A stretch of DNA of 64,000 nt. It comes from a virus (lineage: Duplodnaviria; Heunggongvirae; Uroviricota; Caudoviricetes). Made by a program: the position numbers and the translations under genes. Shown piece after piece: positions 1 to 64,000 of the stretch (positions are counted from its first letter, which is position 1; each line of letters opens with the position of its first letter). The stretch lies in the IMG/VR virus record IMGVR_UViG_2654587674_000003. One strand, 5' to 3'. The notes under the pieces are model-generated. The model was not told the origin of the DNA and did no database searches. It saw only the letters and a program-made list of their open reading frames with translations.

Positions 1-27
1 TTTGAAAGCGACTGATCTCATGTCTCA

Positions 28-71
28 CCATTTGTGTTAGAAAATACATATTAATTATCTAACACAAATGG
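28..71. promoter_or_regulatory. palindromic pair of TTTTCTAACA-type boxes (candidate C1-type operator)
   Basis: ccatttgtgttaga-N16-tctaacacaaatgg perfect inverted repeat; the same 10-mer recurs at 12 or more intergenic sites in this window. Confidence 0.4.
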
Positions 72-80
72 GTGCATTTT

Positions 81-734
81 CTATCCTTTCTTGAAATCGA
101 AGTTGCCAGCAGTGGCCTGAAAGGTTCCTCCTGCCTTGAAAGCTATGTCTCCGTTAGCGGTGACAGCAATATTTTCCCCATTAACATTGATGTTGTTGGC
201 TGATTTGACGTTAACACTCCCTCCTGCATTCACGATTACATCAGCCGGACCAATGATATATATCTGCCCAGACTCATTTATGCCAATCCTTGAGCCTGCT
301 GCCGTATTGGCAATTTCATAGCCGCCACCAGCAGTTCGTACTTCAAGAATATTGTTGCGGTGAATAACGAAGTCTTTCGTTGCTGAGATTTGGGGGCGGG
401 GAGGTGCTCCATCTACTTCCGGCGGCGTCCAGCCGTTGCCTTTGCCAGATGCTTCTGGTGCAACGTTTGGAATTCCTCCCGGTGCATCCTGAGCGGCACC
501 AACTATCATTGGGCGTCTGGTGTCTATTCGACCGTTAACATCTAAATAAGGAAACTCCACCCAGACCAGGTCACCTTTGACTGTAGGTACAAAAGCGTTC
601 CCGATGGGTAACTGGTATTCCGCCCAGGGTAGATCGTCATCAGGAACGCCATTCCAGTCAGGTAAAACACGGACTTGAGCACGCATAAGCCCTGCCGGGT
701 GCACAGTTCCAACAATTTGCGCTCTACGCTTCAT
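81..734 (-). CDS. baseplate spike/hub-like structural protein (gpV/gp45-like)
   Basis: 217-aa ORF; N-terminal region followed by Gly/Asn-rich repeats (NINVNGENIAVTANGDIAF) typical of spike proteins; first of four minus-strand ORFs with overlapping stops and starts. Confidence 0.4.
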   Translation of the reverse strand: MKRRAQIVGTVHPAGLMRAQVRVLPDWNGVPDDDLPWAEYQLPIGNAFVPTVKGDLVWVEFPYLDVNGRIDTRRPMIVGAAQDAPGGIPNVAPEASGKGNGWTPPEVDGAPPRPQISATKDFVIHRNNILEVRTAGGGYEIANTAAGSRIGINESGQIYIIGPADVIVNAGGSVNVKSANNINVNGENIAVTANGDIAFKAGGTFQATAGNFDFKKG

Positions 735-1711
735 TTGTTCGGCACTCCCAATATCATTCGTGTTGTGTAGCCTACGCGGTCCTCAAAGTGCGCAACATTT
801 TTTACTATCAGCTTACGGGGCATTGATTCATCAATGCGGTTTTCCTGGTCATAGCGGTATACGATAATCTCTATCACCATTCCCGGTTTTATATCAGGAT
901 TGCCTGCGACTTCTATATCCATTTTGGGGACGAGAGACAGCTGCATATTGCGAAGAGTTTCCATATCAGAGTCGGATATATAACGCACTGGGAGTGAGCT
1001 ATCGCCATATTCGACGTAGCCATCGGTCATGGAATACCCAACAAAACGATATTGATTCTTTGCTGTTGTCGCATGTTCCTGTTGGAGTAGGCGCATTTTT
1101 GACAAAGTGTATTCTGCTTTAGGGTTATTCCCCTCGTAGGTAAATGATGGCGTTTGCTTCATCAGATCAGCCAGGGTGTAAAAGTTAAATTCCCCCCGAC
1201 ATACCCAACACAATGCACCTTTGTCTCGCGCTATCTCCGAAAGCATTTTTGACGGTTTGTCACCGGCATTCAGATGATATGTAACTGCGCGTTTTAGCAC
1301 GCTGCTGGTAATTTTAAGTTTGCCGGAATATGCCTTGAATATAGCGTCTGGTGTTTTGTTGGTATGTAAATTTGTGCGCGGGGAGGGGATCTTAAACCTG
1401 CGCACGTCTTCACTGACAGCAATAACGGTAACAACATCACCAGCCAGCATTGCAGACGTAACAAAGAAATCTGTTTTAAAAGTGCCTGCATTACCGTTTG
1501 GATCGCCCATTTCAGCCACCAGCGATGCACCGTATTTGGCTTTCCAGTCATCAATTACGGTGCCGGTAGCGTCATGAATTTCCAGTTTTAGCAAAGGGGC
1601 TTTGAGGCTGGTTTTTTCTACATATACTGCGGTAAAAATCCAGTCTCGTGGCACTTTGTTATCGTTAATGAGCACTGACTGTAGAAAATATTGTTGTAAC
1701 TCCTGGGCCAC
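731..1711 (-). CDS. phage tail/baseplate-module protein, function unknown
   Basis: 326-aa ORF, 4-nt overlap with the downstream spike-like gene; no recognisable catalytic motif. Confidence 0.35.
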   Translation of the reverse strand: MAQELQQYFLQSVLINDNKVPRDWIFTAVYVEKTSLKAPLLKLEIHDATGTVIDDWKAKYGASLVAEMGDPNGNAGTFKTDFFVTSAMLAGDVVTVIAVSEDVRRFKIPSPRTNLHTNKTPDAIFKAYSGKLKITSSVLKRAVTYHLNAGDKPSKMLSEIARDKGALCWVCRGEFNFYTLADLMKQTPSFTYEGNNPKAEYTLSKMRLLQQEHATTAKNQYRFVGYSMTDGYVEYGDSSLPVRYISDSDMETLRNMQLSLVPKMDIEVAGNPDIKPGMVIEIIVYRYDQENRIDESMPRKLIVKNVAHFEDRVGYTTRMILGVPNK

Positions 1712-1714
1712 TTA

Positions 1715-2482
1715 TCACCCCATAGATATCGAGGTTTCGGTAATAATACGTTTTGCGTCCAACTCCCATGCTGTGATCACGTCTGCAATCACACTTATCG
1801 GCGCTTGTGTGGCATAAATACGCTCTTCTCCAATTGGTGCTGAAACATCCGTAAAGCCGACTTCTTTGGCATCCTGTATCGAGCAAATCAGCGGGACCGG
1901 GACACGAACAAGGTGAGTGGTTGCTTCAAATTGTGTACCTGTCATCAGGCGAAGCCGTGCGCCCAGCGAATTACACATCAGACTCATGGTCGCTTTATCA
2001 GTTGCCATTAACGTAACGTCATACGTCAGAATGGCCTGGGTGTATTCCAGTTCTGCTAAAGGCATTCCGGTATCCGGTTCGCAAAAACTGGCTACTTTTT
2101 TGCGGTCAATCTGCTGATCATCGTTGATATAATTGATATCCATAGTGCGTGAGATATTGACCAGGGGGAGAGCATCCCGGTTAATGTTCTGGTTTTCAGG
2201 TTTTCTCCCTTGCCCGGCATTTGCGCGACGAACTGCTTTAAGAAACTCGATCGCATTGTCGAAACGGGCCACATAGACACGCTCTGCTGGTGGACGATTC
2301 AGGAATGACGCAAAGCGTTTTTCTTCCGGCGCGGGGGCCACCAGTAAGATATCAGAAAAAATGTTGCTGATTAGCGTCGCAAACGCGTTATCCACGTTTT
2401 CAAAGCCCGTGGTCTGGAATTTTCCTGTGCGTGAGGTTTGCCATTCACCTGTTCGCGCCAGGAGGGTTTTATTTGAAGTCAT
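1715..2482 (-). CDS. phage structural-module protein, function unknown
   Basis: 255-aa ORF in the same co-oriented block; position only. Confidence 0.3.
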   Translation of the reverse strand: MTSNKTLLARTGEWQTSRTGKFQTTGFENVDNAFATLISNIFSDILLVAPAPEEKRFASFLNRPPAERVYVARFDNAIEFLKAVRRANAGQGRKPENQNINRDALPLVNISRTMDINYINDDQQIDRKKVASFCEPDTGMPLAELEYTQAILTYDVTLMATDKATMSLMCNSLGARLRLMTGTQFEATTHLVRVPVPLICSIQDAKEVGFTDVSAPIGEERIYATQAPISVIADVITAWELDAKRIITETSISMG

Positions 2483-3282
2483 TCGATCACTCCGTTTTGA
2501 GTCGTATCAAAATTCCTGGCAGGTATGCAGTAGTAAAGCGAACCAACATGCTGTGTGCCGTAGCTAAAAATACGGTGCACGTACCACCAGCGGCGCGCTA
2601 CGCCGTTTACCATCTCTTCATTCCATTCAAGAATTGAGCCGACGGGGACGTTATTTGCTGCAATACGCAGAATCAGAACATCATCGGTTAAGCCATCCTG
2701 CTCACCGTCTGCGTCAATCGCATGGAAAGAGTCACGCCCGTCAGGGTTATCCAGCACATAAACGATTTCAGGTTCCTGGTAAGTCAGTTCGCGTTGGTTG
2801 TTATCCAGTTCAGTGAATGACTCTTCTCCTGTTTCGTCGCTGACTACCCCATATGTGCCAACATCTGGTCGATATAAGAGAGCCTGAAACGCGTCTGGGC
2901 TGGATTCAATAATCAGCATCCAGTCTGCGCGGATTTGGTCGTTAAAGGCTTTATGCCCGTTATAGCGTGCTTTTAACTGTGGAGTCGGTTCTCTGCCAGC
3001 CAGGGAAGATGGAAGTATGGCTATATCTGATTCGCCAGCATCCGGAGTAAGGCCACCGTTGCTATCAGCAAAATTATCATGGCTATCAGCTTTGGCGGCG
3101 GGTTGCTCTTCCAGAATGCTGAATGAATCCGAACCGGTATTGCCATGTTCCGGCGCGCCTCCTGCATTCGCTTCAATCGGCGCTGGCGTTTCTCTCTGCG
3201 TGCTGTCATGTTCTGACTCCTTACTTGCCAGGTTTGCATCGTCAGCAAACCATTCGTCAAAACGGCCCATAAGCATCCTCAA
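2479..3282 (-). CDS. acidic phage protein, function unknown
   Basis: 267-aa ORF with a very acidic N-terminal half; overlaps the downstream gene by 4 nt. Confidence 0.3.
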   Translation of the reverse strand: MRMLMGRFDEWFADDANLASKESEHDSTQRETPAPIEANAGGAPEHGNTGSDSFSILEEQPAAKADSHDNFADSNGGLTPDAGESDIAILPSSLAGREPTPQLKARYNGHKAFNDQIRADWMLIIESSPDAFQALLYRPDVGTYGVVSDETGEESFTELDNNQRELTYQEPEIVYVLDNPDGRDSFHAIDADGEQDGLTDDVLILRIAANNVPVGSILEWNEEMVNGVARRWWYVHRIFSYGTQHVGSLYYCIPARNFDTTQNGVIE

Positions 3283-3432
3283 AGGTCGATCTGTCAGGTA
3301 TCGAAAGGAAGATTTTCGGGAGATTGTGATTTTGGATGAAGGAGGGGGAATTCATAAAATGCACTTGCGCACAGTGCAACGGTGCGCTATAGTTATGGCA
3401 TTCGGTAATCATCACGGAGGATCAAATGACTA

Positions 3433-3735
3433 ATGACCAAAAAAATTAACATAAAGGATTTCAGGGATGCGTGGCTTGATGATTTTTTTGAATTTTCAAC
3501 ACCACATAGAAAGATACCTCCTGATATTCATATGACATTGTCACGGAAGTTGGACATTATCAATGCCGCAACTACCTGTAAGGATTTAAGATCACCACCA
3601 GGTAATCGGTATGAGGAACTGTCAGGGAAGCTAAATGGCTATTCATCAGTAAGGGTGAATAAGCAATATAGGTTAATTTTTAAGTGGGTTAACGGAAAGG
3701 CCGAGGACTTGTATCTCGACCCTCACAAATACTAA
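3433..3735 (+). CDS. higB: HigB-family toxin (RelE/ParE fold, plasmid maintenance killer)
   Basis: 100-aa ORF; C-terminal YSSVRVNKQYRLIFKW..GKAEDLYLDPHKY resembles the HigB motif as recalled; toxin-first order with an adjacent HTH antitoxin. Confidence 0.7.
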   Translation: MTKKINIKDFRDAWLDDFFEFSTPHRKIPPDIHMTLSRKLDIINAATTCKDLRSPPGNRYEELSGKLNGYSSVRVNKQYRLIFKWVNGKAEDLYLDPHKY

Positions 3736-3805
3736 AACAGATACCCGGTTACGGACCGGGTTCTGACCAGAGTCCACTTAATACGCACGCTAGTAAGGGC
3801 AAAAA

Positions 3806-4144
3806 ATGAAACAGGCAACCAGAAAACCGACGACCGTAGGTGATATCCTGCTGTACGAATACCTGGAGCCGTTAGAGCTGAAGATCAACGAGTTAGCAGA
3901 AATACTTCATGTTCATCGTAACACCGTAAGCGCTCTTGTTAATAACAATCGTAAGCTAACGATGGATATGGCATATCGCCTGGCAAAAGCATTCGATACT
4001 TCTGTAGATTTTTGGATTAATCTTCAGACCGCAGTAGATCTGTGGGAAGTCGAAAATGATATGCGCGTCCAGGAAGAGTTAAGTCGTATCAATACTGCTG
4101 AAAAATTTATTTCTCAGCGGAACCTGAATAAAAAAGCAGCCTGA
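3806..4144 (+). CDS. higA: HigA-family antitoxin (XRE-type HTH)
   Basis: 112-aa ORF with HTH LAEILHVHRNTVSALVNNNRKLTMDMAYRLAKAF; immediately downstream of higB. Confidence 0.7.
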   Translation: MKQATRKPTTVGDILLYEYLEPLELKINELAEILHVHRNTVSALVNNNRKLTMDMAYRLAKAFDTSVDFWINLQTAVDLWEVENDMRVQEELSRINTAEKFISQRNLNKKAA

Positions 4145-4170
4145 TATAGTAAAACACATACAAAAAGCCC

Positions 4171-4197
4171 ACTTAGCAAGTGGGCTTTCCTTTGTAA
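4171..4197 (+). terminator. intrinsic terminator-like hairpin after higA
   Basis: aaagcccactt-agc-aagtgggcttt: perfect 11-bp stem followed by cctttg. Confidence 0.45.
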
Positions 4198-4200
4198 TTA

Positions 4201-4401
4201 ATGAACATTAAACCTATCCGTACAGAACAAGATTATGAGGCCGCACTGCGTGCGGTCGAACCGATGTTCGATAACGAACCGGAAATGAATACTCCGGAAG
4301 GTGATTTCTTTGAGGTTATGAGTCTTCTCATTGAGGAGTACGAGAAGAAACATTACCCAATTCAACCACCATCACCTGTTGAATCTTTTAACTATCCATA
4401 A
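4201..4401 (+). CDS. small protein resembling the N-terminal half of a HigA2/VapI-type antitoxin; possibly a truncated remnant
   Basis: 66 aa; pattern EQDYEAAL..V..MFD..PE..TPEGD..E.LIEEYEKKHYPI matches the non-HTH N-domain of such antitoxins; ORF stops where the HTH would begin, at the edge of an AT-rich insert. Confidence 0.35.
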   Translation: MNIKPIRTEQDYEAALRAVEPMFDNEPEMNTPEGDFFEVMSLLIEEYEKKHYPIQPPSPVESFNYP

Positions 4402-4422
4402 TAAAAGTAATCAGGATAAGCT

Positions 4423-5151
4423 ATGATGTCAGAAAAAGTTAAAGATAATCCGTCTATAAATGAAACAGAACTAAAATCATTTTCTGAAATAATAAAAGAT
4501 AAAATATTTAACAAGGTTTTTGCATATGTTGTCATTTCTTTTCTAATTTTTAACTGGAAGGATATTTTAATTATATTAAAGTCAAAGGACGACATCCTAT
4601 ATACATTATCTATTGTTTCTGTTGGTGGTAATGTCCCGTTCATTGATAATTGGATTGTATCCCCGTGGGTTTATCACGTTGTAATCCCATTTATTTATGG
4701 AGTATTTGCATCTGTGTTAGCTCCTGTTCTCACACTGAAGATATCTAAGCTAACAAGTAAATTATACACTGAAATAAGATATTTAGATGAAGTTGCTGAT
4801 TATGATAAAAGAATAGAATTGCAAAGAAAGAAAACAAAGTTAAATCAAGCAACCAATGACGCTAAATATTCAAAACAAATCTTAGATGAAAATGAAAATA
4901 AACTTAATGACTTGGTTACGAAACAGCGAGAAATTTGTGGCGCGATAAAACTATTGCATACTGATGTTGGCAGTATTATTGAACTATATAAAAATAAGGG
5001 GGTTAGCATTGAATCTCCGCAAGATTTATGTGATTTTATAGTCGCTATAAAAAGCACATCATTCTATAATGATGACAAGCATTTTAATAAATTGGTGTCT
5101 GATATTTCCAGTTTGTTTGATAATACTGGAATTGATCTTTCAAAAAAATGA
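4423..5151 (+). CDS. membrane protein with C-terminal coiled coil, function unknown (candidate defence or exclusion factor)
   Basis: 242-aa ORF; two predicted TM helices (VFAYVVISFLIFNW; WVYHVVIPFIYGVFASVLAPVL); coding region is strikingly AT-rich compared with flanks; own terminator. Confidence 0.5.
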   Translation: MMSEKVKDNPSINETELKSFSEIIKDKIFNKVFAYVVISFLIFNWKDILIILKSKDDILYTLSIVSVGGNVPFIDNWIVSPWVYHVVIPFIYGVFASVLAPVLTLKISKLTSKLYTEIRYLDEVADYDKRIELQRKKTKLNQATNDAKYSKQILDENENKLNDLVTKQREICGAIKLLHTDVGSIIELYKNKGVSIESPQDLCDFIVAIKSTSFYNDDKHFNKLVSDISSLFDNTGIDLSKK

Positions 5152-5157
5152 AAGCCC

Positions 5158-5197
5158 AGCATAAACTACTAGGCTATGTGTGGTTTATGCTTTTTTT
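5158..5197 (+). terminator. intrinsic terminator
   Basis: agcataaac-N16-gtttatgct stem followed by T7 run. Confidence 0.55.
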
Positions 5198-6378
5198 ACA
5201 TACTCCATGAACATTTTTTCAGCTTGTGCTGGTGGTGTTCCAGCCATGACAAGCGCATCAATGAACGCCTGCTTCTTCAGTGCGAACTGATCGGCAAGGC
5301 GTTGCTGAAGCTCCTTGTTTTTCTGTTTCTCACGTTGCAAGGCCGCTTCTTTTGCTGCCGCCCGTTTTTTCTGTGCATCTGACAACTTTCTGGCCTTGGT
5401 CAATTGGTCACGTAGTTTGTCGATCTTGCCGTTGTCCTTTGCCAGTTTTGTACTTAAAGCTGCCTGGCGCTTCTGATAGAGCCTCCATTCGCGTTTGGCG
5501 GCTTCAACGTTCGTTTTACTGCTACGATTGCGATTAAACTCCTTCTCGTCTTCTTTTGAGAAGTGTTTGGTTGTACGGCGGCGATCGTCACCAAATGCAA
5601 TTTGCGTTGCAGCCTTTTGTAGCGCACGAGCAATACTCATTTGCCAACTGGCGGACTGTAACCGCGTCATTGAGTGGATCACGTGTTTACAGGCGACGCC
5701 TTGCAGCTTCGGGTTGCGAACTTTTGGATAGGCGTATTCTTTTGGCGGTGCCAGGGCAAAGTTACCCGCAGTGGCGATGTAACGATACCAGTATTGATGA
5801 CGACCACAGTCACAATCGAAAGACACTCGCCCGGCGCACAGTGATTTAGTGATTTTGAGAGCTGATTTATCGTCTTCTGCGATGTCATCAACCATCTGAT
5901 CCCATTCTTCAAAGCGTATCCGGACGATATGGTGCTGGTGGACGGATATATCCGATGCTTCTACGCGGATATTAATCACATTGTGGCGAAGAGATACGGG
6001 TGTAGCTCTTTTGATACCAGATCCGTCATCCACGGCGTTATTTGCACGCTTAATATCGATTGCCTGGCTGGATGCCACCAGCTGGGCGTATGTGATGCCA
6101 GCCGTCTTGCTGTCATATTTTTCGCGCGTTTTACTCCGTAGCTTTTCGAAACCTTTCAGGTCGTCTCGCGTGAAGAACGTGCCGCCTTTTTTCTTCCCTA
6201 ACTTGAGAATATCTTCGGCGGATTTGTTCCTCAGTCTACCTGGCGTCAGCGTCCGGTGAGCTTGTCGGCGCTTACGGGTTTGTTCTTTCCTGATAAGGTC
6301 GAATAAACGCGTGAAGTCCTTAGAGGACAGGCCGTCAGTGATATAGCGCCCGTCCTGGTTTTTCAGGAAATCAGGCAT
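5185..6378 (-). CDS. SWIM zinc-finger protein with basic coiled-coil C-terminus, function unknown
   Basis: 397 aa; CxC-x(n)-CxH motif (FDCDCGRHQYWYRY...QGVACKHVIHSM); Lys/Arg/Gln-rich C-terminal third. Confidence 0.5.
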   Translation of the reverse strand: MPDFLKNQDGRYITDGLSSKDFTRLFDLIRKEQTRKRRQAHRTLTPGRLRNKSAEDILKLGKKKGGTFFTRDDLKGFEKLRSKTREKYDSKTAGITYAQLVASSQAIDIKRANNAVDDGSGIKRATPVSLRHNVINIRVEASDISVHQHHIVRIRFEEWDQMVDDIAEDDKSALKITKSLCAGRVSFDCDCGRHQYWYRYIATAGNFALAPPKEYAYPKVRNPKLQGVACKHVIHSMTRLQSASWQMSIARALQKAATQIAFGDDRRRTTKHFSKEDEKEFNRNRSSKTNVEAAKREWRLYQKRQAALSTKLAKDNGKIDKLRDQLTKARKLSDAQKKRAAAKEAALQREKQKNKELQQRLADQFALKKQAFIDALVMAGTPPAQAEKMFMEYVKKA

Positions 6379-6700
6379 TTTCTATCTCCGGTTCCGCGCT
6401 TGCGTAATCACGGATCTTGTTCCTCAGCCATGCCACATCAGGAAGAGTTAACGTGGTCCCTGCGGGCATTTCTTCAATTTCTGACTCATGGCCCACCAGC
6501 ACCCGGAATACCCAGCGCAAATCTGCATTGCCATACGCCCTGTAGGCTGCAAGGTCTGAACGATATACTTCATCAATCTTTATCGTGTACTGGAAATTAT
6601 CAGAGTGATACTCCGATACCCGCTTAATCATTTCCTGGTGAAACAGCGCACGAAAAATATCGTCTTCAATGTACCTATCGTCGAGTCTGCTATAGCCCAT
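6371..6700 (-). CDS. hypothetical protein, translationally coupled to the SWIM protein
   Basis: 109-aa ORF overlapping the start of the downstream gene by 8 nt. Confidence 0.4.
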   Translation of the reverse strand: MGYSRLDDRYIEDDIFRALFHQEMIKRVSEYHSDNFQYTIKIDEVYRSDLAAYRAYGNADLRWVFRVLVGHESEIEEMPAGTTLTLPDVAWLRNKIRDYASAEPEIENA

Positions 6701-7028
6701 AACAAAGCCTCTCAGTCATAACCTGGGGGAAACTGTATGCAGGGTGTGAAATGCGAGAAACAGACAGGCCACCAGTTCAGGGGGATGTGGTTCATAAATC
6801 CCCTCACTGGTGACAAGTGACTTTCATTAATCTTTATGCGGGGGCCAGCTTCATTTGCTGGCATTAGATTAAAAATCAAACGGAGTAAATGACATGGATG
6901 TTATCTTCGAATTATTAATGCTAATTGATCTGTTTATGAACGCTTCATTGACCACTCAAATACTCGCGTCAATATTTTTGTTACTCTTCTACCTGGTATT
7001 GAGGGAGTTAACAAAGCTACTAATGTGA

Positions 7029-7682
7029 TCAAAGTATCACGGTATCTTCATCAACTTCTTTCCCAGTCAGCGACTTTGGCTGGGAGGTGCCTGCTTTAAC
7101 TTTTTCATGCCCAATAATGGACAGGAACGAAGCGAGTATGCCTGTTTTTTGCTCTTTCTCGACTGTACCGGTCATCTGCTCTACGTAATCCGCACTGGCA
7201 ACATTGTGGTATACGGTCGCGTAGCAACACAGGATCATCAAAATATGTTCCGGCCTGATATCCTGCCAGTTCACCCGGTAAACTTCTTCTCCGTTACCGT
7301 TGTATTCGGTGTCAACGATGGAGTCGGGAATTTCGAAAGCACCTTTATTGTTTTGCGGCAGGGATAATAGCTTCTGGAGTTTTAGCTCTCTGTATCTTTC
7401 CATCCCTACGATGATCGCAGCTCTGCCGTCGGCATGACGTGTCTTGAGTGTTACCTGGCTTGCTCCGGTGCCAGCGGAGATCGTTGGCGTAATTTCGTCT
7501 ACCAGCACCTTAAATTTGCTTTTCCGCAGGGCTGCTATAGCTGGAGGAATCTTTTGCTTTTGTTCCAATGCTGACGCGGGAAGGGGTTTTACTTCGTTAA
7601 TCACGAGAGCACCGTCTTTCAGTATTGCAGTGAGCATTTGCGGTTTGCTGGTGGTCAGGCTGAATATTGCTATCTTCTCCAT
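7029..7682 (-). CDS. hypothetical protein
   Basis: ATG at 7682 preceded by ggaggaagg RBS (track ORF extends to 7724 from an upstream alternative start); 218 aa. Confidence 0.45.
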   Translation of the reverse strand: MEKIAIFSLTTSKPQMLTAILKDGALVINEVKPLPASALEQKQKIPPAIAALRKSKFKVLVDEITPTISAGTGASQVTLKTRHADGRAAIIVGMERYRELKLQKLLSLPQNNKGAFEIPDSIVDTEYNGNGEEVYRVNWQDIRPEHILMILCCYATVYHNVASADYVEQMTGTVEKEQKTGILASFLSIIGHEKVKAGTSQPKSLTGKEVDEDTVIL

Positions 7683-7708
7683 TGTCCTTCCTCCACGGAT
7701 GACGGATA

Positions 7709-7734
7709 CAAAAAAAGGCCGCACATGGCGGCCT
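7709..7734 (-). terminator. terminator-like hairpin
   Basis: aggccgc-acatg-gcggcct stem with A7 run on plus strand (T-run on minus). Confidence 0.3.
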
Positions 7735-7950
7735 GCTTTGGCGTTATGACTCCCTACCGCGCTTCGGCTGAAAGTTAATCGTCAAAAGAACCTTCAACGG
7801 GAGCCGTTAGCGCGATGGATTATGTGCAGTTTGTGATTTCCAGAATAGTGTCAACCACTTTTTGAGGATTTTATTATTTGACCGAAACTTGGCCTAAATC
7901 ATGTTGATGTAGTTGATTGTTTTTATAACATAAAACTTCATTTTGTTTAC

Positions 7951-8574
7951 ATGAAGGATGGTGTAGTGAAGTTAAGGGTTTTAGGGGCCGCGCTCGCGGC
8001 TATGTTGGGATGCGTATCTGCTAATACTGCCAATGCAACTGCGTTACCTGCACAATTCAGGGCAGGGCAGCAGGTTATGAATAACGCTGTTGGGGATCAT
8101 TCACAAGCGGCCATTATGGACTTTTGCAAGAGGGAGGGCATTCCATTACGGCCTGTTGGAACTCAGTTTATTGGTAAAACTGACTTTTGCGTTTTTGCAT
8201 ATACAGCATATCTGACGGACAAAGCTATAACAAAAACAGGTTATTCAACCAAAGATACTCTTTCCAGATTAAGTCAGGGATGGCAGCAATTCGAAGTGTA
8301 TCGCCAGCAAGGATTAGGTGAGTTATTGCAACCACTTTTTATGCTTGCGTTGGTGCCAGAGGGGCAGCAATTTTTGGTTAAAAAGGGAATGCTTCGCCAA
8401 AGTGATATTGCCGGGTTCGATAGCATGATGGCTTATGAGCGCAAACTAACCGAGCAGCGAAATAAAAAACCATCTGCTTCATGTGTGCAAAGTAAAACAG
8501 CAGAATACAGTGCAGTAGCCGGGCCTTTAGCCAAACAAATGGCAGAGCAATGGTGTAAAAAATACGGGCAATAA
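7951..8574 (+). CDS. exported protein or lipoprotein, function unknown
   Basis: 207 aa; N-terminal signal peptide LGAALAAMLGCVSANTANA with possible lipobox. Confidence 0.45.
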   Translation: MKDGVVKLRVLGAALAAMLGCVSANTANATALPAQFRAGQQVMNNAVGDHSQAAIMDFCKREGIPLRPVGTQFIGKTDFCVFAYTAYLTDKAITKTGYSTKDTLSRLSQGWQQFEVYRQQGLGELLQPLFMLALVPEGQQFLVKKGMLRQSDIAGFDSMMAYERKLTEQRNKKPSASCVQSKTAEYSAVAGPLAKQMAEQWCKKYGQ

Positions 8575-8594
8575 GTTACGCAGCGGAGGCAGAA

Positions 8595-8987
8595 TTGAAC
8601 AGATTGGCTATTGCTTTACTGGCGTCTTTCCCTTTGATCGCGAGCGCCGGAAATTTACAAGTTAAGTGCGGTCGGTTTGATATAAAAATCTATCCAGATG
8701 CCATATTTCTGAATGGGAATAAGGTTGATAACGCACACCGAAAAACTGAATCTGACGTAATGAGCTATGTGTTCCAGGAGTATGCGGAGATGGGGGGAAC
8801 TTACACGCTGTACTCGCTGGATGTTCCTTCTCGCGGTGATATGACATTATCCCATCAATGGCAGAACGCCGATGGCGAAGCTCTGCGCGAGGTTAAAACA
8901 GAAAAATGTGGCACTTTCCATTCTTTTAAAGGGAAAGCGCCAAATGTTAAATCTGTGCTTGAAAAACAGCGCGCAGGTGAGCTTTAA
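8595..8987 (+). CDS. secreted protein, function unknown
   Basis: 130 aa; signal peptide MNRLAIALLASFPLIASAGN. Confidence 0.45.
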   Translation: MNRLAIALLASFPLIASAGNLQVKCGRFDIKIYPDAIFLNGNKVDNAHRKTESDVMSYVFQEYAEMGGTYTLYSLDVPSRGDMTLSHQWQNADGEALREVKTEKCGTFHSFKGKAPNVKSVLEKQRAGEL

Positions 8988-9295
8988 ACACCTTTAACCA
9001 CGGAGATGCCGTTCCCTGCACGATAGCTGCGGGGAACGGAATTCTCCATCAGGTCACGAATTACTCCCGCCTCATGTAGTTCCTCTGTTTCCCAGTATCT
9101 GTTTGTCACCAGATCCAGGCTGGCTATGACCTTGTGCCGGTCATTCGGCATAGCCAATTTTTCTGCTATAACCATCAGTGAAAACTCTTCATCCAGTAGG
9201 ATTTGATACCAGACTTTTGCCAGTTCCAACTCTCTAATGAGGGTGAAGCGCCGCTCAAGTGTGGCGGCAGAATAAGTGAAATCTATTTTTTTCAT
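8984..9295 (-). CDS. hypothetical protein
   Basis: 103-aa ORF convergent with the exported-protein genes. Confidence 0.35.
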   Translation of the reverse strand: MKKIDFTYSAATLERRFTLIRELELAKVWYQILLDEEFSLMVIAEKLAMPNDRHKVIASLDLVTNRYWETEELHEAGVIRDLMENSVPRSYRAGNGISVVKGV

Positions 9296-9354
9296 CGTGC
9301 GGATAATCCGATTATTTGGCAGTTAAATCCCCGGCGTCGCCGGGGATGCAGCAT

Positions 9355-10296
9355 TTAACTAACAATCCAGTCCATAGCAATAACATCCTCTGGAGCTAAA
9401 TCAATAGCATGGATTTTCCCGTCACGGATGGTGCGCCAGTGCTTTCGTGATCCACCTTCGGGCCACACCCATATACCTTCAGGCCAGGAAGAACGACGAC
9501 ACACTGTTGCGTATCCAGTCCTGATCTTCTCTCTGACGGTATGTAGTGACAGATTATCCTTTGGGCTTTCAGGCACAGGATGGTGGATTGCCTGAAACAT
9601 CCCCATCTTTGGATGATACCAGCGTTTATTGCGTGGTTCTGCCTCCGACATCACCTGCTTAAAGGCTTTCCGGAAGGGGGCCAGGGCCACAATGGAACGT
9701 CGCGCAAGCAAACCGTCGGGAGTTAAAAACTCATGCGTATCTGTGGGGATCCGGTAAGCGTTGACCAGGTTGCGGCATTTGGCTTCAGTCAGGCCGCATT
9801 TCGCCGCTAACTGGCGATAGCCAATGTAGCCTTCCGGAATATTGCCTTTCTTTATTTGCTCGACGGTTTCAGCGACTTTGGTCACTTGTGCCGATACTTC
9901 GGCTACCTGGGCATTAACGGCGTTGATCCGGCGTTCATGCTCAAGATGCATTTGCGCCATTTCAGCCAGAATTTCGGCTTTTGATTTTAACTGTACCCGG
10001 GCATTCTCCAGTTCGCGCCAGCGGTCCACCAGCCGGGCGGTGAATTCGGGAGAGAGCTGCGCGACGACGACAATACTATCGCGCTTGCCTTGCTCGCCTT
10101 CGAAGAAATAGGCTTTTGTGTATTTATTAGGGCTAAGTGATTGATTATTCTCAACTGTAGCCAATGGCGTATGTTGGATAACTCCTTTAGCAACAAGTCT
10201 TTCGATGCTGCGTTTAACATCAGAGTGACGACTTCCCACCAGTTCCGCGATCTCAATGCTGGTCATTGTCGCTTTTTGAGAGATGGACAGATTCAT
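9355..10296 (-). CDS. antirepressor-like protein (Rha/Ant-type N-domain), immI-like cassette 1
   Basis: 313 aa; N-terminal MTSIEIAELVGSRHSDVKRSIERL DNA-binding motif; ATG overlaps the stop of the upstream small ORF (TGATG); paralog at 49495..50202. Confidence 0.6.
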   Translation of the reverse strand: MNLSISQKATMTSIEIAELVGSRHSDVKRSIERLVAKGVIQHTPLATVENNQSLSPNKYTKAYFFEGEQGKRDSIVVVAQLSPEFTARLVDRWRELENARVQLKSKAEILAEMAQMHLEHERRINAVNAQVAEVSAQVTKVAETVEQIKKGNIPEGYIGYRQLAAKCGLTEAKCRNLVNAYRIPTDTHEFLTPDGLLARRSIVALAPFRKAFKQVMSEAEPRNKRWYHPKMGMFQAIHHPVPESPKDNLSLHTVREKIRTGYATVCRRSSWPEGIWVWPEGGSRKHWRTIRDGKIHAIDLAPEDVIAMDWIVS

Positions 10297-10511
10297 CAGT
10301 GCACCTCCACGCAGTTCATTGGCAGATTCCAGTAATTGAGGATCTCCATCGCATCAAGAGTGAAGCGAGCAGCAAAAATGCAGGGTTCTTCGGGAAGGTA
10401 TGAGCGCGCCTCTGCTTCGGTAGCAGCCATTACGCAGATATAAAGGTGTTTTTGGCAGGAATAGAAACGCCAGATAAATTCAGAATGAGTTGGGGTAGGG
10501 ATAGTAGCCAT
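10296..10511 (-). CDS. Icd-like small protein (candidate cell-division inhibitor), immI-like cassette 1
   Basis: 71 aa; shares EFIWRF.S.QKH...AATE.EARS motif with ORF 50202..50426; directly upstream of the ant-like gene. Confidence 0.45.
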   Translation of the reverse strand: MATIPTPTHSEFIWRFYSCQKHLYICVMAATEAEARSYLPEEPCIFAARFTLDAMEILNYWNLPMNCVEVH

Positions 10512-10696
10512 ATTGGCAGCCTCCTTTGACTAAGTTAAGGAGCTACCGCGTGAGGTTCCAATCTCAATGGCGGTAGCACTGACTGGGTTGGAACTACCGG
10601 CGTCAAAGGGAACCGGCCTGCCTTTCGGCAGCCCAGCCAGCACTACCATTGATCTCTGAGCTAAACGCTAAGTATGGCTGTGCGATGGCATGACAC

Positions 10697-10785
10697 AAAA
10701 AAAGACGCGTTCGGCGTCTGTGTCGCCTTTGACATTATCCGGGGTTCCAATCCCGGCACCCGTTTTTCTAAGGTGCCGTAGAAAT
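10697..10785 (-). ncRNA. candidate c4-like antisense regulatory RNA of cassette 1
   Basis: minus-strand promoter-like TTGCGC-N18-TATATT near 10793..10826, hairpin whose loop carries GGTTCCAATC, then hairpin plus U-run terminator (10697..10718); same 10-mer and a near-complement lie in the icd leader. Confidence 0.3.
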
Positions 10786-11313
10786 ATACCCCACGATAAT
10801 GCCATGGCGCAACAGTCAGTATTTTATGCTTTGGCGGATTTCTTCCGGGCTTGCTTGCAGGCGTAGGCCATTGCTTTAGCTTTCACTTCATCCAGCTTCC
10901 CGGTGATCACTTCTTTTCCGAGAGTGACAAACCAGTCATAGCAACCGCCAGTAATGTTCTTGATTTGAAAGTTGAGGTAGCGAACAGTCATTTTGACACC
11001 CCCAGCGCGAGTAAAGAATGCAGATTATCGCGTGAGTGGTGGACGACGAGTGATGGGAAAAGACTGTAGTTGTTCATAGTGTAGTGACTCCTTGCTTTCG
11101 GAGCCGCCATTGACTGTTCCACGGTCTGGTGGCGGCGCAATAAAGGCTGGAACACCGTGAGTCAACGGGGGCTTTTCAGCCACCTATATTGCACCGCCAT
11201 AGGTATAGCGGCGGCAATAATACGAAAAACTAAACAGTTTGTCTCAAAAAGTTGACCGGTGTGCCAATCGGTAGTGAATGTACATCGGGGAAATTTACAA
11301 TTCAACTTAAAAT

Positions 11314-11327
11314 GTTAGAAAACTAAT
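11314..11327. promoter_or_regulatory. TGTTAGAAAA box
   Basis: tgttagaaaactaa at the 3' end of ref. Confidence 0.3.
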
Positions 11328-11901
11328 TTATCAATTCAATCGCCATCTGATACAACGCCATTTCATCGGCATTGTGCCGTATGAAATCTGCTTTTCCGCC
11401 TATTTTTCCATCAGCATGAACAGGGACCAGCCAGGGATATTGTTCTCGGACCTCGGCTGGCGCTGCGTACTGGTGGTGCCATTTACACAAAGGGAGGACA
11501 TATTTATGCGCGTTCTCTGCCGTTCTCCCGAAGATATGGTGCAGGGATACTACTGGGCTATGTTGCCCGTGAATATGGCAGGCAATGCAGGGGAGAGTAC
11601 CGATAGCGGTCTGTATCCGGCGTTCATCGGCTGTGAGTGATCTGCCCTTCAGGCCGCGTGACGTGCGTGTTTTTTTGGGCGGAGCGGATACAGCTTTATC
11701 TTTTCTCCGCTGTTCATATTGCTTTGCTTTTTCAATTTTCTTTTGCCGATATTCAGGCGATGCGGCTTTTTCTCTCGCTCGCTGCTGCTGGCGTTGAGCT
11801 TGTTGAAGGCGCTTTGCCCTTTGTTCCTCTCGCCAGGCCGGGTCAGCCAATTTTTGCATGGCTTTTTGTCTCTGTTTCTCCCAATAACTCTGTTTCTGCA
11901 T
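11323..11901 (-). CDS. ref: Ref-like HNH endonuclease (recombination enhancement function)
   Basis: 192 aa; long basic Gln/Arg/Lys-rich N-terminus then HNH-type motif LPCIACHIHG..VSLHHIFGRTA..HKYVLPLCKWHHQYAAPAEVREQYPWLVPVHADG, the architecture I recall for P1 Ref. Confidence 0.7.
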   Translation of the reverse strand: MQKQSYWEKQRQKAMQKLADPAWREEQRAKRLQQAQRQQQRAREKAASPEYRQKKIEKAKQYEQRRKDKAVSAPPKKTRTSRGLKGRSLTADERRIQTAIGTLPCIACHIHGQHSPVVSLHHIFGRTAENAHKYVLPLCKWHHQYAAPAEVREQYPWLVPVHADGKIGGKADFIRHNADEMALYQMAIELIN

Positions 11902-11950
11902 GATGGCAGTCTCTTACTTTTCAACGATTTTTCTATGATTGATCAAAATG

Positions 11951-11982
11951 GTTAGATATTCAAAATTGATTTTCTAACATAA
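11951..11982. promoter_or_regulatory. TTTTCTAACA box pair upstream of ref
   Basis: gttaga-N16-tctaac inverted pair; about 60 nt upstream of the ref start codon. Confidence 0.4.
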
Positions 11983-12173
11983 AACATTAATATCATTCCT
12001 GATAACTGTTTGGAGGACATGATGCTTATAGCTTTAAGTGCGATCCACCAGCCATCTGTGAATGAGATTGGCCTGTTCTATGTGTTGGTTTTCGGGGCGT
12101 TGGCGCTACTTGAGCTTGGTATTGAGCTTTTCGCAGTGCTTATGTTTTGCGTCACGATTCTGGGGAAATTTTG

Positions 12174-12797
12174 ATGGTGAAACGTGTTTTGAAAATTTAC
12201 ATCGCGGGGCCGATGACTGGTTATCCAGATTACAACCGTGCGGCGTTTAATGCGAAAGCGAGCGAGCTGATGTCTGAAGGGCATATCGTTCTGAATCCAG
12301 CTGTGTTACCTGGTGGCCTTTGCCAGAGTGAATACATGGATATTTGCCTGGCAATGGTGCGTTCTGCTGATGCGATCTATCTGCTCAATCAATGGGAAGA
12401 ATCGGTTGGTGCTCGCGCAGAGCACGCGCTGGCTGAAAAGCTGGGGCTGACTGTAATTTATGAGTCACAAACCAACATTGAATGCCAGGTTGCTCCGCAT
12501 ATTTACCGTGAACTGGTAAATGCGTTACGTGATGTTGCTATTGAATGTCACGGCACGGATCAGCTTCGCGCCCGCTTAAGCAAAACCCTTTCCAGTTACC
12601 TGTCTTTGGCTGAAGGATACAACCTCCGGCAGCGGAGAATGGTCAAATTAATCACGCGTTTATCTCAATCCCTGGCAAATGCCGAACCAACTAATCCGCT
12701 ACCTAATGACGCAATGAATTACCTGAAGTCATGCGGCGTTGTTTCTGAAGATGCAGTTCGTTTTGTGGAGTTTATGTCTCAGAGGATGTCAGCGTGA
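12174..12797 (+). CDS. DUF4406-like (nucleoside 2-deoxyribosyltransferase-fold) protein
   Basis: ATG at 12174 with ggggaa RBS; N-domain KIYIAGPMTGYPDYNRAAF...IVLNP; C-terminal 35-aa motif shared with ORF 20740..22356. Confidence 0.45.
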   Translation: MVKRVLKIYIAGPMTGYPDYNRAAFNAKASELMSEGHIVLNPAVLPGGLCQSEYMDICLAMVRSADAIYLLNQWEESVGARAEHALAEKLGLTVIYESQTNIECQVAPHIYRELVNALRDVAIECHGTDQLRARLSKTLSSYLSLAEGYNLRQRRMVKLITRLSQSLANAEPTNPLPNDAMNYLKSCGVVSEDAVRFVEFMSQRMSA

Positions 12798-13111
12798 GCT
12801 GGCGGGGATGGGGAAGGGCGGAAATCATGATACTCCGCCAGTGCGCCGGGACTATGACAGTCGTGAGTATTGGGAGGCTGATCGGGCGTACCGGTAGTGC
12901 TGTCAGAACCAAAGCGCGGCAACTGCGGATCTGCATGATTCTGAAAGGAGACTTTCACCCGTCAGCCAAATACCGGCAGGGCGATATAGAACTGGCACGG
13001 CAGCTTCATCGGTGTGGTGTTCCCCGCCGTGAGATCGCAGAAAAACTCGAAATGCCCTTGAGCATGATTAATCAGTACGTTTATTTCGAAAGGAGAGTAC
13101 ATGAAGTCTGA
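12794..13111 (+). CDS. hypothetical protein
   Basis: 105-aa ORF, overlapping stop and start with both neighbours. Confidence 0.35.
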   Translation: MSWRGWGRAEIMILRQCAGTMTVVSIGRLIGRTGSAVRTKARQLRICMILKGDFHPSAKYRQGDIELARQLHRCGVPRREIAEKLEMPLSMINQYVYFERRVHEV

Positions 13112-13604
13112 AGGTTTAACGCCAGCACAACTGGCAGAGCGTAACGCTGAGTATGTAACGGAAATTTCCCGACTTGAGAAAGAACGCTCGGCGCTGGCGG
13201 CGGAGAATGAACTGGCTCGTAAGGCAGTTCAGGCATTCTGCGATGTTGTTGGCGACAACACCGAGGTTATCGCTGAGGAGGTTGGGCGAGATGGCGTTCT
13301 GGTTATTTTGGAGGCCATGAAGGCAACAGGAAATATGCCAGCCACCGATGCTTTCCTGGCTGAAATTCGTGCGGAGGCTCGCAACGAGGGGATTAACTAT
13401 ACCGCAAGCCGTCTTGCTGCTGCTTTCAACCACGGATTTATCAATAAGTCTTTACGTGAAGTTTTCGACGTTACACGCATGATTCTGTCAGCGAAAGAAG
13501 AGTTGGCTAATGAACCGCACCCGATTGATGGCCTGTCCGGTGAATATGCGGAGAAATCCCTTGAAGAATGGGCGGAACAGATTCGCAAAGGAGCTGACAA
13601 GTGA
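13101..13604 (+). CDS. coiled-coil protein, paralog family member 1 (Ead/Ea22-like)
   Basis: 167 aa; ALAAENELARK coiled coil and PATDAFLAEIRAEAR motif; C-terminal EQIRKGADK; four paralogs downstream. Confidence 0.5.
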   Translation: MKSEGLTPAQLAERNAEYVTEISRLEKERSALAAENELARKAVQAFCDVVGDNTEVIAEEVGRDGVLVILEAMKATGNMPATDAFLAEIRAEARNEGINYTASRLAAAFNHGFINKSLREVFDVTRMILSAKEELANEPHPIDGLSGEYAEKSLEEWAEQIRKGADK

Positions 13605-14011
13605 AGAAGATGATTTTTGTCGCGGCATTGTTGGTGAATATCCAACAAGTGCATGCTTCAGCAGCTATTGTAGCCTCTACCGCCGCGACTACGGCTGCTG
13701 TAGCTGCTGCGAACTCTGCGAATATCGCAAACCAACAGGCACAGCGTGCTGCTAATGCATCAGCCAGCGTTCACTCAATCACCATTAAGAGCAGTAAGCA
13801 AAATCTGGGATTCATAACGTGCGGCACGCGTTCTAATGAAGCTGTAGGTTCACTTGGATGTACGGTATATGGGGGTAGTGAGAATAGAGAAATTCCATGG
13901 AAAACGTGGCCCGGATACGTTCTTGGCTCGAAGCTCCCGGCCAGTTATGAAGTAAACGCCGTATCGTTTGATCACTATAACGGCGTGGCAACGGTCTATT
14001 TTGCATATTGA
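13601..14011 (+). CDS. exported Ala-rich protein, function unknown
   Basis: 136 aa with signal peptide MKKMIFVAALLVNIQQVHA. Confidence 0.4.
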   Translation: MKKMIFVAALLVNIQQVHASAAIVASTAATTAAVAAANSANIANQQAQRAANASASVHSITIKSSKQNLGFITCGTRSNEAVGSLGCTVYGGSENREIPWKTWPGYVLGSKLPASYEVNAVSFDHYNGVATVYFAY

Positions 14012-14805
14012 GGCTCCGCATGAAATTCTCCAAATTTTCTGAGTTGGTGAATCGTATTTTGTCCAACAACCACAGCCATCGTCGCGATATGGATGTAACG
14101 ATCGTTGTTCATTCGCCTGGCAGCATTGGTTCAACACCCTCAGTTGAGGTTCAGTCAATTCACGCTGGTTTTGATTGGGATTCCGGGAAAGTGCTGATTT
14201 TCCCAGCACAGCCACTGACCACGCTAACACCAGAACAGATTACTGATATTACTGATAGTGTGCGCAAAGGTCAGTCCTGGCACGCATATCAGGAATACAA
14301 GAAGCATAAAGAGCAGTTGGAAAAATTATCGATTGAACTTGATACCGCAAAACAGCGCATTGCAGAGCTGGAGGGTAATCGCGCGGCGCTGGCTGCGGAG
14401 AATGCGAGACTGAAGGCGATATGTGAGGATCGCCGCACGTTCATTATGAATGGCGTGCAGCTTGGTTTTATCAAGGTGCCAACAGTGGAAATAGATCCAG
14501 CTCTTGAAACAATTCGTATCGCCCTATCACCACAAAAAACCACTCCTGCGACCGACACTTTCCTAGATGAAGTGAAGACTGAAGCACGCAAGGAGGGCGC
14601 TTACTTTGTGGCGAATAGAATGCTGGCTGCCTGGGAAGCTGGTTTTATTGATGATACTGCGAAGAACGCCGCGGATATTGCCCGGATGATTCTTACCTCT
14701 ACTGAGTTTATGGCTAATGCGCGGGAAGGCGATTTTGACCGCTCATTCTCTGATGGTGTTCTCGAAGATATCGCTGAACAGCTTCGCAAAGGAGGCAGCC
14801 AGTGA
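14008..14805 (+). CDS. coiled-coil protein, paralog family member 2
   Basis: 265 aa; LEGNRAALAAENARLK, ATDTFLDEVKTEARKEG, C-terminal EQLRKGGSQ. Confidence 0.5.
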   Translation: MRLRMKFSKFSELVNRILSNNHSHRRDMDVTIVVHSPGSIGSTPSVEVQSIHAGFDWDSGKVLIFPAQPLTTLTPEQITDITDSVRKGQSWHAYQEYKKHKEQLEKLSIELDTAKQRIAELEGNRAALAAENARLKAICEDRRTFIMNGVQLGFIKVPTVEIDPALETIRIALSPQKTTPATDTFLDEVKTEARKEGAYFVANRMLAAWEAGFIDDTAKNAADIARMILTSTEFMANAREGDFDRSFSDGVLEDIAEQLRKGGSQ

Positions 14806-15443
14806 GCGAGCTTTACTATCAGACGTTACGTGAACGTTTTTCACCGAAACCAGCGCCTAAATGCTCTGTTTGTGGCGAGGAAATGTCAATGCAGCGCATA
14901 TCTGGATCACATGTTGTTTATGCCTGTTCCGGCATGGAGGACGACGGATGCTTCAAAACTGGACGAACTTATGCTGACGAGCATTACAAAAAATCGCGCA
15001 TAACAGTAGTTGATGATAGCGATCCTGATGTGATTGAACTGCTGGAAGAGAACATGGAGATGGCTCTAACGCTTGAGAAGCTGCGTGTTGAGCTGGAGGC
15101 TGCTAAACAGCGTATTGCCGAATATGAAAGCAATTGCGGGGCGATGGTGGCGGAATGCCAAAGCAAAAAAGCAGCTCTTGAGGCAATTCTTAGCCATTGC
15201 CCAATTAATCATCCAGATATAGACATCGCATGTATAGCGAACATCGCTCATAACGAATTAGGCGGGGCGAAAAGCACTACATCTAAGGCATACCTTGTAG
15301 AAATACAGGCACAAGGGGTGGAGGCATTCGCTTTGACGATGCGCGATACCGGAGATGATCCATTTTTTGATTCCGTTGCTTCTGCTTGCGCGGATGCAGC
15401 TGATAGGTTCGCTGCCCAGCTTCGAAAAGGAGGCAAACAGTGA
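14802..15443 (+). CDS. coiled-coil protein, paralog family member 3
   Basis: 213 aa; N-terminal CSVCGEE Cys pair; C-terminal AAQLRKGGKQ with embedded aaggagg SD for the next gene. Confidence 0.5.
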   Translation: MSELYYQTLRERFSPKPAPKCSVCGEEMSMQRISGSHVVYACSGMEDDGCFKTGRTYADEHYKKSRITVVDDSDPDVIELLEENMEMALTLEKLRVELEAAKQRIAEYESNCGAMVAECQSKKAALEAILSHCPINHPDIDIACIANIAHNELGGAKSTTSKAYLVEIQAQGVEAFALTMRDTGDDPFFDSVASACADAADRFAAQLRKGGKQ

Positions 15444-15688
15444 GTAATACCGCACGACTACAGCTTGGTTTTTTACCGCTATCAAAAACCATCGTGTTGG
15501 CAAAAATGCGTGACTTAGGGGATGGAACAAAACGTCGTGTCGGCAATGATCGCGGTCGTGATGTAACCAACGAGGCCGCACAACTCGTTTGGCATCTAGT
15601 CATGGCTGAAGGCGGTGAAATTAATTGGGAGCTGGATGATGGTTCTCGCATGGTATTAAAGGCAGAAAAGCAGGAGCCACCACAGTGA
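15440..15688 (+). CDS. hypothetical protein
   Basis: 82-aa ORF, overlapping stop/start. Confidence 0.3.
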   Translation: MSNTARLQLGFLPLSKTIVLAKMRDLGDGTKRRVGNDRGRDVTNEAAQLVWHLVMAEGGEINWELDDGSRMVLKAEKQEPPQ

Positions 15689-15978
15689 ATATCGACACCA
15701 CGATAACGATTGATACGGCCCTAAATACCGGTCTGGCACTTCTCGGTTGGCTTTACATCATGTCCAGTACATGGCGATGGCTGGGTTCCATTTTCCTGAA
15801 ACAGTGGAAAAAACGGCGCAAACAGGAATTACGCCAGAAGGCATTAGAAGCGTTCTATGACGCATTTGAACTTAGCCGCATTGAACCAGGCACAACAGCC
15901 AGGATAGCGACAAAAGGCGACCTGATGATAGTGATGTTCCGACAGGAGAAAGCAAATGGCAGCAAAGCGAATGACTAA
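15685..15978 (+). CDS. hypothetical membrane-associated protein
   Basis: 97-aa ORF with hydrophobic N-terminus. Confidence 0.3.
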   Translation: MNIDTTITIDTALNTGLALLGWLYIMSSTWRWLGSIFLKQWKKRRKQELRQKALEAFYDAFELSRIEPGTTARIATKGDLMIVMFRQEKANGSKAND

Positions 15979-16180
15979 TCGCGAACTTGTTGATGCCGCG
16001 ATTGAACTTGCTGGCGATTTTTATTCCATGATGGGGTACACGCATCGCCCCGGCTTCAAATATTGGGAGTCTCCGCACCCGCAAGAGCAACGGGTATTTC
16101 AAATGGCCTGTCGCGCTTTTGAAGTTATTCGCGGTTCTGATGTGATGGACGCGGTTGCTGATTTGGAGGATGAAGAGTGA
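15956..16180 (+). CDS. hypothetical protein
   Basis: 74-aa ORF. Confidence 0.3.
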   Translation: MAAKRMTNRELVDAAIELAGDFYSMMGYTHRPGFKYWESPHPQEQRVFQMACRAFEVIRGSDVMDAVADLEDEE

Positions 16181-16488
16181 ACACAATTAAAGAAATGCCG
16201 GTAGAACGTGATGAATATGGCTGCTGGACACATCCGGAGTATGAAAAGTTTTGCGCAGGTCGTGAATATATATCCACTGAGGAATTTGACGCCTGGATGA
16301 AGGAAAATAATCTTCAGTGGACTATTCGCAGTATGGATGAAGATGATTTTGGTCTGGACGCAGCTGGTCCCGATATTGCCGCCTGGGAACCGGAGCGACC
16401 AGAGGGTGAAGGCTGGTTTGTTGGCTCTATTCATGACACTGAAGATGGTCCGGTTTGTATCTGGCTGCGGGAGAAGGTTGCCGCATGA
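16177..16488 (+). CDS. hypothetical protein
   Basis: 103-aa ORF, ATGA overlap with ppp. Confidence 0.35.
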
Positions 16489-17177
16489 TCCAGGCTATGC
16501 ATGAAATGAATTTATATAGCCGTATTGATGGTTCTGGCTACAGAAACATATGGGTTGTTGGTGATCTGCATGGTTGCTACACCAGACTGATGTCCGAACT
16601 CCATCGTGTGGATTTTGACCCGACGCAGGATTTACTGATATCGGTTGGCGACCTTATCGATCGCGGTACTGAAAATGTCGAATGTCTGGAACTATTGCAG
16701 ATGCCCTGGTTCAGGGCAGTAATGGGGAACCATGAGCGGTTGATGCTTGATGCGTTAAGTCCTGATGGCAACGTGAATAACTGGCTAATGAATGGCGGAC
16801 AATGGTTCTTCATGCTGGACACTGATCAGGAAATATTAGCCAAGGCGCTGGTGGAGCTGGTAAAGCGTCTGCCATATATCATTGAGTTGAACACCGGGCA
16901 TGAAACTATCGTTATAGCCCATGCCGACTATCCAGGTGGAGAGTACCAGTTCGGTAAGGATGTGTCGTTTTTTGATGTTGTCTGGTCGCGCAGTCGCGTC
17001 GGTGATTCGATAGATGGCATTGGTGGAGAAATCACAGGCGCAGATCGCTTTATCTTTGGGCACACACCGGTACGAAGACCAAAAGCATACTGGAATCAGC
17101 ACTACATAGACACGGGCGCGGTTTTTTGCGGAAATCTGACGCTAATGCAGGTGAAGGGAGGGCAGCTTAAAGTCTGA
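16485..17177 (+). CDS. ppp: Ser/Thr protein phosphatase (lambda PPase-like metallophosphoesterase)
   Basis: motifs [20 protein letters not shown]; ATG at 16485 overlapping upstream stop. Confidence 0.75.
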
Positions 17178-17203
17178 TCAAATCATTTACGCACTCAAAA
17201 TGC

Positions 17204-17233
17204 GTTAGAACATTGATTTTAGTTTTCTAACAT
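17204..17233. promoter_or_regulatory. TTTTCTAACA box pair followed by TATTAT
   Basis: gttagaa-N13-ttttctaaca-tattat, about 45 nt upstream of ORF 17275. Confidence 0.4.
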
Positions 17234-17274
17234 ATTATTTTACCGCTCGGAACAAAACAGAGTCGGTATACATT

Positions 17275-18270
17275 ATGAGTGCAATAATCACACCTCATTT
17301 CGTGAACGGAGCTGGTGTGGCTGTCTTTCCGGTAGACAAGCCCACCAGTAACTACATTGGCGCAGGCCGCCGTTTCATTATCTCCCCACTTCCGCGTGAA
17401 CAGGCTGAAAACACGCCAGATGGCGTAGTGGATCTGAACTATTCGCTGGTTGCCAACCAGTCTCTGAAACCGTTTTTTCAAAGCGAGCGCGTATTTAACG
17501 CGTTGGGCGGTGAAGATTCGCTTGTTCATTGGGTAAGTTCCAATATCCACGATTGCCAGGCGCACGATAAGCGCGATTGCAGCCACCAGCTAACCACTCA
17601 TTTCTATAACGGCTCTGCCGTTCGCCTGTGCTGGAAGCATGATGCGGAATACATGATGAAGGGGTACAGCAAGCTGGACGACCAGTTATCCCTGAATCGT
17701 GCCAACTGGGTTATGAACTGGGCTGCGAGCGAGTTAAAACTACCGCCAGAACGCGATCTGAGCATGGTTGAACTCACTTTTTGGGCCATTCGCCGGAATC
17801 TGAAAGATGAGCTGCCAGATGAAGCCGGTCGCATTGCATTTTGTCAGCCAAAAACTGAAATCCCTACCGGTACGCTGAAAGAATCAGATATCACCTGGGA
17901 GCACAGTACCCGCGAGCTGGTGGACATAACCGCAGAGCAGATCGTCAACCTGTCTGTAGATGAGGATTCCGGCCTGCTTTATATGCGCCGACCAAAAGCG
18001 GTCCTCGGTAAAAGCCCGGCTTATCTCCGGTTTGTGGTTTCTCGTCCGTGCATCGGATGCGGTGGCAAAGTTAACCACCCGTTCATGTACCGCGCCCGCT
18101 CGTTAAACGAACACGACCGCTGGGCTGTTCCTCTTTGCGATGACTGCGCCAGAAGCGCAGAAAACGATGTCCGGGCATGGGAAAAAGCACATGGCATACG
18201 CCTTTACGTAGCCGCTAACCAGCTTTTTGACTTCGCCATCGAGCGCGGAGTGATCACTTTCAATAACTGA
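17275..18270 (+). CDS. hypothetical protein with C-terminal Cys cluster
   Basis: 331 aa; CIGCGG...CDDC motif. Confidence 0.45.
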   Translation: MSAIITPHFVNGAGVAVFPVDKPTSNYIGAGRRFIISPLPREQAENTPDGVVDLNYSLVANQSLKPFFQSERVFNALGGEDSLVHWVSSNIHDCQAHDKRDCSHQLTTHFYNGSAVRLCWKHDAEYMMKGYSKLDDQLSLNRANWVMNWAASELKLPPERDLSMVELTFWAIRRNLKDELPDEAGRIAFCQPKTEIPTGTLKESDITWEHSTRELVDITAEQIVNLSVDEDSGLLYMRRPKAVLGKSPAYLRFVVSRPCIGCGGKVNHPFMYRARSLNEHDRWAVPLCDDCARSAENDVRAWEKAHGIRLYVAANQLFDFAIERGVITFNN

Positions 18271-18274
18271 TGAG

Positions 18275-18976
18275 GTGGATCAAAAAATGAAAGAACGCGG
18301 GATGATTTTTAACGATGAGATGGTCAGGGCCATCCTCGAAGGAAGGAAGACGCAGACTCGCCGACCTGTAAAAAATGTCAGGGCCGATAACTGCCTGGTT
18401 ATCCGTAAACCGACAAAGAAACGCAATGGTATCTATACCCACGTTATGGATGCACCTGAACATGGTTTATGCCCGTTCGGTAACGTTGGTGATCGCATAT
18501 GGGTCCGTGAGGCGTGGGCGATATTAGGCAATGAGGATGGTTGCAGTGTGGACTGGAACGACAACCTTTGTCGTGGCGATGAGAAGAACGCAGCAAGGAT
18601 TTATCGGGCCAGTTGTGAGCAAAAGCCGGGTGATTACGGCTTGTGGTCGATACCCGATGATGCCGACTGGAAACCTCACACTGTGAATGAAAAATTTGAT
18701 GGCGGGTGGTGTCCATCAATTCACATGCCGCGCTGGGCATCGCGCATTCTTCTGGAAATTACCAACGTGCGCGTTGAGCGGTTGAACGATATCAGCGAAT
18801 GCGATGCAAGGGCTGAGGGCGCACCAACAGAATCGACCCTCATTGGCGATAAGCATTACCCAAGTTTCCGTAGCCTATGGAAATCAATTTATGGCGAAGA
18901 TAGTTGGAACGCTAATCCTTGGGTGTGGGTAATCGAGTTTAAGCGTATTCAGGGGGCAACCAGTGAGCAAAATTAA
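18275..18976 (+). CDS. hypothetical phage protein
   Basis: 233 aa; N-terminal MIFNDEMVRAILEGRKTQTRR. Confidence 0.4.
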   Translation: MDQKMKERGMIFNDEMVRAILEGRKTQTRRPVKNVRADNCLVIRKPTKKRNGIYTHVMDAPEHGLCPFGNVGDRIWVREAWAILGNEDGCSVDWNDNLCRGDEKNAARIYRASCEQKPGDYGLWSIPDDADWKPHTVNEKFDGGWCPSIHMPRWASRILLEITNVRVERLNDISECDARAEGAPTESTLIGDKHYPSFRSLWKSIYGEDSWNANPWVWVIEFKRIQGATSEQN

Positions 18977-19145
18977 CTATCAAGAACTGCGCGAGGCGGC
19001 GGAACAGGCAACGCAAGATGAATGGGTAGCATATATTTTGCCGGTCATAACGGCATTTATCCTGCGCGCACGTCTGAGGGTAGGCATTGCGGATACTTTA
19101 TTGACTGGCCTGGCGTCTGTCAGGGGCGGGAGAGCATCAGCATGA
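18963..19145 (+). CDS. small ORF with paralog-family N-terminus
   Basis: 60 aa, alternative start; MSKINYQELRE matches the N-terminus of ORF 19552; ATGA overlap with next gene. Confidence 0.3.
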   Translation: MSKINYQELREAAEQATQDEWVAYILPVITAFILRARLRVGIADTLLTGLASVRGGRASA

Positions 19146-19555
19146 GCATCAGAACCTACGCAGTGAATTGCAATGACGCATGGCTAAACACCGAAGGTGA
19201 TGACATCTCCGGCTCATACGTTAAGTACAAAGACCATCAGGAAGTGGTTGCCGCTCTTGAGGCCAGGTGCGCGGCGCTGGCAGCGGAGAATGCGGCGCTT
19301 AAACAGTCGGAGAAGGAATTTAATAACTTCTGTCGTCAGGAGTACTACGGTTGGGAGGACAACTTCACGGAAACCCCAGCTACCGACGCTCTCCTGGCTG
19401 AAGTACGTGCGCAGGGGGTGGATATGGCTCGTAACGCGATGATTGATTTTGTTGATGGTGAAGTTGGGCCAAACAAGAACGTTCCGGGGCTGATTAGAGG
19501 CGCAGAGATATGCGTAAGTATTGCTGAACAGCTTCGCGAAGGAGGCAACCAGTGA
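19142..19555 (+). CDS. coiled-coil protein, paralog family member 4
   Basis: ATG at 19142; ALAAENAALK, ATDALLAEVRAQG, C-terminal EQLREGGNQ. Confidence 0.5.
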   Translation: MSIRTYAVNCNDAWLNTEGDDISGSYVKYKDHQEVVAALEARCAALAAENAALKQSEKEFNNFCRQEYYGWEDNFTETPATDALLAEVRAQGVDMARNAMIDFVDGEVGPNKNVPGLIRGAEICVSIAEQLREGGNQ

Positions 19556-19998
19556 GCAAGATTGATTATCAAAAGCTTCGTGAAATCGCTGAAAAAACAA
19601 AAATTGCTGGTGAAGCACCTGTAATGCCTTTCGATCAGCGAATTAATGCGCTTAACGATTTTATGAAGCACTTTTCGCCAGATATCGCGCTGGCATTGTT
19701 GGATGAACGGGAAAGAAACCAGCAATACATCAAACGCCGCGACCAGGAGAACGAGGATATTGCGCTAACGGTAGGGAAGTTGCGCGTTGAGCTTGAGGCA
19801 GAAAAACAGCGGGCAAAGGATCTGTTTATGGAAAATACTCGGCTTAAGTCAGGTATAGCCGGTCTGATACACCTCGGTATTCGATATGCAGATGTTGATG
19901 TCATGAAAATTGCTGGAGATGCCCAGCTTTCTACCCCATGCACTGACAGCATCATAAACAGCATTGCAACAGGCATTCGCATCAACGGAGGTGAGTAG
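19552..19998 (+). CDS. coiled-coil protein, paralog family member 5
   Basis: 148 aa; LRVELEAEKQRAKDL coiled coil. Confidence 0.45.
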   Translation: MSKIDYQKLREIAEKTKIAGEAPVMPFDQRINALNDFMKHFSPDIALALLDERERNQQYIKRRDQENEDIALTVGKLRVELEAEKQRAKDLFMENTRLKSGIAGLIHLGIRYADVDVMKIAGDAQLSTPCTDSIINSIATGIRINGGE

Positions 19999-20171
19999 TG
20001 CGTGTGGCATGTATTGGCTTGTTACCGTACCCGACTCGTTTTTGGGCTTCTGCGCTAATTGCAAAGCCGTATGTCCTGATGGCTGACAACATCATCCCGG
20101 CACCAAAGCGCCGCCATACCGGTATTGCAGCGGCACGACGAGCAGCAAAGAGACGCAGGAGAGCAAAGCGA

Positions 20172-20348
20172 TGAAAAACCGTAAGGCAAAACGACTTTTT
20201 TTACAGCGACCTGTGCGTGTGGTGGAGCTGGTTATTAGCAACCATAAGATAGCGGTACTCCATCCATTTGGTCAGGTGGCTTTTGCCGCAAAGCGTAAGC
20301 CTACTGCGTCACAGAACAGGCGGAAGAAAGGGTACGCTGTAAGATGAA
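20172..20348 (+). CDS. small basic protein, tandem paralog a
   Basis: 58-aa ORF (not in track) starting MKNRKAK; same N-terminus as the next ORF. Confidence 0.25.
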
Positions 20349-20532
20349 AAACCGTAAAGCAAAGATTCTGTTAGTTCGTAGAAACGCTCCTGGCGTCTGG
20401 CAGTGGGTGAGACTCAGCAACCGACGGATGGGGTTGATGAAATATTACGGGATGATGGATTGTGGTTTTTGCAAAAAGCCCAGCGCGGCGCAAAACCGCT
20501 GGAAAAACCACTTGCGCACTAAAGGAGAGTGA
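20344..20532 (+). CDS. small basic protein, tandem paralog b
   Basis: 62 aa starting MKNRKAK. Confidence 0.3.
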   Translation: MKNRKAKILLVRRNAPGVWQWVRLSNRRMGLMKYYGMMDCGFCKKPSAAQNRWKNHLRTKGE

Positions 20533-20533
20533 T

Positions 20534-20743
20534 ATGGCTATTGCCGCAAGTTACACAATGCATCTCTATTGTGACTGCCGCCAGTGTACGGAAGGTGTAT
20601 ATCCAGTGCCAGACTTCGGTGAGTATATAGGTACGTCATGGGCTGGCTGTGCAAAAGAGGCGCGCAAGGATGGCTGGCGAATAAGCAAAGACAAAACGCG
20701 TGCTTTTGCGCCCGGGCATAAAGTTTTGAGGATTAACAAATGA
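20534..20743 (+). CDS. small Cys-rich protein
   Basis: ATG with aaggag RBS; CDCRQC motif. Confidence 0.35.
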   Translation: MAIAASYTMHLYCDCRQCTEGVYPVPDFGEYIGTSWAGCAKEARKDGWRISKDKTRAFAPGHKVLRINK

Positions 20744-22356
20744 CCACTATTACCAGAGAACAAGCTCTGAAAATTATTGAGGCAGCCGATGAGGTTATTA
20801 GTGCGCTTGCCGGAACTAACGAGGATGTTCACCCTGGTAGCGATAACATGCTACGCCTGTGGGATGACCTGAATGACCGTTACGCGCCGCCGGAAGTTGT
20901 GCGTGAGCTGGCACGAATTGCACTGGCATCGCTGGAAGCAGAACCAGTTAAACGAGTTAACTCAGATCAGATGCGCCGAGTCTGCTTAGAAGCTAATCGC
21001 CATTTAGATAAATATGACGCGATGGCGAAAGAGGTAAATAAGTTGCTTGGACGCATCGCCCCGCCAGCACCGGTAGTGCCTGAAGAAGCAACTCCGGAAA
21101 ACGTAGAAATGCTCTCTGGCTATGTTTCAACGTACAAATTAACCGATAGCGAGCGCGATATTGCTGCCGAAATATGGAACGCCTGCCGCGCCGCCATGCT
21201 TCAGTCCGGAAACTTTCGGGAAAACAAGAATTCGTCAACCAATAATTTTCGGGAAATCGCGGAAACGTCAACCAGCTATCCGGCAATTCCTAGTGAGGTG
21301 TTGTCCGCAATCCTGAAGGTTGCCAGGATTCGTGCCGATTTCGATGATTTTGACGGTGACAGGCGAGGTATCGGTGATTGTCTGGATGAGGCCGAGCAAG
21401 AGCTTATCGTTACCATTAACAAATATGCCAGTCAGTTGGCAGCAGAACCGATAGCGGCTAATGACGTTCGAGAGCAGCAGACAGCCGTTCCGCCAGTTCC
21501 AGAAATACAGGCTGATGTCGCGCAAGCAATTGAAAATCTCAAGCAGAAGTTAGTGGAATGCAATCGCTATAACTACTGCGCAGATGCAGTTAAAGGCGTA
21601 GAGGATGCCAGCCGCGTCTTGGCACTCCAAAATCAAAATATGTCAGCACCGGTAACGCCGGAGGCCATTGAAAACGCAATTGAATATATCCGCAGTATCG
21701 CTTTTCACATCGATGAAGACGATTACCACGGCAAGCATATTGCGTATTTCATGCGACAAGCATTGGCCTGGCTGGAAGGGCATTCATGCAGCGACGACAG
21801 GCTGGGTAAGGCCGACAATCAACCCGCATCTGGTAACCAGGCTGCCGAATCCAATCGCGGTAATGAGTGGACCGGCAATCCTGATATTGATAACGCCATC
21901 ATCATGCTCGACCGCATAGATACGGCGGAAAGTTGCGATGATGACCGTATTGAGGCCGTTAAGGCTGTGTTGCGTAGACTGGCAGGCAACTATCCGGATA
22001 TTCCGGATAGTTCGGTGCCAGCGCCAGGAAAGGGCGTCACCGGTGAACGTATCCGCATTAAGCCGCATGTTTATCGCGAACTGGTTAACCGTCTCCACGA
22101 TACAGCGATCAAGTGTGCTGGCACCCAGCAATTACGAGAAAGAATTAGCCGTGTTTTGGGCGACGTTATTACACCAGATCATCATAAACAAGCCGAGAAA
22201 AGTGGCCTGGAAAGGTGTCGCCTTGAGGCGGCATTAAACATTAAGCCGGGGCATACGCTTGGCATTATTGATGCACTATTGGTTCATAAGATGGCCAGGG
22301 CTTTATTGCCGCTGGTGGCTGAAAAGCATGAGGTGGACCATGCCAACGAAAGCTGA
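20740..22356 (+). CDS. hypothetical protein
   Basis: 538 aa; C-terminal PHVYRELVNRLHDTAIKCAGTQQLRERIS motif shared with ORF 12174..12797. Confidence 0.45.
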   Translation: MTTITREQALKIIEAADEVISALAGTNEDVHPGSDNMLRLWDDLNDRYAPPEVVRELARIALASLEAEPVKRVNSDQMRRVCLEANRHLDKYDAMAKEVNKLLGRIAPPAPVVPEEATPENVEMLSGYVSTYKLTDSERDIAAEIWNACRAAMLQSGNFRENKNSSTNNFREIAETSTSYPAIPSEVLSAILKVARIRADFDDFDGDRRGIGDCLDEAEQELIVTINKYASQLAAEPIAANDVREQQTAVPPVPEIQADVAQAIENLKQKLVECNRYNYCADAVKGVEDASRVLALQNQNMSAPVTPEAIENAIEYIRSIAFHIDEDDYHGKHIAYFMRQALAWLEGHSCSDDRLGKADNQPASGNQAAESNRGNEWTGNPDIDNAIIMLDRIDTAESCDDDRIEAVKAVLRRLAGNYPDIPDSSVPAPGKGVTGERIRIKPHVYRELVNRLHDTAIKCAGTQQLRERISRVLGDVITPDHHKQAEKSGLERCRLEAALNIKPGHTLGIIDALLVHKMARALLPLVAEKHEVDHANES

Positions 22357-22624
22357 ATTACAGGTGCGCGTAGATGAGCTTGAAAAAGAGAACGCGAGCC
22401 TCAAAAAAATGCTGTCGCGGGCGGAAAGGGAATTATCAGGCAAATTATTGCCAGAAGAACTGCCACCAGCAGATATACCTGATCGAGTGTCCTGGTGGAT
22501 GAAGTATTTCCGTGCACCGTGGGAGGCGTTTTGGTGCTACGACCATCGCAGATGGTGTGATGAACTTGATAGCAATTTTCCCTACTTTGCGGAAGGGAAC
22601 ACCTGCCCTCAATGCAGGGGATAG
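22340..22624 (+). CDS. coiled-coil protein with C-terminal CPQC
   Basis: ATG at 22340 overlapping the upstream gene. Confidence 0.35.
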   Translation: MPTKAELQVRVDELEKENASLKKMLSRAERELSGKLLPEELPPADIPDRVSWWMKYFRAPWEAFWCYDHRRWCDELDSNFPYFAEGNTCPQCRG

Positions 22625-22959
22625 CATTTGACGAAATCGATCACCCTATCCTGAACTTCAGAAAGAAGGTCTTTTTCACGCGCCAGGACGTCAGGATATT
22701 GACGTTCTGGCCTTACCAGATGCCGGAGCTTCCCATTAAGCAGAATGGCCTCAGAAAACACTTTTACGCTGTGCTTTATCCCCTCTGTTTCACTTTTCAG
22801 CGTCAAAATAAAGCGCAATTGCTTATTAGCCTGATTCGGATTCAATACACGAATTTGCAGTTCGTCTATGCTGTTTCGCAATGGGATTGATGCCACCACA
22901 CTGGTGCAGTCTCTGATTGTCTGAATTGAACGGCTAACATTGAGAACGTTATTGTGCAT
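22609..22959 (-). CDS. hypothetical protein
   Basis: 116-aa ORF, divergent from ORF 22992. Confidence 0.3.
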   Translation of the reverse strand: MHNNVLNVSRSIQTIRDCTSVVASIPLRNSIDELQIRVLNPNQANKQLRFILTLKSETEGIKHSVKVFSEAILLNGKLRHLVRPERQYPDVLAREKDLLSEVQDRVIDFVKCYPLH

Positions 22960-22991
22960 GTGCCTGATCCACTAACTCCTGGAGGTTTCTT

Positions 22992-23243
22992 GTGTCAGAT
23001 CGAAATATAGCAGCTAAAAGCCAGGAAGAGCGAGACAAGGTGAACGTAGACCTTGCCGCCAGCGGCGTTGCTTACAAAGAACGGCTGAATATACCTGTGA
23101 TTGCAGAGCAGGTGGCCCGTGAGCAACCGGAAAACCTGCGCGCCTATTTCATGGAACGGCTACGGCACTACCGGCAGTTAAGCCTCCAGTTGCCAAAAGG
23201 GAGCGATCCGGTGTATCAGAACGAGGATGCACCAAAAAAATAA
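22992..23243 (+). CDS. hypothetical protein
   Basis: 83-aa ORF. Confidence 0.3.
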
Positions 23244-23328
23244 CGGCAAGATGGGGGAGAAATGTGATTAGCCCCCAGCGTGGCGCGCCTACAAACCCCG
23301 CTTTCACAAACTATGCCTTTTCAATGTA

Positions 23329-23348
23329 TACTGTATGAATAAACAGTA
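23329..23348. promoter_or_regulatory. LexA (SOS) box upstream of humD
   Basis: tactgtatgaataaacagta fits CTGT-N8-ACAG; about 20 nt upstream of the humD start. Confidence 0.65.
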
Positions 23349-23366
23349 TCATTGAGGTAAAACGCT

Positions 23367-23756
23367 ATGGGCTTCCCTTCTCCTGCGGCGGATTATGTTG
23401 AAAGCCGAATTTCTCTTGATCAGCAGATAATTAGACATCCTTCAGCGACCTACTTCATGCGGGCAGCTGATAGCCATCACCGTGAGGGAATATTGCAGGG
23501 TGCTTTGCTGGTGGTTGATTCCTCGCTTACTCCGGTTGATGGTTCTCTGCTTGTGTGCGCTATGGAGGGTGAATATCGCATAAAGAGATACAGGAAGTAT
23601 CCGCGCCAGCACCTGGAGGACTTAAGCACCGGGAAGAAAGAGGCGTTACCAGTAGATGACGATGGATACACGGGCAGTAATGCTGTTTTTGGTGTGATCA
23701 CTCATGTCATCAATGATGCCCGAAGTGGGGAATTTGATGATTGTCCGGTTATTTAA
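23367..23756 (+). CDS. humD: UmuD-like protein (HumD)
   Basis: 129 aa; GFPSPAADYVE motif and S24-peptidase-like core; LexA box upstream. Confidence 0.7.
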   Translation: MGFPSPAADYVESRISLDQQIIRHPSATYFMRAADSHHREGILQGALLVVDSSLTPVDGSLLVCAMEGEYRIKRYRKYPRQHLEDLSTGKKEALPVDDDGYTGSNAVFGVITHVINDARSGEFDDCPVI

Positions 23757-23828
23757 GCTGCAAAGTGCTGGTGCTTTATGCCTGTGAAGTTTATAATTGT
23801 GTACACATAACGAGTACACGAGGTGTTT

Positions 23829-24050
23829 ATGCAATCCATTAACTTCCGTACCGCGCGTGGCAACCTTTCTGAAGTGCTCAACAATGTTGAAGCCGGGGAA
23901 GAGGTTGAAATCACCCGCAGAGGCCGTGAGCCAGCAGTAATTGTCAGCAAGGCTACTTTTGAAGCCTACAAAAAAGCGGCGCTGGATGCCGAATTTGCAT
24001 CCCTGTTTGACACCCTGGACTCCACCAACAAGGAACTGGTTAACCGATAA
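23829..24050 (+). CDS. phd: Phd antitoxin
   Basis: [49 protein letters not shown] matches P1 Phd as I recall it. Confidence 0.85.
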
Positions 24051-24430
24051 TGAGGCATATATCACCGGAAGAACTTATTGCGCTTCATGATGCGAATATA
24101 AGCCGCTACGGCGGCCTGCCGGGAATGTCAGATCCGGGTAGGGCAGAGGCCATTATCGGGAGAGTTCAGGCCAGAGTTGCCTACGAAGAGATCACCGACC
24201 TTTTCGAAGTCTCCGCCACCTACCTGGTGGCTACGGCGAGAGGGCATATATTCAATGATGCCAATAAGCGTACCGCGCTAAACAGTGCGCTGCTATTTCT
24301 ACGCCGTAACGGTATACAGGTATATGATTCTCCCGTGCTGGTGGAACTTGCGGTGGGGGCCGCAACTGGTGAAATCCCCGTATCTTCAGTAGCGGAAAAA
24401 CTACGTGAATTATTTGGTTCCAATATTTGA
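24050..24430 (+). CDS. doc: Doc toxin (Fic-fold kinase)
   Basis: [40 protein letters not shown]...[15 protein letters not shown] matches P1 Doc as I recall it. Confidence 0.9.
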
Positions 24431-24433
24431 AAA

Positions 24434-24459
24434 GAAGCCCGCTCAACCAGGCGGGCTTC
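24434..24459. terminator. bidirectional terminator hairpin
   Basis: gaagcccgc-tcaaccag-gcgggcttc, 9-bp stem between convergent genes. Confidence 0.5.
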
Positions 24460-24465
24460 CTACTA

Positions 24466-25560
24466 TCACTCAATGATTTTTTCTGCTGTCAGCCAGCTAA
24501 TTTCTTGCCTGTCTTTCGGCGGTTTTAGCATGTGGGCGTATTCAGCGACATTCTCCCACGAAATTGTTTTTGCCCACTCAACGATAGCATTGTGATCTGC
24601 AGTGAAGAGTGGAATGGTGTGCGATTTCAACCATTCTAATGTCGTGACGCCATGTTTTTTGGCGTGGTGCTGCGCATGATGCCGGGCTATCACTCGTAAT
24701 GGTATTGTCCATTCACTACCATCAGGCATCGAAAAGCGCATTGTCTTCGGCATATCTGATTCAAGAACAGCCTCCCTAATACCAGGGAACTCACCAAGAA
24801 TCATACGACGATAGTCATCACTATTTCGCCCGCCATACCTTTCGGCAAAATGATCAAGATATTCTTGGGTAATAAATGGTGAATCCTCCGCACTCAGCTT
24901 AATGGCTTTATATACACCACTCGGATTATCTTCAGCTAAAGCACGTCCATGATGTGAATCATAAAAAAAGCCTATTTCCTCTGGTGACGGAATTGAAGTG
25001 AGCAATATGCGTGAATCACCACTAGTCATGCTTGCCCACACAATGCTGTATGCCTGATCGCTGATATGTGCGGAATCCACAATAATGAATAAAAGATGGT
25101 CGGCGTAGTGACCTGCAATGCTATCTTCATAGTTAAGGCGGAAGTTACAAAAGCACATTCCCCAAAATTCATTGAACATCAGACCGCTATCACCGACCTT
25201 AAAATACTCAATGATAAAAGGTTGTTTTTTCAGCAATGCCTCCCAACATTGCCACACATATGCAACAATTCCTCTTTTGCAAACATTTGATTTTGGATAA
25301 ACAATTACTGTCCGGGAATCAGGATACATAATCGTATAAAGGGTACTAATAACAGCAAGCACTTGCGGTCGTCCGATCCCATACGGAGTGGTGACAGTAG
25401 CTTTTGCATTATTGGGCTGTATAGCTTCAACAATTTGTTGTTGCTGGTGGCTTAAATCAATATCAAACAATTCTTTTGCTGCCAGTACCCAATTGTCTTT
25501 ATATTTCTCCACCAGCGACAGCCAGCGCGGATCTTTATAAATATTGCTCTTAGTCGCCAT
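24466..25560 (-). CDS. terminase large-subunit ATPase-domain paralog with degenerate Walker motifs
   Basis: start MATKSNIYKDPRWL parallels the PacB N-terminus; FFYDSHHGRA..DNPSGVYKAIKLSAEDSPF aligns with PacB FYDSHHSRA..DNPKGIWTAIVLNSEESPF; Walker A replaced by PYGIGRPQ; no nuclease-domain length. Confidence 0.5.
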   Translation of the reverse strand: MATKSNIYKDPRWLSLVEKYKDNWVLAAKELFDIDLSHQQQQIVEAIQPNNAKATVTTPYGIGRPQVLAVISTLYTIMYPDSRTVIVYPKSNVCKRGIVAYVWQCWEALLKKQPFIIEYFKVGDSGLMFNEFWGMCFCNFRLNYEDSIAGHYADHLLFIIVDSAHISDQAYSIVWASMTSGDSRILLTSIPSPEEIGFFYDSHHGRALAEDNPSGVYKAIKLSAEDSPFITQEYLDHFAERYGGRNSDDYRRMILGEFPGIREAVLESDMPKTMRFSMPDGSEWTIPLRVIARHHAQHHAKKHGVTTLEWLKSHTIPLFTADHNAIVEWAKTISWENVAEYAHMLKPPKDRQEISWLTAEKIIE

Positions 25561-26317
25561 CTGCCACTTCCTTAACTTCTTCTTTGGCCTGTTCTGCAAT
25601 CGCCGCACGGCATTTCGCCCTGGCTGTAGCGATTGCTTCAGCTCGCACATCGTCTGGAATCGTTGACGTGATATACATATCCAGTTCTTCGGCACGGAAT
25701 ACTGTTTGGTCCAGATATTCGCGTAGCATCCAGGTAAATTCGAAATCACACGCGATAATCTCTGCGCTACCTTCTGCACCATTTGGGAAATGAATAAATG
25801 CCTGTTTAGCCAAACCGATAACACGACATGCGGTTGCCAAAACAGCGACAACCAGGTTTACATTTTCACACGCTACGGGCTGGTTAACGCCGGAGATTAC
25901 TCCATTTAACTGTCGGTTATATGGAAGGTAGTTTGAGATGCGTTCTACGCGCCATGTGCCAGTCAGGCTGCCATTTTTAAATATAATTGGTGTAACGGAT
26001 AGCCCAAGCTCGCGTATAAGTCGTTGCGCTATAGCAGGATCATTAAACAGGTCTAATGCTACACATTCGAAAGACTGCGCAAGGGCAAACAGTTCTTCCA
26101 GAGAGTAGTCTTTGCCCCTGGCGGTGATGTAACGACGAACGCCGCTGTCTGCATCACTCCATATAGCTACGCCATGCTCTTCATTCAGCTCTTCATTAAA
26201 GCCGAGATACGTCATGATAGTGCGTTCAATCGTGTCAAACGGCAGTGACATGTCGGCGTTAACAGCCACCAGCAGGCCATTACGCAAGCGGTATTGAATT
26301 GTTTTAGTGCTTTCCAT
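25550..26317 (-). CDS. hypothetical protein
   Basis: 255-aa ORF, overlapping stop/start with the terminase paralog. Confidence 0.4.
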   Translation of the reverse strand: MESTKTIQYRLRNGLLVAVNADMSLPFDTIERTIMTYLGFNEELNEEHGVAIWSDADSGVRRYITARGKDYSLEELFALAQSFECVALDLFNDPAIAQRLIRELGLSVTPIIFKNGSLTGTWRVERISNYLPYNRQLNGVISGVNQPVACENVNLVVAVLATACRVIGLAKQAFIHFPNGAEGSAEIIACDFEFTWMLREYLDQTVFRAEELDMYITSTIPDDVRAEAIATARAKCRAAIAEQAKEEVKEVADGD

Positions 26318-26323
26318 GTCAAA

Positions 26324-26764
26324 TCACTCCACAACAAACCAGTCACAGGCCAGCAGGTCGCCAACTGAAGGCACCCACGGAACAACTACACCTTGTGCAT
26401 TTTTTAAGGCGAAATAAGCACCATACGGAACGAGGTCGCCGGGGAAATATCCCTTAATGGCTTCCATTCGTGCCGGGTACTGTCCTTCAGGAACCAGCCA
26501 GCAGAATTGGTTTTCGCCGTTCCACCCGCGTCGAGCAACTTTCTTGCCTTCCTTCAGCCACATCAGCGCGTCTGAAAAGTCGGCTGCTTCAAGGTCGATT
26601 TCTTCTTGCTGGGTGGTGATGCCACCAGCAGAAATAGTTACGCTCCCGGTAAGATTAATCATCACGCCGTTGTCATCCGTAATGATGACCGTGGTTCCAT
26701 TTTTTTTGTGAGCTTTGTATTTGGGACGGAACTTAAAAAGCTCTTTCGTTGCCATGTTATTCAT
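26324..26764 (-). CDS. DUF2829-like protein (candidate anti-defence sponge family)
   Basis: 146 aa; FSDALMWLKEGKKVARRGWNGENQF motif characteristic of DUF2829 as I recall. Confidence 0.4.
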   Translation of the reverse strand: MNNMATKELFKFRPKYKAHKKNGTTVIITDDNGVMINLTGSVTISAGGITTQQEEIDLEAADFSDALMWLKEGKKVARRGWNGENQFCWLVPEGQYPARMEAIKGYFPGDLVPYGAYFALKNAQGVVVPWVPSVGDLLACDWFVVE

Positions 26765-26778
26765 AGTCTTTTCTCTGC

Positions 26779-27273
26779 TTATAACTTTTCGTACTGAAGC
26801 GGTGAACGCTTAATTTCAAAGTGGCCTTCCGATGTGCTACCAAAGCCACCAGCACCACGCTCCGTTTCGTTGAGTTCCTCAACCTCGACTAGTGAGACTT
26901 GTTCAACACGCTCAAAAATTCCTTGCATGACAGCCATTCCAGGCTTGAGACAAACGCCTTCCCCGCCTGGATCAGTAATCAGTTTTGCCATGATTTCGCC
27001 GCGATAATCGGAGTCGATAATTCCTACGCAGTTAGCCAGGCGAGTATGTTTTTTGCAGCCCAATCCTGATCGCGGATAGAGTTTCAGACACCAGCCGGGC
27101 GGGATCTCCATAGCCAGTCCGGTATACACCCACCAGCTTGAGGAAATTGCACCATTGCTATCGACGCATGGTTTTATTTCAACAGCCTCAAAATCCATCG
27201 CCGCCGATCCGGAGGTGGCATAAGCTGGAAGTTTTGCTGCCGGATGTAGGCGTTTCACTTTTACGTAAATCAT
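26779..27273 (-). CDS. dut: dUTP diphosphatase
   Basis: YATSGSAAMD, PRSGLGCK, GIIDSDYRGEI, GGFGSTS motifs. Confidence 0.7.
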   Translation of the reverse strand: MIYVKVKRLHPAAKLPAYATSGSAAMDFEAVEIKPCVDSNGAISSSWWVYTGLAMEIPPGWCLKLYPRSGLGCKKHTRLANCVGIIDSDYRGEIMAKLITDPGGEGVCLKPGMAVMQGIFERVEQVSLVEVEELNETERGAGGFGSTSEGHFEIKRSPLQYEKL

Positions 27274-27746
27274 TGTTTTTTAGCTCTCTGCGTGAAGGTG
27301 TAAACCCGACGTTTGATATGTGGAACGGTAGGAACAGGAAGACAGGAACTTTCAATAACTCCTTGCTCCTCCAGCGATCGCACCGCCCGCAAGAACTGCG
27401 ACGTGTCGCCGCCAAACTGGCGGGCATAGGTGCTGCCGTTATGAAGTATTTGAGCTATTACCCGAGCTTTTGTCTGGCTGTCACGATATGCGAATAGCCG
27501 CACGGCCTCTTCTGGCGCAATCGCTAACTGATAGCCTTTCCCGGCACGGTGTCGAATGAATCCATGCGCCAGTAGGTTTTTGAGTTCGTTACGAGTGCGA
27601 ACAGATCCGTAACCCAGGAAGTGTGGATTGATAACGACTGGCTTAAACCATTCCGTAGGTGCTTTAGCTAATAGAGCTAACAGCTTCCCGGATAATTCTG
27701 GATAGGAAGACGGGTAACAATTCAGAGATGGGTAATAAGTTTTCAC
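27270..27746 (-). CDS. hypothetical protein
   Basis: 158-aa ORF, co-oriented with recombinase operon. Confidence 0.4.
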   Translation of the reverse strand: MKTYYPSLNCYPSSYPELSGKLLALLAKAPTEWFKPVVINPHFLGYGSVRTRNELKNLLAHGFIRHRAGKGYQLAIAPEEAVRLFAYRDSQTKARVIAQILHNGSTYARQFGGDTSQFLRAVRSLEEQGVIESSCLPVPTVPHIKRRVYTFTQRAKKQ

Positions 27747-28087
27747 CGACGCCCCCTTGCAGGATATCGACCGGCATTAGTATCCGGTGCAATAAAGCCG
27801 GTAGTGGGGCGAGTGAAAGCGAGATTAATCTTCTCGACCATAGTGCGATAATTTTCCTGATAGTGGGCCAGGAGTTTTTCGGCGGCAATGATGGTTACTT
27901 TCCGGACGTAGCTTTCTGCTTCCTCCAGATTTCGCCAGTTTTTTTCGAGGGTAAACACAGGGACGGCCTCAAGCCCGGTCATGATGCCGAACACAACGAC
28001 AGCATGACTGTTCTTAACACCAGCGGCGAAGGTTACGGTGTAACCATCCACCTTGAAGCGTCTTGATTCCGTGATTTGACTCTGCAA
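27743..28087 (-). CDS. hypothetical protein
   Basis: 114-aa ORF directly downstream of the recombinase gene. Confidence 0.4.
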   Translation of the reverse strand: MQSQITESRRFKVDGYTVTFAAGVKNSHAVVVFGIMTGLEAVPVFTLEKNWRNLEEAESYVRKVTIIAAEKLLAHYQENYRTMVEKINLAFTRPTTGFIAPDTNAGRYPARGRR

Positions 28088-28132
28088 AGCACCCTCCTAA
28101 ATAGGCGAGGGTACTTTACAGCAAAGGCGTTA

Positions 28133-28158
28133 ATCTAAAAAGATGTGTTAGAATTTTA
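28133..28158. promoter_or_regulatory. TGTTAGAA box pair
   Basis: tctaa-N8-ttaga between recombinase stop and next gene. Confidence 0.3.
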
Positions 28159-28160
28159 AT

Positions 28161-29189
28161 TTACGAATCCATCAGGCGGCTATTAGCCCCCACAGACACG
28201 CCGCCACGGCGAAGATACCGCATAAGTGTTTCCGGTTTCTTCCAGGTTCCTTCCTGCATGATCTCCACCATAGACACCTGCTTTTCAGCCATATCAATAG
28301 CGGCCCCGACGCGTGCACTATGCCCAGTCCACGTCCGGTATCTTCCTTTGTTTGGCGTAGCATCTCTTTTATTCAGCAACACCCAGGCGTCGCTGAATAT
28401 TTTCTCCATTGCAGGTGCAGTAAGGGGCGTTGTCGTAATCCTGGCCTTATTGCTACGGTGTATCGGCGGGAACAGCACCGCGTCAGGATGTTCACGAAGC
28501 CCGGAAACATCCAGCCAGTCATTCAGCACAGCAGTAGTGCGACGGGAAAGCACCTTATCAAGCCCGGCGGCGGTCGTTATTGTCTTCGTGTGTGAAATAT
28601 GTAGCGTGACAGTGTCACCTGTTTGGTCCAGATCTCCTACACGAATACGCGAGATTTCCGACATACGCATCAGCGTATTGTATGCAACAAAGAGAAAAGC
28701 CCGGTTGCGCTGGTCCACCAGCCGTTCTGACCTGGACAGCAGGACGTCGAGCAGTTTCAGGTCGTCCCACCGCAACGGTATAGCCTGGCCTGTTCGCTCG
28801 CCTTTTTCCGTTGCCGCTTCACGCCGGATGCGCCGCATGGCCAGAGACACACTTTTATCGTCCGACAGCGGCGGGAGGCCACATTGCGAAAGCAGCATGT
28901 TAAGCATGGCATAGTGCTTATCAATGGTGGTCGAAGCCAGATCAGCATCATGCAGCTGAAGAAAATACTCGCGGGCCATCTCTGGTGAGATCGGGAACCA
29001 GGCGAGCTGGCGAGCGTGACACCATCTCGCCCAGGAGTGAAACACTAACCGGAGATCGCGCAAAGTATTCGGCGCGTAAGCCCCCTGGTCATTCATGAAC
29101 CGCATAAAGTTTTCTGCGGCCTCCTGGTACTCTTTGCCAATGTTGCGCAGAAAACCACCGGAGCTGCCAGAGATAATTAATTTACTCAT
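28161..29189 (-). CDS. dre: Cre-family tyrosine recombinase (Dre-like)
   Basis: 342 aa; VSLAMRRIRRE, NRAFLFVAYNTLMRMSEISRIRV, WTGHSARVGAAIDMA...EIMQEGTWK align with Cre catalytic core; rox-like site 150 bp upstream. Confidence 0.85.
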   Translation of the reverse strand: MSKLIISGSSGGFLRNIGKEYQEAAENFMRFMNDQGAYAPNTLRDLRLVFHSWARWCHARQLAWFPISPEMAREYFLQLHDADLASTTIDKHYAMLNMLLSQCGLPPLSDDKSVSLAMRRIRREAATEKGERTGQAIPLRWDDLKLLDVLLSRSERLVDQRNRAFLFVAYNTLMRMSEISRIRVGDLDQTGDTVTLHISHTKTITTAAGLDKVLSRRTTAVLNDWLDVSGLREHPDAVLFPPIHRSNKARITTTPLTAPAMEKIFSDAWVLLNKRDATPNKGRYRTWTGHSARVGAAIDMAEKQVSMVEIMQEGTWKKPETLMRYLRRGGVSVGANSRLMDS

Positions 29190-29341
29190 GAAACTATTTA
29201 ACCTCTATATACAGATGACGCTACGCGAAAAATATAAAAATGACAGGGTAGCTATAAGTTAATTTTCAAGATTCAAGCCTTTGATCCGAGGCACGTATTT
29301 TCAGTGATGTCAACACTGATCATCTACCCATGATTATAGCC

Positions 29342-29373
29342 TAACTTTAAATAATGCCAATTATTTAAAGTTA
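29342..29373. other. rox-like lox-type recombination site
   Basis: taactttaaataat-gcca-attatttaaagtta: perfect 14-bp inverted repeats with 4-bp spacer; arms share ATAACTT...ATA with loxP. Confidence 0.85.
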
Positions 29374-29556
29374 TAAAATGCCGATTTTTTTTAATCCATC
29401 ATAGATTGATGATGACCAGTAACACGTTGCCTTCATGGTCTTTAATTTGCGAAGTGTGGTTTCTACGGTTGGTTTTCTAAAATTGATGACAAAAAATCAC
29501 AGTTCGATCCTTTACTCACTCTGTTATTCGACATAAATTTGTCATAGTAATTTTAT

Positions 29557-29570
29557 GTTAGAAAACTAAA
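29557..29570 (+). promoter_or_regulatory. TGTTAGAAAA box
   Basis: tgttagaaaactaa 14 nt upstream of the RBS of ORF 29584. Confidence 0.4.
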
Positions 29571-29583
29571 TCGAGTAGGAATA

Positions 29584-30621
29584 ATGAGTAAGAAGTCGAT
29601 CGAGAAAGAGTACAAACGGTTCCTGCAAACCGCTGAACGGTGGAAAGAGCTGGTGGTCGCAAACTCTGTTTTCCATGATACCAGTTATGCTGGCGAGGAA
29701 TTCCGCCATGTTGCATTAACGCATGACCAAAACATATTAGAAGAAGCTGAAAAATGTCTTGCTGAATGGAAAGCCTTCGTTGACATGTGCCGCGATGCCG
29801 ACGGCAAAGCGTCGAACATTGTTGAGTCTGTATATTCTCCGATCCCATTCATCATTGAGGACACCAATCAAAGCACGCATGTCGTTGTGCAAAGCGCTAC
29901 AACAACACGTACATTTACACGTGAACAATTGCTAAAAAAATACGACAAAATCATAAAGAAAAGCCTTAAAAATAGGGTTTTTTCTCAAATCGTAGGTGAT
30001 CTTGAAGAAGAACAGCGCTTCTTTGAAGCTGAGCCTGAAGGCGAGATCTACCGGGCGCGTAAAGAGGCATATACAGATGTTGTGCTGACAACAAACATCG
30101 AAGGCAGCAATGCCCTTTCTCGCTTTAGAGTTGGCGCACATGGTGCATTGGTTTTCGCAAGACTACCGAAGACAACGATCCCCGTTGTCAATAATGTTGG
30201 TGAACGCCGGAGCATTACAATTTATTCTGGCGTCGAATCGGTACCTTGCAGCCTTCTCGGCGATTTTAACTTATATCGTGTTCGTGACCTGGAAAAACAC
30301 CAGCCAAGCTATGTTGCGAAGTCGTACATCTTAAGGAACATCGATATTCGCAATGAAAGCCTTAAGCAGAAATCCGCTAAGATGCTGGAGGATGCCGATC
30401 CGGCTATTCGCCATATCATTGAGCGTAAGATACGTACATCACGTGAAGCAATGGCAAGGCTGGATAAAATGGATCTGGAATTGTTAGACGTAATGATGGC
30501 CTCTGGAGACGACCTGACCGGCATTAAACTGAATGAAGCTCGTAAAAAATACGGCAAAGCAATCGAAGAACGTTACGGATACACATTCCCCCAAACGCAG
30601 TACGCCGCGAAGCTCTGGTAA
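29584..30621 (+). CDS. hypothetical protein at the immC-equivalent position (possible immunity repressor)
   Basis: 345 aa; between the rox site and the 3' end of pacB, convergent with pacB, where P1 carries c1; no sequence motif recognised. Confidence 0.3.
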   Translation: MSKKSIEKEYKRFLQTAERWKELVVANSVFHDTSYAGEEFRHVALTHDQNILEEAEKCLAEWKAFVDMCRDADGKASNIVESVYSPIPFIIEDTNQSTHVVVQSATTTRTFTREQLLKKYDKIIKKSLKNRVFSQIVGDLEEEQRFFEAEPEGEIYRARKEAYTDVVLTTNIEGSNALSRFRVGAHGALVFARLPKTTIPVVNNVGERRSITIYSGVESVPCSLLGDFNLYRVRDLEKHQPSYVAKSYILRNIDIRNESLKQKSAKMLEDADPAIRHIIERKIRTSREAMARLDKMDLELLDVMMASGDDLTGIKLNEARKKYGKAIEERYGYTFPQTQYAAKLW

Positions 30622-30630
30622 TCACAACCG

Positions 30631-30654
30631 GCCCCGCATCGCGGGGCTTTATAT
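30631..30654 (+). terminator. intrinsic terminator
   Basis: gccccgc-atc-gcggggc followed by tttatatat. Confidence 0.5.
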
Positions 30655-32157
30655 ATCCAGATCCGGCATTTCGATATCCGCCAGAACCTGATCTCGGAAA
30701 GTTGCCATTTCGGCACCAATATCTTCATTAGCAGGCACATAGTCCACCAGCATAGTGAAGCAGTAGGTATCCCATCGGTCAGGCGATTTGATGTTTAGCT
30801 TTTGCCGCATGTGCTCTTTGCGCATCATCGCCATTTTCCCTTCTTCATTCAGTAAAAAGGGGATTTTTGACGCTTGCTCTGCCGTTTTAGGGTCACTGTC
30901 TATCCGCATACGCCCTGACTTTATGGCATCACGCGCCATAATGTTTGCGTAGGCACGCTGATTAACAAATCGCTCCCTGTCTTTGTTCGCAAACATGGGT
31001 TTTCCCCACCGAATACGTACCGGGTTCGCACCACGACGCACCAACTGCGCACACGTATCAGAACCAAAACCATCAGCATCAACCGCGATTGTTATATTCG
31101 GGTATTTTTCCGGCGTACATTCGTTATATATGAAGTCAGCAAAGGCCAATGGGTCCATAGTGCCAGGCATCTCCATTACCTTAAAGTTAACAACGCGCCG
31201 CTTATCCCTGTGACCTGATACCTTGCAGATGTTGAGGACCGACTTATCTCGCCCATTACCAACGTCAGCCGTTGCCACCCATCCCCAGTTTTTCTCCAAC
31301 AACACCTTGCGGCGAGCAGAGCGATCGCATTCATCACGACCAAGCAAATAGCCGTTAATTTCTCGTGGGAACTGACCAAGCACCTTGACCATGTACTCAA
31401 TAGAATCGCGCCCACCATATTCCAGAAGCTTCTCCTTGATGAATTGTGGTGTGACGAACGGTGATTCTTCCGAGTTAAGAACAATTGCTGTCCAGATCCC
31501 TTTCGGGTTGTCTGGGGTTTTTGCTCGAGAATGGTGCGAATCGTAGAAATAACCACTTGGCCTTGTTGGCTGGGATAGCATCAACATCCGGTTATCTTCT
31601 TCAGTAAGAGCACCGGTCATTACGCCGATCGCCTTATCAGATATACCAGATGCTTCATCCAGAATTAGAAGCAAATGTGCCGCGTGTTCCCCCGCCAGCG
31701 CTTCTTCGTTGCCGAGTCGATAACCTTTGCAGAGAACTTCCCAAATCCCCTTACGGGAGCGCTCATAAAACATGGTGTCAGAGAGGACAAAATAGGTCTG
31801 CAACCACCCATGACGCTTAACTGCATTCGCCCAATACTGTTTAACGTATTTGAATACGCCTGTTTTTACCTGGCCTATCTTGTTAGCAACAATGATGACA
31901 CGGGCATCGGGGAACAGGATCATAAAAATCAACAGCAACATCGCGGTAAGGGACGACTTCCCCGTTCCGTGTCCGGACGTGACGGTCGTCCTACTCCCCG
32001 TTTCCTGCACTGACTGAATGATCTGCTGCTGCTGGTGGGAGGGGAACATCCCAAAAATATCGACTACAGCCTGGGTAAAGTTGTAGCGGTATTTGATTAC
32101 CATATCGCGCCAGCGTGGATCGCTGGTGACGCATTTAATCTTGCGCCCGCCAGCCAT
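30649..32157 (-). CDS. pacB: terminase large subunit (PacB-like)
   Basis: 502 aa; Walker A TSGHGTGKSS, Walker B LLLILDEASG, C-terminal nuclease-length domain. Confidence 0.75.
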   Translation of the reverse strand: MAGGRKIKCVTSDPRWRDMVIKYRYNFTQAVVDIFGMFPSHQQQQIIQSVQETGSRTTVTSGHGTGKSSLTAMLLLIFMILFPDARVIIVANKIGQVKTGVFKYVKQYWANAVKRHGWLQTYFVLSDTMFYERSRKGIWEVLCKGYRLGNEEALAGEHAAHLLLILDEASGISDKAIGVMTGALTEEDNRMLMLSQPTRPSGYFYDSHHSRAKTPDNPKGIWTAIVLNSEESPFVTPQFIKEKLLEYGGRDSIEYMVKVLGQFPREINGYLLGRDECDRSARRKVLLEKNWGWVATADVGNGRDKSVLNICKVSGHRDKRRVVNFKVMEMPGTMDPLAFADFIYNECTPEKYPNITIAVDADGFGSDTCAQLVRRGANPVRIRWGKPMFANKDRERFVNQRAYANIMARDAIKSGRMRIDSDPKTAEQASKIPFLLNEEGKMAMMRKEHMRQKLNIKSPDRWDTYCFTMLVDYVPANEDIGAEMATFRDQVLADIEMPDLDI

Positions 32158-33521
32158 TAATCATCCTCCGGCGGTTCTATCGCGATATCATCATCTCCGG
32201 CGTCATACCCTGCATCAGATGCATCATAATCACCGTAAATTTCAGCCGTTGCCGAAGGGTCAATATCCAGCTCTTCGTCGTTGGCCTCGAATTCTCCAGC
32301 TTTACGCTCGCCATTGCGGTCGTAATCTCCGCACCCCAATTCTTCAACAATGGTTGCCACATCCGCCCGGCGCTCTGCCAGCCATTGCGGATGGTTAGCC
32401 TGAAGCGTTGCAAACTCCCTTGCCTCTTTGTCCAGCTGTTCATCATCAACATCATTGACGTCAGAAACAGGTGGTTCGAGAAGAGTGATAGCTTTCGCCG
32501 CGCGCGCCGCGAGGATAGCCGGGACGCTGACACCCTGGCGCTCGATGTATTCAGCAACACCGATATCATCCAGTTCCTCGCGCTCACGCATACGTATAGC
32601 GGCGGCGATAACTCTGGCTGCGCGTGCGTCAGCGCCAATGCGATATTCAATCTCTTTGCCACGCTGTTCGGCCTGTAGGCGTGCTAATTCGAGTTTTTCT
32701 CTGGCCTCAGCCTCTTTGAATGCTTGCTGGCGAGCGCTCTGACGAAGCTTTTCATCCCCCTGTCGCAGCTTTTGTTCGGACTGATATATAGCTGCCAACC
32801 TACTGATAAAATCATTCATGTAGTAGGCCGCGTCACTGATTAGACCGAGAAGGCGCTGCCCAGGGTGCATTCCTTCTGGCTCTTTATCGCCCAAGGCGTC
32901 TATTTCCGCCTGTAGACGTTCGGCCTCCTGATCAACAATGCTTTGATACTGAAGTGCGCGCTCTTGCGCCATTTGAATTGCTAACCGCAGGTGTTCTTCT
33001 GCGCCGTTCTTCATCATATCGCGAGCCACATTCGTAGTTGGCAATGTGGCACGCTGCACAGCACCGTCAGGGATCATTGCAGAAGATCCCTCAATTTTTG
33101 GGGCGTTTTTATCTTCTTCGGGGATCATTTTCGCCATTTTTTCGCGCAATGATCTCCTGACAGATTCTTTTATCTCATTGTTATTATTTGAATTATTTTC
33201 ATGATCCGAAGTTTTCTTTCTCGGCATACTTCGGAAAGAACCTGCGCCCTGCGAATTGTCAATTTCTGTAAATTTTGTTTTTTCTGCACCCTCTTCCAGC
33301 TTTTTTGTTGCTCTTCCCGCCCGTTTTTTTTCAGGTGATTTGGTGCTTTTTTTTGTTGTCTTTACCTGCGACCGCACCTCATTTTTTTTCATATTGAGAT
33401 GCTTTCTGGCTGTATTGAAGCTAAGGCCATGCTCCTCACAGTATTCCTTTACAGTGATCCCTTTTTCTTCACGCAACGCTATAAAGCGGGCGCGGTGCTC
33501 CTCCCAATTAACCAGACTCAT
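32157..33521 (-). CDS. pacA: terminase small subunit (PacA-like)
   Basis: 454 aa; N-terminal HTH (ITVKEYCEEHGLSFNTARKH), acidic C-terminus; stop overlaps pacB start. Confidence 0.55.
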   Translation of the reverse strand: MSLVNWEEHRARFIALREEKGITVKEYCEEHGLSFNTARKHLNMKKNEVRSQVKTTKKSTKSPEKKRAGRATKKLEEGAEKTKFTEIDNSQGAGSFRSMPRKKTSDHENNSNNNNEIKESVRRSLREKMAKMIPEEDKNAPKIEGSSAMIPDGAVQRATLPTTNVARDMMKNGAEEHLRLAIQMAQERALQYQSIVDQEAERLQAEIDALGDKEPEGMHPGQRLLGLISDAAYYMNDFISRLAAIYQSEQKLRQGDEKLRQSARQQAFKEAEAREKLELARLQAEQRGKEIEYRIGADARAARVIAAAIRMREREELDDIGVAEYIERQGVSVPAILAARAAKAITLLEPPVSDVNDVDDEQLDKEAREFATLQANHPQWLAERRADVATIVEELGCGDYDRNGERKAGEFEANDEELDIDPSATAEIYGDYDASDAGYDAGDDDIAIEPPEDD

Positions 33522-33910
33522 AAAGCAACACCACGCTTTTTAACGGCGGCATTCCACAGCTTATTCGCCATGTCCACCAGCTCTCGTTGCTCTTTTCGCG
33601 CCTGTTCGACTGATTTCCTGCTACAGTTTTTAACCAGTAAACTGCCATATTCAGGGGTTCGCCCACGCACCTTGAACTGATATCCGTTCAGGCCATGCAA
33701 CCAGTATTTTCGTGGGTAAACACGATCATCAAGCTCACAGATTGCCCTGCTTGAACGAACAAAATGACGAATGATGTTAGTTACACTTACTCGTGAAACA
33801 TGGAGATGAGGGTATTTTTCTTTGGCGAGAGTGGTAATTTCAGTGACTGTCAGATAGCAGTCAGCCCTGATCATGATATCCGCAATTTCTGCGCTGCTGA
33901 TTTGTTCCAT
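33518..33910 (-). CDS. candidate late-gene activator (Lpa position)
   Basis: 130 aa immediately upstream of pacA, as lpa is in P1; positional inference only. Confidence 0.3.
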   Translation of the reverse strand: MEQISSAEIADIMIRADCYLTVTEITTLAKEKYPHLHVSRVSVTNIIRHFVRSSRAICELDDRVYPRKYWLHGLNGYQFKVRGRTPEYGSLLVKNCSRKSVEQARKEQRELVDMANKLWNAAVKKRGVAL

Positions 33911-33988
33911 TAATCCCCCGGGCAGGAAATGACCGAGGGGATGATAATGAGAATGTTAAAACTGTATAGACTGGTAAAAAGATGATTG

Positions 33989-34017
33989 TATTAGAAAATT
34001 AATACTAAATATCTAAT
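33989..34017. promoter_or_regulatory. TTAGAAAA box pair upstream of lpa-like gene
   Basis: attaga-N16-tctaat about 80 nt upstream of ORF 33518..33910. Confidence 0.4.
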
Positions 34018-34018
34018 G

Positions 34019-34411
34019 CTACCAGCGAGACAAACGAACAACATGTTTCACTTTTGCGATCCACTGTCCGCGATAACTATTGATTACGGCCTGTGCCAGC
34101 TTCAAATTGGCTTCAAAATCAGCCTTACTACCATCAGACTCCACCAGCATTCCTCCATCTATTTCTGGTAAACATAGATAATCCTGCTCAACCTGCAGCG
34201 GCATTGATGGCTCTCTGAATGGGGTTACTTGCTCTGCTTTCCAGCGAAATCTAACCCTTATCCCCCTGGTGGTCATTACTAGATAGCCTGTTATAGTGCT
34301 TTTATGGCCCACATCAGTACGCGTGGCATTGCATGACACGATCTTACAGTTAGCGATAGACCACTCCATATTGGTGGCCTGTTGAGTGCTTAATTTGGTA
34401 GTCCCGTACAT
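34019..34411 (-). CDS. hypothetical protein
   Basis: 130-aa ORF. Confidence 0.4.
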   Translation of the reverse strand: MYGTTKLSTQQATNMEWSIANCKIVSCNATRTDVGHKSTITGYLVMTTRGIRVRFRWKAEQVTPFREPSMPLQVEQDYLCLPEIDGGMLVESDGSKADFEANLKLAQAVINSYRGQWIAKVKHVVRLSRW

Positions 34412-34986
34412 CAGAAAGCCTCCCAGTCAGTCGCGATAATATCCACACCAGTTGCAAACCAGTCTGTCTGCGCCTGTAAATCCCCATTCATCATTACCAG
34501 GCGAGGCATCACCATCACATCGCACCCTTCCACAATATCGAATGCCTCTTCCGGCAAGAATTCGAAGAGCTTTTCTTTGCTGCCAATACTGCCACGGAAC
34601 ATCGATATATAGCTCCCTTTGGGCCATGATGTCCGCCGGGCATCAAGCCCTTTCATCATCCAGTAAAAAGCCGAGGAAAAAGGGATATTCTTTTTGCCAA
34701 TGATTACATTATTCGCTTCTGTGTACTTCAGGAACTTAACTAACCTTACCATTGACTCGGATAACGCAACGTATGGCTCATGATTGATTGCTGACACGCT
34801 TACACCGTGCAATCCAACGCTTACCACTGTCATATCGCCGCTCTGTGCGGTTTCGATATTGACGCCTTTGCGAACTAATGAGGCGTAAAGTTCCTCTCGC
34901 TTTTGGGTCCAGCGTTCCCGCTTCCCTATGAAGTCACTCAAAATGAGATCTTCTTCTGCATATGCGTTATCGTTCGCCATTAACAT
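34411..34986 (-). CDS. hypothetical protein
   Basis: 191-aa ORF. Confidence 0.4.
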   Translation of the reverse strand: MLMANDNAYAEEDLILSDFIGKRERWTQKREELYASLVRKGVNIETAQSGDMTVVSVGLHGVSVSAINHEPYVALSESMVRLVKFLKYTEANNVIIGKKNIPFSSAFYWMMKGLDARRTSWPKGSYISMFRGSIGSKEKLFEFLPEEAFDIVEGCDVMVMPRLVMMNGDLQAQTDWFATGVDIIATDWEAF

Positions 34987-35190
34987 AACGTCTCCTTTTT
35001 ACACGCGCGACCATCTCTCGGTTAAACCGATAGAGATGTCGAAACTTCGTATTAATTAAGGGTTACAGCCTGAGCGGCTATATGATGAATTGAAAGGAGT
35101 TGTGGCGGTGGTGCCTCCACCTGCCAGGTCAGCCACGCCCGGCGACGACACTTATCAGAACCTCAATGAATGAAAATGGCTTCGTCACGA

Positions 35191-35260
35191 GCGCATAGCC
35201 GCAATTACCACAACGGAAACGGCGCTCGCGTTAATTAAACGCCTTTTCCTGTTGTGCGCC
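35191..35260. repeat. hairpin repeat family, copy A
   Basis: gcgcatagccgcaattaccacaacggaaacggcg...cgccttttcctgttgtg; stem covaries with other copies. Confidence 0.45.
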
Positions 35261-35440
35261 GTACTCTTCCGGCTGTCACACCGAATCGCCAGGATGGTGA
35301 GTCCTCGGTCCGACGATATGAACGGGGCTTGCACATTCCGGCTACCTGGTTTGTTGCCTGAGCTAGGGGAAAAGGTAACCCCTTTAACGTCACCAGACCG
35401 CTAACGACGCATGTGCCAGACGCCGTGTTACAACCAAATA

Positions 35441-35516
35441 TGGTGGCCCCTACCGGACTTGAACCGGTGACCGTGCGATTATGAGTCGCCAGCTCTAACC
35501 ACTGAGCTAAGGGGCC
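35441..35516 (-). tRNA. tRNA-Ile (anticodon CAU; Ile2/lysidine type)
   Basis: GGCCCCTTAGCTCAGTGGTTAGAGC...CTCATAA...GGTTCAAGTCC...GGGGCCACCA; near-identical to E. coli ileX as I recall it. Confidence 0.85.
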
Positions 35517-35525
35517 AATTAGTTT

Positions 35526-35639
35526 TTATTTTCGACGCCTGAGATTCTTCGCTACTTGTTCTACTCCGTATACGATCACAAGCAGAAATAGCAAAGACCA
35601 TCCAGGGTTCTTATCAATATACGTCCAAAAATCCATCAT
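35526..35639 (-). CDS. small hydrophobic peptide
   Basis: 37-aa ORF MMDFWTYIDKNPGWSLLFLLVIVYGV..., ATGA-coupled to upstream small ORF. Confidence 0.2.
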   Translation of the reverse strand: MMDFWTYIDKNPGWSLLFLLVIVYGVEQVAKNLRRRK

Positions 35640-35800
35640 GAGTTCCTGAACGCAGCTTTAATAATCGGCAATAGCAATACCACAGCTACTGAAACCAGTG
35701 CCCCATCAGCCAACACCGACATCACTTTGCTGGTGAAATCCACCAGCACGGACAAAACGAGAAAACCAATGGCGCACGCAATACGCGCCTTGCCAATCAT
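35636..35800 (-). CDS. small membrane peptide
   Basis: 54-aa ORF MIGKARIACAIGFLVLSVLVDF..., start overlaps the TerB-like stop (TAATG). Confidence 0.25.
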   Translation of the reverse strand: MIGKARIACAIGFLVLSVLVDFTSKVMSVLADGALVSVAVVLLLPIIKAAFRNS

Positions 35801-36234
35801 TACAGATAATCTTCCACACGAAGGCCCAAACGACGGCCTACTTCTTCCAGTACTTTGTGTTCTGCTGGCTCGATTTCACCGTCCGCTTCTGCAATCGTCA
35901 GCATGTTAACGAATACTTCTTCCGCTTCTTTTGGATCATTTTTGATATCTTCAATTTCGCGAAGGATATTCATGCGACCAACACGGAAACCAGCTTCCAG
36001 TTGCTCAGTAAAACGGGTGATTGTTGCGGTAATTTCGTTGCCAAAATGACTTAAGCGAGGATTAGAGCGGACAAGCTGATCAAGTTTCGCTGTTTCTTCC
36101 TTTTCGATTTCACCATCTGCGGCAGACACCAACAAACAGCCACCGATAATGGCCTCCATCAGATCGCGATTCTCAACCCTTTTCAGCTCTACTTTTGCTG
36201 AAGCGACTTTCTTACCGAAAAATTTACCGAACAT
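35800..36234 (-). CDS. TerB-family protein (TciA-like)
   Basis: 144 aa; duplicated AADGEIEKEE / AEADGEIEPAEH motifs typical of TerB. Confidence 0.6.
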   Translation of the reverse strand: MFGKFFGKKVASAKVELKRVENRDLMEAIIGGCLLVSAADGEIEKEETAKLDQLVRSNPRLSHFGNEITATITRFTEQLEAGFRVGRMNILREIEDIKNDPKEAEEVFVNMLTIAEADGEIEPAEHKVLEEVGRRLGLRVEDYL

Positions 36235-36370
36235 TGGTTATCCCTCAATAAACATGACGTATTTATTAGGTTGCGGTGCCTGGTGCCTCCAGGTGACGTT
36301 AACCAGTTAACAATTAACGCCGGGATGTTTGACTTAACCACTAAGGAGGATTGTTTTAACTGTTCCGCGT

Positions 36371-36405
36371 GCGCATAGCCGCATTCACCGCAATGGTAAG
36401 AGCAC
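36371..36405. repeat. hairpin repeat family, copy B (5' motif only)
   Basis: gcgcatagccgcattcaccgcaatggtaagagcac. Confidence 0.35.
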
Positions 36406-36501
36406 TTGGCTGGCTGGGCGGCGATGACGCCTGTACGCATTTGGTGATCCGGTTCTGCTTCCGGCATTCGCTTAATTAGCCAAATACTCTTAACGTTGCA
36501 C

Positions 36502-36588
36502 TGGCGGAGAGTAATGGAATCGAACCATCATCGCTTGCGCAATGGGACGGTTTTCAAGACCGTTTGAGCACCATGCTCCCTACTCTCC
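36502..36588 (-). tRNA. tRNA-Ser (anticodon UGA)
   Basis: minus-strand GGAGAGT...anticodon loop CTTGAAA, long variable arm, GGTTCGATTCC T-loop, ACTCTCC-G-CCA. Confidence 0.75.
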
Positions 36589-36666
36589 AGTGATTGTGAT
36601 GGTCGGTGCTGAACTCCGACACAGGGTTGTAGCAAGCCCCGCAAAGCGCGCACTACTGTAGTTGCG

Positions 36667-36786
36667 GCACATCAGCCTGTGCATTCACCACAATGTTGAG
36701 AACACTGGTTGTCACGCTGCAACGCAACATTTATTCGTAGATTGGGATATGACCCCGTTACGCCAGTGTTCTCAACGTTGTAGTGC
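36667..36786. repeat. hairpin repeat family, copy C
   Basis: gcacatcagcctgtgcattcaccacaatgttgagaacactgg ... ccagtgttctcaacgttg (17/18 complementary). Confidence 0.45.
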
Positions 36787-36910
36787 CGGTTACGGTTCCG
36801 GCCAGGCCTCTTCCTCAACGGGGTGTTCTCCATACGGACTACCGTTTATTGGTCGTTCCTGCGGTTTATGTTGTGAAGCCAGATGCTTATCTTCTGGTTG
36901 CTTCAAAGAG

Positions 36911-36989
36911 CTGCACTTCATCACAACGGTAAGAGCACTCGATGCATTTAAGCCAAGCCCCATAAGGGAGAATGCCCTTACCTGTTGTG
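36911..36989. repeat. hairpin repeat family, copy D
   Basis: ctgcacttcatcacaacggtaagagc ... gcccttacctgttgtg. Confidence 0.45.
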
Positions 36990-37094
36990 TTGTGATGACC
37001 GGTGCTGATCTCCGGCTTGCGGTTATTTCAGACTCTCACGGGCGTTTAATTGCCCCGCCGAACAGCTCTTTTCCGCAATAGCTGCAATGTCTTT

Positions 37095-37202
37095 CGCGCA
37101 TCAGCCTGCGCATTCATCACAACGGTAAGGGTACTTCGTAGGGATTCGAACCCTCTGCCAAGCTCGGCGATCTCCGACGTCGCAAAATACCCTTACCTGT
37201 TG
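37095..37202. repeat. hairpin repeat family, copy E, with embedded tRNA-like T-arm
   Basis: gcgcatcagcctgcgcattcatcacaacggtaagggta ... tacccttacctgttgtg; interior carries GAGGGTTCGAATCCCT on minus strand but no D or anticodon arm. Confidence 0.45.
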
Positions 37203-37205
37203 TGC

Positions 37206-37281
37206 TGGTGCCGATTAACGGACTCGAACCGCTGACATCCTGCTTACAAGGCAGGCGCTCTACCAACTGAGCTAAACCGGC
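37206..37281 (-). tRNA. tRNA-Thr (anticodon UGU)
   Basis: GCCGGTTTAGCTCAGTTGGTAGAGC...CTTGTAA...GGTTCGAGTCC...ATCGGCACCA. Confidence 0.8.
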
Positions 37282-37283
37282 AT

Positions 37284-37359
37284 TGGCGATGGTGGATGGA
37301 TTTGAACCATCGACCCGTTGATTAACAGTCAACCGCTCTAACCGCTGAGCTACACCATC
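37284..37359 (-). tRNA. tRNA-Asn (anticodon GUU)
   Basis: GATGGTGTAGCTCAGCGGTTAGAGC...CTGTTAA...GGTTCAAATCC...CACCATCGCCA; 2 nt upstream of tRNA-Thr. Confidence 0.8.
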
Positions 37360-37559
37360 ACTTGCCGGGTACGTCTCCGGCGAGGGCTTCCACCTCCGTA
37401 TGCTTTTCGGCGCACCGCGCCCTGGGTGCAATTCGGTAACAGGGGATGCACAACCCTGGCTTCCAGCGTGATTAGCGCCTTCAGCATGACGGGATATACC
37501 CGTAGTAGGATGTTATCCCAGAAAGCCATTAACCAATGGCTGTTACGCGGGAGGGACGT

Positions 37560-37636
37560 AACAGGTAAGGGCGCTGACCAGAAAGACCTGACCCTTCTCA
37601 TTCATCTGGTTAATCACACCAGCGCCCTTGCCTGTT
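37560..37636. repeat. hairpin repeat family, copy F
   Basis: aacaggtaagggcgctg-N43-cagcgcccttgcctgtt. Confidence 0.4.
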
Positions 37637-38575
37637 ATGCCTCCCCGTTCCCTAATACACAGACGGGGACACTCTGCGGTCGATTTTTTGACGGGGGACG
37701 ACTCATACCCCGTGGCGTCAGGCTTCTTAGGCCGCTACCATCATCAGATCATCGTTTGCATTTACTTTAATGGTCGGGTTCTAAACCGCCGCAAAGTCGC
37801 TAACCATGACGAAAACCCTAAAAAAGCCCACCCGAAGATGGGCAAATACGCTACATCTCACACAAGAAAGAAGCCGACTGCCTGAGCTGGATTCACTTTC
37901 AAATGCCCGCTGAAAGGGATCACAAGTCGGCTTCTTTCTTGATGCGGCACTCTCTCCGCCCGTCACCGCTCTGTCTCGGTTGTCGCGTTTGCCACGCCAG
38001 CCGTAACGAGGTTTAAAGTCTTTGCACGTTTCCATCACTCGACTGCCGTCTGTGGCTGTTCGTTGCAGCGGGGGTGCCTCCCCCTGGGGATATCCCCGGC
38101 CTTACCCCATTCTTTCAAGACACAATGCAAGGCCACATCCGCATAGGTGCATTACCGCAACATTAAGGAGACTCAGGGCAAAAGGTAACCGCCACAAAAA
38201 TCCCTATGCCTCCTTAATGTTGAAGATGTGCATTGATGATTAGATGCAGCATGTACCGTTACTCTCTGCCGGACCATCATCAATGAACACCTTAAAAAGA
38301 CCTTCCGTGGCTCAACATGTATTGTCGTTTACTCCGCAAAGTGCTCTCTCTGAAACCACTTTCCGCACTAAACCTGTTGAACTTTGGTCTGCTCGGTGCC
38401 AAAGCGTGCTCTTGGTTTACTATACTTTTCTAACACTTTAATTTGTTAATTGCTGGTGGGCATACAATAACCAATAAGTGACTATCAAGCCCAGCAAGCG
38501 AAACGTGGGTACCGCCCACCAGCAAGGAAAATTCTATGTTAAGTCATCTTCACAATCAATACATTCAAATTGTGA

Positions 38576-38597
38576 TTTTAGATTTCTAACACATTAT
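38576..38597 (-). promoter_or_regulatory. TTTCTAACA box facing the 1.2-kb noncoding region and tRNA genes
   Basis: ttttagatttctaacacatta; on the minus strand reads TGTGTTAGAAATCTAAAA toward lower coordinates. Confidence 0.35.
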
Positions 38598-39802
38598 TTC
38601 CCGTAAAGATCTTCTACACCCCCATTCTTCTTATCCCATTCGTTCGCCCATACCCGGCAAGCGTCAATGATTTCCTGACGACGATCTCCTTGCATGAACG
38701 GAATGCTTTCATGGAAACAGCTTGGAATGCAGGCCACACTGAATACAGTATCAAACTCCGTCTGCTTGATTGCCTCCAGCGTCTCCGGACGCATTTTTAA
38801 TTCATCGATTGGCGCATCCTTAGAGTCCATAATCCGGCGATATAAGCGCGGAAAATCCGTCTCCAGGTACGCCATAATTTTATCTGCGAGACATTCGTCT
38901 ATGTCGGTATTCCAGTCCTTTTCGAAGCCCGGCAGGCGATAGTAAAGCGGCGTTCCCCATACCGATGGGATCACATCCATCGTTAACAGGCGATTAGTTC
39001 TGATTTGTTGATGGTAATTAGCCGTCAGCAGTGCTTCGCCACGCTGCCCAGTTTCCGCAACCAGGCCGTGCGGATACTCATGGATGTAGGCAATGGCATC
39101 CCTTCCATCATACATAAGTGGAAATGTCTCTGGTCTTTGTCCCATGCCACAAGCACGGTTCAGATCGTGACCAAGCTGTGAACACTCTCGCTTTAATGTT
39201 TCGATAATGCTCTGCGCTGTAGCCAACTTTTTACGCAGTGTGACGCCTTCGCCTTGATAATCAATGCATTGCTGATTGAGCTTGGTTAAACGCTCTTTTA
39301 GTTCCCGGCGCTCTCTTTTCAGCGTGCGGTTATCCTTCTCCGCAACATCCAGCCGCTTTGTCAGGCTTGGCGGATAGTCTTTTTTGTAACGGTTCAAATC
39401 GGCTTCGGCAGATTTACGCAGTGTATTTGCCTGTTCAAGACGCGCTTCCAGATTGCCGATCTCATTACGCATATTCGCGGCAAATTGATTAACTGCATCG
39501 CCCAGGCTTTCAACTGTCGCTGATACGCCTGTGACTTGTGAAAAACGGATCAAGCCATCATTAACGGCTTGTTGGTATTCCTCAAACTGATCCACCAGCT
39601 TATTGTAATCAACTGCCCCATCATCAAGCAGCTTGTTGATTTCCGCCACTAGGTTATCTGTAGTGGCAATGACACTCTCGTGCAGTCGCTTTGACAGGTC
39701 ATCACCCGGATTCCGTTTCTGTATAAGAGCGATTTGTGTGCGCAGCGTTTCAATTGCTGTCGAGATAATTTCCAGATTAGAAGTATCAGTGTGTTGACTC
39801 AT
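38594..39802 (-). CDS. coiled-coil protein, function unknown
   Basis: 402-aa ORF; box 30 nt upstream of start. Confidence 0.45.
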   Translation of the reverse strand: MSQHTDTSNLEIISTAIETLRTQIALIQKRNPGDDLSKRLHESVIATTDNLVAEINKLLDDGAVDYNKLVDQFEEYQQAVNDGLIRFSQVTGVSATVESLGDAVNQFAANMRNEIGNLEARLEQANTLRKSAEADLNRYKKDYPPSLTKRLDVAEKDNRTLKRERRELKERLTKLNQQCIDYQGEGVTLRKKLATAQSIIETLKRECSQLGHDLNRACGMGQRPETFPLMYDGRDAIAYIHEYPHGLVAETGQRGEALLTANYHQQIRTNRLLTMDVIPSVWGTPLYYRLPGFEKDWNTDIDECLADKIMAYLETDFPRLYRRIMDSKDAPIDELKMRPETLEAIKQTEFDTVFSVACIPSCFHESIPFMQGDRRQEIIDACRVWANEWDKKNGGVEDLYGK

Positions 39803-39830
39803 TGCTATTCCCGTTACTTTGTTAAATTAT

Positions 39831-39846
39831 TTTTCTAACATATATT
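39831..39846 (-). promoter_or_regulatory. TTTTCTAACA box
   Basis: ttttctaacatatatt about 30 nt upstream of the start of ORF 38594..39802. Confidence 0.4.
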
Positions 39847-39882
39847 ATTAGTTTGATGACAGTATCGAAAGATGCAATAAAC

Positions 39883-39910
39883 AAAAAACCCGCTAATTGG
39901 CGGGTTTTTA
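39883..39910 (-). terminator. intrinsic terminator
   Basis: aacccgc-taattg-gcgggtt with A6 on plus (T-run on minus), just after the stop of ORF 39916..40230. Confidence 0.55.
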
Positions 39911-39915
39911 TGCAA

Positions 39916-40230
39916 TTACTGTGTTGCAGCCTGATAAATAAGATACGCGATAAATACAGGTACGATGGCCAATTGCAGCAATGAAAGTAGCCTCATTACT
40001 GTTATTGGGGTAACTCCATCCACGTATTGTTTCTCTGACATTTTCCCGAACCAACTAACCGACAACAGTGCCGAGTTTTCCCCCAATTCCAGCTCTCTGA
40101 GAGCTTCACGGATTAACGGCGCTGTCACAGCCTTAACCGGTGTGCTCAACGTGATACTCCGCGTCCTCCCCGCATCGTCAGCGAACGCCAGACTCACATA
40201 ATATTTTTTGCTCAATGTACAAACTCCCAA
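39916..40230 (-). CDS. small membrane protein
   Basis: 104 aa with C-terminal TM segment LLSLLQLAIVPVFIAYLIY. Confidence 0.4.
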   Translation of the reverse strand: MGVCTLSKKYYVSLAFADDAGRTRSITLSTPVKAVTAPLIREALRELELGENSALLSVSWFGKMSEKQYVDGVTPITVMRLLSLLQLAIVPVFIAYLIYQAATQ

Positions 40231-40412
40231 TCATCAGCGCTTGCACTTTCCGGGGTTATGTGAACCTTATCGCCAGTAACAATATTGCGAGCTTCAAAAC
40301 TTCCATTGATACGTTTCGAGATCTCAATACATAGAGCCTGCTGCCATGAGCGACGACGAGCGATAGCATTAGTTCCTGCAGGGATAAGTTCTGCCACGTT
40401 AAGTAACCGCAA
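40212..40412 (-). CDS. hypothetical small protein
   Basis: 66-aa ORF. Confidence 0.3.
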   Translation of the reverse strand: MRLLNVAELIPAGTNAIARRRSWQQALCIEISKRINGSFEARNIVTGDKVHITPESASADDWEFVH

Positions 40413-40426
40413 AACGATTTCTCCGT

Positions 40427-40735
40427 TTAATCAAGACAAACATACTCCGTGATAGCTTTTATGGCTTCAGCGGCACTGCGCGCCTCAAAGCAGTAGTAAC
40501 CGGCTTCTGTGAGGCGAGTCATCCAGACGAGTTGTTCGGGAGTCAGGCGATTTCTCCCATGTTTCATCTCAATGCGCATTCCGTGGTATCCCCCACAAGC
40601 AAGGTCTATAGAAAGATCGGGATATCCCTTCTTTTGGCCCTCTGCCACCATTTTTATTGCCGTCCTTATGCCTCGCAGGCCACCGTTTGGAGTGGCGTGA
40701 GTATGCTCATACACATAACGCATATTGCGATACAT
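40427..40735 (-). CDS. VRR-NUC-like nuclease domain protein (start uncertain)
   Basis: GYPDLSIDLACGGYHGMRIEMKHGRNRLTPEQ matches VRR-NUC pattern as recalled; track ORF extends to 40921 through a box, so an internal ATG was chosen. Confidence 0.4.
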   Translation of the reverse strand: MYRNMRYVYEHTHATPNGGLRGIRTAIKMVAEGQKKGYPDLSIDLACGGYHGMRIEMKHGRNRLTPEQLVWMTRLTEAGYYCFEARSAAEAIKAITEYVCLD

Positions 40736-40873
40736 CCAGTCCAGGACGCGAACCTGCTCGTAATGCTCATGGTTCCTTTTGATTAGATCTGGGTTTTTCT
40801 CCAGTTCTCTAAGAGCTGCGGCATGTGGGGATGTTTCAGAATATTCACTGCGACGCCTTCTCTTTCGCGCTAT

Positions 40874-40887
40874 TTTTCTAACACACC
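40874..40887 (-). promoter_or_regulatory. TTTTCTAACA box
   Basis: tttttctaacacac upstream of the VRR-NUC-like gene. Confidence 0.35.
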
Positions 40888-41057
40888 CATTGATAGTAAA
40901 TATGCGAAATAATAACAACAACGTTAGATTTGTAAAACAAGAGAGATACTACTCAAGGATGGTCTATATGCAACAGGTCGGATTTGCTTTTAGAGTAAAG
41001 AGTGACCTTAATCAACAAGGAGGGTAAATCGCATGGCATTTACCCAACCTGTTATTT

Positions 41058-41318
41058 TTAAAGGGTTATTTTATCCTGTTCGGATAATTCTTTGATTGTC
41101 TTGTCGATTGCGATCAACCAACCTTCATAGGTTAAATCATCAACAAGTTCTACCAACTTATCATCGGTGTGAGGAAAGTATATCCAGCTCCAGTTCGCAG
41201 GGTTTTCTGCTTTTCGCAGCGTAAAAACCTTCTTGTATCGGTGGAACTCAAGGATATACCCCTTCGATATGGAATATTCCTTTAGGTCTTCGACCGTAAA
41301 CCTACGATTCTTTCGCAT
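41058..41318 (-). CDS. hypothetical protein
   Basis: 86-aa ORF. Confidence 0.35.
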   Translation of the reverse strand: MRKNRRFTVEDLKEYSISKGYILEFHRYKKVFTLRKAENPANWSWIYFPHTDDKLVELVDDLTYEGWLIAIDKTIKELSEQDKITL

Positions 41319-41320
41319 GG

Positions 41321-41755
41321 CTACCCCATAATTCGATATTTCTCTATAGACTCGTCGTAACTTGTGTACACGTATGGCTCTGTATCATCGGCATAAGGTG
41401 CGACTTCCAGAGCATGAACAGGATTGTTTACCGCGTCATTTTCCAGGCGATCGCTCGAATACAGATGCCCAGCCAAAACCGTAAGCGCCGGGCGACTCAT
41501 TTTGTAGATCTCTGCCACATCACTATCTACAACTTGTCCAAATGATATGTCGCCGCGCTCCAGCAATAACGTTTTAAGCGCAGGCCACCACGGCCCATAA
41601 AGGTGATAAAGCTGTGGATCTCGTTTCAGCCTTTCCACCATGCCATTCAGATATGCATCCAGAAACGCCTCTTCACTCCTGCCATTGAGCGCCTGCGGCA
41701 AAATGTCCTCAAGGTAGGATTCCGTCGGTTTTACAGTGTCAATTAATGTCGTCAT
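41321..41755 (-). CDS. hypothetical protein downstream of darB
   Basis: 144-aa ORF. Confidence 0.4.
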   Translation of the reverse strand: MTTLIDTVKPTESYLEDILPQALNGRSEEAFLDAYLNGMVERLKRDPQLYHLYGPWWPALKTLLLERGDISFGQVVDSDVAEIYKMSRPALTVLAGHLYSSDRLENDAVNNPVHALEVAPYADDTEPYVYTSYDESIEKYRIMG

Positions 41756-41791
41756 TCAAATTCGGCCCCAGTTGGGGCCGCTCCTTATCTG

Positions 41792-44700
41792 TTAGGCCGC
41801 ATCGGCGATTATTTTACGCAGTTCATCTACCGAGTAACGCGTAGATACCATCCATGCAGGACGGTCAAAGTTCACATCAGCAACCGGGTTTGCTTCAAAA
41901 TTCCAGAAACGTCCGCCAATCTTCTTAATCGCGTCTTTGGCGTTCCGTATTGTCGAGGAACCTGGTTGGTCGGCAATGAGATAAACCGCGCCAACGTCCT
42001 CGCTGACGCTCCACCAGCGCCCGCGAACACGCGCCTTAGCGCGAATCGGCTTATCATTAACCACAATGATATAGTCATCATTCGCCGCTTCATCAGCTCT
42101 GGCTTCAGCCACTGCCGCCTGCTCTTCTCTTTTGCTTTCAGCCTGCTCAAGCCTTTCCGCGATCTCTGATTCAGTGGCCCCGCCGTTTTTCAGCGATACA
42201 TAGTCCTGCCACGTTGCCGATTTGAGCGTATCCGGCAACTCATTCACATAGTCGCCGTCTTTCAACTCACGGGCGCGGCGGGTAGCCATTTCTACCAGGC
42301 GATTAACAGAAACAGCATCAGCAAAATCGTCCTTACTAATGTGTTTTTCATCAAATGCATTGATGACAGCCCCCACCTTAATCCACTGTGCTGCCGGTGA
42401 TTCCAGGGGGTTATCAGCCTGAACAATGGCGAGTTTCGCTCCATCTACCCCATTATTCGCCAGCTGTTCCAATGCCGCCCATCCATCTGCATCACTGAGT
42501 GATTTATATTGCTCAAACAATGCATCGCGCCAGGCCACCAGCGCAGAACGTGTTTTTTCGATCTTCGCCTTAATTTTCGCGATCTTGACCTGATTAAACA
42601 TCCGTTCAATATCATCGATATTGCTAAAGGCTTTCATCCTGCCCTGGAATAAACGGTATGCCAGCACGGTCCTCCAGAATGATTCCAGACCTTCTCCGGA
42701 CGGTTTGCGGAACAAGCTAAGAATATCTTCAGAAGTGACTTTATTAAGCGAACGACCTGACAGACCACGCCCAGCCATCCAGTTTTCGAACTCATGGGCA
42801 ACATCATCCATCGTTGCCTGTGCGCCCCATGCCTGCATTCCCTGGGTGTAATCATACCCATACAATGCCTGGAGGAATCCCTCGCCGTCCACGATATTCA
42901 GCGGGTTATCACTGGCTTGTATTTTTGCCACTTCACGCTTCAGCGCCTCGTCGTTGCCATCAGGATATATCCATCGCTCAGGTGCTATATCCGATGCTCG
43001 CCCGATTTTTTGGCCTATCACGCCATCATAGGCCGATGACAGCGCGATCTGACCATCATCTGTGCGATATGCCCAGTATTTAATAGCTGACCCACCGCCC
43101 CATGCATTACCAGGTTTACCAGCAATAACATTCATTACCCCATTGCGAATAGCATCATAGAACTGATCGCGAGTAAGTATTGTTGATAGCTGGTGGCACT
43201 GAACACCACGCGCAGCCGTTGCGCGCGATTCAGCTACCCCCTCTTCAAAAGTTACCGCTTCAATCACAGAGTCAAACGGCAATGTAACGATTGACCCCGG
43301 TGCTCGAGCGTAACGACTTGCTCTATCCAGCCAGGCGATACGGCAGAGGTATTGTGCTTTTTCACCGTCAATTTTTTCCACCCGGACAATCGCTGTTGTT
43401 TCGCGATCATCAATGACTGCACGGTAATAACTACCTTTATGCAACAGGATATTCTTGTCAGTGCGCATATATTCCTGTGGGTTCTGAATAACATCGATAC
43501 TGATATCCAGCACACCAGACTTAATAGCGCGCTCCACATCACCACGAGAGCGTTTCATTATGGTATCCGCGTCTTTTGCCCTGGTGATCGCAAACCGCAG
43601 CACCCGCGCACGTTTTCTGTAGCTACTCAACTGCTCAAGCGCGTATTTTTGCCCATTCCTGTTCGTACCCGCTTTTATCAGGTCGTCAAGATTGCGCTGG
43701 TAATACTCTATCTGTTCCATCGCGCTTTTCAGTTCTGTCTCCATCATGCCGATATCTTTTCCGGCGGCGTTTGCCGCTTTCAGGTAGATATCGAGAGCAT
43801 TGTTGGCCTCGCGCTGTGCTTTCAGTTTCAGACGTTCTTCACGCTCTTGCGCCTGGCGAGCCATGATTGCGCGGCGTTCTTCCGGGTTTGCCGCCAGCAT
43901 AATGGCGCGTTCATCAGCATCATCCGCATCACCATTGGCGATCTCTGACATGTCGGATGTCATCACCATCTTGATCCAGTCTTTCTTACGTTTCAGCGTA
44001 TCCAGACGGAAGTCGTCGAATGTGCCTTTGCCACAATAGTAGTGAACATTGACCTTTTCTTGCGGTGAACCTACGCGCGCACCGCGCCCATTTCGTTGGT
44101 CGATACTGGCTGGTGTCCAGGGTAGTGTCAGGTGGTGGATATCGGTTGTCCCGATGTGCAGGTTAATACCTACTTCAGCCTTCTTGTTACAGATTATGAT
44201 GCGCGTGCGACCTTCGTTATAGTCGGCGGCAATACCTTCCATGCCCTCAAGGCCAGCATCATTTTTAGCGGAGAGATAATCCTCATATTGGGCAAGTTTG
44301 CTGTAGTAGGTTTCCCATGTCCCTTCTTTGTATTCACCGTTTTTGTTTGGAGTAGGTTCGGTCGGCTTATTCACCTTCTTCAGCTTGATGCCACCAGCCT
44401 GGCTAACTGTCGTCGCATTGATAATGCCAATCTCCTGCTCCGGCATTTGCAGTGCACTGGCGATAATACGGCGCAGCTTCTGGTGCTGGGCTTTTTCATC
44501 AATAAAGACGATCTGCTTACCGTTCTTCAGACCTTCACGAAGATTTTCGATCAGCGCGGCATACTTCGGCGGGATGGGGTGCGACACCTGCTGCATATCA
44601 ATGCCGGCAGCCGCAATGGCCTTCAGTATTTCAGCTTCCAGTTCAATGCTGGCACGTATTTCAACATGCGTCGGATGTTCACTAAAAGCGGTCTTCACTA

Positions 44701-47700
44701 CCTTGCTGGTACGCGTACTGACCAGCCCGCCAGCGCCGTCTTCCTCGGCCTCATCAACATCATCTGCCACTTTACCGCCAGCTACTTTTGGCAAGGCATC
44801 AGCAATAGCTTTTACCTGGTCTGCAAGCTCAACGGGGAACTGGAATGTAATCGCACTGGCATACAGATCCGGGTCTATAGCAACCTTATCCATGTCACGG
44901 ATGATGGAGAAGATGAAATCATCCGGTTTGTCGTTAGTGATATGCCCGTTTTCATCGACTGTCAGCTCATCATTGCGACTTAACTCCTGAGCACGCTTAC
45001 GAAGCTCTTCATAAGCAGTCTCCTGCTCCCCTGTCATCGGGATCTGCAAGGTGTTCTCGATGATGTCGGGAATTTTAACCGTCGCTCCGACATCTGCAGC
45101 AGTCTTCAGAGTGGTCCAACGATGGAAAATACCACGCAGGCCGTCAAGGTTCTGGAAGCCCACCAGCCCCTGCTTCTCTTCCACTTCCCCGGAAATTTTC
45201 TGGACCTGAACTGTGGCTGTTTTGCCAAACACACGAACGAAATCATCAGGCGTAATGATGCCCATACGCATCCACTCTTCCTGCGGAATGACAGTAGACA
45301 GCATGTTGAAGGCATCAATCGGACTGTTCACCAGCGGTGTTGCCGTCAGCATGACTACACCACGCCCGTTGTTGCGTTTCATCATGTACGCAGCTTTTAC
45401 AGCCATGTCGCGGGCCATCTTGGATACTGCCGGGTTAGGCAAATATGCCAGTTGTCCCGCTTCACGCCCGGCATTAAAGGAGTTGCGGTAGTTATGCCCC
45501 TCGTCGGCAATCACGCTATCGAAGTTCATATCCTCAAAGTAAGGGATATTCTGCTTCTTCGTTGTACCGGTATTCGCGGCCTGATCCTTAATCTTGTTCT
45601 TCTTCTGCGCATCACGGTGTTTACCGGACGCCAGGTCAAGACGCCCCATTTCCACAGCATTAAAGACAGCTTGCTGTGAGTTCTCCTCGATGGTTTTTTC
45701 TCGTAGCGGGATAGACGCGAATTGTTCTTTTGTCATGATGACCGTTCGCCAATTTGACGACGGGATCATGTTCATACGCTGAACGATAACGGCGCTGGAG
45801 GACTCTTTCACAACATTTCTGGTAAGAGGCTGCCCGTTACTGTCGAGGCGTGGTTCGCCATTTTCATCAAGCACCGGCGCGGTCAGAATATTTCCGCTGT
45901 CATCACGAACTTCATCCAAACCGATAAACATCATATTGGCGAAGGCATCAGCACTGTAGAAACTCTGTGCCTCGTGATACCAGTTCTGATAAACCGCCTT
46001 CGGAACAACAATACACGTGCGTTTAGTGCGACCTGTTTCGAAGTTATACGCCTCAAGCGCAAGCGCGGTCGTGGTTTTACCCAGCCCGGTACCAAATCCC
46101 ATGATGCCACGCCCATCTTCTGACAAGCGCCGAACTTCTTCATTCTGATAAGTCAGAGGAATGCGCTTTCCACTAATCCCTTCCAGGCCAAGCGGTGCGT
46201 CAGAATGTGTGAACGGAATGAAACCATTGAATGCGTCGTTATAGTCACGGGCTATCTGATCCGCCTGCGGGTGGGTGCGTAACCAGTCGTTAAAGCTAAC
46301 TTCCAGTTGAGCAATTTTATCCAGGTACTCGTTAGCGTTCTGCCCACGCGGTTTAACACCGTTCAGGTAGTTTTCTAACTGGTTCAGGAAGCCGTCTTTA
46401 TTGTTGGCCTTCTTGAACTCATTCCCGTTTTTGCCGTTTACGGTTCGTAGCTGATAGCCGGTAAATACCCCGTCCTTACCTTCGTAATCGTCCGGAGATA
46501 CCAGAATGCCATCGACGACCTTCAGATCAGGTTCAGTGTACTTAAACTCGTCATAGCCCTGCTCTGCCAGGAACTCTTTTATCAAGCGGCGATCCAGCCA
46601 GCGGGCATTCAGATTAACGGTGACTTTATTTAGTGGCGTGAAAATGCGTTTCTCTTCGATTTTCGCCAACTGACGCTCAAAGTTCGCTTTCTGCTCACCT
46701 GTTGACGCATCACTCCAGCCCACCAGCAGTGCTGTTTTGGTTGCAACATCGCCGCTGGTGGCGCGGTCCATCGGCAGCAGACAGCCATACCCATCAATAG
46801 CGATATCATCAAATTTCGCCAGGTATTCAAGGACCGCGTCGTCGTCCTCTGGCAGTTCACCAGCAAACGCCTCACGAAAGTCGCCCAGCGTTATAGGATT
46901 AAGGGCTACATCACTAAAAAGATGTGCTATCACTTGTTCAGGACGCGTAAAGTCAATACCGGCAGCACCATCCGTTACATCAAGTCGCCCTGCCAGAAGG
47001 TCAGAAGTGGAACCATCCTGTTTCACATTGCCAGTGAACGTCATCCAGTTTTTAGCGCCAGCTTCAGCAAGCCCATTCAGCTTAATCGCGTGCGGTGGTC
47101 CATACTTCGCAACTTCTGCTGCCGCCAAGCGGGATGCATCTGCCAGTTTGTCATCAACGTTCACCCCCAGGTTACGCAAATCAAGTGCCTTGTTGATCAA
47201 CTGACCTATCAGTGCACCGCGCATAACGCGCTCCCTGTCTTTTTCTCGCTGCTTGCCAGCAAAGCGAATCATTGCTGCCACTTCATCACTGACAACCGAT
47301 GGATAGTCAGACGCGATCGCCGATATCTGGTCCCATGACAAAGCCAGAATGCCATTTGTTGACTGAAACGCGATCTGCAGATCGCCAAACGTCGAAACAC
47401 CATATCGACTTACATCAAGCGCGGAGGATTTGGTTGTCGTGTCCTTAACCCATTTCAGACCATCAAACTCATGCCAGATACCGCCTACAAGGCGTTTATC
47501 GCCCACTTTCGCGCCCTGCCATGCCTGAGTAGTTACGCCGAGTAAATCCCAATTGATGCGACTATCAAAGCGACGAGATAGCGCGGTTTTCATCGACTCA
47601 TTGGATACACGACCGTCTTTTTTCACCACCAGGGTATTGCGGAAGCTGGTACGTTCCATGTCGCCGTAAACAAATCGCTTCCCTTCGGTTGTAAACCATT

Positions 47701-48628
47701 TTCCTTTGAGGAAGGTATCCCAAAGGACGTTTGCCGATTTGAGTGTTGAATCATCCGTGTCGGGGATCATCTCCAGGAAGGTTTCCGGGTGTTTACGCAA
47801 TACCCATACGTCCACCACGGTATCTGTACCGGATTCGCTGAACGTACCGGAAGGCATACGATGTGCGCCCAAAAATTCCGCTTTACGGCTGACTTTATCG
47901 CGCAATTTTTTATATTTCGTACCATCGGTCATGCCATTTGGCACCACCAATACGATAAGCCCACCAGGCTTAACCTTGTCGATCGTGCGCAGCACAAAGT
48001 AATTGCCAACGTTCTTCTCGTTTGCATATGCCGGATCAAGCCCGGCGACACCGGAACGCCCTTCACCAAACGGTACGTTACCAACAGCGTGATCATACAT
48101 TGCGTCTTTCGCCGCCAGCGCCTCAAACGCCCCGATATTCACATCGTCTTCCGGGTGCAAAAGCTGGTTTATTCGACCGGAAATCGGAGACAGTTCGGCG
48201 CTGGTCATTATCATGCCCTGCCGTTTTGTCTCCTGGAAAATACCTGTGCCCGCTGATGGTTCCAGTACGTGCCCGCCATCAATACCGTAGTCAGCAAACA
48301 GATCCCATATACCTTCAGCCATAAACTGTGGCGTGTAGTATTCGTATTGGCTGCCCTCACCATCTGTCAGGCCGCCTTCACCGGTATACCCAGCAAGAAT
48401 CTGACGTTGTTTGTCAGTTAATTTCGCCCCATCGAAGCCGGGCGGAAGGGAATTAAGAAGATTTACTGCGGCATTGTTTGCTGCCCGGCGTGTTTTCTGA
48501 ATACTGACGCCATCGGCTTTCCTGACGCCAAAGGTCGCAACAGCACGTAATTTATGCAACCGACTAACAATTTCAATCAGTTCGCCTAAGCTGGAGGCTT
48601 CACTGATTGAATGAAGTAGTTTGTCCAA
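41792..48628 (-). CDS. darB: DarB-like antirestriction methyltransferase-helicase
   Basis: 2278 aa; N-terminal N6-adenine MTase motifs (VLEPSAGTGIF; NVPFG), central SNF2/DEAD helicase (GFGTGLGKTTTA; VIADEGHNYRN), helicase C-domain; size matches P1 DarB. Confidence 0.75.
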   Translation of the reverse strand: MDKLLHSISEASSLGELIEIVSRLHKLRAVATFGVRKADGVSIQKTRRAANNAAVNLLNSLPPGFDGAKLTDKQRQILAGYTGEGGLTDGEGSQYEYYTPQFMAEGIWDLFADYGIDGGHVLEPSAGTGIFQETKRQGMIMTSAELSPISGRINQLLHPEDDVNIGAFEALAAKDAMYDHAVGNVPFGEGRSGVAGLDPAYANEKNVGNYFVLRTIDKVKPGGLIVLVVPNGMTDGTKYKKLRDKVSRKAEFLGAHRMPSGTFSESGTDTVVDVWVLRKHPETFLEMIPDTDDSTLKSANVLWDTFLKGKWFTTEGKRFVYGDMERTSFRNTLVVKKDGRVSNESMKTALSRRFDSRINWDLLGVTTQAWQGAKVGDKRLVGGIWHEFDGLKWVKDTTTKSSALDVSRYGVSTFGDLQIAFQSTNGILALSWDQISAIASDYPSVVSDEVAAMIRFAGKQREKDRERVMRGALIGQLINKALDLRNLGVNVDDKLADASRLAAAEVAKYGPPHAIKLNGLAEAGAKNWMTFTGNVKQDGSTSDLLAGRLDVTDGAAGIDFTRPEQVIAHLFSDVALNPITLGDFREAFAGELPEDDDAVLEYLAKFDDIAIDGYGCLLPMDRATSGDVATKTALLVGWSDASTGEQKANFERQLAKIEEKRIFTPLNKVTVNLNARWLDRRLIKEFLAEQGYDEFKYTEPDLKVVDGILVSPDDYEGKDGVFTGYQLRTVNGKNGNEFKKANNKDGFLNQLENYLNGVKPRGQNANEYLDKIAQLEVSFNDWLRTHPQADQIARDYNDAFNGFIPFTHSDAPLGLEGISGKRIPLTYQNEEVRRLSEDGRGIMGFGTGLGKTTTALALEAYNFETGRTKRTCIVVPKAVYQNWYHEAQSFYSADAFANMMFIGLDEVRDDSGNILTAPVLDENGEPRLDSNGQPLTRNVVKESSSAVIVQRMNMIPSSNWRTVIMTKEQFASIPLREKTIEENSQQAVFNAVEMGRLDLASGKHRDAQKKNKIKDQAANTGTTKKQNIPYFEDMNFDSVIADEGHNYRNSFNAGREAGQLAYLPNPAVSKMARDMAVKAAYMMKRNNGRGVVMLTATPLVNSPIDAFNMLSTVIPQEEWMRMGIITPDDFVRVFGKTATVQVQKISGEVEEKQGLVGFQNLDGLRGIFHRWTTLKTAADVGATVKIPDIIENTLQIPMTGEQETAYEELRKRAQELSRNDELTVDENGHITNDKPDDFIFSIIRDMDKVAIDPDLYASAITFQFPVELADQVKAIADALPKVAGGKVADDVDEAEEDGAGGLVSTRTSKVVKTAFSEHPTHVEIRASIELEAEILKAIAAAGIDMQQVSHPIPPKYAALIENLREGLKNGKQIVFIDEKAQHQKLRRIIASALQMPEQEIGIINATTVSQAGGIKLKKVNKPTEPTPNKNGEYKEGTWETYYSKLAQYEDYLSAKNDAGLEGMEGIAADYNEGRTRIIICNKKAEVGINLHIGTTDIHHLTLPWTPASIDQRNGRGARVGSPQEKVNVHYYCGKGTFDDFRLDTLKRKKDWIKMVMTSDMSEIANGDADDADERAIMLAANPEERRAIMARQAQEREERLKLKAQREANNALDIYLKAANAAGKDIGMMETELKSAMEQIEYYQRNLDDLIKAGTNRNGQKYALEQLSSYRKRARVLRFAITRAKDADTIMKRSRGDVERAIKSGVLDISIDVIQNPQEYMRTDKNILLHKGSYYRAVIDDRETTAIVRVEKIDGEKAQYLCRIAWLDRASRYARAPGSIVTLPFDSVIEAVTFEEGVAESRATAARGVQCHQLSTILTRDQFYDAIRNGVMNVIAGKPGNAWGGGSAIKYWAYRTDDGQIALSSAYDGVIGQKIGRASDIAPERWIYPDGNDEALKREVAKIQASDNPLNIVDGEGFLQALYGYDYTQGMQAWGAQATMDDVAHEFENWMAGRGLSGRSLNKVTSEDILSLFRKPSGEGLESFWRTVLAYRLFQGRMKAFSNIDDIERMFNQVKIAKIKAKIEKTRSALVAWRDALFEQYKSLSDADGWAALEQLANNGVDGAKLAIVQADNPLESPAAQWIKVGAVINAFDEKHISKDDFADAVSVNRLVEMATRRARELKDGDYVNELPDTLKSATWQDYVSLKNGGATESEIAERLEQAESKREEQAAVAEARADEAANDDYIIVVNDKPIRAKARVRGRWWSVSEDVGAVYLIADQPGSSTIRNAKDAIKKIGGRFWNFEANPVADVNFDRPAWMVSTRYSVDELRKIIADAA

Positions 48629-48779
48629 AGGATTTCCCCCTCTAAACCGTAAAAAATTCCGCTATGCGGTACGGTTGAGAGGGTATGGAGAATGTTATTT
48701 TCAGGGGGACGATACTACCGTCAAAATCACATACTCCCCATAGTTTGCCTACTTATTAACCCATGACCGGGAGAAAAAT

Positions 48780-49265
48780 ATGGCAAACATTGAACCTCGC
48801 TGGCTAATTGAAGCCCGTAAGCACATTGGCTTGACTGAAATAAAAGGCGCTAAACACAACCCTGAAATCGTTCAGTTCTGGCGCGACATCAAGCGCGGCG
48901 GAATTAAAGACGATGAAACGCCGTGGTGCGCAGCATTTGTCGGTGCAATGCTGGAACGTGTAGGCATCCGCTCAACAAGATTTGAGTCGGCAAAATCCTA
49001 TCTGGATTGGGGCGAGAAATTAGATACACCGGCATACGGATGTATCGTTGTATTTACCCGCGTAGGCGGTGGGCACGTAGGCTTCGTTGTCGGACGCCGC
49101 GCCAATGGCGATCTGCTTGTCCTGGGTGGGAACCAGGGGGATGCGGTTAATATTCGCGCATTCCCAACATCAAGAGTGTCTGGCTATCGCTGGCCTGCTG
49201 GCGAACCACGCAATACCGCTCTGTTACCAGTCGGAGACGCAGCAACCTCAACTAATGAGGCATGA
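48780..49265 (+). CDS. candidate cell-wall hydrolase (Cys/His peptidase-like)
   Basis: 161 aa; TPWCAAFV...GGGHVGFVVG arrangement. Confidence 0.35.
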   Translation: MANIEPRWLIEARKHIGLTEIKGAKHNPEIVQFWRDIKRGGIKDDETPWCAAFVGAMLERVGIRSTRFESAKSYLDWGEKLDTPAYGCIVVFTRVGGGHVGFVVGRRANGDLLVLGGNQGDAVNIRAFPTSRVSGYRWPAGEPRNTALLPVGDAATSTNEA

Positions 49266-49289
49266 AAAAAGCCCCGGCCATGCCGGGGC
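49265..49289 (-). terminator. intrinsic terminator
   Basis: gccccggc-cat-gccggggc preceded by A6 on plus strand. Confidence 0.45.
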
Positions 49290-49297
49290 ATCACGCT

Positions 49298-49498
49298 TCA
49301 AGTCACGATCCAATCATTACCGACTATATCAGCCGTCGATAAATAAACTTCCCGGATCTTGAGTCCATTAATACAAAACCATCCGGTAGTAGAGTAATTA
49401 TCAGGCCAGGCCCATACATCAATACTCCATGCTTTACGGCGGCACACTTCAGCCTGTCCTTCCCTGATTTTTTTTACCGCCTGCATGATGTCCATCAC
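49298..49498 (-). CDS. small protein homologous to the C-terminal tail of the cassette-1 antirepressor
   Basis: 66 aa; EVCRRKAWSIDVWAWPDNYS / DWIVT aligns with residues about 250-313 of ORF 9355..10296. Confidence 0.35.
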   Translation of the reverse strand: MMDIMQAVKKIREGQAEVCRRKAWSIDVWAWPDNYSTTGWFCINGLKIREVYLSTADIVGNDWIVT

Positions 49499-50202
49499 TC
49501 ACCTCCCCAACCGATCACCTGGAATTGCCCCATTTTGGGGTGATACCAGCGTTTTCCTCGGTGTTCAGCCTCCGACATCATCCGGTTAAAAGCATTCATG
49601 AAGGGAGATAAGGCCACGATGGAACGACGCGACAATACCCCCTCTGGAGTTAAAAACTCATGCGTATCGGTGGGAATCCGGAAAGCGTTGACCAGGTTGC
49701 GGCATTTGGCTTCAGTCAGGCCACATTTCGCCGCCAGCTGGCGGTAGCCAATGTAGCCATCTGGCATGTTGCCCTTCTTGATTTGCTCGACGGTTTCAGC
49801 GACCTGGCTAACCTTTGACTCAACAGCATGAAGCCGCTTTTGCTGCTGAACTGCATTTGCAGCCATTGCGGCGATCATCTCTATTTCGGTCAACGGCTGG
49901 CGTACTTGTTCTTCCAGTTCGCGCCAGCGGTCCACCAGCCGGGCGGTGAATTCCGGAGAGAGCTGCGCAACGACAATAATGCTGTCTCGTTTGCCTTGCT
50001 CGCCTTCGAAGACGTAAGCCTCGACACTACGGCGTAGTCCTAAGTTATTGATTTTTTCGAAAACCTGCAATGCAGGAAGTTGAATAACTCCAGATTTAGC
50101 CAGGCGCTCTATTGATATTTTTACGTTATCTGGACGACTTCCCACCAGCTCCGCGATCTCAATGCTGGTCATTGATGGCTTTTCAAGAATGCAGATATCC
50201 AT
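49495..50202 (-). CDS. antirepressor-like protein, immI-like cassette 2
   Basis: ATG at 50202 overlapping the icd-like stop (TGATG); MTSIEIAELVGSRPDNVK N-domain; long stretches identical to cassette 1. Confidence 0.55.
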   Translation of the reverse strand: MDICILEKPSMTSIEIAELVGSRPDNVKISIERLAKSGVIQLPALQVFEKINNLGLRRSVEAYVFEGEQGKRDSIIVVAQLSPEFTARLVDRWRELEEQVRQPLTEIEMIAAMAANAVQQQKRLHAVESKVSQVAETVEQIKKGNMPDGYIGYRQLAAKCGLTEAKCRNLVNAFRIPTDTHEFLTPEGVLSRRSIVALSPFMNAFNRMMSEAEHRGKRWYHPKMGQFQVIGWGGE

Positions 50203-50426
50203 CAGTGTGCCTCCGCAATTCCGGGATGGGTAATATTGCGATACCAAGGATTAGTGTTTGGTTGTGATGAAGTAGAGAAACGGCCAGTCAGGACGCCATG
50301 TTGATCAGGGATCAGAGAACGGGCTTCTTTTTCAGTTGCGGCAATTGCGAAGTGATCGCAGTGTTTTTGCAGGGAGTGGAAACGCCAGATAAATTCCGGG
50401 CGCGAGCAAGGATTGGCATTAACCAT
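50202..50426 (-). CDS. Icd-like small protein, immI-like cassette 2
   Basis: internal ATG chosen (track ORF extends to 50624); EFIWRFHSLQKH...AATEKEARS motif. Confidence 0.4.
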   Translation of the reverse strand: MVNANPCSRPEFIWRFHSLQKHCDHFAIAATEKEARSLIPDQHGVLTGRFSTSSQPNTNPWYRNITHPGIAEAH

Positions 50427-50583
50427 AGTTACGGCCTCATTCGTAGGTTTAACAACCTGCGCCCCGCTGCTAAACGGGTGGCAGGACGTGACGGGGTTAG
50501 CAGACTGGCACGAATGAAACCAGCAGGCCGAAGCCTCCCCATCACGCCCCACCATAATTCGGGCGTAACGTGGTTTTACGGAC

Positions 50584-50700
50584 ACAAAAATACCGCAATA
50601 TCGGATATCTGCGGTTGTCCGCATTCGTATTCAGGCTGCTAAACCCGGTCGCAGAATTTGCTACGACGACATGAATATAAGCCTGAAAACATGGAAGATC
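50584..50700 (-). ncRNA. candidate c4-like antisense RNA of cassette 2
   Basis: conserved gacacaaaaa plus hairpin terminator (50584..50615) as in cassette 1; loop-candidate GCTGCTAAAC repeated in icd leader (50467..50476) with partner gttagcag. Confidence 0.25.
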
Positions 50701-50757
50701 AACTAAAAATTTCAGCAATGGATGATTTCAGTCGATGATGCAGATCATACATTCCGA

Positions 50758-50790
50758 TTTAGAAACAGCAAATTAATTTTCTAACACAAA
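50758..50790 (-). promoter_or_regulatory. TTTTCTAACA box pair at the head of cassette 2
   Basis: tttagaaac-N10-ttttctaacacaaa. Confidence 0.4.
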
Positions 50791-50840
50791 TTATTGAGAG
50801 AGCATTTTCCGATCATTGGGATGTTTTGTAGACGCACAGG

Positions 50841-51803
50841 TCATCCCCTAAAGCCAGCCGGGATTGACCAATCCTCACGGTCAAATTCAGACCGATAGCC
50901 ACGCTGTTTCATCAGGTCAAAGGCTTCACCAATGGTTGCACACCCCTGGGAGCCAGAATAATCCATTGAGAAATCCAAGGCACTGGATTGTTTAGGCTTA
51001 TTCACTGCGGTAGCGGCACTACGTATCCATGCAAATTTTTTTGCCAGCTTTTCAGCGGTACGATACAGAGCCTGCCGTTTTGCGTGCCCCTCGTCTGAAC
51101 GACGCTTTGCAGCTCTCGCTTTTGCCGCCGCCAGGCAGTGGTTGGTATGTTCTTCCCTGGTTACTGGTTTTTTATCCAGTACCACGTTATCCGTTTGAGA
51201 ACTATCTGCTGGTGAAGCCTTTGGCTGAACCGCGCATGATCTTTCTCTTCTTTTGGCTATAGAGTGACTCTTATTTTCTATTGGCTGTTCATTTTGAACA
51301 TGGGGGGACTTGTTCAATTTGAACAGGGGGGTCCCAGTTTCAAAAAAATAACGAACCTTTGAAATCAACTGCTTAACCAGTTTTGTGGCGTTGGCAAATT
51401 TGATGCCCTGCTTACCCCCTATCTCCATTGCTACATGAATGAAGTGGAGAAATTGTGTCGTAAACCGATATACGTTACACACCTGGGCATTGTTATTCGC
51501 TACCTGATGTTGCTTAACAAGCATTCCGCACTTCGTCGCTTCAGCAAATGCCCGGCGCACAGTAGAAATACTGCGTCCTGTAATCTCGGACATATCAGCA
51601 TATGAGCGACGGATCATGTATTCATCGGTAGACCCTGCCAGGTTGGCGAACTCGGCAATAATGGCGCTATGTGAAGGGGAAAGAAGACCGCTATGACGAG
51701 CAAAAAAACTCAACTGATGACCTTTGATTTTTTTGTGGTATTCAGTGTTGTTTTTATACTCAGAAGTGTTGAAAGTTACTGAAACTGAATTTAAAATACT
51801 CAC
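50841..51803 (-). CDS. HTH-domain DNA-binding protein, function unknown
   Basis: 320 aa; winged-helix-like MIRRSYADMSEITGRSISTVRRAFAEATKCGML; basic C-terminal half. Confidence 0.4.
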   Translation of the reverse strand: MSILNSVSVTFNTSEYKNNTEYHKKIKGHQLSFFARHSGLLSPSHSAIIAEFANLAGSTDEYMIRRSYADMSEITGRSISTVRRAFAEATKCGMLVKQHQVANNNAQVCNVYRFTTQFLHFIHVAMEIGGKQGIKFANATKLVKQLISKVRYFFETGTPLFKLNKSPHVQNEQPIENKSHSIAKRRERSCAVQPKASPADSSQTDNVVLDKKPVTREEHTNHCLAAAKARAAKRRSDEGHAKRQALYRTAEKLAKKFAWIRSAATAVNKPKQSSALDFSMDYSGSQGCATIGEAFDLMKQRGYRSEFDREDWSIPAGFRG

Positions 51804-51977
51804 CAGATAGTTCCGTGAAAAAATCTATCTACCGTATAAATCTATGGCAGTGGATTTATACACCCAAAAAGCCGCTTCTCAGCGGCTTTTGCTTTTTTGG
51901 CAGTCGCTACCGGAGCAGTGACCGCGATCCTACTCGATCCCATCCACCAGGATCAACAGTGTATATAAATACACTAT

Positions 51978-51991
51978 GTTAGAAATTTAAC
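51978..51991 (-). promoter_or_regulatory. TGTTAGAAA box
   Basis: tgttagaaatttaa about 175 nt upstream of ORF 50841..51803. Confidence 0.3.
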
Positions 51992-52003
51992 TTAACAAGG
52001 CGA

Positions 52004-53002
52004 TTACCCCCTTCTGGAAACGAAGAGTAACGGGGTAGTGTTTTTGTTCTCCTTCGGTGATAACTCTGGTTCTTTCTTGCCTGATACCGGTAAGCCATAA
52101 GTAGCATTTGCCCCAAGAGATTCAAGCATCGCAGCCACTATGCGGGCATCATCTTCAGACTGCATACGGCAGAGCGCCCGGCGCTGTTCTGCGCTGATAA
52201 AAACAGGCATTTCCTGGATAGCTTCACGCAAAATCCGGCGGCATTGCTTTGCATTTTCCCCCTGGCTTTCCATCATCGCTGTTTGAGCGCGCAGCTTATC
52301 TCGAAGCTGTATGTTTTCCACTTCAAGGAGCATCAATTCTGATTCCAGGGCTTCACGATGTGCAGATTCGAGCATGGCTTGCTGATTTTTCATTGCTGAA
52401 AAGTGGTGAACCAGATCCGTAGCAGCGTTATCGGTAAAACCTTGTTCGATAAGTGCTGCATGAATAGCCGCATCGCGCTCTTCTGCTGATTCAAGCATCA
52501 GGCTTTTCTTGTCGAGGCTGATATAGTTAGGCACAGTTACGTAATCAAAGCCGTGGAAAGACTTTACCAGGGATACCGATGAATCTGGACCAGATGTAGC
52601 CCACGACCAACCACCAGCACCAGAATTAATCATGCCCTGAACAATACGCCCGGTGTCTGTATCCAGTATTTCCTGCGTATGAGTAACAATGCCGTTGTCG
52701 TCAATCGAAATGTCGATAGTCCTGTTTGACGGCACGTTCTCCAATACAACAGGCTTCCCATCTACCATCACAACAGAGACTTCCGGCAAGTTCAGGCTTT
52801 TCGTTTTGTTATAGTGCATCGCCCGGCGACCATGACCGTAATAACCATACATCTCACCCAGCGCGATACGCTCTTTTGTTTCTGGCGAGTTGAATGTGTC
52901 TCGTACCGACTGAATGACGTAATTTCGGTTGTTCTGCGGTGTGTGTTTGCGGATTTTCTCTACCAGGGAGAAGCGATCCGTAACAGTATTCAGTGATTGC
53001 AT
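52004..53002 (-). CDS. head morphogenesis protein (possible prohead protease/scaffold)
   Basis: 332 aa with C-terminal coiled coil; position only. Confidence 0.3.
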   Translation of the reverse strand: MQSLNTVTDRFSLVEKIRKHTPQNNRNYVIQSVRDTFNSPETKERIALGEMYGYYGHGRRAMHYNKTKSLNLPEVSVVMVDGKPVVLENVPSNRTIDISIDDNGIVTHTQEILDTDTGRIVQGMINSGAGGWSWATSGPDSSVSLVKSFHGFDYVTVPNYISLDKKSLMLESAEERDAAIHAALIEQGFTDNAATDLVHHFSAMKNQQAMLESAHREALESELMLLEVENIQLRDKLRAQTAMMESQGENAKQCRRILREAIQEMPVFISAEQRRALCRMQSEDDARIVAAMLESLGANATYGLPVSGKKEPELSPKENKNTTPLLFVSRRG

Positions 53003-53015
53003 TATTTCCCTCCGG

Positions 53016-54698
53016 TTAATTGCTCATCACAAATTTTGCAAAGTTTATTAACTGTTCTGGCGTCCAGTTTTCCGGATCGTCACCGGACGACAACGGCGCG
53101 GATTCGTACATACCATGCTCGTTGTTTTGCTCTGATTCATTCGCCTTAAACTCTTTGATCATGGTGTTGAGAGTGTCATCGTCGATGTGCAACTGCTCAG
53201 TGAACAGATAACGCATAAACGCGTCGCTACCAGCCAGTTTCGGGTTGTTCTGGATCTGGTCCATAATTTGGGAGATGACAGCAACAAAGTTGGCGCGAGC
53301 ATCCAGTTCTCGGTTTTCCTCTTCCTGGATAGCAGTGTTCATTGAGTTGAATTGCACGTCATAAGGGCGGTTTGTTTCGGTGTAAACCTTGCCGTATTTA
53401 TAAGCGAGGTGAATGTCCAGAAGCCGATAAATAGTTCGCTGGGCGGCCTGTCTGATCCAGTTCGCACGCAATGCAGCCTGGATAGCAGTTTGCTGCCAGC
53501 CGCCTTCTCCAAGCCCTCCGCTCATCTGATCAGCCCAGCCAAGCATTGTTGCGTCAATGCCGAGGCTTGCAGCAAGCTGCCGGAGGTGAAACATAACGTC
53601 TTCAATACCACTGATATCTGCGGGTATGGATTGCGTATCAATGGTGATGCCGTTCTTCCCGTCTCCCATAACAGGTATCAGATGGTTAAGCACAGTCGGA
53701 ATAGCGTTGGCATTAATCGACCTTTGCGCCACCAGGTCACTATGACGCTTCAATGCCTGGCTGACGCCACGCGTATAGTTCGCCGCATTAACCGGGTCCA
53801 GTGTGTTCGTCGTAAGAGCAATCAGGCGGTCAATTTTGGCTGCATTATTTCGCGTTGATTTCAGCGCGGCGAGCGAAGCACATAAATTAAGGTAAGGTTC
53901 ATAGCTGTATTCCAGGAATGAAGTTCCGTAATTCTGCGTCTCCATTAACGGCTTATCAGCCTGATCACTTAACAGTGAGTACCCTTTTGTGCCGTAGCTA
54001 ACCGGAATAACTTTATGCTGTGGCGTCCAATAGGGATTTTTCATGGAAACCAGATTCCACGGTTCGGTTATTACTCTGCGCAAACTATGCGTATCCAGAA
54101 TGTAATCACCACTGAAACCTACCAGCTGGCTACCACGATAAAACTCCTGGACGAAGTGTGGCAGAGTGTAATAACTGGACTCAATGCCTGTTATCCCCCT
54201 GCCCTGTTCAGCATAAGGTCGGACATAAGACACCCCAAAGATCGCCATAATCATGGCCCATGAAGGAAGTCCGTCATTAATCATCGCCCCCAAATCAGCG
54301 GTTAACTCTTCACATCTACTTACCGCCTCGGCATCGGAACCATCCTTTGGCGAAAGGATGAATGCTTGTCCGGTTTTTTTTGAAGGCGCAAGCGCATGTG
54401 CAATGTGAATATTTAAAGCCGTCGAGATAGTCGGGCTTTTAGCCATCGTTTCCAGGATGTTGTACTTTTGCAGGCGCTCGCCGGGCAGTTCAGCGGATAA
54501 AGAAATTGAATCTGCTTCACTCGTCATGCCATCGCTATTGCTCCCCAGGATGCCTGGACGTAAAGCAGACAGGCCGGAACGAGCAACGACACTATGTCCG
54601 CTCGTAAAAACGACCGGATCGGCGGGCGTAACATCACCACCGTTGAAGGCTTTCTTCAATGCTGACAGAAAGCCTTTGTTTTTGTCTTTCGTTGCCAT
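53016..54698 (-). CDS. head morphogenesis protein (possible portal)
   Basis: 560 aa, size and position only. Confidence 0.3.
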   Translation of the reverse strand: MATKDKNKGFLSALKKAFNGGDVTPADPVVFTSGHSVVARSGLSALRPGILGSNSDGMTSEADSISLSAELPGERLQKYNILETMAKSPTISTALNIHIAHALAPSKKTGQAFILSPKDGSDAEAVSRCEELTADLGAMINDGLPSWAMIMAIFGVSYVRPYAEQGRGITGIESSYYTLPHFVQEFYRGSQLVGFSGDYILDTHSLRRVITEPWNLVSMKNPYWTPQHKVIPVSYGTKGYSLLSDQADKPLMETQNYGTSFLEYSYEPYLNLCASLAALKSTRNNAAKIDRLIALTTNTLDPVNAANYTRGVSQALKRHSDLVAQRSINANAIPTVLNHLIPVMGDGKNGITIDTQSIPADISGIEDVMFHLRQLAASLGIDATMLGWADQMSGGLGEGGWQQTAIQAALRANWIRQAAQRTIYRLLDIHLAYKYGKVYTETNRPYDVQFNSMNTAIQEEENRELDARANFVAVISQIMDQIQNNPKLAGSDAFMRYLFTEQLHIDDDTLNTMIKEFKANESEQNNEHGMYESAPLSSGDDPENWTPEQLINFAKFVMSN

Positions 54699-54762
54699 GA
54701 ATCACCGCAAATTGTTTCCAGTTTTGCGGCAGCATAATCAGTATGTGATTTCAGCGGTTGGT

Positions 54763-56160
54763 TTAGTTTTCCGTACGGCAATTATTTAGATCTGTAGAAT
54801 TTTCAAACATAGCAAAGTTCAGACCTTTCCCTTCGCCAAATTCACCCTCAATTTCATCAGATACAGCAGACAAAATACGACGCAGATCAACATCGCCACC
54901 GCCGAACATATCGCCCAATGCCTGTTGTTTATGAGTCAGCTCGTCGTTGATTTTTTGCGCCATTTTTTTGAATGCTGCCCCCATACGCTTCGCACTGCGA
55001 TTATTTGCTACGATGAATAACGCCAATGCCTCAGCTTCCGGTGTACTGTCGCCGAATAACCCCCTTTGGGCGATCACTTCTTCAACGGCCTGACCGTTGT
55101 CTTTGGCTTCACGTACAAGATTAATTGCTTCCTGGAGTGCTGCTATCGCCTGTGTATCCAGGCCATTAACCTGCTCTATACCGTCCACTAAGCCTGTTAC
55201 TGCGTCATGGTGAGCGTCGCCAGACAGCGACTGCATTTGCGCAAAATCGCTGGCTGCCGTATTTAATGCGGTCAGGATATTACGCATTTCCGGATCTGGC
55301 TCTTCCGACACCAGCCGAACAAGCCTTTCATCCTTGTACGCTTTGGCAAAAATTGCATTCTGGATGCGATCGATAAGCTGTTTCGTGGGACGCCCATCGG
55401 CAGTAAGCAAGCCTGCTGTCGCTGTATCGCCAATTTCGCGCAAAAACGCACGAATAAACGCATCATTGGACCGCGCCAGCAGATTTCCATCATCTGAAGG
55501 ATTAAATAGCGCCATGACGCTCTCAGTGAGAAATTGCGCATCCGCATACGCTTTTTCACTTGCTGCCATCTCTTGCAGATCGCTAATGTTTGAATCGCGG
55601 GCAAATTGAGCGCGGTCTACATCTGTGAGTCTTTCTCGCACCAGTACGGGCATAGACATTTGCGAAATTTCGTCAGGATTCAGACCAAACTCTTTCGCAT
55701 GGTCGATCAGGTACTGGCGATACTCATCCGCCTGTCCTTGCTCATAGGCACGCCAGATACCCATACTCCTTCCGTTGCCGGATTCAACAACGTTGTCCGG
55801 ACCAACTATCGGCGCTCCGTGGCTGCTCATACCGGAATCCGTTAATTGTGCCGGGCGTAAATTGGAGGCAATACGGTTAACCTGGAGTTTGCTGGATAAC
55901 CGGGTACGATCTCGTGGTTGGAGTTCTTCCGGGAAGGCCGGGTTAATCGTACCGTCAAGGTTGTTCGAAATGATCAGACTGCTGGCATCAACGACCTTAA
56001 AAGCCGTCTTTACCTCTGCACCTTTGCTGGTGACTACGTAGCTACTTCGCCCCAGGCGTGTTTCTTTCCTCTCTAATGAAGAAACCAGAGCAATGACGCT
56101 GTTAATATCTGTGGCCCCGGAAAGCGCAGAAGTAACTGATTTGTTCAAAATACACTCCAA
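54763..56160 (-). CDS. head-associated protein (possible DdrB-like)
   Basis: 465 aa in DarA-operon-like block; positional. Confidence 0.3.
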   Translation of the reverse strand: MECILNKSVTSALSGATDINSVIALVSSLERKETRLGRSSYVVTSKGAEVKTAFKVVDASSLIISNNLDGTINPAFPEELQPRDRTRLSSKLQVNRIASNLRPAQLTDSGMSSHGAPIVGPDNVVESGNGRSMGIWRAYEQGQADEYRQYLIDHAKEFGLNPDEISQMSMPVLVRERLTDVDRAQFARDSNISDLQEMAASEKAYADAQFLTESVMALFNPSDDGNLLARSNDAFIRAFLREIGDTATAGLLTADGRPTKQLIDRIQNAIFAKAYKDERLVRLVSEEPDPEMRNILTALNTAASDFAQMQSLSGDAHHDAVTGLVDGIEQVNGLDTQAIAALQEAINLVREAKDNGQAVEEVIAQRGLFGDSTPEAEALALFIVANNRSAKRMGAAFKKMAQKINDELTHKQQALGDMFGGGDVDLRRILSAVSDEIEGEFGEGKGLNFAMFENSTDLNNCRTEN

Positions 56161-56242
56161 CTATAGAGAAAGCTGTGAGTGTAAAAAGTGTGTGATTTAT
56201 GTGAGAACAGATAAGTGAAAGGGGCATTTCAGCCCCTTTTGA

Positions 56243-56611
56243 TTACCCGGCATAACCGTTAGCTTTCACCCAGCTTATGGTCTGCTCTTTAGCCTGCTCC
56301 AACGTAAGGAACTCGCCAACATAGTTTGAGATCCCACGCAGCGCATCAATAAATTCCATTTGTGTGGACTTTGTGAAGACACCGCCCAGGAAGTCAGTCA
56401 CTATCTTAGGGACTTCATCTACAACAGGATCAGTCTGTTGTTGCGGTTCCGCTGCCGGTTGCGCGGCAGTCCCCAGGCCCAATTTCAGCATCACATCAAC
56501 AATCTGCTTACCAATGGTGACGCGTTGCAATACTGGCGCAGTTTTCTGCGCCTGCATTAGATCTGATAGCTCTTTACCTAATTTCAGGCGGTCTAAAACA
56601 GAGATGGTCAT
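56243..56611 (-). CDS. small head-associated protein (possible DdrA-like)
   Basis: 122 aa; stop/start overlap with upstream gene. Confidence 0.3.
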   Translation of the reverse strand: MTISVLDRLKLGKELSDLMQAQKTAPVLQRVTIGKQIVDVMLKLGLGTAAQPAAEPQQQTDPVVDEVPKIVTDFLGGVFTKSTQMEFIDALRGISNYVGEFLTLEQAKEQTISWVKANGYAG

Positions 56612-58542
56612 TAAGCACCTCCCTGCTGAATTTCAGCCAGAATGTTGATCAGGTAGTCAACTGCTGCACCAACAGTGGCTTCGTTCTCGTCGTATCGACC
56701 TGCGCTGATTAGAGCGTTTGCTGCTTCCTGCACATGATCAAGTTCAGCACTGATGACCGTCAGATCGCGGGATGTAAACTGCTCCGGCACGGATTTCAGG
56801 TACTCCAGTGCTTTATCTGCCTCCTGATCAGCTTCACTTGCTGATTCACCAGCTTCTTCTGGCTCCGGCTCCTGTTCTGGTGCTGGTTGTGGTTGTGATT
56901 CCGGCTCAACCACATGCTCTGTTTTTACTTCGCTTGAATGATTTTGAAGGGCGTTATACACGTCCATAATGAAAAGGTTCTCCCCATCACCAAGTGGATA
57001 CGCCACGTTTGGAAACGCTTTGCGGAAAAGAATTTTCACTTGCGCCTTGAATGTTTTCAGGTCACTGCCAAACAGGTCTACATAGCCATCAATATGTTTC
57101 GACATGCTGGACACAACCAATTGGCCTGCAAAATCTTTCAGCTCATCTTCATCAGGAAGATAGAGCAACTCGTACTGGCTGACTTCTTCATCTGTCAGTT
57201 TACGGTCATACGTAATGATACCGTGACGAGCATATTCGTAATACTGATCAGCCTGGTCAGGACGATCAAGCACGGCTTTATTTCCATCCGGCACAGCACC
57301 AACACCAGCCGGGCGAGATTGAAGTGCATAGTGGTATTTACCTACATCCTGGCTCTCTGGTTGTGATACTGGGTTCGTCTCGGGGTCTGTCTGTGGTGGT
57401 TCGGGGTCTTCCTGCTGGCCTGGTAACACATCAACTTTATATTTATCTGCGTTATGCTCTCGGTAGGCTTTAAGTAATTTGGTTGCAGCATCTGCCAAAC
57501 TGCCTCCTTTGACAGCACTGGCATCAATACTGAATTTACCTTCAGGTGCTACTATCGTAACGAAATTGTCACTGCCGGACGTGATATAATTAACTTCAGC
57601 GCCATTATCCAGCACTGTTTTTCCGTCAATGGCAAGATTATGTTTTACATGTCGCAGCTGGTCACTAAACGCTCGTTCCTTCGTTTTTTCACCTTTAGCA
57701 GACAACAATTTATCGCGTTTTTCTTGTAATTCCTCGTTGATGGCTTTCTGGGCATCAAGTTTTTTTTGCATCTCCGTAAGAGCAGCACGCTTTTCAGTCA
57801 GCCCACGTTGCGCAACGTCCACCTGATCAATCATTATTGACCGTTCTTCTGCCAGTTTATCTGCTTCATTGAGATAACTCTCAATATCTGCCTTCATTTT
57901 GTCCTGGCGCTCTTTTGCTTTCTTAAATTTTTCGCTGTTACGCTCAATCAAATTAGATAGCGCCTGGCATACCTGGCTTAAAGAAACATCTCTCCCACCA
58001 ATCGGGGCGACAACGTGAGTTACGTTACGCTTATTAAGTAAAAACTGAAATGCAACAAGCTCGTCGTTACTCTTTATTTTTGCACCGTCAGCTGTTGGAG
58101 AGTGGAAAATTATGCTTGTACTCTGCCCGTCAGTAAGCGGTATCTGCGCGGTCAAAACAGGGATATTAGCTACCCGACGTACACGACCGATAATCGCACC
58201 TCCAATACAATTACGTCCATTTTCATCGGTCCCAGCTTCATCAGTCCCTGCCATAATATTCGTACCATTCAGGCCACGATTCAGCGCACGGACGAAAGCT
58301 CGCATTGTTTGAGCTAACCGAATTCTGGTTGTAGTTATGGACTCAAACATAGCTTCGTCAGACACAACCAGAATTTTATTGCCCATATAGGCAAGCTCAA
58401 TATCTTCTAAGGTCGCCGCCTCAAAAATCAGGTCATCTTCGCTTAATTCTTCTGAAGACCAGCGACTTGGCATATAGCCGGGGATCGTATCAGCAAAAGT
58501 AGACTGAATATTAATTCGTAAAGGATTGTTAATCATGCTCAT
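56611..58542 (-). CDS. DarA-like capsid-internal antirestriction protein
   Basis: about 640 aa (track ORF starts 58575); acidic Pro/Glu-rich region; preceded by a smaller ORF sharing a segment with it, as Hdf does with DarA in P1. Confidence 0.4.
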   Translation of the reverse strand: MSMINNPLRINIQSTFADTIPGYMPSRWSSEELSEDDLIFEAATLEDIELAYMGNKILVVSDEAMFESITTTRIRLAQTMRAFVRALNRGLNGTNIMAGTDEAGTDENGRNCIGGAIIGRVRRVANIPVLTAQIPLTDGQSTSIIFHSPTADGAKIKSNDELVAFQFLLNKRNVTHVVAPIGGRDVSLSQVCQALSNLIERNSEKFKKAKERQDKMKADIESYLNEADKLAEERSIMIDQVDVAQRGLTEKRAALTEMQKKLDAQKAINEELQEKRDKLLSAKGEKTKERAFSDQLRHVKHNLAIDGKTVLDNGAEVNYITSGSDNFVTIVAPEGKFSIDASAVKGGSLADAATKLLKAYREHNADKYKVDVLPGQQEDPEPPQTDPETNPVSQPESQDVGKYHYALQSRPAGVGAVPDGNKAVLDRPDQADQYYEYARHGIITYDRKLTDEEVSQYELLYLPDEDELKDFAGQLVVSSMSKHIDGYVDLFGSDLKTFKAQVKILFRKAFPNVAYPLGDGENLFIMDVYNALQNHSSEVKTEHVVEPESQPQPAPEQEPEPEEAGESASEADQEADKALEYLKSVPEQFTSRDLTVISAELDHVQEAANALISAGRYDENEATVGAAVDYLINILAEIQQGGA

Positions 58543-59149
58543 CCTCCAGGCGCGCGATTTCTTCTTTAAGAGCACGTGTCTTAGCTACTTCCTGAGACAA
58601 GGCAGCTTTAACGTTACCCGTATCTTGTATTACTTTGTCTGACTTGCTCTGGAGTTTAGACAGTTTGTCGTTAGCATTAGCGATATCTTCACGGAGTGCA
58701 TCACGTGATTCTTTCGCTTCAGCTAATTTCTGAGCGTTAGATTTAACTCCCTGCCGCTTCTTATTTCCGTCATCAATATTTTTTGCTGCACGAGCAAGTT
58801 TTCGAGCTAATGACTTCTGGAAAGAAGTTGCTCCGCGATTAAATAAAGCCGCAAGAGATTGCCCCAAAGCCGACATTGTTTTTACTGGCTTGAACGGTAC
58901 TGTTTTACCATTCAGTTTGATCCCAGATATATCACCGGTATCGTTAACCTGAACTTCCATTGTCTGTTCATCAATACCAATAAGGGTAAACGTGCGCGTC
59001 ATGATCCCATCTTTCTTCCTGCCATTACTTGCAGGGATCACCCTCGCTATCTTGTAACCACCTTTGCTGATTTCTTTGACGAGTTTTGCCAGCCCCTTTT
59101 CGTTTAACTCATCATAATTAAGAAGAACATAATTATTCTTATTTGACAT
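58529..59149 (-). CDS. Hdf-like protein (homolog of DarA fragment)
   Basis: 206 aa; TMSALGQSLAAL and following coiled coil resemble SLSQVCQALSNL region of the DarA-like ORF. Confidence 0.4.
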   Translation of the reverse strand: MSNKNNYVLLNYDELNEKGLAKLVKEISKGGYKIARVIPASNGRKKDGIMTRTFTLIGIDEQTMEVQVNDTGDISGIKLNGKTVPFKPVKTMSALGQSLAALFNRGATSFQKSLARKLARAAKNIDDGNKKRQGVKSNAQKLAEAKESRDALREDIANANDKLSKLQSKSDKVIQDTGNVKAALSQEVAKTRALKEEIARLEDEHD

Positions 59150-59585
59150 CCCAGTCTCCTTTACGCTTTTCGATCGTAAACTGGCGCTCTATGCAGTCAT
59201 TGATAGGGAAAATGCGATAAAGCGGATTCAGTCGGCAGTTACCGTTAGTCAATGTGACTTTCAGATCCCACTTCGTTGGCTCAAGATATTTCGTATCGAT
59301 GAGCAAATACTCTTCTCTCTCACCGCGTTTTGAGGCGTCAACTGGTCGCGTTTTCCCTGAAATAACCACAGATGGATTTTTCAGGTCTTGCAACCAATAT
59401 TCGATTTGAGCATTGCTGACCCAGCTTCGCTTAACACGTAGCGAAACAGGAAATGCTATAGCGGATTCTTTCACTACAGCGTCACCAATACTCAAAATCT
59501 CAACACTCTTGCGACGAAAAATGAAACGGTCAATGATGGCAACAAATGCCATGATAAAAATGAAATAATTTCCAAAGTTACCCAT
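59139..59585 (-). CDS. membrane-anchored protein
   Basis: 148 aa, N-terminal TM YFIFIMAFVAIIDRFIF. Confidence 0.35.
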   Translation of the reverse strand: MGNFGNYFIFIMAFVAIIDRFIFRRKSVEILSIGDAVVKESAIAFPVSLRVKRSWVSNAQIEYWLQDLKNPSVVISGKTRPVDASKRGEREEYLLIDTKYLEPTKWDLKVTLTNGNCRLNPLYRIFPINDCIERQFTIEKRKGDWDVK

Positions 59586-59911
59586 TATTTCTCTCCACCT
59601 TTTCCCCCATTCGCTATTACGCTTAAGAGATTCAAGACGTTACTAGCTCTGGACTTCAAGCCCTGTAAAATTTCACTACCGTTGTTACTGGCAATCAGAA
59701 CAACGCAGAAAATGATACCTTCAGGCCATTCTCGGCTAACCGCCACCCCATACCCCGCAAGCCCGGCTGTTACCGCAGTAAACAATTCACTCGCAAGATT
59801 GAGCAGGGACGCAGAAATGCGCCCGTCTCTAACTCCGAGAAGGAATACGCCGGTTCCACTTAGTAGGGATGTTATGACTACTACAGCCAGATTTTCATAA
59901 TCTGCAAACAT
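59585..59911 (-). CDS. holin-like small membrane protein
   Basis: 108 aa with three hydrophobic segments. Confidence 0.35.
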   Translation of the reverse strand: MFADYENLAVVVITSLLSGTGVFLLGVRDGRISASLLNLASELFTAVTAGLAGYGVAVSREWPEGIIFCVVLIASNNGSEILQGLKSRASNVLNLLSVIANGGKGGEK

Positions 59912-60004
59912 ACCCCTCCAGAAATAACATCTAATGCGCCACTAACTTAGTCAGTTTGTTATTTCCTTACAGGACATCTTCTAGGATCGTATCCTTAGCA
60001 TACA

Positions 60005-60157
60005 AGGGAGACATATGCTTATTGGATACATTCGCATATCAACAAATGATGATGCGCCGCGCGATAAATGCACTCTATCTTGTGCGATAAATGGCATCCA
60101 CGCGGCGTTTCATTATTTGAAAAAGAATTACATTTCAGGTTGCGTTATGACAGTCCC
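60005..60157 (+). pseudogene. 5' fragment of a second Din-family invertase gene, fused to unrelated sequence
   Basis: aagggag RBS then ATG; MLIGYIRISTND matches the start of the intact invertase (MLIGYIRVSTNDQ), then homology ends. Confidence 0.3.
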
Positions 60158-60700
60158 AACAGGGTGATAGCGGTAGATCGTTGACAGTCCAATATCATAG
60201 ATAATTGCCAGCCGCTTTCTGTCATACCCTTTCTGGAGCAATCTTGCGATCTGCTCATGCTGCTCCTTCGTCAGTTTCGGGCGACGTCCTCCAACTCTTC
60301 CTTGTGCTCGCGCAGCAGCCAGTCCTGCCAGCGTGCGCTCAACTATCAGTTCACGCTCCATTTCTGCCAGTGCACCCATCATATGAAAAAAGAACCTTCC
60401 CATCGGAGTGCTGGTATCGATTGAATCCGTCAGACTGCGAAAATTGACACCTTTTGCGCGTAACTCTTCTGTGAGAGCAATGAGGTGTTTCATTCTTCTA
60501 CCCAACCGATCCAGCTTCCAGACCACCAATGTATCCCCTCTTTTAAGGCACTTTAAAGCGCGTTTCAGGCCTGGTCGTTCCGACTTGGTTCCGCTCATTT
60601 TGTCCTCAAAAATCTGTTCACATCCTGCGCACATTAATGCATTGCGTTGCAAATCTGTGTTTTGGTCATTTGTTGACACACGTATGTAGCCAATCAGCAT
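60128..60700 (-). CDS. Din-family serine DNA invertase (Gin/Cin/Pin/Hin-like)
   Basis: 190 aa from ATG at 60700 (track ORF has a spurious 43-aa extension); MLIGYIRVSTNDQNTDLQRNAL...GDTLVVWKLDRLGR...GRFFFHMMGALAEMERELIVERT near-identical in pattern to Gin as recalled. Confidence 0.85.
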   Translation of the reverse strand: MLIGYIRVSTNDQNTDLQRNALMCAGCEQIFEDKMSGTKSERPGLKRALKCLKRGDTLVVWKLDRLGRRMKHLIALTEELRAKGVNFRSLTDSIDTSTPMGRFFFHMMGALAEMERELIVERTLAGLAAARAQGRVGGRRPKLTKEQHEQIARLLQKGYDRKRLAIIYDIGLSTIYRYHPVGTVITQPEM

Positions 60701-60754
60701 TAAAAATACTCCCTTTTGAGTGGTTAAAGTACTGAGATAATGTGGGGAGGATTT

Positions 60755-60780
60755 GAGAGATAAACGTTGGTTTGGGGGAA
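60755..60780 (+). other. invertase crossover site A (gix/cix-like)
   Basis: gagagataaacg-tt-ggtttgggggaa; right half-site matches gix GGTTTTGGATAA at 9/12. Confidence 0.45.
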
Positions 60781-61233
60781 GGCTCGGCGCTGCCCGTTGG
60801 TGTACCTGTTCCGTGGCCCACTGCCACACCGCCAGCAGGCTGGTTAAAGTGCGACGGGCGCACCTTTACAAAAGAACAATATCCTGTTCTGGCCAGAGTC
60901 TACCCGACCCTCCGTCTTCCCGATTTACGCGGTGAATTTATTCGTGGCTGGGATGACGGACGTGGTGTGGATGCCGGGCGACAATTATTATCTTCACAGG
61001 GGGATGCAATAAGAAATATTGAGGGATTCGCAGATGGCGGGATCGGTATGTCTTTTGATGCAATCAGAGGGGCTTTTTACGATGCAGGAACACGATCAGC
61101 GAGAATGCCGAATAACACAACTACTATAGACAAAACCGATGACCTTGGATTCGACGCCTCTCGTGTCGTGCCAACAGCTAATGAAAACCGTCCTCGTAAT
61201 ATTGCCTTTAATTATATCGTAAGGGCGGCATAA
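60772..61233 (+). CDS. tail-fibre C-terminal cassette A (startless, inverted)
   Basis: reading frame opens right after a stop; encodes LGEGSALPVGVPVPWPTATPPAGWLKCDGR...RPRNIAFNYIVRAA, same ends as the expressed fibre tip. Confidence 0.55.
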   Translation: MGEGSALPVGVPVPWPTATPPAGWLKCDGRTFTKEQYPVLARVYPTLRLPDLRGEFIRGWDDGRGVDAGRQLLSSQGDAIRNIEGFADGGIGMSFDAIRGAFYDAGTRSARMPNNTTTIDKTDDLGFDASRVVPTANENRPRNIAFNYIVRAA

Positions 61234-61255
61234 AAACGTTGGTTTGGGGGAAGGC
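61232..61255 (+). other. invertase crossover site B
   Basis: taaaaacg-tt-ggtttgggggaa. Confidence 0.4.
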
Positions 61256-61717
61256 TCTGCATTGCCTGTTGGTGTACCGGTTCCATGGCCCACCGCCACA
61301 CCGCCAGCAGGCTGGTTACAGTGCAACGGAGCTACGTTCACCAAAGAACAATATCCTGTTCTGGCCAGAGTCTACCCGACCCTCCGTCTTCCCGATTTAC
61401 GCGGTGAGTTTATCCGTGGATGGGACGACGGGCGCAAGATTGACGAGGGGCGTAAGTTGCTTTCATGGCAGAAAGGTACACTGGTCGGCGGTCATGACGA
61501 TAACGATTCTGCGCTTGATATCTCGTACATGAGTAACGGAAATAATATTGACTATGGCGGCGATAAGGTGTTTGCGGGGAATTACCGTAGCGATTATTTG
61601 TGGTACGCAATACTGGGTGGAACAAACAGTCGCGCAAAAGCCGAATTAAACGGAGCATTCTTTAACATAACCCGCCCCCGCAATATCGCGTTTAACTATA
61701 TCGTGAGGGCGGCGTGA
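61244..61717 (+). CDS. tail-fibre C-terminal cassette B (startless, inverted)
   Basis: same conserved N-terminal 70 aa and C-terminal NYIVRAA with different central 70 aa. Confidence 0.55.
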   Translation: MGEGSALPVGVPVPWPTATPPAGWLQCNGATFTKEQYPVLARVYPTLRLPDLRGEFIRGWDDGRKIDEGRKLLSWQKGTLVGGHDDNDSALDISYMSNGNNIDYGGDKVFAGNYRSDYLWYAILGGTNSRAKAELNGAFFNITRPRNIAFNYIVRAA

Positions 61718-61723
61718 TACCGT

Positions 61724-62338
61724 TCAACTGGCAAGTGCCAGTGGCGCTTCCGGCCAGCTGATTTCAGGTGCCGTGCTGATATCCAGTGCGTTCAGCTCGT
61801 CGATATAATCCAGCACGGCGTTCAGTTTTGCCGTTTCTTCTGGTGTCAGACTGCGACCAGCACGCAGTTTGAGGTTGATAAGATCGACGGACGCCATCGC
61901 CTGTTTCACCCGTTGCTGGCGTTGCTGTCTGGCAACCTCCAGTTCTGCGGCTCGCTGCCGTTCAGTATCGGTTACCCACGCCTCACCGTTCCAGGTATCC
62001 CATGGCGTGGCTGGCTGTTTTGTGGTGGTGTCCGCCGGGTAATCACCCGGTTGGGTAATCAGAACAGGGTTACCGTTCTCCGTGCTGTATACCGTCTCGC
62101 CGCGGTGATCAGGCACATGCTCCCACCCGTTCAGCGTGGCAGTCCGGCAAACCACGTAACCCGAAATTGCCTCCGGCGGTGCATCGGCGCACGAATGTGC
62201 CGGAGTACCCACCCCAAGGGCGAGATACTCCACAGAGGATGAGGTGTATTCCCGGGTTTCCTCGTCATAGTGATATACAGTGATATCGCCCGCTACAGTG
62301 GCGATACCGTTTTCATCCAGAACTGCAGTGTTACTCAT
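61724..62338 (-). CDS. tail fibre assembly protein (U/Tfa-like)
   Basis: 204 aa; C-terminal ISTAPEISWPEAPLA resembles the conserved Tfa C-terminus. Confidence 0.6.
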   Translation of the reverse strand: MSNTAVLDENGIATVAGDITVYHYDEETREYTSSSVEYLALGVGTPAHSCADAPPEAISGYVVCRTATLNGWEHVPDHRGETVYSTENGNPVLITQPGDYPADTTTKQPATPWDTWNGEAWVTDTERQRAAELEVARQQRQQRVKQAMASVDLINLKLRAGRSLTPEETAKLNAVLDYIDELNALDISTAPEISWPEAPLALAS

Positions 62339-62856
62339 TAAACTGCCCTCACAATGTAATTAAGTGCAATGCTACGGGGTCTGACAGTGATACCCTTCGC
62401 ATACCCGCTTCTGATAGAGGTCAGAATAGTAGCCTGCATACCATTGTCTGACATTGCTATGACAGGATCGCTGAATGTTGTCCCGTCCGGCATTTTAAAG
62501 CTGCCCTCACGAAGGTCTGTAATGGAATCTTCATTGTTGAATCCCATGCCGACTATCCCCGAGGTTCCCGTAGTGTCCTGGTTATAATAATCCAGCATTG
62601 CTGTTCTTAACAGCGTTGCCCCTTGTGCGGACAGCAACTTACGTCCTGTATCAACTTTGCGCCCGTCGTCCCATCCACGGATAAACTCACCGCGTAAATC
62701 GGGAAGACGGAGGGTCGGGTAGACTCTGGCCAGAACAGGATATTGTTCTTTTGTAAAGGCGCGCCCGTCGCACTTTAACCAGCCTGCTGGCGGTGTGGCG
62801 GTGGGCCACGGAACAGGCACACCAACGGGTAGCGCCGAGCCTTCTCCTAAACCAAC
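62338..62856 (-). CDS. tail-fibre C-terminal cassette C (startless, same orientation as fibre)
   Basis: frame opens immediately after the fibre stop; NVGLGEGSALPVGVPVPWPT...NYIVRAV. Confidence 0.55.
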   Translation of the reverse strand, partial: VGLGEGSALPVGVPVPWPTATPPAGWLKCDGRAFTKEQYPVLARVYPTLRLPDLRGEFIRGWDDGRKVDTGRKLLSAQGATLLRTAMLDYYNQDTTGTSGIVGMGFNNEDSITDLREGSFKMPDGTTFSDPVIAMSDNGMQATILTSIRSGYAKGITVRPRSIALNYIVRAV

Positions 62857-62862
62857 GTTTCT
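62838..62862 (-). other. invertase crossover site C
   Basis: minus-strand aaacg-tt-ggtttaggagaa. Confidence 0.4.
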
Positions 62863-64000
62863 ATGCCGCCCTTACGATGTAATTAAACGCAATGTTACGG
62901 GGACGAATGGTCACATAATTAACCCCATCGCCTCGCGAAGGACCTGCAAATGAAAAACGGGAAAAGCCTGGTTGGTTAGAAACAATTTGGTCATAGTTAT
63001 TGATTGAATGACCAGACCCAATGTCGAAATTACCTCCGTAATGAGAAAAACTTGTACCATCCTGCCCTGAAAGCAGATCGCGCCCTGTATCCACTTTTCG
63101 CCCGTCGTCCCATCCACGGATAAACTCACCGCGTAAATCGGGAAGACGGAGGGTCGGGTAGACTCTGGCCAGAACAGGATATTGTTCTTTTGTAAAGGCG
63201 CGCCCGTCGCACTTTAACCAGCCTGCTGGCGGTGTGGCAGTGGGCCACGGAACAGGTACACCAACGGGCAGCGCCGAGCCTTCCCCCAAACCAAGGTAAT
63301 TGAGGACATCTTTTATACTGCCCTTAGCGATAATAGCGCGACCAATAGCTGTAAGGGTTGTCAGCGCTGCGCGGTCTGCTCCGGTAAAATAAGGCAACCG
63401 ATCTGCTGCAGTGGCAAGTCCTGCCAGAGCAGTGAGCGTGGCATCTTCCGGTTGTTTTCCGTTTGCCAGATCGTATGCAGCCTTGACAGCTTTCGGTGTA
63501 GCGGCCAGCACTTCAGACGTGCTGTTAGTGGCACTACTGAGCTGAGTGATGCCTTTCGCTGTCAATGAAGCTGTTGGCACACCAGTGATCTGATTCCAGG
63601 GATGTATATGATTGGATGGTGCCTTTCCGGCTGCTAGATCGTATGCAGCTTTAACCGCTTTTGGAGTTGCAGCTAATGTTTCAGAAGTGCTGTTGGTGTC
63701 GCTACTGAGCTGAACTATCCCTTTTTGTGTCGTGGTTGCATCCTGGGCTGTGTACTTCCCGTTAGCCAGGTCATATGCAGCCTTGACAGCTTTCGGTGTA
63801 GCGGCCAGCACTTCAGACGTGCTGTTAGTGGCACTACTGAGCTGAGTGATGCCTTTCGCTGTCAATGAAGCTGTTGGCACACCAGTGATCTGATTCCAGG
63901 GATGTATATGATTGGATGGTGCCTTTCCGGCTGCTAGATCGTATGCAGCTTTAACCGCTTTTGGAGTTGCAGCTAATGTTTCAGAAGTGCTGTTGGTGTC
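62861..64000 (-). CDS. tail fibre protein, 3' portion with expressed cassette D (5' end beyond window)
   Basis: repeated LTAKGITQLSSATNSTSEVLAATPKAVKAAYDLANGK units then cassette D; ORF continues past the window edge. Confidence 0.7.
   Translation of the reverse strand, partial: DTNSTSETLAATPKAVKAAYDLAAGKAPSNHIHPWNQITGVPTASLTAKGITQLSSATNSTSEVLAATPKAVKAAYDLANGKYTAQDATTTQKGIVQLSSDTNSTSETLAATPKAVKAAYDLAAGKAPSNHIHPWNQITGVPTASLTAKGITQLSSATNSTSEVLAATPKAVKAAYDLANGKQPEDATLTALAGLATAADRLPYFTGADRAALTTLTAIGRAIIAKGSIKDVLNYLGLGEGSALPVGVPVPWPTATPPAGWLKCDGRAFTKEQYPVLARVYPTLRLPDLRGEFIRGWDDGRKVDTGRDLLSGQDGTSFSHYGGNFDIGSGHSINNYDQIVSNQPGFSRFSFAGPSRGDGVNYVTIRPRNIAFNYIVRAA
63279..63302 (-). other. invertase crossover site D (junction of constant fibre and cassette D)
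   Basis: minus-strand attacc-tt-ggtttgggggaa. Confidence 0.4.
63481..64000. repeat. tandem 300-bp duplication inside the tail fibre gene
   Basis: 63481..63700 is identical to 63781..64000. Confidence 0.8.

Follow-up and report, generated by a model that had tools for sequence, protein, structure and literature searches.

The dispersed TTTTCTAACA boxes in this 64,000-nucleotide stretch of DNA (hereafter the window) are very probably the operator cores for a C1-type prophage repressor encoded at 29584–30621, a reading to which we give, from the sequence, a probability of roughly 0.85. The window is 98.7% identical to Escherichia phage D6, whose GenBank records contain no regulatory features, and the element is a D6-like plasmid prophage. 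The reading is supported by the P1-like positions of the sites, by their architecture, by a site 12 bp upstream of c1 and by the co-variation of the motif with the C1 clade. Homology to P1 C1 and the position of the gene suggest that C1 would be the binder, that it may act as a monomer and that its binding would repress transcription. Most likely, what is now pinned down is expected biology, namely dispersed operators of a lysogeny repressor.

The exact 10-mer TTTTCTAACA occurs nine times in the window (0.18 expected), a number reached in none of 100 shuffles of the window, and 18 copies have at most one mismatch (5.2 expected). Among the over-represented 10-mers of the window, TGTTAGAAAA/TTTTCTAACA stands near the top, and only its own overlapping sub-variants rank higher. 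The box is the core of a longer asymmetric motif of 17–19 bp, AAATTAaTTTTCTAACAya, whose information profile comprises the 10-bp core and an AT-rich arm on one side only, and which is thus not a palindrome. When sites were scored with a 19-column position weight matrix, 15 strong copies, spread over 13 loci of the window, reached 19–31 bits and all else remained at or below 12.5 bits; second-order Markov random sequence yielded 0.3 sites of at least 14 bits. One-mismatch copies inside genes (4427, 46371, 54800, and others) scored below 12 bits, were present in a chance-level number and were left out of the site set. The intergenic placement described in an earlier note on this DNA was borne out in the D6 genome, 90% of which is annotated: 15 of its 16 strong sites lie clear of genes or reach no further than a stop codon, and the sole genic one overlaps the uncertain TTG start of pmgM. 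Sites were found in either orientation relative to the downstream genes. The inverted pairs, which had been called frequent, are present at five of the 13 loci (bivalent operators), with a constant core-to-core offset of exactly 20 bp; the other eight loci are monovalent, with single sites lacking a recognisable partner.

The earlier note had listed at least 12 intergenic places, and all 12 proved real; its positions are given first in the brackets below. A bivalent candidate operator at 33–66 (28..71), with halves at 33–51 (plus strand, 23.5 bits) and 48–66 (minus strand, 26.7 bits) laid out as TGTTAGAAAA-N10-TTATCTAACA, lies 12–45 bp upstream of hrdC-dcm-dmt, a unit that runs leftward off the window. 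In D6 it corresponds to 64114–64147, between hrdC and gene 5, and it is the positional analogue of P1 Odmt (Op68). The monovalent candidate at 11311–11329 (11314; plus strand, 26.8 bits) directly follows the ref stop codon and heads the leftward unit o86-o85-isrK-c4-icd2-ant2, as the analogue of P1 Oc4 (Op51) for immunity cassette 2. Also analogous to Oc4 (Op51) is the bivalent candidate at 50755–50788 (50758), 75–108 bp upstream of the c4 a1b1 element, the c4 RNA, icd1 and ant1, which joins a weak half, ATTTAGAAAC, to the top-scoring site of the window, 50770–50788 on the minus strand (30.9 bits; 19-bp sequence TGTGTTAGAAAATTAATTT).

The divergent region between ref (ATG at 11901, minus strand) and the rightward early operon o88..ppp (ATG at 12022) holds a bivalent candidate at 11948–11981 (11951), composed of a strong half at 11963–11981 (minus strand, 26.9 bits) and a weak half, GGTTAGATAT, at 11950; it is overlapped by a predicted promoter, TTGATT-16-TAATAT, and is the analogue of P1 Oref/Oppp. 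Another bivalent candidate, at 17201–17234 (17204; halves of 20.8 and 27.6 bits), also overlaps a predicted promoter (TTGATT-17-TATTTT) and lies 41–74 bp upstream of a pdcB-like operon that starts at 17275 and ends with a pmgU-like gene. The box noted at 28133 is real, but its position is better set at 28144–28162, a monovalent candidate (plus strand, 25.6 bits) whose core, AATTCTAACA, has two mismatches. The dre stop codon lies on one side of it and the leftward operon o117-o116-dut-o114-isaA on the other; it is kept in relatives and is a possible analogue of P1 Ossb because P1 has an ssb-isaA operon.

Upstream of lpa-pacA-pacB, at a distance of 77–110 bp, is the bivalent candidate 33987–34020 (33989), the analogue of P1 Olpa (Op94), with halves of 24.8 bits and a weaker 11.9 bits; both halves are kept in relatives, which further supports the C1 reading. 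Two monovalent candidates on the minus strand accompany a strong predicted leftward sigma-70 promoter at 38531–38559 (minus strand, TTGATT-17-TAGAAT): 38575–38593 (38576; 26.3 bits), 16 bp upstream of its -35 element, and 38419–38437 (19.4 bits), about 95 bp downstream. The promoter is followed by an ORF-free leader of about 1.1 kb and then by minus-strand genes for tRNA-Asn, tRNA-Thr and tRNA-Ser, tciA/B and tRNA-Met. This pair of sites is kept in relatives, and jointly the two correspond to P1 Obanab (Op72), the operator heading the P1 tRNA/ban operon. The second site, with an exact copy of the box at 38426, had been missed, as had a weak conserved core at 29473.

The remaining monovalent candidates, apart from that of c1, are located at pmgS, pmgM and repL. 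The first, at 39824–39842 (39831; minus strand, 28.3 bits), is 10–22 bp upstream of pmgS and analogous to P1 OpmgR (Op86). The second, at 40867–40885 (40874; minus strand, 20.2 bits), overlaps codons 13–18 of the pmgM ORF as annotated (TTG start) and is the analogue of P1 O26/Oppp (Op82/83); a weak partner at 40921–40939 (12.5 bits) covers the -35 element of a predicted promoter, TTTACA-16-TATTAT. The third, at 51975–51993 (51978; plus strand, 26.4 bits), lies 172–190 bp upstream of repL (lytic replication) and corresponds to P1 OrepL (Op53).

The putative binder is the c1 homologue at 29584–30621 (plus strand, 345 aa), which sits between rox/dre and pacB, with a recombination module of the lox/cre type and pac genes as its neighbours. 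It was matched to P1 C1 by BLASTP (E 1e-8, 21% identity), shares PHROG 1678 with that protein and carries the Pfam domain PF27008 (Phage_P7_repressor_C1). The monovalent candidate at 29554–29572 (29557; plus strand, 26.4 bits) falls between the predicted c1 promoter (29511–29539, plus strand; -35 TTTACT, -10 TAAATT), which it closely follows, and the c1 ATG, which it precedes by 12 bp, and would be the autoregulatory site of c1, analogous to P1 Oc1 (Op99). Site and promoter are kept in relatives as a conserved island with diverged flanks, and a conserved site is found immediately upstream of c1 in all relatives examined. Upstream of the promoter is the weak core TTTTCTAAAA (29473–29482, plus strand), of which TTTTCTAA is kept in all four aligned elements (the window and three relatives) and matched in full in two relatives at a greater distance; this core probably forms a second operator at the flank of Pc1, facing rox/dre.

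The C1 protein of P1 binds 22 dispersed asymmetric 17-bp operators and has RepL and Lpa under its control (PMC8546580). Sites in the window match annotated P1 C1 operators one to one by position (Odmt, Oc4, Oref, Olpa, OrepL, Obanab, OpmgR, O26/Oppp, and Oc1). The likeness to the ImmC master repressor network of P1 and P7 extends to the many dispersed, asymmetric intergenic sites of about 17 bp, both mono- and bivalent, to the target units (c1, lpa, repL, c4-icd-ant, ref, dmt, the tRNA/ban operon, and pmgR/S), to repressors of one family (PHROG 1678, PF27008) and to a TCTAA core. The recognition sequence differs, however, being AATTTTCTAACAYA here and ATTGCTCTAATAAATTT in P1, and so does the geometry of bivalent operators, with a 30-bp span and cores 21 bp apart from centre to centre here and a 28-bp span and an 11-bp offset in P1. 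C1 here (345 aa) is only 21% identical to that of P1, and the antirepressors belong to another family. Searches with P1 Lxc and Coi (tblastn) against the window and the D6 genome gave nothing better than E 0.8, and Lxc was likewise undetected in a D6-like plasmid (PMC6799933); the circuit therefore differs from that of P1.

The sequence TGTTAGAAA is present in 12 copies in D6 and in none in P1, while TGCTCTAAT has 14 copies in P1 and none in the window, where its one-mismatch copies (six) are fewer than the 15.8 expected; by these counts, exact and with one mismatch, the window has no P1-type operator. The earlier note had described the sites as mirroring the scattered C1 operators of P1 with another sequence, and had given the P1 consensus as ATTGCTCTAATAAATTT, which is correct (PMC8546580). 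Since the sites do not match this P1/P7 consensus, the element would be a heteroimmune relative outside the P1/P7 immunity group, as that note had proposed; positions, architecture, the c1 site and the co-variation with the C1 clade all support such a regulon.

This co-variation was followed through relatives. Relatives whose C1 is 69%, 51%, or 44% identical have this same motif at the corresponding places, and it is thus unchanged across C1 identities of 44–100%; the 20-bp core spacing of bivalent pairs recurs in an S. dysenteriae plasmid. Where C1 is only about 29–30% identical, as in the P1/D6-like plasmids of Citrobacter portucalensis (NZ_CP099368) and Leclercia adecarboxylata (NZ_CP042508), a different motif, ATTCTAAGG, is found at the same kinds of places, as seen in a k-mer analysis of 30–40 kb. 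These sites are dispersed and intergenic with a TCTAA core, as here, but have other flanks (taATTCTAAGGyttt); they lie upstream of c1, rdgC, ref, and a recombinase-adjacent operon, and downstream of pmgS. In P1 (C1 21% identical) the motif is TTGCTCTAAT. TCTAA is common to all three dialects, which are TTGC-TCTAA-TA in P1, TTTT-TCTAA-CA in the D6 type and nAAT-TCTAA-GG in the Citrobacter/Leclercia type. Because they share this core, with a match score reached by about 1.5% of column shuffles, the D6-type and P1 motifs are not unrelated.

Co-variation with the C1 clade would, however, be expected for any regulator co-inherited with c1, and it cannot separate C1 from other such genes. The box might in that case be bound by an unrecognised early repressor, a Cro-like protein, an antirepressor-associated factor, or a host protein, and the missing P1 partners Lxc and Coi are a sign of a circuit not identical to that of P1. 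We consider a binder other than C1 unlikely, since the sites mirror, one gene after another, the P1 C1 regulon as defined by experiment, each relative examined has a conserved site directly before c1, the TCTAA common to the three dialects is also the core of the proven P1 C1 operator, and no helix-turn-helix repressor is annotated beside the sites.

Most sites overlap predicted sigma-70 promoters facing early genes. The predictions were made with a simple home-made scorer, in which the call for the lpa promoter was weak; the sites without an obvious promoter are 38419–38437, which is downstream of one, and 40867–40885, which is inside an annotated ORF start. The AT-rich arm often provides a TTGATT -35 element and TAACAT can serve as a -10 element, so that the box could be conceived as no more than a core common to duplicated early promoters, to which no dedicated protein binds. 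That the boxes occur in both orientations and in inverted pairs of fixed spacing speaks strongly against this, as do the box downstream of the predicted c1 promoter and the one upstream of the -35 element of the tRNA-operon promoter. In addition, constraint on the conserved core TGTTAGAAAA is much tighter than on sigma-70 elements, and the motif is swapped wholesale in clades with a different C1 while the host RNA polymerase is unchanged. We regard a shared promoter core as very improbable and retain the C1 operators as the explanation.

The TA-rich hexamers that the earlier note saw after several copies are indeed present, within a few bases, but rather than carrying the late-promoter sense given to them there, they fit -10 elements of predicted early sigma-70 promoters whose -35 lies in the AT-rich operator arm. 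In P1, the Lpa-dependent late promoters (a -22 box, AAGTGACTT, 4 bp, and a -10 hexamer) are likewise dispersed short boxes upstream of operons with a -10-like hexamer near. The P1-type late box AAGTGACTT is nearly missing from the window, and the lpa homologue (late promoter activator, 33518–33910, minus strand; PF25716) has no more than 31% identity with P1 Lpa; a changed late box, recognised as TTTTCTAACA followed by a -10 hexamer, was therefore conceivable.

A separate motif, AATMACANNC-N4-NANNNT, was found instead at late operons, seven times in the window against 0.28 expected. It has exactly the geometry of P1 late promoters (a 9-bp box, 4 bp, and the -10 hexamer) and lies upstream of gene 7, mat, darB, the lysozyme-like o16, prt, ddrB, and lydA, and in D6 additionally upstream of R, pmgB, 23, and upfC; the D6-type late-promoter consensus is AAATCACAnnC-N4-TAnnnT. 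No TTTTCTAACA box was found upstream of lydA, prt, ddrB, darB, gene 7, mat, R, pmgB, or upfC. Unlike P1 late promoters, the TTTTCTAACA box lacks a fixed hexamer downstream, is found in either orientation and in inverted pairs, and is placed at early and immunity genes (c1, repL, and c4-icd-ant), and upstream of lpa itself. With this placement and the separate late motif, the Lpa reading was ruled out as extremely improbable, and lpa is a target of 33987–34020, not the binder of the box.

If C1 is the binder, each asymmetric 17–19-bp site would presumably take one molecule, and at the five bivalent operators two sites would stand back to back. In the lysogen, C1 on the 13 loci would overlap or abut the sigma-70 promoters and shut them off. 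It would thereby silence the late-gene activator lpa, and hence all late operons, as well as repL, i.e., lytic replication, both c4-icd-antirepressor cassettes, ref, hrdC-dmt, the tRNA operon, pmgS/pmgM, and two early operons, and it would control its own gene by autoregulation.

Tus binds an asymmetric site as a monomer. When two AlphaFold models from this C1 family, independent of each other, were compared with the PDB, E. coli Tus was the only significant match, although with TM-scores of only 0.28–0.43; comparison of the C1 and Tus sequences gave no similarity, and the resemblance of the operator consensus to Ter was not significant. TerB and the operator here both stand 12 bp before a gene start, that of tus (ATG) and that of c1 respectively, but the function of C1 would be transcriptional repression and that of Tus is fork arrest. 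It is conceivable, though short of an even chance in our estimate, that the PF27008 C1 repressors of P1/D6-like phage-plasmids are monomers of the Tus fold that read long asymmetric sites, in which the TCTAA core is shared and the flanks are specific to the clade. If so, this would explain how a monomer reads an asymmetric 17–19-bp site and would tie a phage repressor to a replication-terminator protein, the chromosomal fork-trap protein Tus and the C1 repressors sharing ancestry. The flanks would then be a readable "immunity code" for phage-plasmids, in whose D6-type branch the network would operate with neither Lxc nor Coi, and with another spacing of the bivalent operator.

Resistance genes are carried by P1/D6-like phage-plasmids, which are common elements of Escherichia, Salmonella, and Shigella. 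Superinfection immunity rests on C1/operator specificity, which therefore decides which elements coexist or displace each other. With the D6-type operator and late-promoter consensuses and the list of controlled units, immunity groups may be predicted from sequence, and the two consensuses would allow a better annotation of D6-like plasmids.

The box reported in the earlier note, TTTTCTAACA, is present in the window far beyond chance, and the observation is real: nine exact copies were found against 0.18 expected, and 18 copies with up to one mismatch against 5.2 expected. When 10-mers were ranked by over-representation, it stood near the top, below only its own overlapping sub-variants. All 12 places previously listed were recovered with small coordinate shifts, along with an exact copy at 38426 that had been missed. 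Alignment of the copies showed a longer asymmetric motif, which in the TGTTAGAAAA orientation reads t-r-TGTTAGAAAA-y-TAAttT, with information content extending beyond the core by two bases on the 5' side and seven on the 3' side. The sites of this motif are putative operators and are called operators here. The PWM was built from 15 copies and then used to scan the same window, so the scan is circular for these seeds; this is offset by the large score gap (19-31 bits for the 15 copies and no more than 12.5 bits for everything else in the window, with 0.3 sites of at least 14 bits in second-order Markov sequence) and by the same picture in an independent genome, that of Escherichia phage D6. There, the PWM detected 16 sites of at least 19 bits, of which D6 54201-19 is the sole one not within the window. 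As had been claimed, the box is intergenic, since 15 of these 16 sites are outside annotated genes, though 90% of the genome is annotated. The arrangement in inverted pairs, also claimed, was observed at five of 13 loci, at a constant offset of 20 bp between the cores.

The comparison with D6 also identifies the window. Between positions 28000 and 40000, D6 (MF356679) is 98.7% identical over 87% of the length, and the similarity to P1 and P7 is only patchy. Window position 29358 corresponds to D6 coordinate 1 (the rox site) and D6 64162 to window position 81, and therefore the window covers roughly 70% of a plasmid prophage of the D6 type. In the D6 GenBank records examined (MF356679 and AY753669), the genes are annotated by similarity to P1, and operator or promoter features are absent. 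A full-text literature search for the motif strings returned unrelated primers only; the D6 genome paper may already contain a description of the operators. Scanning viral contigs for perfect matches to TGTTAGAAAANTAATTT gave at least 120 stretches, most of them singletons in contigs of no relation, which is what an AT-rich 16-mer should give in a very large collection; this result was discarded as uninformative. Two other features of the window were observed. Chi (GCTGGTGG) was counted 44 times over both strands (1.9 expected), and in the tail-fibre/invertible region adjoining cin (60800-63250) a repeat of roughly 90 bp or longer, containing the palindrome TCTGGCCAGA, is present in four copies, direct at 60888 and 61360 and inverted at 62725 and 63164. 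This arrangement suggests several alternative tail-fibre C-terminal cassettes and not just one S/S' pair as in the D6 annotation.

The genes next to the operators were named by transferring the D6 annotation to the window, complemented with Rfam and ARAGORN. Operators are located upstream of hrdC-dcm-dmt (33-66), at the head of the second isrK/c4-icd-antirepressor cassette (11311-29), between ref and an early operon that runs rightward and ends with ppp (11948-81), upstream of a pdcB-like operon (17201-34), upstream of the o117-dut-isaA operon (28144-62), 12 bp upstream of c1 (29554-72), and upstream of lpa-pacA-pacB (33987-34020). Two more (38419-37 and 38575-93) flank a strong predicted leftward promoter heading a long leader followed by minus-strand tRNAs, and the others are upstream of pmgS (39824-42), at the start of pmgM (40867-85), upstream of the c4 a1b1 element, c4, icd, and ant (50755-88), and upstream of repL (51975-93). 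For P1, 22 scattered operators bound by C1 are reported, with ATTGCTCTAATAAATTT as their asymmetric 17-bp consensus, and RepL and Lpa are under C1 control (PMC8546580). The C1 operators annotated in the P1 record at the matching units are Odmt (upstream of uhr-hrdC-dmt), Oc4, Oref, Oppp, OpmgT, Ossb (heading ssb-isaA), Oc1a-e, Olpa, Obanab (heading the tRNA/ban operon), OpmgRa/b, O26, and OrepL, so that the correspondence is essentially unit for unit.

Some of these neighborhoods have additional features. The two immunity-I-type cassettes, at 10566-10776(-) and 50474-50680(-), are each downstream of a TTTTCTAACA operator; one is composed of a c4 RNA and an isrK-like RNA (10698-10776), and the other of a c4 RNA and its a1b1 target element. 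ARAGORN and Rfam placed four tRNA genes on the minus strand, at 35441-35516, 36502-36588, 37206-37281, and 37284-37359 (Met, Ser-UGA, Thr, and Asn); the D6 GenBank record has three tRNA features (Ser, Thr, and Asn) on the plus strand, and no feature at the position of the tRNA-Met. As with the P1 ban/tRNA operon, the minus-strand genes fit a leftward operon headed by the predicted promoter at 38531-38559. Between this operator-flanked promoter and the first tRNA are about 1.1 kb without a convincing ORF (37360-38530), unannotated also in the D6 counterpart (D6 7850-9085), for which Rfam at a permissive threshold gave nothing credible and no DicF-like match; the segment could represent a long leader or some RNA not yet recognised. 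Directly in front of the lpa start codon, a GC-rich inverted repeat (CCCCTCGG...CCGGGGG; 33912-33945(-)), conserved in three relatives, may form a stem-loop affecting the translation or transcription of lpa.

The probable binder of the operators is the product of the ORF at 29584-30621, a C1 homologue that belongs with P1 C1 in PHROG 1678 (21% identity, E 1e-8) and matches the Pfam family PF27008 (Phage_P7_repressor_C1). Its relatives form a graded series. In a Shigella dysenteriae plasmid whose C1 is 69.5% identical, the same motif is found in orthologous places, with all bivalent pairs (two inverted operators at one locus) kept at the 20-bp offset. In two contigs with C1 proteins 51% and 44% identical, the motif is at c1 as two inverted copies flanking the promoter, and also at lpa, pdcB, a recombinase-adjacent operon, and downstream of pmgS. 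It is absent from the P1/D6-like plasmids of Citrobacter (NZ_CP099368) and Leclercia (NZ_CP042508), where C1 is about 29-30% identical. The most over-represented k-mer of these two plasmids is (A)ATTCTAAGG, part of a third dispersed motif, taATTCTAAGGyttt, located at the corresponding positions upstream of c1, rdgC, ref, and others, and downstream of pmgS. In alignments of the regions upstream of c1 and lpa, the operators and the predicted c1 promoter stand out as conserved islands. The same co-variation with the C1 clade would fit a box bound by another regulator co-inherited with c1, which is a formal possibility; the graded series is, judged from these sequences, the pattern to be expected if C1 itself binds. 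Together with the unit-level match to P1, it supports the proposal that these are the C1 operators of a heteroimmune P1 relative.

The D6-type and P1 motifs are reciprocally exclusive: TGTTAGAAA has 12 copies in D6 and none in P1, while TGCTCTAAT has 14 in P1 and none in the window. PWM-to-PWM comparison favors alignment in the TTTTCTAACA orientation, with T..TCTAA.A in common (about 1.5% of column shuffles reach the score), and TCTAA is shared by all three operator dialects, the D6-type, P1, and Citrobacter/Leclercia-type motifs. Alignment by the AT-rich arms (TGTTAGAAAAYTAATTT with ATTGCTCTAATAAATTT) was rejected as no better than chance, as 56% of column shuffles reach its score. In the TCTAA-centred alignment, a bivalent P1 operator spans 28 bp in total, its two sites facing each other at a core distance of 13 bp, whereas a bivalent D6-type operator spans 30 bp in total, with back-to-back sites and a core distance of 21 bp. 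Searching the window and the D6 genome by tblastn revealed no homologue of Lxc, Coi, Ant1, or KilA of P1, and therefore the D6-type immunity circuit differs from that of P1 in its C1 modulators. What is supported is a D6-type counterpart of the C1 operator network of P1, which shares its logic and targets but has another recognition sequence, another bivalent geometry, and no Lxc or Coi.

The alternative raised in the earlier note was that TTTTCTAACA is a late-promoter activator box, several copies being followed by a TA-rich hexamer. According to the P1 annotation, Lpa-dependent late promoters consist of AACAAGTGACTT, 4 bp, and TAnAAT. This P1-type box is nearly absent from the window (sole copy at 6814) and the Lpa encoded here is only 31% identical to that of P1; therefore, the late-operon upstream regions of D6 were inspected directly, de novo. 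They share AAATCACAnnC-N4-TAnnnT, and the pattern AATMACANNCNNNNNANNNT has seven copies in the window against 0.28 expected, upstream of gene 7 (3312-3331, -), mat (7819-7838, -), darB (48680-48699, -), the lysozyme-like o16 (48725-48744, +), prt (54731-54750, -), ddrB (56178-56197, -), and lydA (59944-59963, -); in D6, there are more copies upstream of R, pmgB, 23, and upfC. The geometry and the kinds of operons are those of P1 LPmat, LPlyz, LPpro, and LPdar, but the box is different. By this analogy, the pattern is likely the D6-type late-promoter consensus, and the element would thus have its own late-promoter class, other than TTTTCTAACA. The box itself is upstream of lpa, like Olpa in P1, and its reading as an Lpa box was rejected. 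The TA-rich hexamers would fit as the -10 elements in predicted sigma-70 promoters that have their -35 (often TTGATT) in the AT arm of the operator (for example, 11966-11993 and 17213-17241), these calls being predictions from our own simple scorer. Upstream of the mat late promoter, there is also a weak, degenerate operator-like sequence, TATGTTATAAAAACAATCA (7914-7932(-), 8.5 bits), which could be of chance origin; its position is of the same kind as that of Omat beside LPmat in P1.

The predicted fold of C1 gave a further lead. With AlphaFold2, the best model of the window C1 had a pLDDT of 80 and a pTM of 0.52, and the other four were poor; for a homologue 44% identical, all five models had a pLDDT of 74-83. 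Foldseek searches against the PDB (E ≤ 0.001) with the two C1 models returned four matches per model, all of them E. coli Tus on Ter DNA (E 1e-7 to 4e-5, probability 1.00, 273-315 aligned columns), and the next match had an E of 0.07 or worse. TM-scores against Tus were only 0.28-0.43. No link at the sequence level was found: hmmsearch of C1 against PDB sequences gave no match up to E = 10, hhalign with Tus gave a probability of 0.2%, and a Pfam search gave no Tus-family match (best other E 0.02, unrelated families). A likeness between the operator and TerB reached significance with a single cherry-picked site but not with the consensus, and was treated as chance. No paper linking C1 and Tus was found in the searchable literature library. 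Tus binds as a monomer to an asymmetric 23-bp site, and P1 C1 is a monomer; a Tus-like mode of binding would agree with a monomeric C1 on an asymmetric operator. The arrangement of the genes is also much alike, with TerB 12 bp upstream of the tus ATG and an operator upstream of c1. The structural likeness of C1 to Tus, drawn from predicted models, is a reproducible but unproven lead, and specialists could take an interest in this fold and in the TCTAA dialects.

Follow-up and report, generated by a model that had tools for sequence, protein, structure and literature searches.

Two stretches of the minus strand of the 64,000-nucleotide window analysed here (the whole stretch of DNA, at its full length) carry a repeated 10-mer upstream of an icd-like gene that runs into a putative antirepressor gene, which raises the question of whether they are antisense immunity switches of the c4 type, which of their RNAs is the antisense RNA, and whether two such switches in one genome are new. 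We consider the window to be a D6-like phage-plasmid with two complete immI-type modules, both on the minus strand, a reading to which we assign a probability of about 0.8. Both cassettes are P1-type C4 antisense RNA–icd–antirepressor switches and ordinary members of a described family. Cassette 2, which adjoins repL, is the orthologue of P1 immI, and cassette 1, a diverged paralogue, belongs to the IsrK-C4 type present in P4, Gifsy-1 and Stx phages. Each module would run from its promoter or promoters through a sense element (a1/b1) with an intrinsic terminator, a C4 of about 77–79 nt and a leader containing the targets a2 and b2 to icd and a coupled Rha/Roi gene (Table 1).

Exact string search and the list of open reading frames bore out what the preliminary description lists, namely the 10-mer repeats, the partners complementary to them, the terminator string common to both cassettes and the overlap of the icd and antirepressor ORFs. 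On the plus strand, the cassette 1 10-mer GGTTCCAATC occurs only at 10554 and 10743, 189 bp apart, with its partner GTTGGAAC at 10587, and the cassette 2 10-mer GCTGCTAAAC occurs at 50466 and 50635, 169 bp apart, and in an unrelated copy at 15099, with its partner GTTAGCAG at 50496. The shared terminator string GACACAAAAA has just two plus-strand occurrences, at 10692 and 50581. The positions originally given are exact for cassette 1 and one base too high for cassette 2, and the recurrence about 190 bp upstream likewise fits cassette 1 and not cassette 2. In both cassettes the icd stop and the next start overlap by one base (TGATG), at 10296 and 50202, respectively.

Matches above the Rfam gathering scores were obtained in the window for C4 (twice), isrK (once) and c4-a1b1 (once), and the same families were recovered at the homologous sites of D6, P1, P7, RCS47, P4, an Stx2 phage and 673R5. 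Alignment to the annotated immI of P1 showed that a1, b1, c4, a2, b2 and icd correspond one to one. The C4 scores are 77 and 72 bits against a gathering score of 45. The assignment to c4-type antisense immunity switches is sound, and it is the identity of the antisense RNA that has to be revised. The preliminary description took the terminated RNA upstream, with its end near 10697 and 50584, as the antisense repressor and the rest as a mere leader with the 10-mer and its partner. This is scarcely credible: a good intrinsic terminator closes the upstream element, which is probably a discrete RNA of about 80 nt and has the 10-mer in common with the leader, but its copy is in the same sense as the leader copy and cannot pair with it. 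Moreover, Rfam places C4 within the supposed leader and assigns the upstream RNA to isrK and c4-a1b1, which are families of target mimics, in the very order (a1, b1, c4, a2, b2) of the P1 annotation. The near-complementary partner is the a' element of C4, and the upstream RNA, which carries the same sense sequence as the target, is therefore a target mimic.

The target mimic of cassette 1 exceeds the 50 bits set for isrK (RF01394), a family with two 5' hairpins and a Rho-independent terminator, and has a terminator stem followed by a U-run; its isrK match starts 7 nt past the -10 hexamer of the promoter-like site. The upstream element of cassette 2 gave no isrK match in Rfam and matches c4-a1b1 instead. 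All the RNAs of both cassettes are putative, their ends and processing included; from homology with P1 c4, the boundaries of which were taken from the P1 annotation and the C4 alignment, the mature C4 would span about 10569..10647 in cassette 1 and about 50477..50553 (77 nt) in cassette 2. A tRNA-like 3' tail (GCCA / ACC) is visible in the alignment after the C4 closing stem.

Table 1. Features of the two cassettes and of the third module, with window coordinates and the basis of each assignment
Feature	Coordinates	Strand	Basis or remark
Cassette 1: promoter-like site TTGCGC-18-TATATT	10783..10812	-	Read from sequence; start near 10776
Cassette 1: IsrK-type RNA	10698..10776	-	Rfam isrK RF01394, 61.3 bits (gathering score 50)
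Cassette 1: a1 AUUGGAAC of IsrK-type RNA	10744..10751	-	Target mimic; hairpin loop (fold)
Cassette 1: b1 GUCAAAGG of IsrK-type RNA	10726..10733	-	Target mimic
Cassette 1: intrinsic terminator of IsrK-type RNA	stem 10703..10719, then U-run	-	Terminator scan
Cassette 1: C4 antisense RNA	10566..10653	-	Rfam C4 RF01695, 77.1 bits (gathering score 45)
Cassette 1: b' CCUUUGAC of C4	10602..10609	-	Hairpin-2 loop
Cassette 1: a' (GUUCCAA) of C4	10588..10594	-	3' single-stranded bulge
Cassette 1: icd leader with C4 targets	10520..10562	-	Complementarity and covariation
Cassette 1: a2 AUUGGAAC of leader	10555..10562	-	Hairpin loop
Cassette 1: b2 GUCAAAGG of leader	10523..10530	-	Overlaps Shine-Dalgarno AAGGAGG (10520..10526)
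Cassette 1: icd-1, Icd-like, 71 aa	10296..10511	-	ORF list; phrog_1426
Cassette 1: cargo gene, 313 aa, Rha/Roi family, annotated antirepressor	9355..10296	-	PF09669, phrog_63
Cassette 2: candidate C1-type operator TGTTAGAAAATTAATTT	50770..50786	-	17-mer enriched in window
Cassette 2: upstream promoter-like site TTGCTG-16-TATGAT	50744..50771	-	-35 overlapped by candidate operator
Cassette 2: second promoter-like site TTGATC-17-TATATT	50674..50702	-	Promoter scan
Cassette 2: a1b1 element	50581..50680	-	Rfam c4-a1b1 RF03163, 52.2 bits (against 46.7), at 50628..50680
Cassette 2: a1 (UUAGCAG)	50636..50642	-	a1b1 element
Cassette 2: b1 (ACGAAUG)	50622..50628	-	a1b1 element
Cassette 2: terminator hairpin and U-run (UAUUUUUGUGUC)	50581..50592	-	Fold; 3' of b1
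Cassette 2: C4 antisense RNA	50474..50559	-	Rfam C4 RF01695, 71.9 bits (gathering score 45)
Cassette 2: b' UCAUUCGU of C4	50510..50517	-	C4 alignment
Cassette 2: a' (CUGCUAA) of C4	50497..50503	-	P7 allele
Cassette 2: icd leader with C4 targets	50435..50473	-	Complementarity and covariation
Cassette 2: a2 (UUAGCAG) of leader	50467..50473	-	C4 target
Cassette 2: b2 ACGAAUGA of leader	50437..50444	-	Overlaps Shine-Dalgarno GAGG
Cassette 2: icd-2, Icd-like, 74 aa	50202..50426	-	Same extent as D6 orf19
Cassette 2: cargo gene, 235 aa, Rha/Roi family, annotated antirepressor	49495..50202	-	Same extent as D6 orf18
Cassette 2: 65/66-aa ORF coupled (TGATG) to cargo gene	49298..49498	-	D6 orf17; phrog_7385, unknown function
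Third module: C4-like RNA, sub-threshold	11125..11204	-	Rfam C4 40.2 bits (below gathering score 45)
Third module: putative targets a2 (UGGAACA) and b2 (GAGUCA, on Shine-Dalgarno)	leader of 29-aa ORF	-	
Third module: 29-aa ORF	10988..11077	-	Coupled to 55-aa ORF
Third module: 55-aa ORF	10824..10991	-	Coupled to 29-aa ORF
Third module: promoter-like site	11277..11305	-	
Third module: operator-like 17-mer	11313..11329		Operator motif search

Each C4 contains two recognition elements, a' and b', whose complements are the downstream pair a2/b2 and the upstream copies a1/b1; the a set had been recognised in the preliminary description, and the second, longer set (b', b2 and b1) was missed in both cassettes. 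The minimum free energy folds of both C4 RNAs (-46.5 kcal/mol, z -5.0 in cassette 1; -46.2 kcal/mol, z -5.4 in cassette 2) reproduce the family structure, in which a long closing stem encloses two hairpins; b' occupies the loop of the second hairpin and a' the single-stranded 3' portion, both unpaired. In each cassette a':a2 and b':b2 form 7 and 8 contiguous pairs, and b2 lies on the icd Shine-Dalgarno sequence.

Covariation was counted in 42 related modules, distinct homologues of which 30 belong to the cassette 1 type and 12 to the cassette 2 type, with pairing scored at Watson-Crick or G-U level over 168–450 cells. The pairs a':a2 and b':b2 were 100% paired in the 30 modules as well as in the 12, a1:a' and b1:b' were 99.8–100% paired in the 42, and 8–9 of the 14–15 positions were altered on both sides. 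Slid controls gave 25–58% pairing, a one-base slide of the partner abolished the signal and none of 500 shuffles reached the observed pairing, so the repeated-element pattern is far beyond chance. The view of the preliminary description that specificity resides in short complementary elements holds. The variants were collected with a covariance model built from 10 C4 sequences, used in place of hand-written regular expressions that missed most of them; among its 133 matches from 119 sources, the a' and b' alleles match a2/b2 and a1/b1 exactly, except in a single natural variant (L037) whose a1 is mismatched to its own a'.

That the 10-mers might instead be direct-repeat protein-binding sites, for a repressor for example, with incidental complementarity, is suggested by their being exact direct repeats, 169–189 bp apart, near promoters. 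This explanation is very hard to reconcile with the covariation of the 10-mers with their inverted partner in every variant (99.8–100% of 168–450 cells, double changes at 8–9 positions), and a separate 17-mer, dispersed over the window, makes a better candidate for an operator. This 17-mer, TGTTAGAAAAYTAATTT, occurs at 13 sites in the window against 0.5 expected, one of which is immediately upstream of a distant homologue of C1 (29584..30621). The P1 C1 operator ATTGCTCTAATAAATTT itself was not found anywhere in the window with up to 3 mismatches allowed, and a P1-like operator variant noted upstream of cassette 2 occurred only once in the window and was dropped. Cassette 2 has promoter-like sites at the positions of P51a and P51b, the upstream one overlapped by the 17-mer, and cassette 1 has a weak promoter only, which falls below the reporting level of the consensus promoter scan. 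The 17-mer search of the window found no operator-like site belonging to cassette 1; the nearest is upstream of the third module described below.

The two cassettes carry different recognition elements, as the preliminary description stated. Summed duplex energies, crude values for short excised segments that ignore kissing-loop geometry, were -24.7 and -28.2 kcal/mol for the cognate pairs and -11.6 and -8.9 kcal/mol between cassettes. Considering this weak predicted cross-pairing, the two cassettes should be orthogonal, and since their loops differ at both elements, each C4 should act on its own operon only.

At the protein level, icd-1 is 56% identical to P1 Icd and 37% identical to icd-2, and comparison of the Icd proteins revealed 22 invariant residues. 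The cargo proteins of the two cassettes are 65% identical, and the C-terminal ~60 aa of the cassette 1 cargo match the separate 66-aa ORF of cassette 2 (E 6e-16). Described beforehand as antirepressor-like, both are Phage_pRha, phrog_63 and Roi-like proteins rather than Ant1/Ant2, the C1-binding antirepressor that marks an immI operon, with no similarity to P1 Ant1 detectable by BLASTP (E 0.19). Their family is one of DNA-binding Rha/Roi proteins, so that "antirepressor" is an annotation of a putative activity. Neither Pfam nor NCBIfam had a match to Icd, to the 66-aa ORF or to any small ORF in the third module. The duplicated cargo (65% identity), together with a weak promoter devoid of an operator-like site, could also indicate that cassette 1 plays no regulatory role, as a duplicate undergoing decay or a remnant acquired from elsewhere. 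We regard this as improbable, because every part of cassette 1 is intact, because D6 and at least 16 other D6-like genomes, all carrying both cassettes, retain it at this locus, and because its loop alleles diversify in step with both target copies, a joint diversification that needs selection on pairing.

In P1, C4 and Icd control ant (PMC8201110), and c4 is the basis of P1/P7 heteroimmunity (PMC12197685). By homology with P1 and P7, each C4 would be excised from the transcript of its own operon, in the P1/P7 scheme by RNase P, and would act in trans; base pairing of the a' bulge with a2 and of the b' loop with b2 would block icd translation, and coupling and polarity would leave the next gene of the operon unexpressed in the lysogen. 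Being identical in sequence to the target, the a1/b1 RNA can pair only with C4, which suggests either a C4-titrating decoy or a termination-enforcing site like P4 seqA, at which C4 pairing would stop transcription before the operon is read. IsrK has been likened to seqA and C4 to CI of P4 under the name "IsrK-C4 immunity system" (Barquist et al. 2013, PMC3632133), and action of the short RNA in trans, on the long transcript or the C4-like RNA, is known only from experiments in Gifsy-1 and P4 (PMC4825925). In Gifsy-1, IsrK in trans turns on the downstream coupled ORFs, an ~80-nt RNA complementary to IsrK, STnc1160, is processed from read-through transcripts, and co-expression of the C4-like RNA left the IsrK effect unblunted (PMC4825925), which argues against a simple decoy.

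The same parts could also work in the manner of P4, with C4 acting mainly as a transcription-termination factor, especially in cassette 1, and the translational block being secondary. Pairing at a1/b1 on the nascent RNA would then stop transcription at the IsrK terminator and limit C4 synthesis, while pairing at a2/b2 would lead to termination downstream. The P4 mechanism as summarised in PMC4825925 and PMC3632133 lends weight to this possibility, as do the match of the cassette 1 upstream element to isrK, a family that also matches P4 seqA, and the intrinsic terminator after a1/b1 in both cassettes and in P1. However, the placement of b2 directly over the Shine-Dalgarno sequence of icd, together with the coupling of the ORFs, fits the translational mechanism of P1. 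We judge the P4-like account unlikely as the principal mode, though far from negligible, and the two mechanisms are not mutually exclusive.

A third C4-like RNA, below threshold, adjoins cassette 1 upstream and is conserved in D6-like loci. It reaches an Rfam E-value of 3e-6 in 600 nt, 35.9 bits with our own covariance model and an MFE z of -3.6. Its loops and targets are invariant in 13 variants, so that its pairings are without covariation evidence, and in this module the a1-like loop upstream and the a' element are mismatched. In the window, GUUCCA occurs both in the third RNA and in the a' element of cassette 1, and the third RNA might cross-regulate that cassette. Across 17 genomes, 11 different four-loop combinations were observed, some of which copy the loops of P1 or P7 exactly. 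Taken together, these observations allow the tentative suggestion, which we would sooner doubt than assert, that D6-like elements hold a network of C4 locks, two of them canonical and mutually orthogonal, with an a'/b' code that reassorts freely among relatives, and a cryptic third guarding two tiny ORFs. If true, the specificity of immunity would be encoded combinatorially, as a barcode that recombination exchanges among the P1, P7 and D6 lineages.

The finding is mainly a correction of annotation in these phage-plasmids, which are widespread in E. coli and Salmonella, and it reveals no new kind of mechanism. C4 genes are unannotated in D6, and RefSeq labels one C4 as an "ash family protein" CDS. 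With its clean three-way covariation, the family offers a convenient natural collection of two-loop antisense RNAs and targets that pair orthogonally, at least 6 loop combinations of the P1 type and at least 7 of the IsrK type having been seen; this collection could serve synthetic regulation and could help to predict mutual exclusion and induction among P1-, P7- and D6-like elements.

Compared with immI of P1 and P7, cassette 2 has the same order from the putative operator/promoter pair through icd with its overlapping downstream start, the same terminator-like hairpin between b1 and C4 and the same placement of b2 on the Shine-Dalgarno sequence, and its RNA region and icd start (373 query bases) show 86–88% DNA identity. 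Its candidate operator and upstream promoter-like site (50744..50786) match the position of P1 Op51/P51a, and the second promoter-like site is at the position of P51b and aligns with the annotated P1c4 promoter. The a' allele is that of P7, whereas the b' loops of P1, P7 and D6 all differ from the cassette 2 b' UCAUUCGU. Further differences are that Ant1/Ant2 lie downstream in P1 and a Rha/Roi-family gene in cassette 2, that P1 immI is upstream of kilA-repL and cassette 2 downstream of repL, and that the P1 C1 operator differs from the operator-like sequence of cassette 2.

Cassette 1 resembles the IsrK-C4 modules compared, namely P4 seqA-CI, Gifsy-1 isrK-orf45(STnc1160)-anrP and the isrK and C4 loci of Stx and lambdoid phages, in having an isrK-family RNA with a terminator, then a C4-family RNA, and coupled ORFs. 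The isrK and C4 families are adjacent in P4 and in Stx2 phage F039, whose record annotates the two RNAs side by side. The P4 module stops transcription of replication genes (PMC4825925). Unlike these systems, cassette 1 drives icd and a Rha/Roi protein and is housed in a phage-plasmid of the P1/D6 type alongside a P1-type immI; its loops are distinct in sequence from the P4 and Stx phage loops. The link of IsrK to the C4 a1/b1 element is no novelty, since it was already made by Barquist et al. 2013 (PMC3632133), and P4 seqA/CI was cited by Hershko-Shalev et al. 2016 (PMC4825925).

The layout with two cassettes, thought at first to be undescribed for P1 or D6, is already known and not new. Phage D6 (MF356679) and D6-like prophages such as pYU39_89 have both cassettes at the same loci and in the same gene order, with a DNA identity in D6 of 90% and 94.5%, and the second antisense-RNA/icd region was remarked on in a 2019 paper (PMC6799933). 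The D6 record annotates the ORFs and no RNA genes, and all four recognition loops of D6 differ from those of the window. Among P1-like phages, RCS47, JL22, vB_EcoM-673R5 and pTZ20_1P carry an IsrK-type C4-icd-Rha/Roi cassette beside the canonical immI, and an ant insertion in such phages has been noted (PMC6906374). Their second cassette lies between pacB and c1, in contrast to the ref-pmgF position of cassette 1 in the window, and their loop alleles are partly different, RCS47 sharing b' with the window but not a'. Against the literature compared, the D6 genome paper aside, what is new is the combination of loops, the reassortment of their alleles and the third, sub-threshold C4-like RNA at 11125..11204.

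An exact string search found in the window every string on which the preliminary description of cassettes 1 and 2 relied: GGTTCCAATC at 10554 and 10743 only, with its partner GTTGGAAC at 10587, and GCTGCTAAAC at 50466 and 50635, with its partner GTTAGCAG at 50496, the cassette 2 coordinates first given being one base too high. The string GACACAAAAA has plus-strand matches at 10692 and 50581 only. The proposed overlap of the icd stop with the start of ant was also verified, as ORFs 10296..10511 and 50202..50426 finish in TGATG, which doubles as the next start. The observation is confirmed, and its interpretation is partly supported. The antisense RNA had been assigned to a candidate small RNA upstream of a leader; an Rfam scan of the whole window at gathering thresholds gave four relevant matches, all on the minus strand, and the positions of the C4 matches place the antisense RNA within the supposed leader. 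The near-complementary partner is real but belongs to C4 as its recognition element a', while the upstream RNA bears sense copies (a1, b1) of the targets (a2, b2) in the icd leader. Of the recognition elements, the a set had been found and the b set missed.

Table. Minus-strand RNA modules, recognition elements and dispersed 17-mer sites of the window
Feature	Position	Strand	Details
C4 antisense RNA, cassette 1	10566..10653	minus	Rfam 77.1 bits, gathering score 45
C4 antisense RNA, cassette 2	50474..50559	minus	Rfam 71.9 bits, gathering score 45
isrK, cassette 1	10698..10776	minus	Rfam 61.3 bits, gathering score 50
c4-a1b1, cassette 2	50628..50680	minus	Rfam 52.2 bits, gathering score 46.7
Recognition set, cassette 1			a' GUUCCAA; a1 = a2 UUGGAAC; b' CCUUUGAC; b1 = b2 GUCAAAGG
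Recognition set, cassette 2			a' CUGCUAA; a1 = a2 UUAGCAG; b' UCAUUCGU; b2 ACGAAUGA on the Shine-Dalgarno (SD) sequence; b1 ACGAAUG
Third C4-like RNA	11125..11204	minus	Rfam 40.2 bits, below gathering score 45; E 3e-6 in 600 nt; also found with our own model
Third module	10824..11329	minus	in tandem, upstream of cassette 1
Operator-like 17-mer, third module	11313..11329	minus	
Promoter-like site, third module	11277..11305	minus	TTGAAT-17-TACATT
17-mer sites	35, 48, 11313, 11963, 17203, 17216, 28146, 29556, 33989, 38575, 39824, 50770, 51977		

Sequence alignment mapped the parts one-to-one onto the annotated P1 immI (Op51, P51a, P51b, a1, b1, c4, a2, b2, icd, ant). Folding showed that both C4 RNAs adopt the family structure with minimum free energies of -46.5 and -46.2 kcal/mol (z about -5), with b' predicted in the second hairpin loop and a' in the 3' single-stranded stretch, and b2 of cassette 1 covers the SD sequence AAGGAGG. 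Since an intrinsic terminator follows a1/b1 in both cassettes, a separate transcript of some 80 nt, with its end near 10697 (cassette 1) or 50584 (cassette 2), is plausible; having the polarity of the target, it would be able to pair with C4 and unable to pair with the leader.

The comparison set comprised 110 related IMG/VR loci, gathered via their Icd proteins, and 8 annotated phage loci, and a covariance model built from 10 C4 sequences located C4 in all collected loci. Both a2/b2 and a1/b1 match every a'/b' allele exactly, with the sole exception of one locus (IMG/VR UViG_2778261639_000014, 1224..1508; L037), where a1 is UUGAGAC from another allele and the locus's own a'/a2 are GUUCCAA/UUGGAAC. 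This natural recombinant suggests either that a matching a1 is not essential or that the alleles were exchanged recently. In pairing alignments restricted to distinct modules (12 P1-type and 30 IsrK-type), the four intermolecular helices had standard pairs in 99.8-100% of their cells, with changes on both sides at 8-9 of 14-15 helix positions. None of 500 shuffles attained the observed pairing or covariation score, and sliding the partner by 1-3 columns lowered pairing to 25-58%. The alternative that the repeats are direct repeats bound by a protein is therefore ruled out by the maintained pairing, the both-side changes and the shuffle and slide controls.

C4 RNA genes are systematically mis-annotated or overlooked. 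Exactly over the cassette 1 C4 gene (10530..10649, minus; 1764..1883 in the collected locus L119), RefSeq/PGAP lists no ncRNA but a 39-aa CDS named "ash family protein", and in the D6 GenBank record an opposite-strand hypothetical ORF (orf84) overlies the equivalent RNA. One IMG/VR locus (L043) carries two identical 673R5-type C4 copies 1.5 kb apart (1359..1446 and 2925..3012), which may reflect tandem duplication or faulty assembly.

The loops of the two cassettes differ at no fewer than 4 of 7-8 positions. By the crude measure of summed duplex energies, cognate pairs reach -24.7 in cassette 1 and -28.2 kcal/mol in cassette 2, versus -11.6 and -8.9 kcal/mol across cassettes. Cassette 2 carries the P7 allele of a' and a b' unlike those of P1, P7 and D6, and all four window loops differ from those of D6. 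Among 17 D6-like genomes with both cassettes, 11 four-loop combinations occur, and in several the cassette 2 loops are exactly those of P1. Among the cassette 2 loci of D6-like IMG/VR contigs (L093-L100, L104, L105 and L112), many hold the exact P1 c4 loops UCACUAAC / CUGUCAA, and others combine P1 and P7 loops. Such loops predict immI cross-immunity between D6-like elements and P1/P7-like phage-plasmids.

The third C4-like RNA is stable on folding (z -3.6) and conserved across D6-like loci, and the terminator of its module, an AU-rich hairpin, has undergone compensatory changes in related loci. A 29-aa ORF, to which a 55-aa ORF (phrog_7786) is coupled, is preceded by the a2 (UGGAACA) and b2 (GAGUCA) of this element, the latter on the SD. 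The loops and targets do not vary among relatives, so pairing of this element is putative. The window version of its a' and the cassette 1 a' have GUUCCA in common; their D6 counterparts do not. Among phage records, the module was found in D6 only.

By megablast, cassette 1 matches D6 (MF356679) at 73868..75767 with 90% identity and cassette 2 at 19641..21540 with 94.5%, with the same gene order around cassette 1 (ref, orf86, orf85, icd, antirepressor, pmgF) and cassette 2 (repL, icd, antirepressor, orf17, hydrolase, darB). In 92 plasmids, chiefly of E. coli and Salmonella, 80% or more of the cassette 1 region is present. Based on these matches, the window is identified as a D6-like phage-plasmid; the two-cassette layout, proposed as new for D6, already exists there. 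The window also holds three minus-strand tRNA genes (Rfam; 35444..35516, 37209..37281 and 37287..37359).

The two "ant" proteins share 65% identity, belong to Phage_pRha / phrog_63 / Roi and have no similarity to P1 Ant1; "antirepressor" is thus an annotation for this cargo, not a result. A coupled 66-aa ORF (phrog_7385; 49298..49498) follows the cassette 2 cargo gene, and its cassette 1 homologue forms the in-frame C-terminal part of the cargo protein (9355..9540); the paralogues differ by the fusion or the splitting of a gene.

In P1/P7, ant is controlled by C4 and Icd (PMC8201110) and heteroimmunity is set by the c4 loops (PMC12197685). From this knowledge, C4 would be expected to block icd translation at b2, and the cargo gene would then be silenced via coupling and polarity. 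The a1/b1 RNA may act as a C4 decoy, or may instead be the site where C4 pairing enforces termination, as with P4 seqA (PMC4825925; PMC3632133). We infer this block, silencing and a1/b1 roles by analogy for both cassettes. In Gifsy-1, IsrK in trans switches on coupled downstream ORFs, and processing of read-through transcripts yields an RNA of approximately 80 nt that is complementary to IsrK (PMC4825925).

At the positions of P1 P51a and P51b, cassette 2 shows two promoter-like sites, the upstream one overlapped by the 17-mer TGTTAGAAAATTAATTT. This asymmetric, dispersed motif (TGTTAGAAAAYTAATTT) has 13 copies in the window, where 0.5 would be expected; two inverted pairs of overlapping copies are among them. 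Cassette 2, ref, a Cre-like recombinase and a distant homologue of C1 (29584..30621) each have a site upstream, in the case of the C1 homologue just ahead of it. The P1 operator sequence is absent from the window, and the 17-mer is a good candidate, likely the D6-type C1 operator in its place.

Cassette 2 is orthologous to P1 immI. Cassette 1 belongs to the IsrK-C4 type known from P4, Gifsy-1 and Stx phages; both RNAs are annotated in the record of one Stx2 phage. P1-like RCS47 and 673R5 carry an IsrK-C4-type second cassette between pacB and c1 (PMC6906374), and in P1-like JL22 a second locus matches this RNA region of cassette 1. For D6-like plasmids, the second c4/icd region had been noted in 2019 (PMC6799933), and the IsrK-C4 connection dates from 2013 (PMC3632133). 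Given these precedents, the system type and two-cassette layout are already known; the window's loop combination, the third element and, at the RNA level, the predicted orthogonality and allele reassortment appear to be new.

Follow-up and report, generated by a model that had tools for sequence, protein, structure and literature searches.

Translation-initiation block as the probable explanation of the conserved C-terminal tail in Ead/Ea22-like genes of a phage-plasmid

Five genes in the window, a 64,000-nucleotide stretch of viral DNA (Caudoviricetes, IMG/VR record IMGVR_UViG_2654587674_000003), are mosaic representatives of a known family, Ead/Ea22-like (Pfam PF13935, phrog_368), and their shared C-terminal codons carry the translation-initiation region of the next gene. 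The best explanation of the whole, to which we assign a probability of roughly 0.7, is that a dual-coded initiation element forms the tail of these mosaic genes and would couple their translation to that of the gene behind them. The family, its mosaicism (PMC10834534) and its conserved "+GE" tail, reported as of unknown significance (PMC7093339), have already been published, and the sole addition made here is an explanation of the tail. The explanation is one of ordinary gene coupling, yet it accounts for a protein feature left unexplained in the literature.

Five Ead/Ea22-like genes in a D6-like phage-plasmid

Genes A to E (Table 1) lie in a long, polycistronic and promoter-poor early/accessory operon of a P1-related phage-plasmid that resembles phage D6. 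The backbone shares 99% identity with phage D6, near-identical plasmids in RefSeq carry the same annotation, and only 5 promoter-like sites were found in 12.5 kb versus 15 expected. A first-pass annotation had described an array of five coiled-coil paralogs. Five family genes are indeed present, but they are not contiguous: A, B and C occupy one slot, in which an unrelated gene separates A from B, while D and E lie 3.5 kb further on.

All five genes match phrog_368 at E ≤ 1e-39 and are truly paralogous. Their similarity extends beyond low-complexity coiled coil, as A and B align with 35% identity over 157 aa (E 5e-20), non-coiled C-terminal domain included. Above-threshold matches to PF13935 were obtained for gene C (8e-13), for the 60-aa ORF at the start of gene D (1.6e-8 over residues 2-29) and for gene E (4.6e-22). 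The closest homolog of gene C (P0001, 98% identical) is named ead/Ea22-like, and the N-terminal 87 aa of gene E share 59% identity with lambda Ea22 (BLASTP, 2e-26). Gene A matches phrog_614 at 2e-54 and phrog_368 at 6e-39; many of its 3939 homologs join the same C-terminal domain to a PF13935 N-terminus, and the AlphaFold model of A is of low confidence (pLDDT 58). For gene B, ATG 14020 is a likelier start than the TTG at 14008 assigned earlier, in agreement with the PGAP call in the related plasmid pGF4-B (L001). The ALAAENA-type and ATDAFLAEIRA-type motifs, formerly ascribed to all five proteins, are clear in A, B and D; in C and E, ALAAEN is degenerate and PATDAFLAE(I/V)R is weak.

Table 1. 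Family genes, neighbouring genes and junction elements, with positions in the window (SD, Shine-Dalgarno; energies in kcal/mol).
Feature	Position	Strand	Description
Gene A	13101..13604	+	167 aa, short Ead/Ea22 member: coiled coil and A-type C-terminal domain
Junction A to next gene	13587..13604	+	AAAGGAG, 7-nt spacer, GTGA, read from sequence; GTG 13601, TGA 13602-13604; SD energy -7.9
Unrelated gene between A and B	13601..14011	+	signal-peptide-like, Ala-rich protein; phrog_8805
Gene B	14020..14805	+	261 aa; phrog_6026 N-terminal module, coiled coil, A/B-type C-terminal domain
Junction block B to C	14779..14806	+	CAGCTTCGCAAAGGAGGCAGCCAGTGAG; SD 14788-14795, GTG 14802, TGA 14803-14805; SD energy -11.6
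Gene C	14802..15443	+	213 aa, Ead/Ea22-like, Cys-rich N-terminal insert
Junction block C to 15440	15417..15444	+	CAGCTTCGAAAAGGAGGCAAACAGTGAG; SD energy -11.6
Unrelated gene after C	15440..15688	+	phrog_1578; starts SNTARLQ
Non-family gene before D	18275..18976	+	phrog_874; 14-nt overlap with D
Gene D initiation block	18952..18972	+	GGGGGCAACCAGTGAGCAAAA; SD energy -9.4
Gene D N-terminal fragment	18963..19145	+	60-aa ORF; family sequence to residue 27, then out of frame
1-bp deletion	19043..19044	.	GG here, GGG in intact relatives (alignment)
Hexamer array	19133..19150	+	AGCATC-AGCATG-AGCATC; 1-3 copies in relatives
Gene D C-terminal fragment	19142..19555	+	137 aa: coiled coil, PATDALLAEVRAQG motif, tail EQLREGGNQ
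Junction block D to E	19529..19556	+	CAGCTTCGCGAAGGAGGCAACCAGTGAG; SD energy -11.7
Gene E	19552..19998	+	148 aa, lambda-Ea22-like, ends GIRINGGE
Junction E to 19998	19976..20000	+	TTCGCATCAACGGAGGTGAGTAGTG; SD energy -10.8
Small gene after E	19998..20174	+	starts MRVACIGLLPY; downstream family d3

A nucleotide initiation region within the protein tail

The earlier observation of coiled-coil paralogs with shared junction codons was confirmed. Three junctions have a common 28-nt block, CAGCTTCG(C/A)(A/G)AAGGAGGCA..CAGTGAG, which places a near-perfect SD 6 nt ahead of a GTG overlapping the TGA stop. This 28-mer occurs three times with at most 2 mismatches, versus 0.00 expected. As claimed, a strong SD for the overlapping downstream start lies inside the conserved C-terminal codons, with energies of -11.6 to -11.7 kcal/mol at 14802, 15440 and 19552. 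The QLRKGG(S/K/N)Q ending attributed to several members is exact in B (EQLRKGGSQ) and C (AAQLRKGGKQ) and nearly so in D (QLREGGNQ), while A (EQIRKGADK) and E (IRINGGE) diverge. GTGA overlaps occur at 13601, 14802, 15440 and 19552; at 19998 the overlap is TAGTG, where the TAG stop of E, which has an IRIKGE-class tail, and the GTG start share 1 nt.

A 4-nt overlap with the SD inside the upstream gene is the rule across the operon, being found at most junctions, and the SD/anti-SD energies of 20 scored operon junctions range from +0.6 to -11.7 kcal/mol, most between -4 and -9. Compared with these ordinary junctions, the version of the family is unusually strong and unusually conserved. The same was seen in a wider sample of 175 related IMG/VR loci. 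There, 96 of 96 unique RKGGxQ tails overlapped the downstream start (NTGA), which opened an ORF of 40 or more codons, 47 of 50 IRIKGE junctions had a start within 12 nt, and the median SD energy of NTGA junctions was -11.6 kcal/mol for the family versus -6.4 kcal/mol for non-family genes (Mann-Whitney p = 7e-21), all of these being junctions related by descent and recombination, so that counts and p-values overstate their independence.

The codons of the tail follow the signal. Of 50 tails, 48 had GGA as the first Gly codon and two had GGG, while GGC and GGT never occurred; the following codon encoded Gly, Ala, Val or Ser and kept its first G in 47/50, whereas nearby Arg and Ala codons varied freely. 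GGAG stands in phase 0 in RKGG and IRIKGE tails and in phase 2 in DUF551-type PPQEV(K/N) tails, and the same signal thus spells a different peptide. In 19 of 72 unique instances the upstream gene reads the block in another frame. The gene at 18275-18976 is an example, since its last codons (..RIQGATSEQN and stop) read the gene D initiation block in a shifted frame; this block has the spacer, start and first codons of the D-to-E junction.

The last three codons go with the gene downstream. H(spacer|downstream family) was 1.27 bits with 9 classes, versus 1.53 bits for the C-terminal domain with 14 fine classes. Within one domain subtype, ADK accompanied family d4 in 11/11 cases and SSQ accompanied d2 in 9/9. 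Genes of the 13601-14011 type (d4) had an ADK, GDK or AGK spacer in 12/12, those of the 15440-15688 type (d11) had GKQ in 10/10, and the 19998-20174 type (d3) is a frequent partner of IRIKGE-class tails. What is conserved is therefore a nucleotide translation-initiation region, and the peptide is for the most part a by-product of it: these codons change with the gene downstream even inside a single C-terminal domain subtype, unrelated upstream genes read the block in another frame, and amino-acid substitutions are tolerated when GGAG is kept. The earlier statement that protein and signal are conserved together is correct in that both are conserved, but it understates the case, as the nucleotide element is primary.

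It is improbable that the tail was kept for its function in the protein, for instance as a degradation tag, for oligomerisation or to bind a partner, with the SD-like codons incidental. The tail is indeed conserved over at least 8 unrelated C-terminal domain types, and so are the residues A..Q(L/I)R that precede the SD. Moreover, lambda ea22 retains AAAGGAGAGTGA though only a 5-codon ORF comes after it; hence the tail can persist without a real downstream gene. However, a protein-level role leaves unexplained why a rare GGA codon is fixed while Gly may become Ala or Val, why the last residues depend on the next gene rather than on the protein, why unrelated genes read the same DNA out of frame, and why other tail classes spell other peptides around the same AGGAGG.

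We therefore favour the initiation element. The shared tail would be a dual-coded block of about 30 nt that ends at the next start codon and comprises a near-consensus SD (AAGGAGG), a 6-7 nt spacer and a GTG overlapping TGA (GTGA). The downstream gene would be initiated by the ribosome that ends the Ead protein, or by one drawn by the SD, and the anatomy of the junction suggests translational coupling by termination-reinitiation. The peptide ...(Q)(L/I)RKGG.Q would mostly be the upstream-frame spelling of the block, its final three residues being part of the leader of the downstream gene and replaced when that gene changes. The ...IRIKGE tail, which is the published "+GE" motif, would be another form of this element, in which the start comes 1 nt past the stop. 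Besides the lambda ea22 tail, two observations count against this reading. The 5' half of the block (GC.G..CAG(C/A)TTCGC), where the Leu codon is CTT in 39/40 tails, has no explanation in an SD, and synonymous variation is also limited in the internal motifs ALAAEN and PATDAFLAE, so that part of the nucleotide conservation is due to recent shared ancestry or gene conversion.

Mosaic joints and the split gene D

The block also marks a mosaic joint. RKGGxQ tails join 2 C-terminal-domain clusters to 9 downstream families in 14 combinations, and IRIKGE tails join 8 clusters to 15 families in 32 combinations. Aligned sequences re-converge only in the last ~30 nt; conservation begins at about -31, extends as far as the start codon and drops sharply directly past it. 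Since no other conserved DNA lies between C-terminal domains and downstream genes that are otherwise unrelated, the block probably has a second role as a short-homology crossover point for cassette shuffling. A role at mosaic boundaries was absent from the first-pass interpretation.

The block might even be mainly such a joint, a "boundary sequence" at which phage recombinases would swap C-terminal domains and downstream cassettes, with the SD a passenger or simply tolerated; we consider this possible but doubtful. The ~30 conserved nucleotides reach far beyond the SD and stop exactly at the module boundary, the flanks are combinatorial, and the linkage of spacer codons to the downstream gene puts crossovers within the block. 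The internal motifs ALAAEN and PATDAFLAE are breakpoints too. Mosaicism in temperate coliphages is mainly driven by homology (PMC3945230), and short conserved boundary sequences are an established concept (Susskind and Botstein 1978; Clark et al. 2001), as summarised in PMC3029335. A joint alone, however, gives no reason for the invariance of the GGA codon, the constant spacing of 6-7 nt before the start, the 96/96 overlaps or an SD strength above that of control junctions. In addition, 20-30 nt with mismatches would be a poor substrate for most recombination systems. A recombination joint is nevertheless compatible with the initiation element and does not exclude it.

One member is split, as the first-pass annotation had suggested for the ORFs at 18963 and 19142, and alignment to intact relatives confirmed it. 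The frame change was misplaced at about 19140, where the ORFs merely abut; the actual lesion is a 1-bp deletion at 19043-19044. Among E. coli records, 20 carry the deleted and 208 the intact form, and the deletion is a heritable allele. The middle unit of the hexamer array provides an ATGA (19142-19145) that holds the stop of the shifted ORF and the start of the C-terminal ORF; the C-terminal part may still be produced by reinitiation. An equivalent C-terminal CDS is annotated by PGAP in L003 and L004.

It is very unlikely that the frame change reflects an error in sequencing or programmed ribosomal frameshifting in place of a mutation. The lesion does lie within a short G run, the two ORFs do overlap by ATGA, and the 60-aa product is a RefSeq-annotated protein. 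Yet the identical deletion recurs in 20 independent complete records (7 chromosomal, 13 plasmid) with differing C-terminal parts downstream, the intact GGG in 208 records indicates that a shift is not a feature of the family, and the site, TTG CCG GTC, was found on inspection to have no X XXY YYZ slippery heptamer. Taken together, the first-pass interpretation stood as to true paralogs, an SD in conserved C-terminal codons and one split member, and needed revision as to the frameshift position and the weighting of peptide against signal.

Comparison with known systems

The named relatives are lambda Ea22, P22 Ead and the Stx-phage Ea22 variants V1-V3 (PF13935 / IPR025153). Mosaicism and the "+GE" tail are common to this family (PMC10834534, PMC7093339). 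The genes described here also share with it the MS(K/E)I.YQ.LRE N-terminal segment, the central coiled coil, interchangeable C-terminal domains, the conserved basic-Gly-(Gly/Glu) tail, and the presence of several variants per genome in an early accessory operon of a temperate phage. They differ in location, which is a D6/P1-like phage-plasmid instead of the exo-xis region of a lambdoid phage, and in number, with five copies in two slots where D6 has two. Furthermore, A and B are without the Pfam-defined N-terminus, the C-terminal domains (PATDAFLAEIRAEARNEG type) are unlike the solved lambda domain, and the RKGGxQ variant of the tail has a 4-nt overlap with the start that follows.

Coupling at overlapping AUGA or GUGA with the SD inside the upstream gene is known from trpB-trpA and many phage operons. 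The junctions here resemble these in the 4-nt stop/start overlap, the polycistronic setting and the SD 6-7 nt upstream within the preceding ORF. In contrast to them, the initiation region is a portable block of ~30 nt, conserved over dozens of unrelated gene pairs. It is also stronger than the junctions around it (medians of -11.6 and -6.4 kcal/mol). The lambdoid boundary (linker) sequences cited in PMC3029335 are similar in being short conserved DNA at a gene boundary between unrelated modules in many combinations. Recombination at the present block is predicted from sequence comparison, and the block differs from those sequences in lying inside a coding region, where it doubles as SD and protein tail.

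Five Ead/Ea22-family genes in an accessory operon

The plus strand between 12.1 and 22.4 kb carries about 20 tightly packed genes, most of which overlap by 4 nt (GTGA or ATGA) or are separated by gaps of a few bases. Only five promoter-like sites were found in this run versus 15 expected. The window has the backbone of the P1-related phage-plasmid D6 (99% identical over 20 kb), and the closest matches to the operon region are 89-95 kb E. coli plasmids of the D6/P1-like type. The region is a variable accessory operon downstream of ref and contains homologs of ppp (metallophosphoesterase) and pdcB (DUF968). D6 itself has two Ead/Ea22 genes, occupying the same two slots as those of the window, and the equivalents on near-identical plasmids are named "ead/Ea22-like family protein" in RefSeq.

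Ead/Ea22-family genes of the window (plus strand)
Gene	Coordinates	Remark
A	13101-13604	
B	14020-14805	Start at ATG 14020, as annotated in the related plasmid pGF4-B (L001); 14008 is an upstream TTG
C	14802-15443	
D	18963-19145 and 19142-19555	Split in two ORFs
E	19552-19998	

The first-pass annotation had described an array of five coiled-coil paralogs at 13101-19998. Five family genes were indeed found, but they are not contiguous, as A and B are parted by an unrelated signal-peptide gene (13601-14011), and C and D by 3.5 kb of other genes; the start of B was also revised from 14008 to 14020. C (49.5 bits), E (79.5 bits) and the 60-aa N-terminal ORF of D (35.7 bits) scored above the gathering score of 27 bits of the PF13935 (Ead_Ea22) HMM. 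A, B and the C-terminal fragment of D had no Pfam match, and matched the phage protein families phrog_368/614/492 at E <= 1e-21; their C-terminal domain is common to PF13935-bearing proteins. For A, this domain has 3939 relatives in the database (E <= 1e-5), and many of these are proteins of 237 aa whose N-terminus is PF13935. A search of NCBIfam gave no match. All five genes matched phrog_368 at E <= 1e-39.

When compared directly, A and B showed 35% identity over 157 aa (E 5e-20) with the non-coiled C-terminal domain included, while the remaining pairs matched at 1e-8 to 1e-3. Hence low-complexity coiled coil as the sole similarity was ruled out by the A/B domain together with the profile matches of all five genes, and their paralogy was borne out. 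The first 87 residues of E share 59% identity with lambda Ea22. In the literature Ea22 is described as a protein of three parts, in which an N-terminal segment and a coiled coil precede a variable C-terminal domain, and our alignments revealed the same build, with N-terminal and coiled-coil blocks shared and C-terminal domains swapped. In A and B the N-terminal module is different or absent. A long helix was predicted at residues 8-75 of A, and AlphaFold2 gave pLDDT values of 71-86 for residues 1-40; the model as a whole, built on a 27-sequence alignment (mean pLDDT 58, pTM 0.29), is too poor for a fold search or for placing the tail relative to the fold. Solved structures for B and E, sought by sequence, were not found.

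Several other genes of the operon deserve mention. The gene between A and B encodes a 136-aa product (phrog_8805, E 7e-86) whose N-terminus resembles a signal peptide and which contains a low-complexity stretch rich in Ala, Asn and Gln; the gene thus sits between two Ead genes, and its own ADK/GDK codons before the start are always present. The DUF4406/phrog_5781 protein of 12147-12797 and the 538-aa protein of 20740-22356 have in common a 40-aa module, PH(I/V)YRELVN.L.D.AI.C.GT.QLR.R(L/I)S, which is 53% identical between them (E 2e-12) and is another mosaic block reused by unrelated genes. Two small paralogs in tandem (20171-20347 and 20344-20532) overlap by ATGA, begin with MKNRKAK... and are 37% identical (E 5e-10).

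Conservation at the 3' junctions

The 28-mer CAGCTTCGCAAAGGAGGCAACCAGTGAG occurs three times in the window with at most two mismatches (14779, 15417 and 19529), against zero occurrences expected by chance. A degenerate copy of the junction, CAGATTCGCAAAGGAGCTGACAAGTGA, is carried by A, and a sister form, ATTCGCATCAACGGAGGTGAGTAGTG, by E. Stop and start codons overlap as GTGA at 13601, 14802, 15440 and 19552 and as TAGTG at 19998. The Shine-Dalgarno (SD) sequence AAGGAGG lies within the upstream ORF, 6 nt before the GTG and in the functional range of about 5-9 nt, and the SD/anti-SD energies at 14802, 15440 and 19552 (-11.6 to -11.7 kcal/mol) are the strongest of the operon. The earlier proposal that conserved C-terminal codons carry a strong SD for the overlapping next gene was thus confirmed, and a conserved junction sequence was recovered as well. 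An SD within an overlapping upstream gene is a textbook arrangement. As for the encoded tails, E ends with NGGE and A-D end with RKG(G/A).(Q/K), a variant related to but distinct from "+GE", the conserved C-terminal basic-Gly-Glu tail of Ead/Ea22 (PMC7093339).

With B, C and E as queries, 175 related loci were collected from IMG/VR. Family ORFs were picked by BLASTP and reduced to 235 unique 3' junctions, which are related to each other by descent and exchange. The tails fell into the classes RKGGxQ (96), IRIKGE (50), DUF551-type PPQEV(K/N) (41) and NFEGER (4). In every RKGGxQ junction (96/96) the TGA stop overlapped an NTG start from which an ORF of 40 codons or more could be read, and in 47 of the 50 IRIKGE junctions a start was present at most 12 nt away, typically as TGAnATG. 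The median SD energy at the same loci was -11.6 kcal/mol for family NTGA junctions versus -6.4 for non-family ones (p = 7e-21, with samples that are not independent). GGAG is fixed at -12 from the stop in 85/96 RKGGxQ junctions. Its codon phase is 0 in RKGG and IRIKGE tails versus 2 in PPQEV tails; hence the same signal spells different peptides. The RKGGxQ and IRIKGE classes share the DNA (A/C)TTCGCA[TCA]AAGGAG, and they appear to be homologous at the DNA level.

Codon usage was examined in 50 unique 30-nt RKGGxQ tails. The first Gly codon is GGA in 48 and GGG in two, and the common GGC and GGT are never used; the following codon encodes Gly, Ala, Val or Ser, its first G being kept in 47/50; the final codon has G (47) or A (3) in third position, and the start codon begins with this base. 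At nearby Arg and Ala positions, four to five synonymous codons occur. The tail Leu codon (window 14782-14784, 15420-15422 and 19532-19534), located outside the SD, reads CTT in 39/40 unique tails, and the common CTG never occurs there. Neither the 5' half of the block nor this invariant CTT is accounted for by the SD or ribosome binding. Internal motifs are likewise poor in synonymous changes, so part of the conservation reflects recent shared ancestry, and codon invariance cannot be taken as full proof of selection.

The last three codons form the spacer between SD and start, and they follow the downstream gene. GNQ was found with downstream ead genes starting SKI(N/D)YQ in 45/52 cases, ADK, GDK or AGK with the signal-peptide gene in 12/12, GKQ with an SNTARLQ gene in 10/10 and SSQ or SSK with a DUF4752 gene in 13/21. 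When only one C-terminal domain subtype (at least 85% identity) was considered, ADK accompanied the signal-peptide family d4 in 11/11 and SSQ the downstream family d2 in 9/9. The conditional entropy of the spacer was 1.27 bits given nine downstream families versus 1.53 bits given 14 domain subtypes, and the four junctions of the window all follow the rule. In 19 of 72 unique instances, the upstream gene runs through the block G(A/G)GGNANNCA(A/G)TGAG(C/T)(A/G)A in a different frame and spells ...(G/E)A(T/A)SE(Q/R)(N/D) and a stop. The non-family gene 18275-18976 of the window is such a case, as it ends with RIQGATSEQN and a stop across the start of D. Because the last three codons follow the downstream gene and the block is also read in a second frame upstream, the conserved unit is the nucleotides and not the peptide. 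The tail would then be a conserved, portable translation-initiation block, with coupling suggested by the anatomy of the overlap.

The ea22 gene of lambda ends with atc aaa gga gag TGA, and its GTGA opens an ORF of only five codons. Lambda (L005, 1340-1365) retains the junction AAAGGAGAGTGA at this position, and ea8.5 begins 191 nt further on; the junction looks like a remnant of a lost downstream cassette. In the homologs P0004, P0006, P0041 and P0084 the usual stop is read through and two tails stand in series, e.g. ..LLRKGQSFLRPNFEGER and ..AGIRIKGDAGEQNDEKP, which suggests fusion or a change of frame across the junction blocks. In a genome-contig collection (596 Gb), the exact junction pattern gave four matches, about the chance level for 19 specified bases and only one of them in E. 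coli, and a family-alignment search for related loci gave 250 pattern matches with none confirmed; holding one genome per species, this collection says little about the spread of the junction.

The frame change in gene D

A split or frameshifted member had been suspected, with a frameshift at about 19140. The frame change is present, but alignment of D with intact relatives (226 and 228 aa) placed it at 19043-19044, about 100 nt upstream, where one G of a GGG run is missing (TTTTGCC-GGTCAT). Position 19140 instead corresponds to the stop of the shifted ORF (TGA, 19143-19145) and the in-frame ATG 19142, overlapping as ATGA. Twenty complete E. coli records (7 chromosomal and 13 plasmid) carry the deleted allele, with differing downstream C-terminal parts, versus 208 with GGG. 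A sequencing error is ruled out by the exact same allele in these 20 records. A programmed -1 frameshift was rejected as well, since TTG CCG GTC is not a slippery heptamer and intact records outnumber deleted ones.

ATG 19142 lies within a variable in-frame hexamer array, AGCAT(C/G) at 19133-19150, with one to three copies in close relatives, and the middle unit AGCATG supplies the ATGA of the split allele. The array also occurs with intact GGG; hence the restart codon is older than the deletion. The 137-aa C-terminal part of D may be made by reinitiation (SD energy -7.4).

The block as a mosaic joint, and known Ea22 systems

Conservation begins at about -31 and reaches the start codon, after which it collapses at once. 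RKGGxQ tails join two C-terminal-domain clusters to nine downstream families in 14 observed combinations, and IRIKGE tails join eight clusters to 15 families in 32. In a three-way alignment, D and its relatives stay identical as far as ALAAEN, lose all similarity in the C-terminal domain except for the PATDAFLAE motif, and become identical again only over the last ~30 nt. The A-type domain is joined to at least eight different N-terminal modules, with the breakpoint at ALAAENELARKAV. Since the spacer codons go with the downstream gene even when the domain subtype is the same, breakpoints would fall no later than the SD. This arrangement suggests recombination at the block and fits the homology-driven mosaicism of temperate coliphages (PMC3945230), as well as the long-standing notion of short, conserved sequences at boundaries (PMC3029335). 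Complete E. coli genomes carry sequences at least 95% identical to the N-terminal part of D (18960-19210) at 93 chromosomal (prophage) and 158 plasmid places, and these copies point to recent exchange between lambdoid prophages and P1/D6-like phage-plasmids.

A tentative reading, to which we assign a probability of roughly 0.3, is that the ~30-nt block is a portable "plug-and-play" junction, i.e. a conserved translation-initiation cassette doubling as a short-homology crossover site. If so, any accessory gene recombined behind an Ead/Ea22 gene would be translated at once, and the family would act as an adaptor for gene-cassette turnover common to lambdoid prophages and P1/D6-like phage-plasmids. 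It would also be a rare concrete case of the conserved sequences long postulated to lie at the boundaries of phage mosaics.

The locus is otherwise ordinary, with a known family annotated in near-identical plasmids and probable translational coupling of a textbook kind. The Ead/Ea22 family is already known, as are its mosaic build, its occurrence in several copies and its conserved tail, and the pro-lysogenic activity and tetrameric state of lambda and Stx-phage Ea22 come from experiments (PMC7093339, PMC10834534). In the Ea22 literature covered, including the NMR paper and a modelling review and with Clark et al. 2001 outside this scope, no mention of an SD or translational coupling and no link between tail and SD was found. 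The initial observation is confirmed, and its interpretation is partly supported and sharpened. A small open point of this literature may have a simple answer, namely that the "+GE"/RKGG tail chiefly represents the ribosome-binding site of the next gene together with its start context. Its conservation should therefore not be taken for a protein motif, and C-terminal tags, truncations or recoding of Ea22-family genes would have polar downstream effects. Compared with what was known, three points are new: the tail as a probable conserved, portable translation-initiation block, its last codons belonging to the downstream gene, and its position at a combinatorial mosaic boundary. The last provides a clear case of conserved sequence exactly at a phage mosaic boundary, which bears on accessory-gene shuffling between prophages and phage-plasmids.
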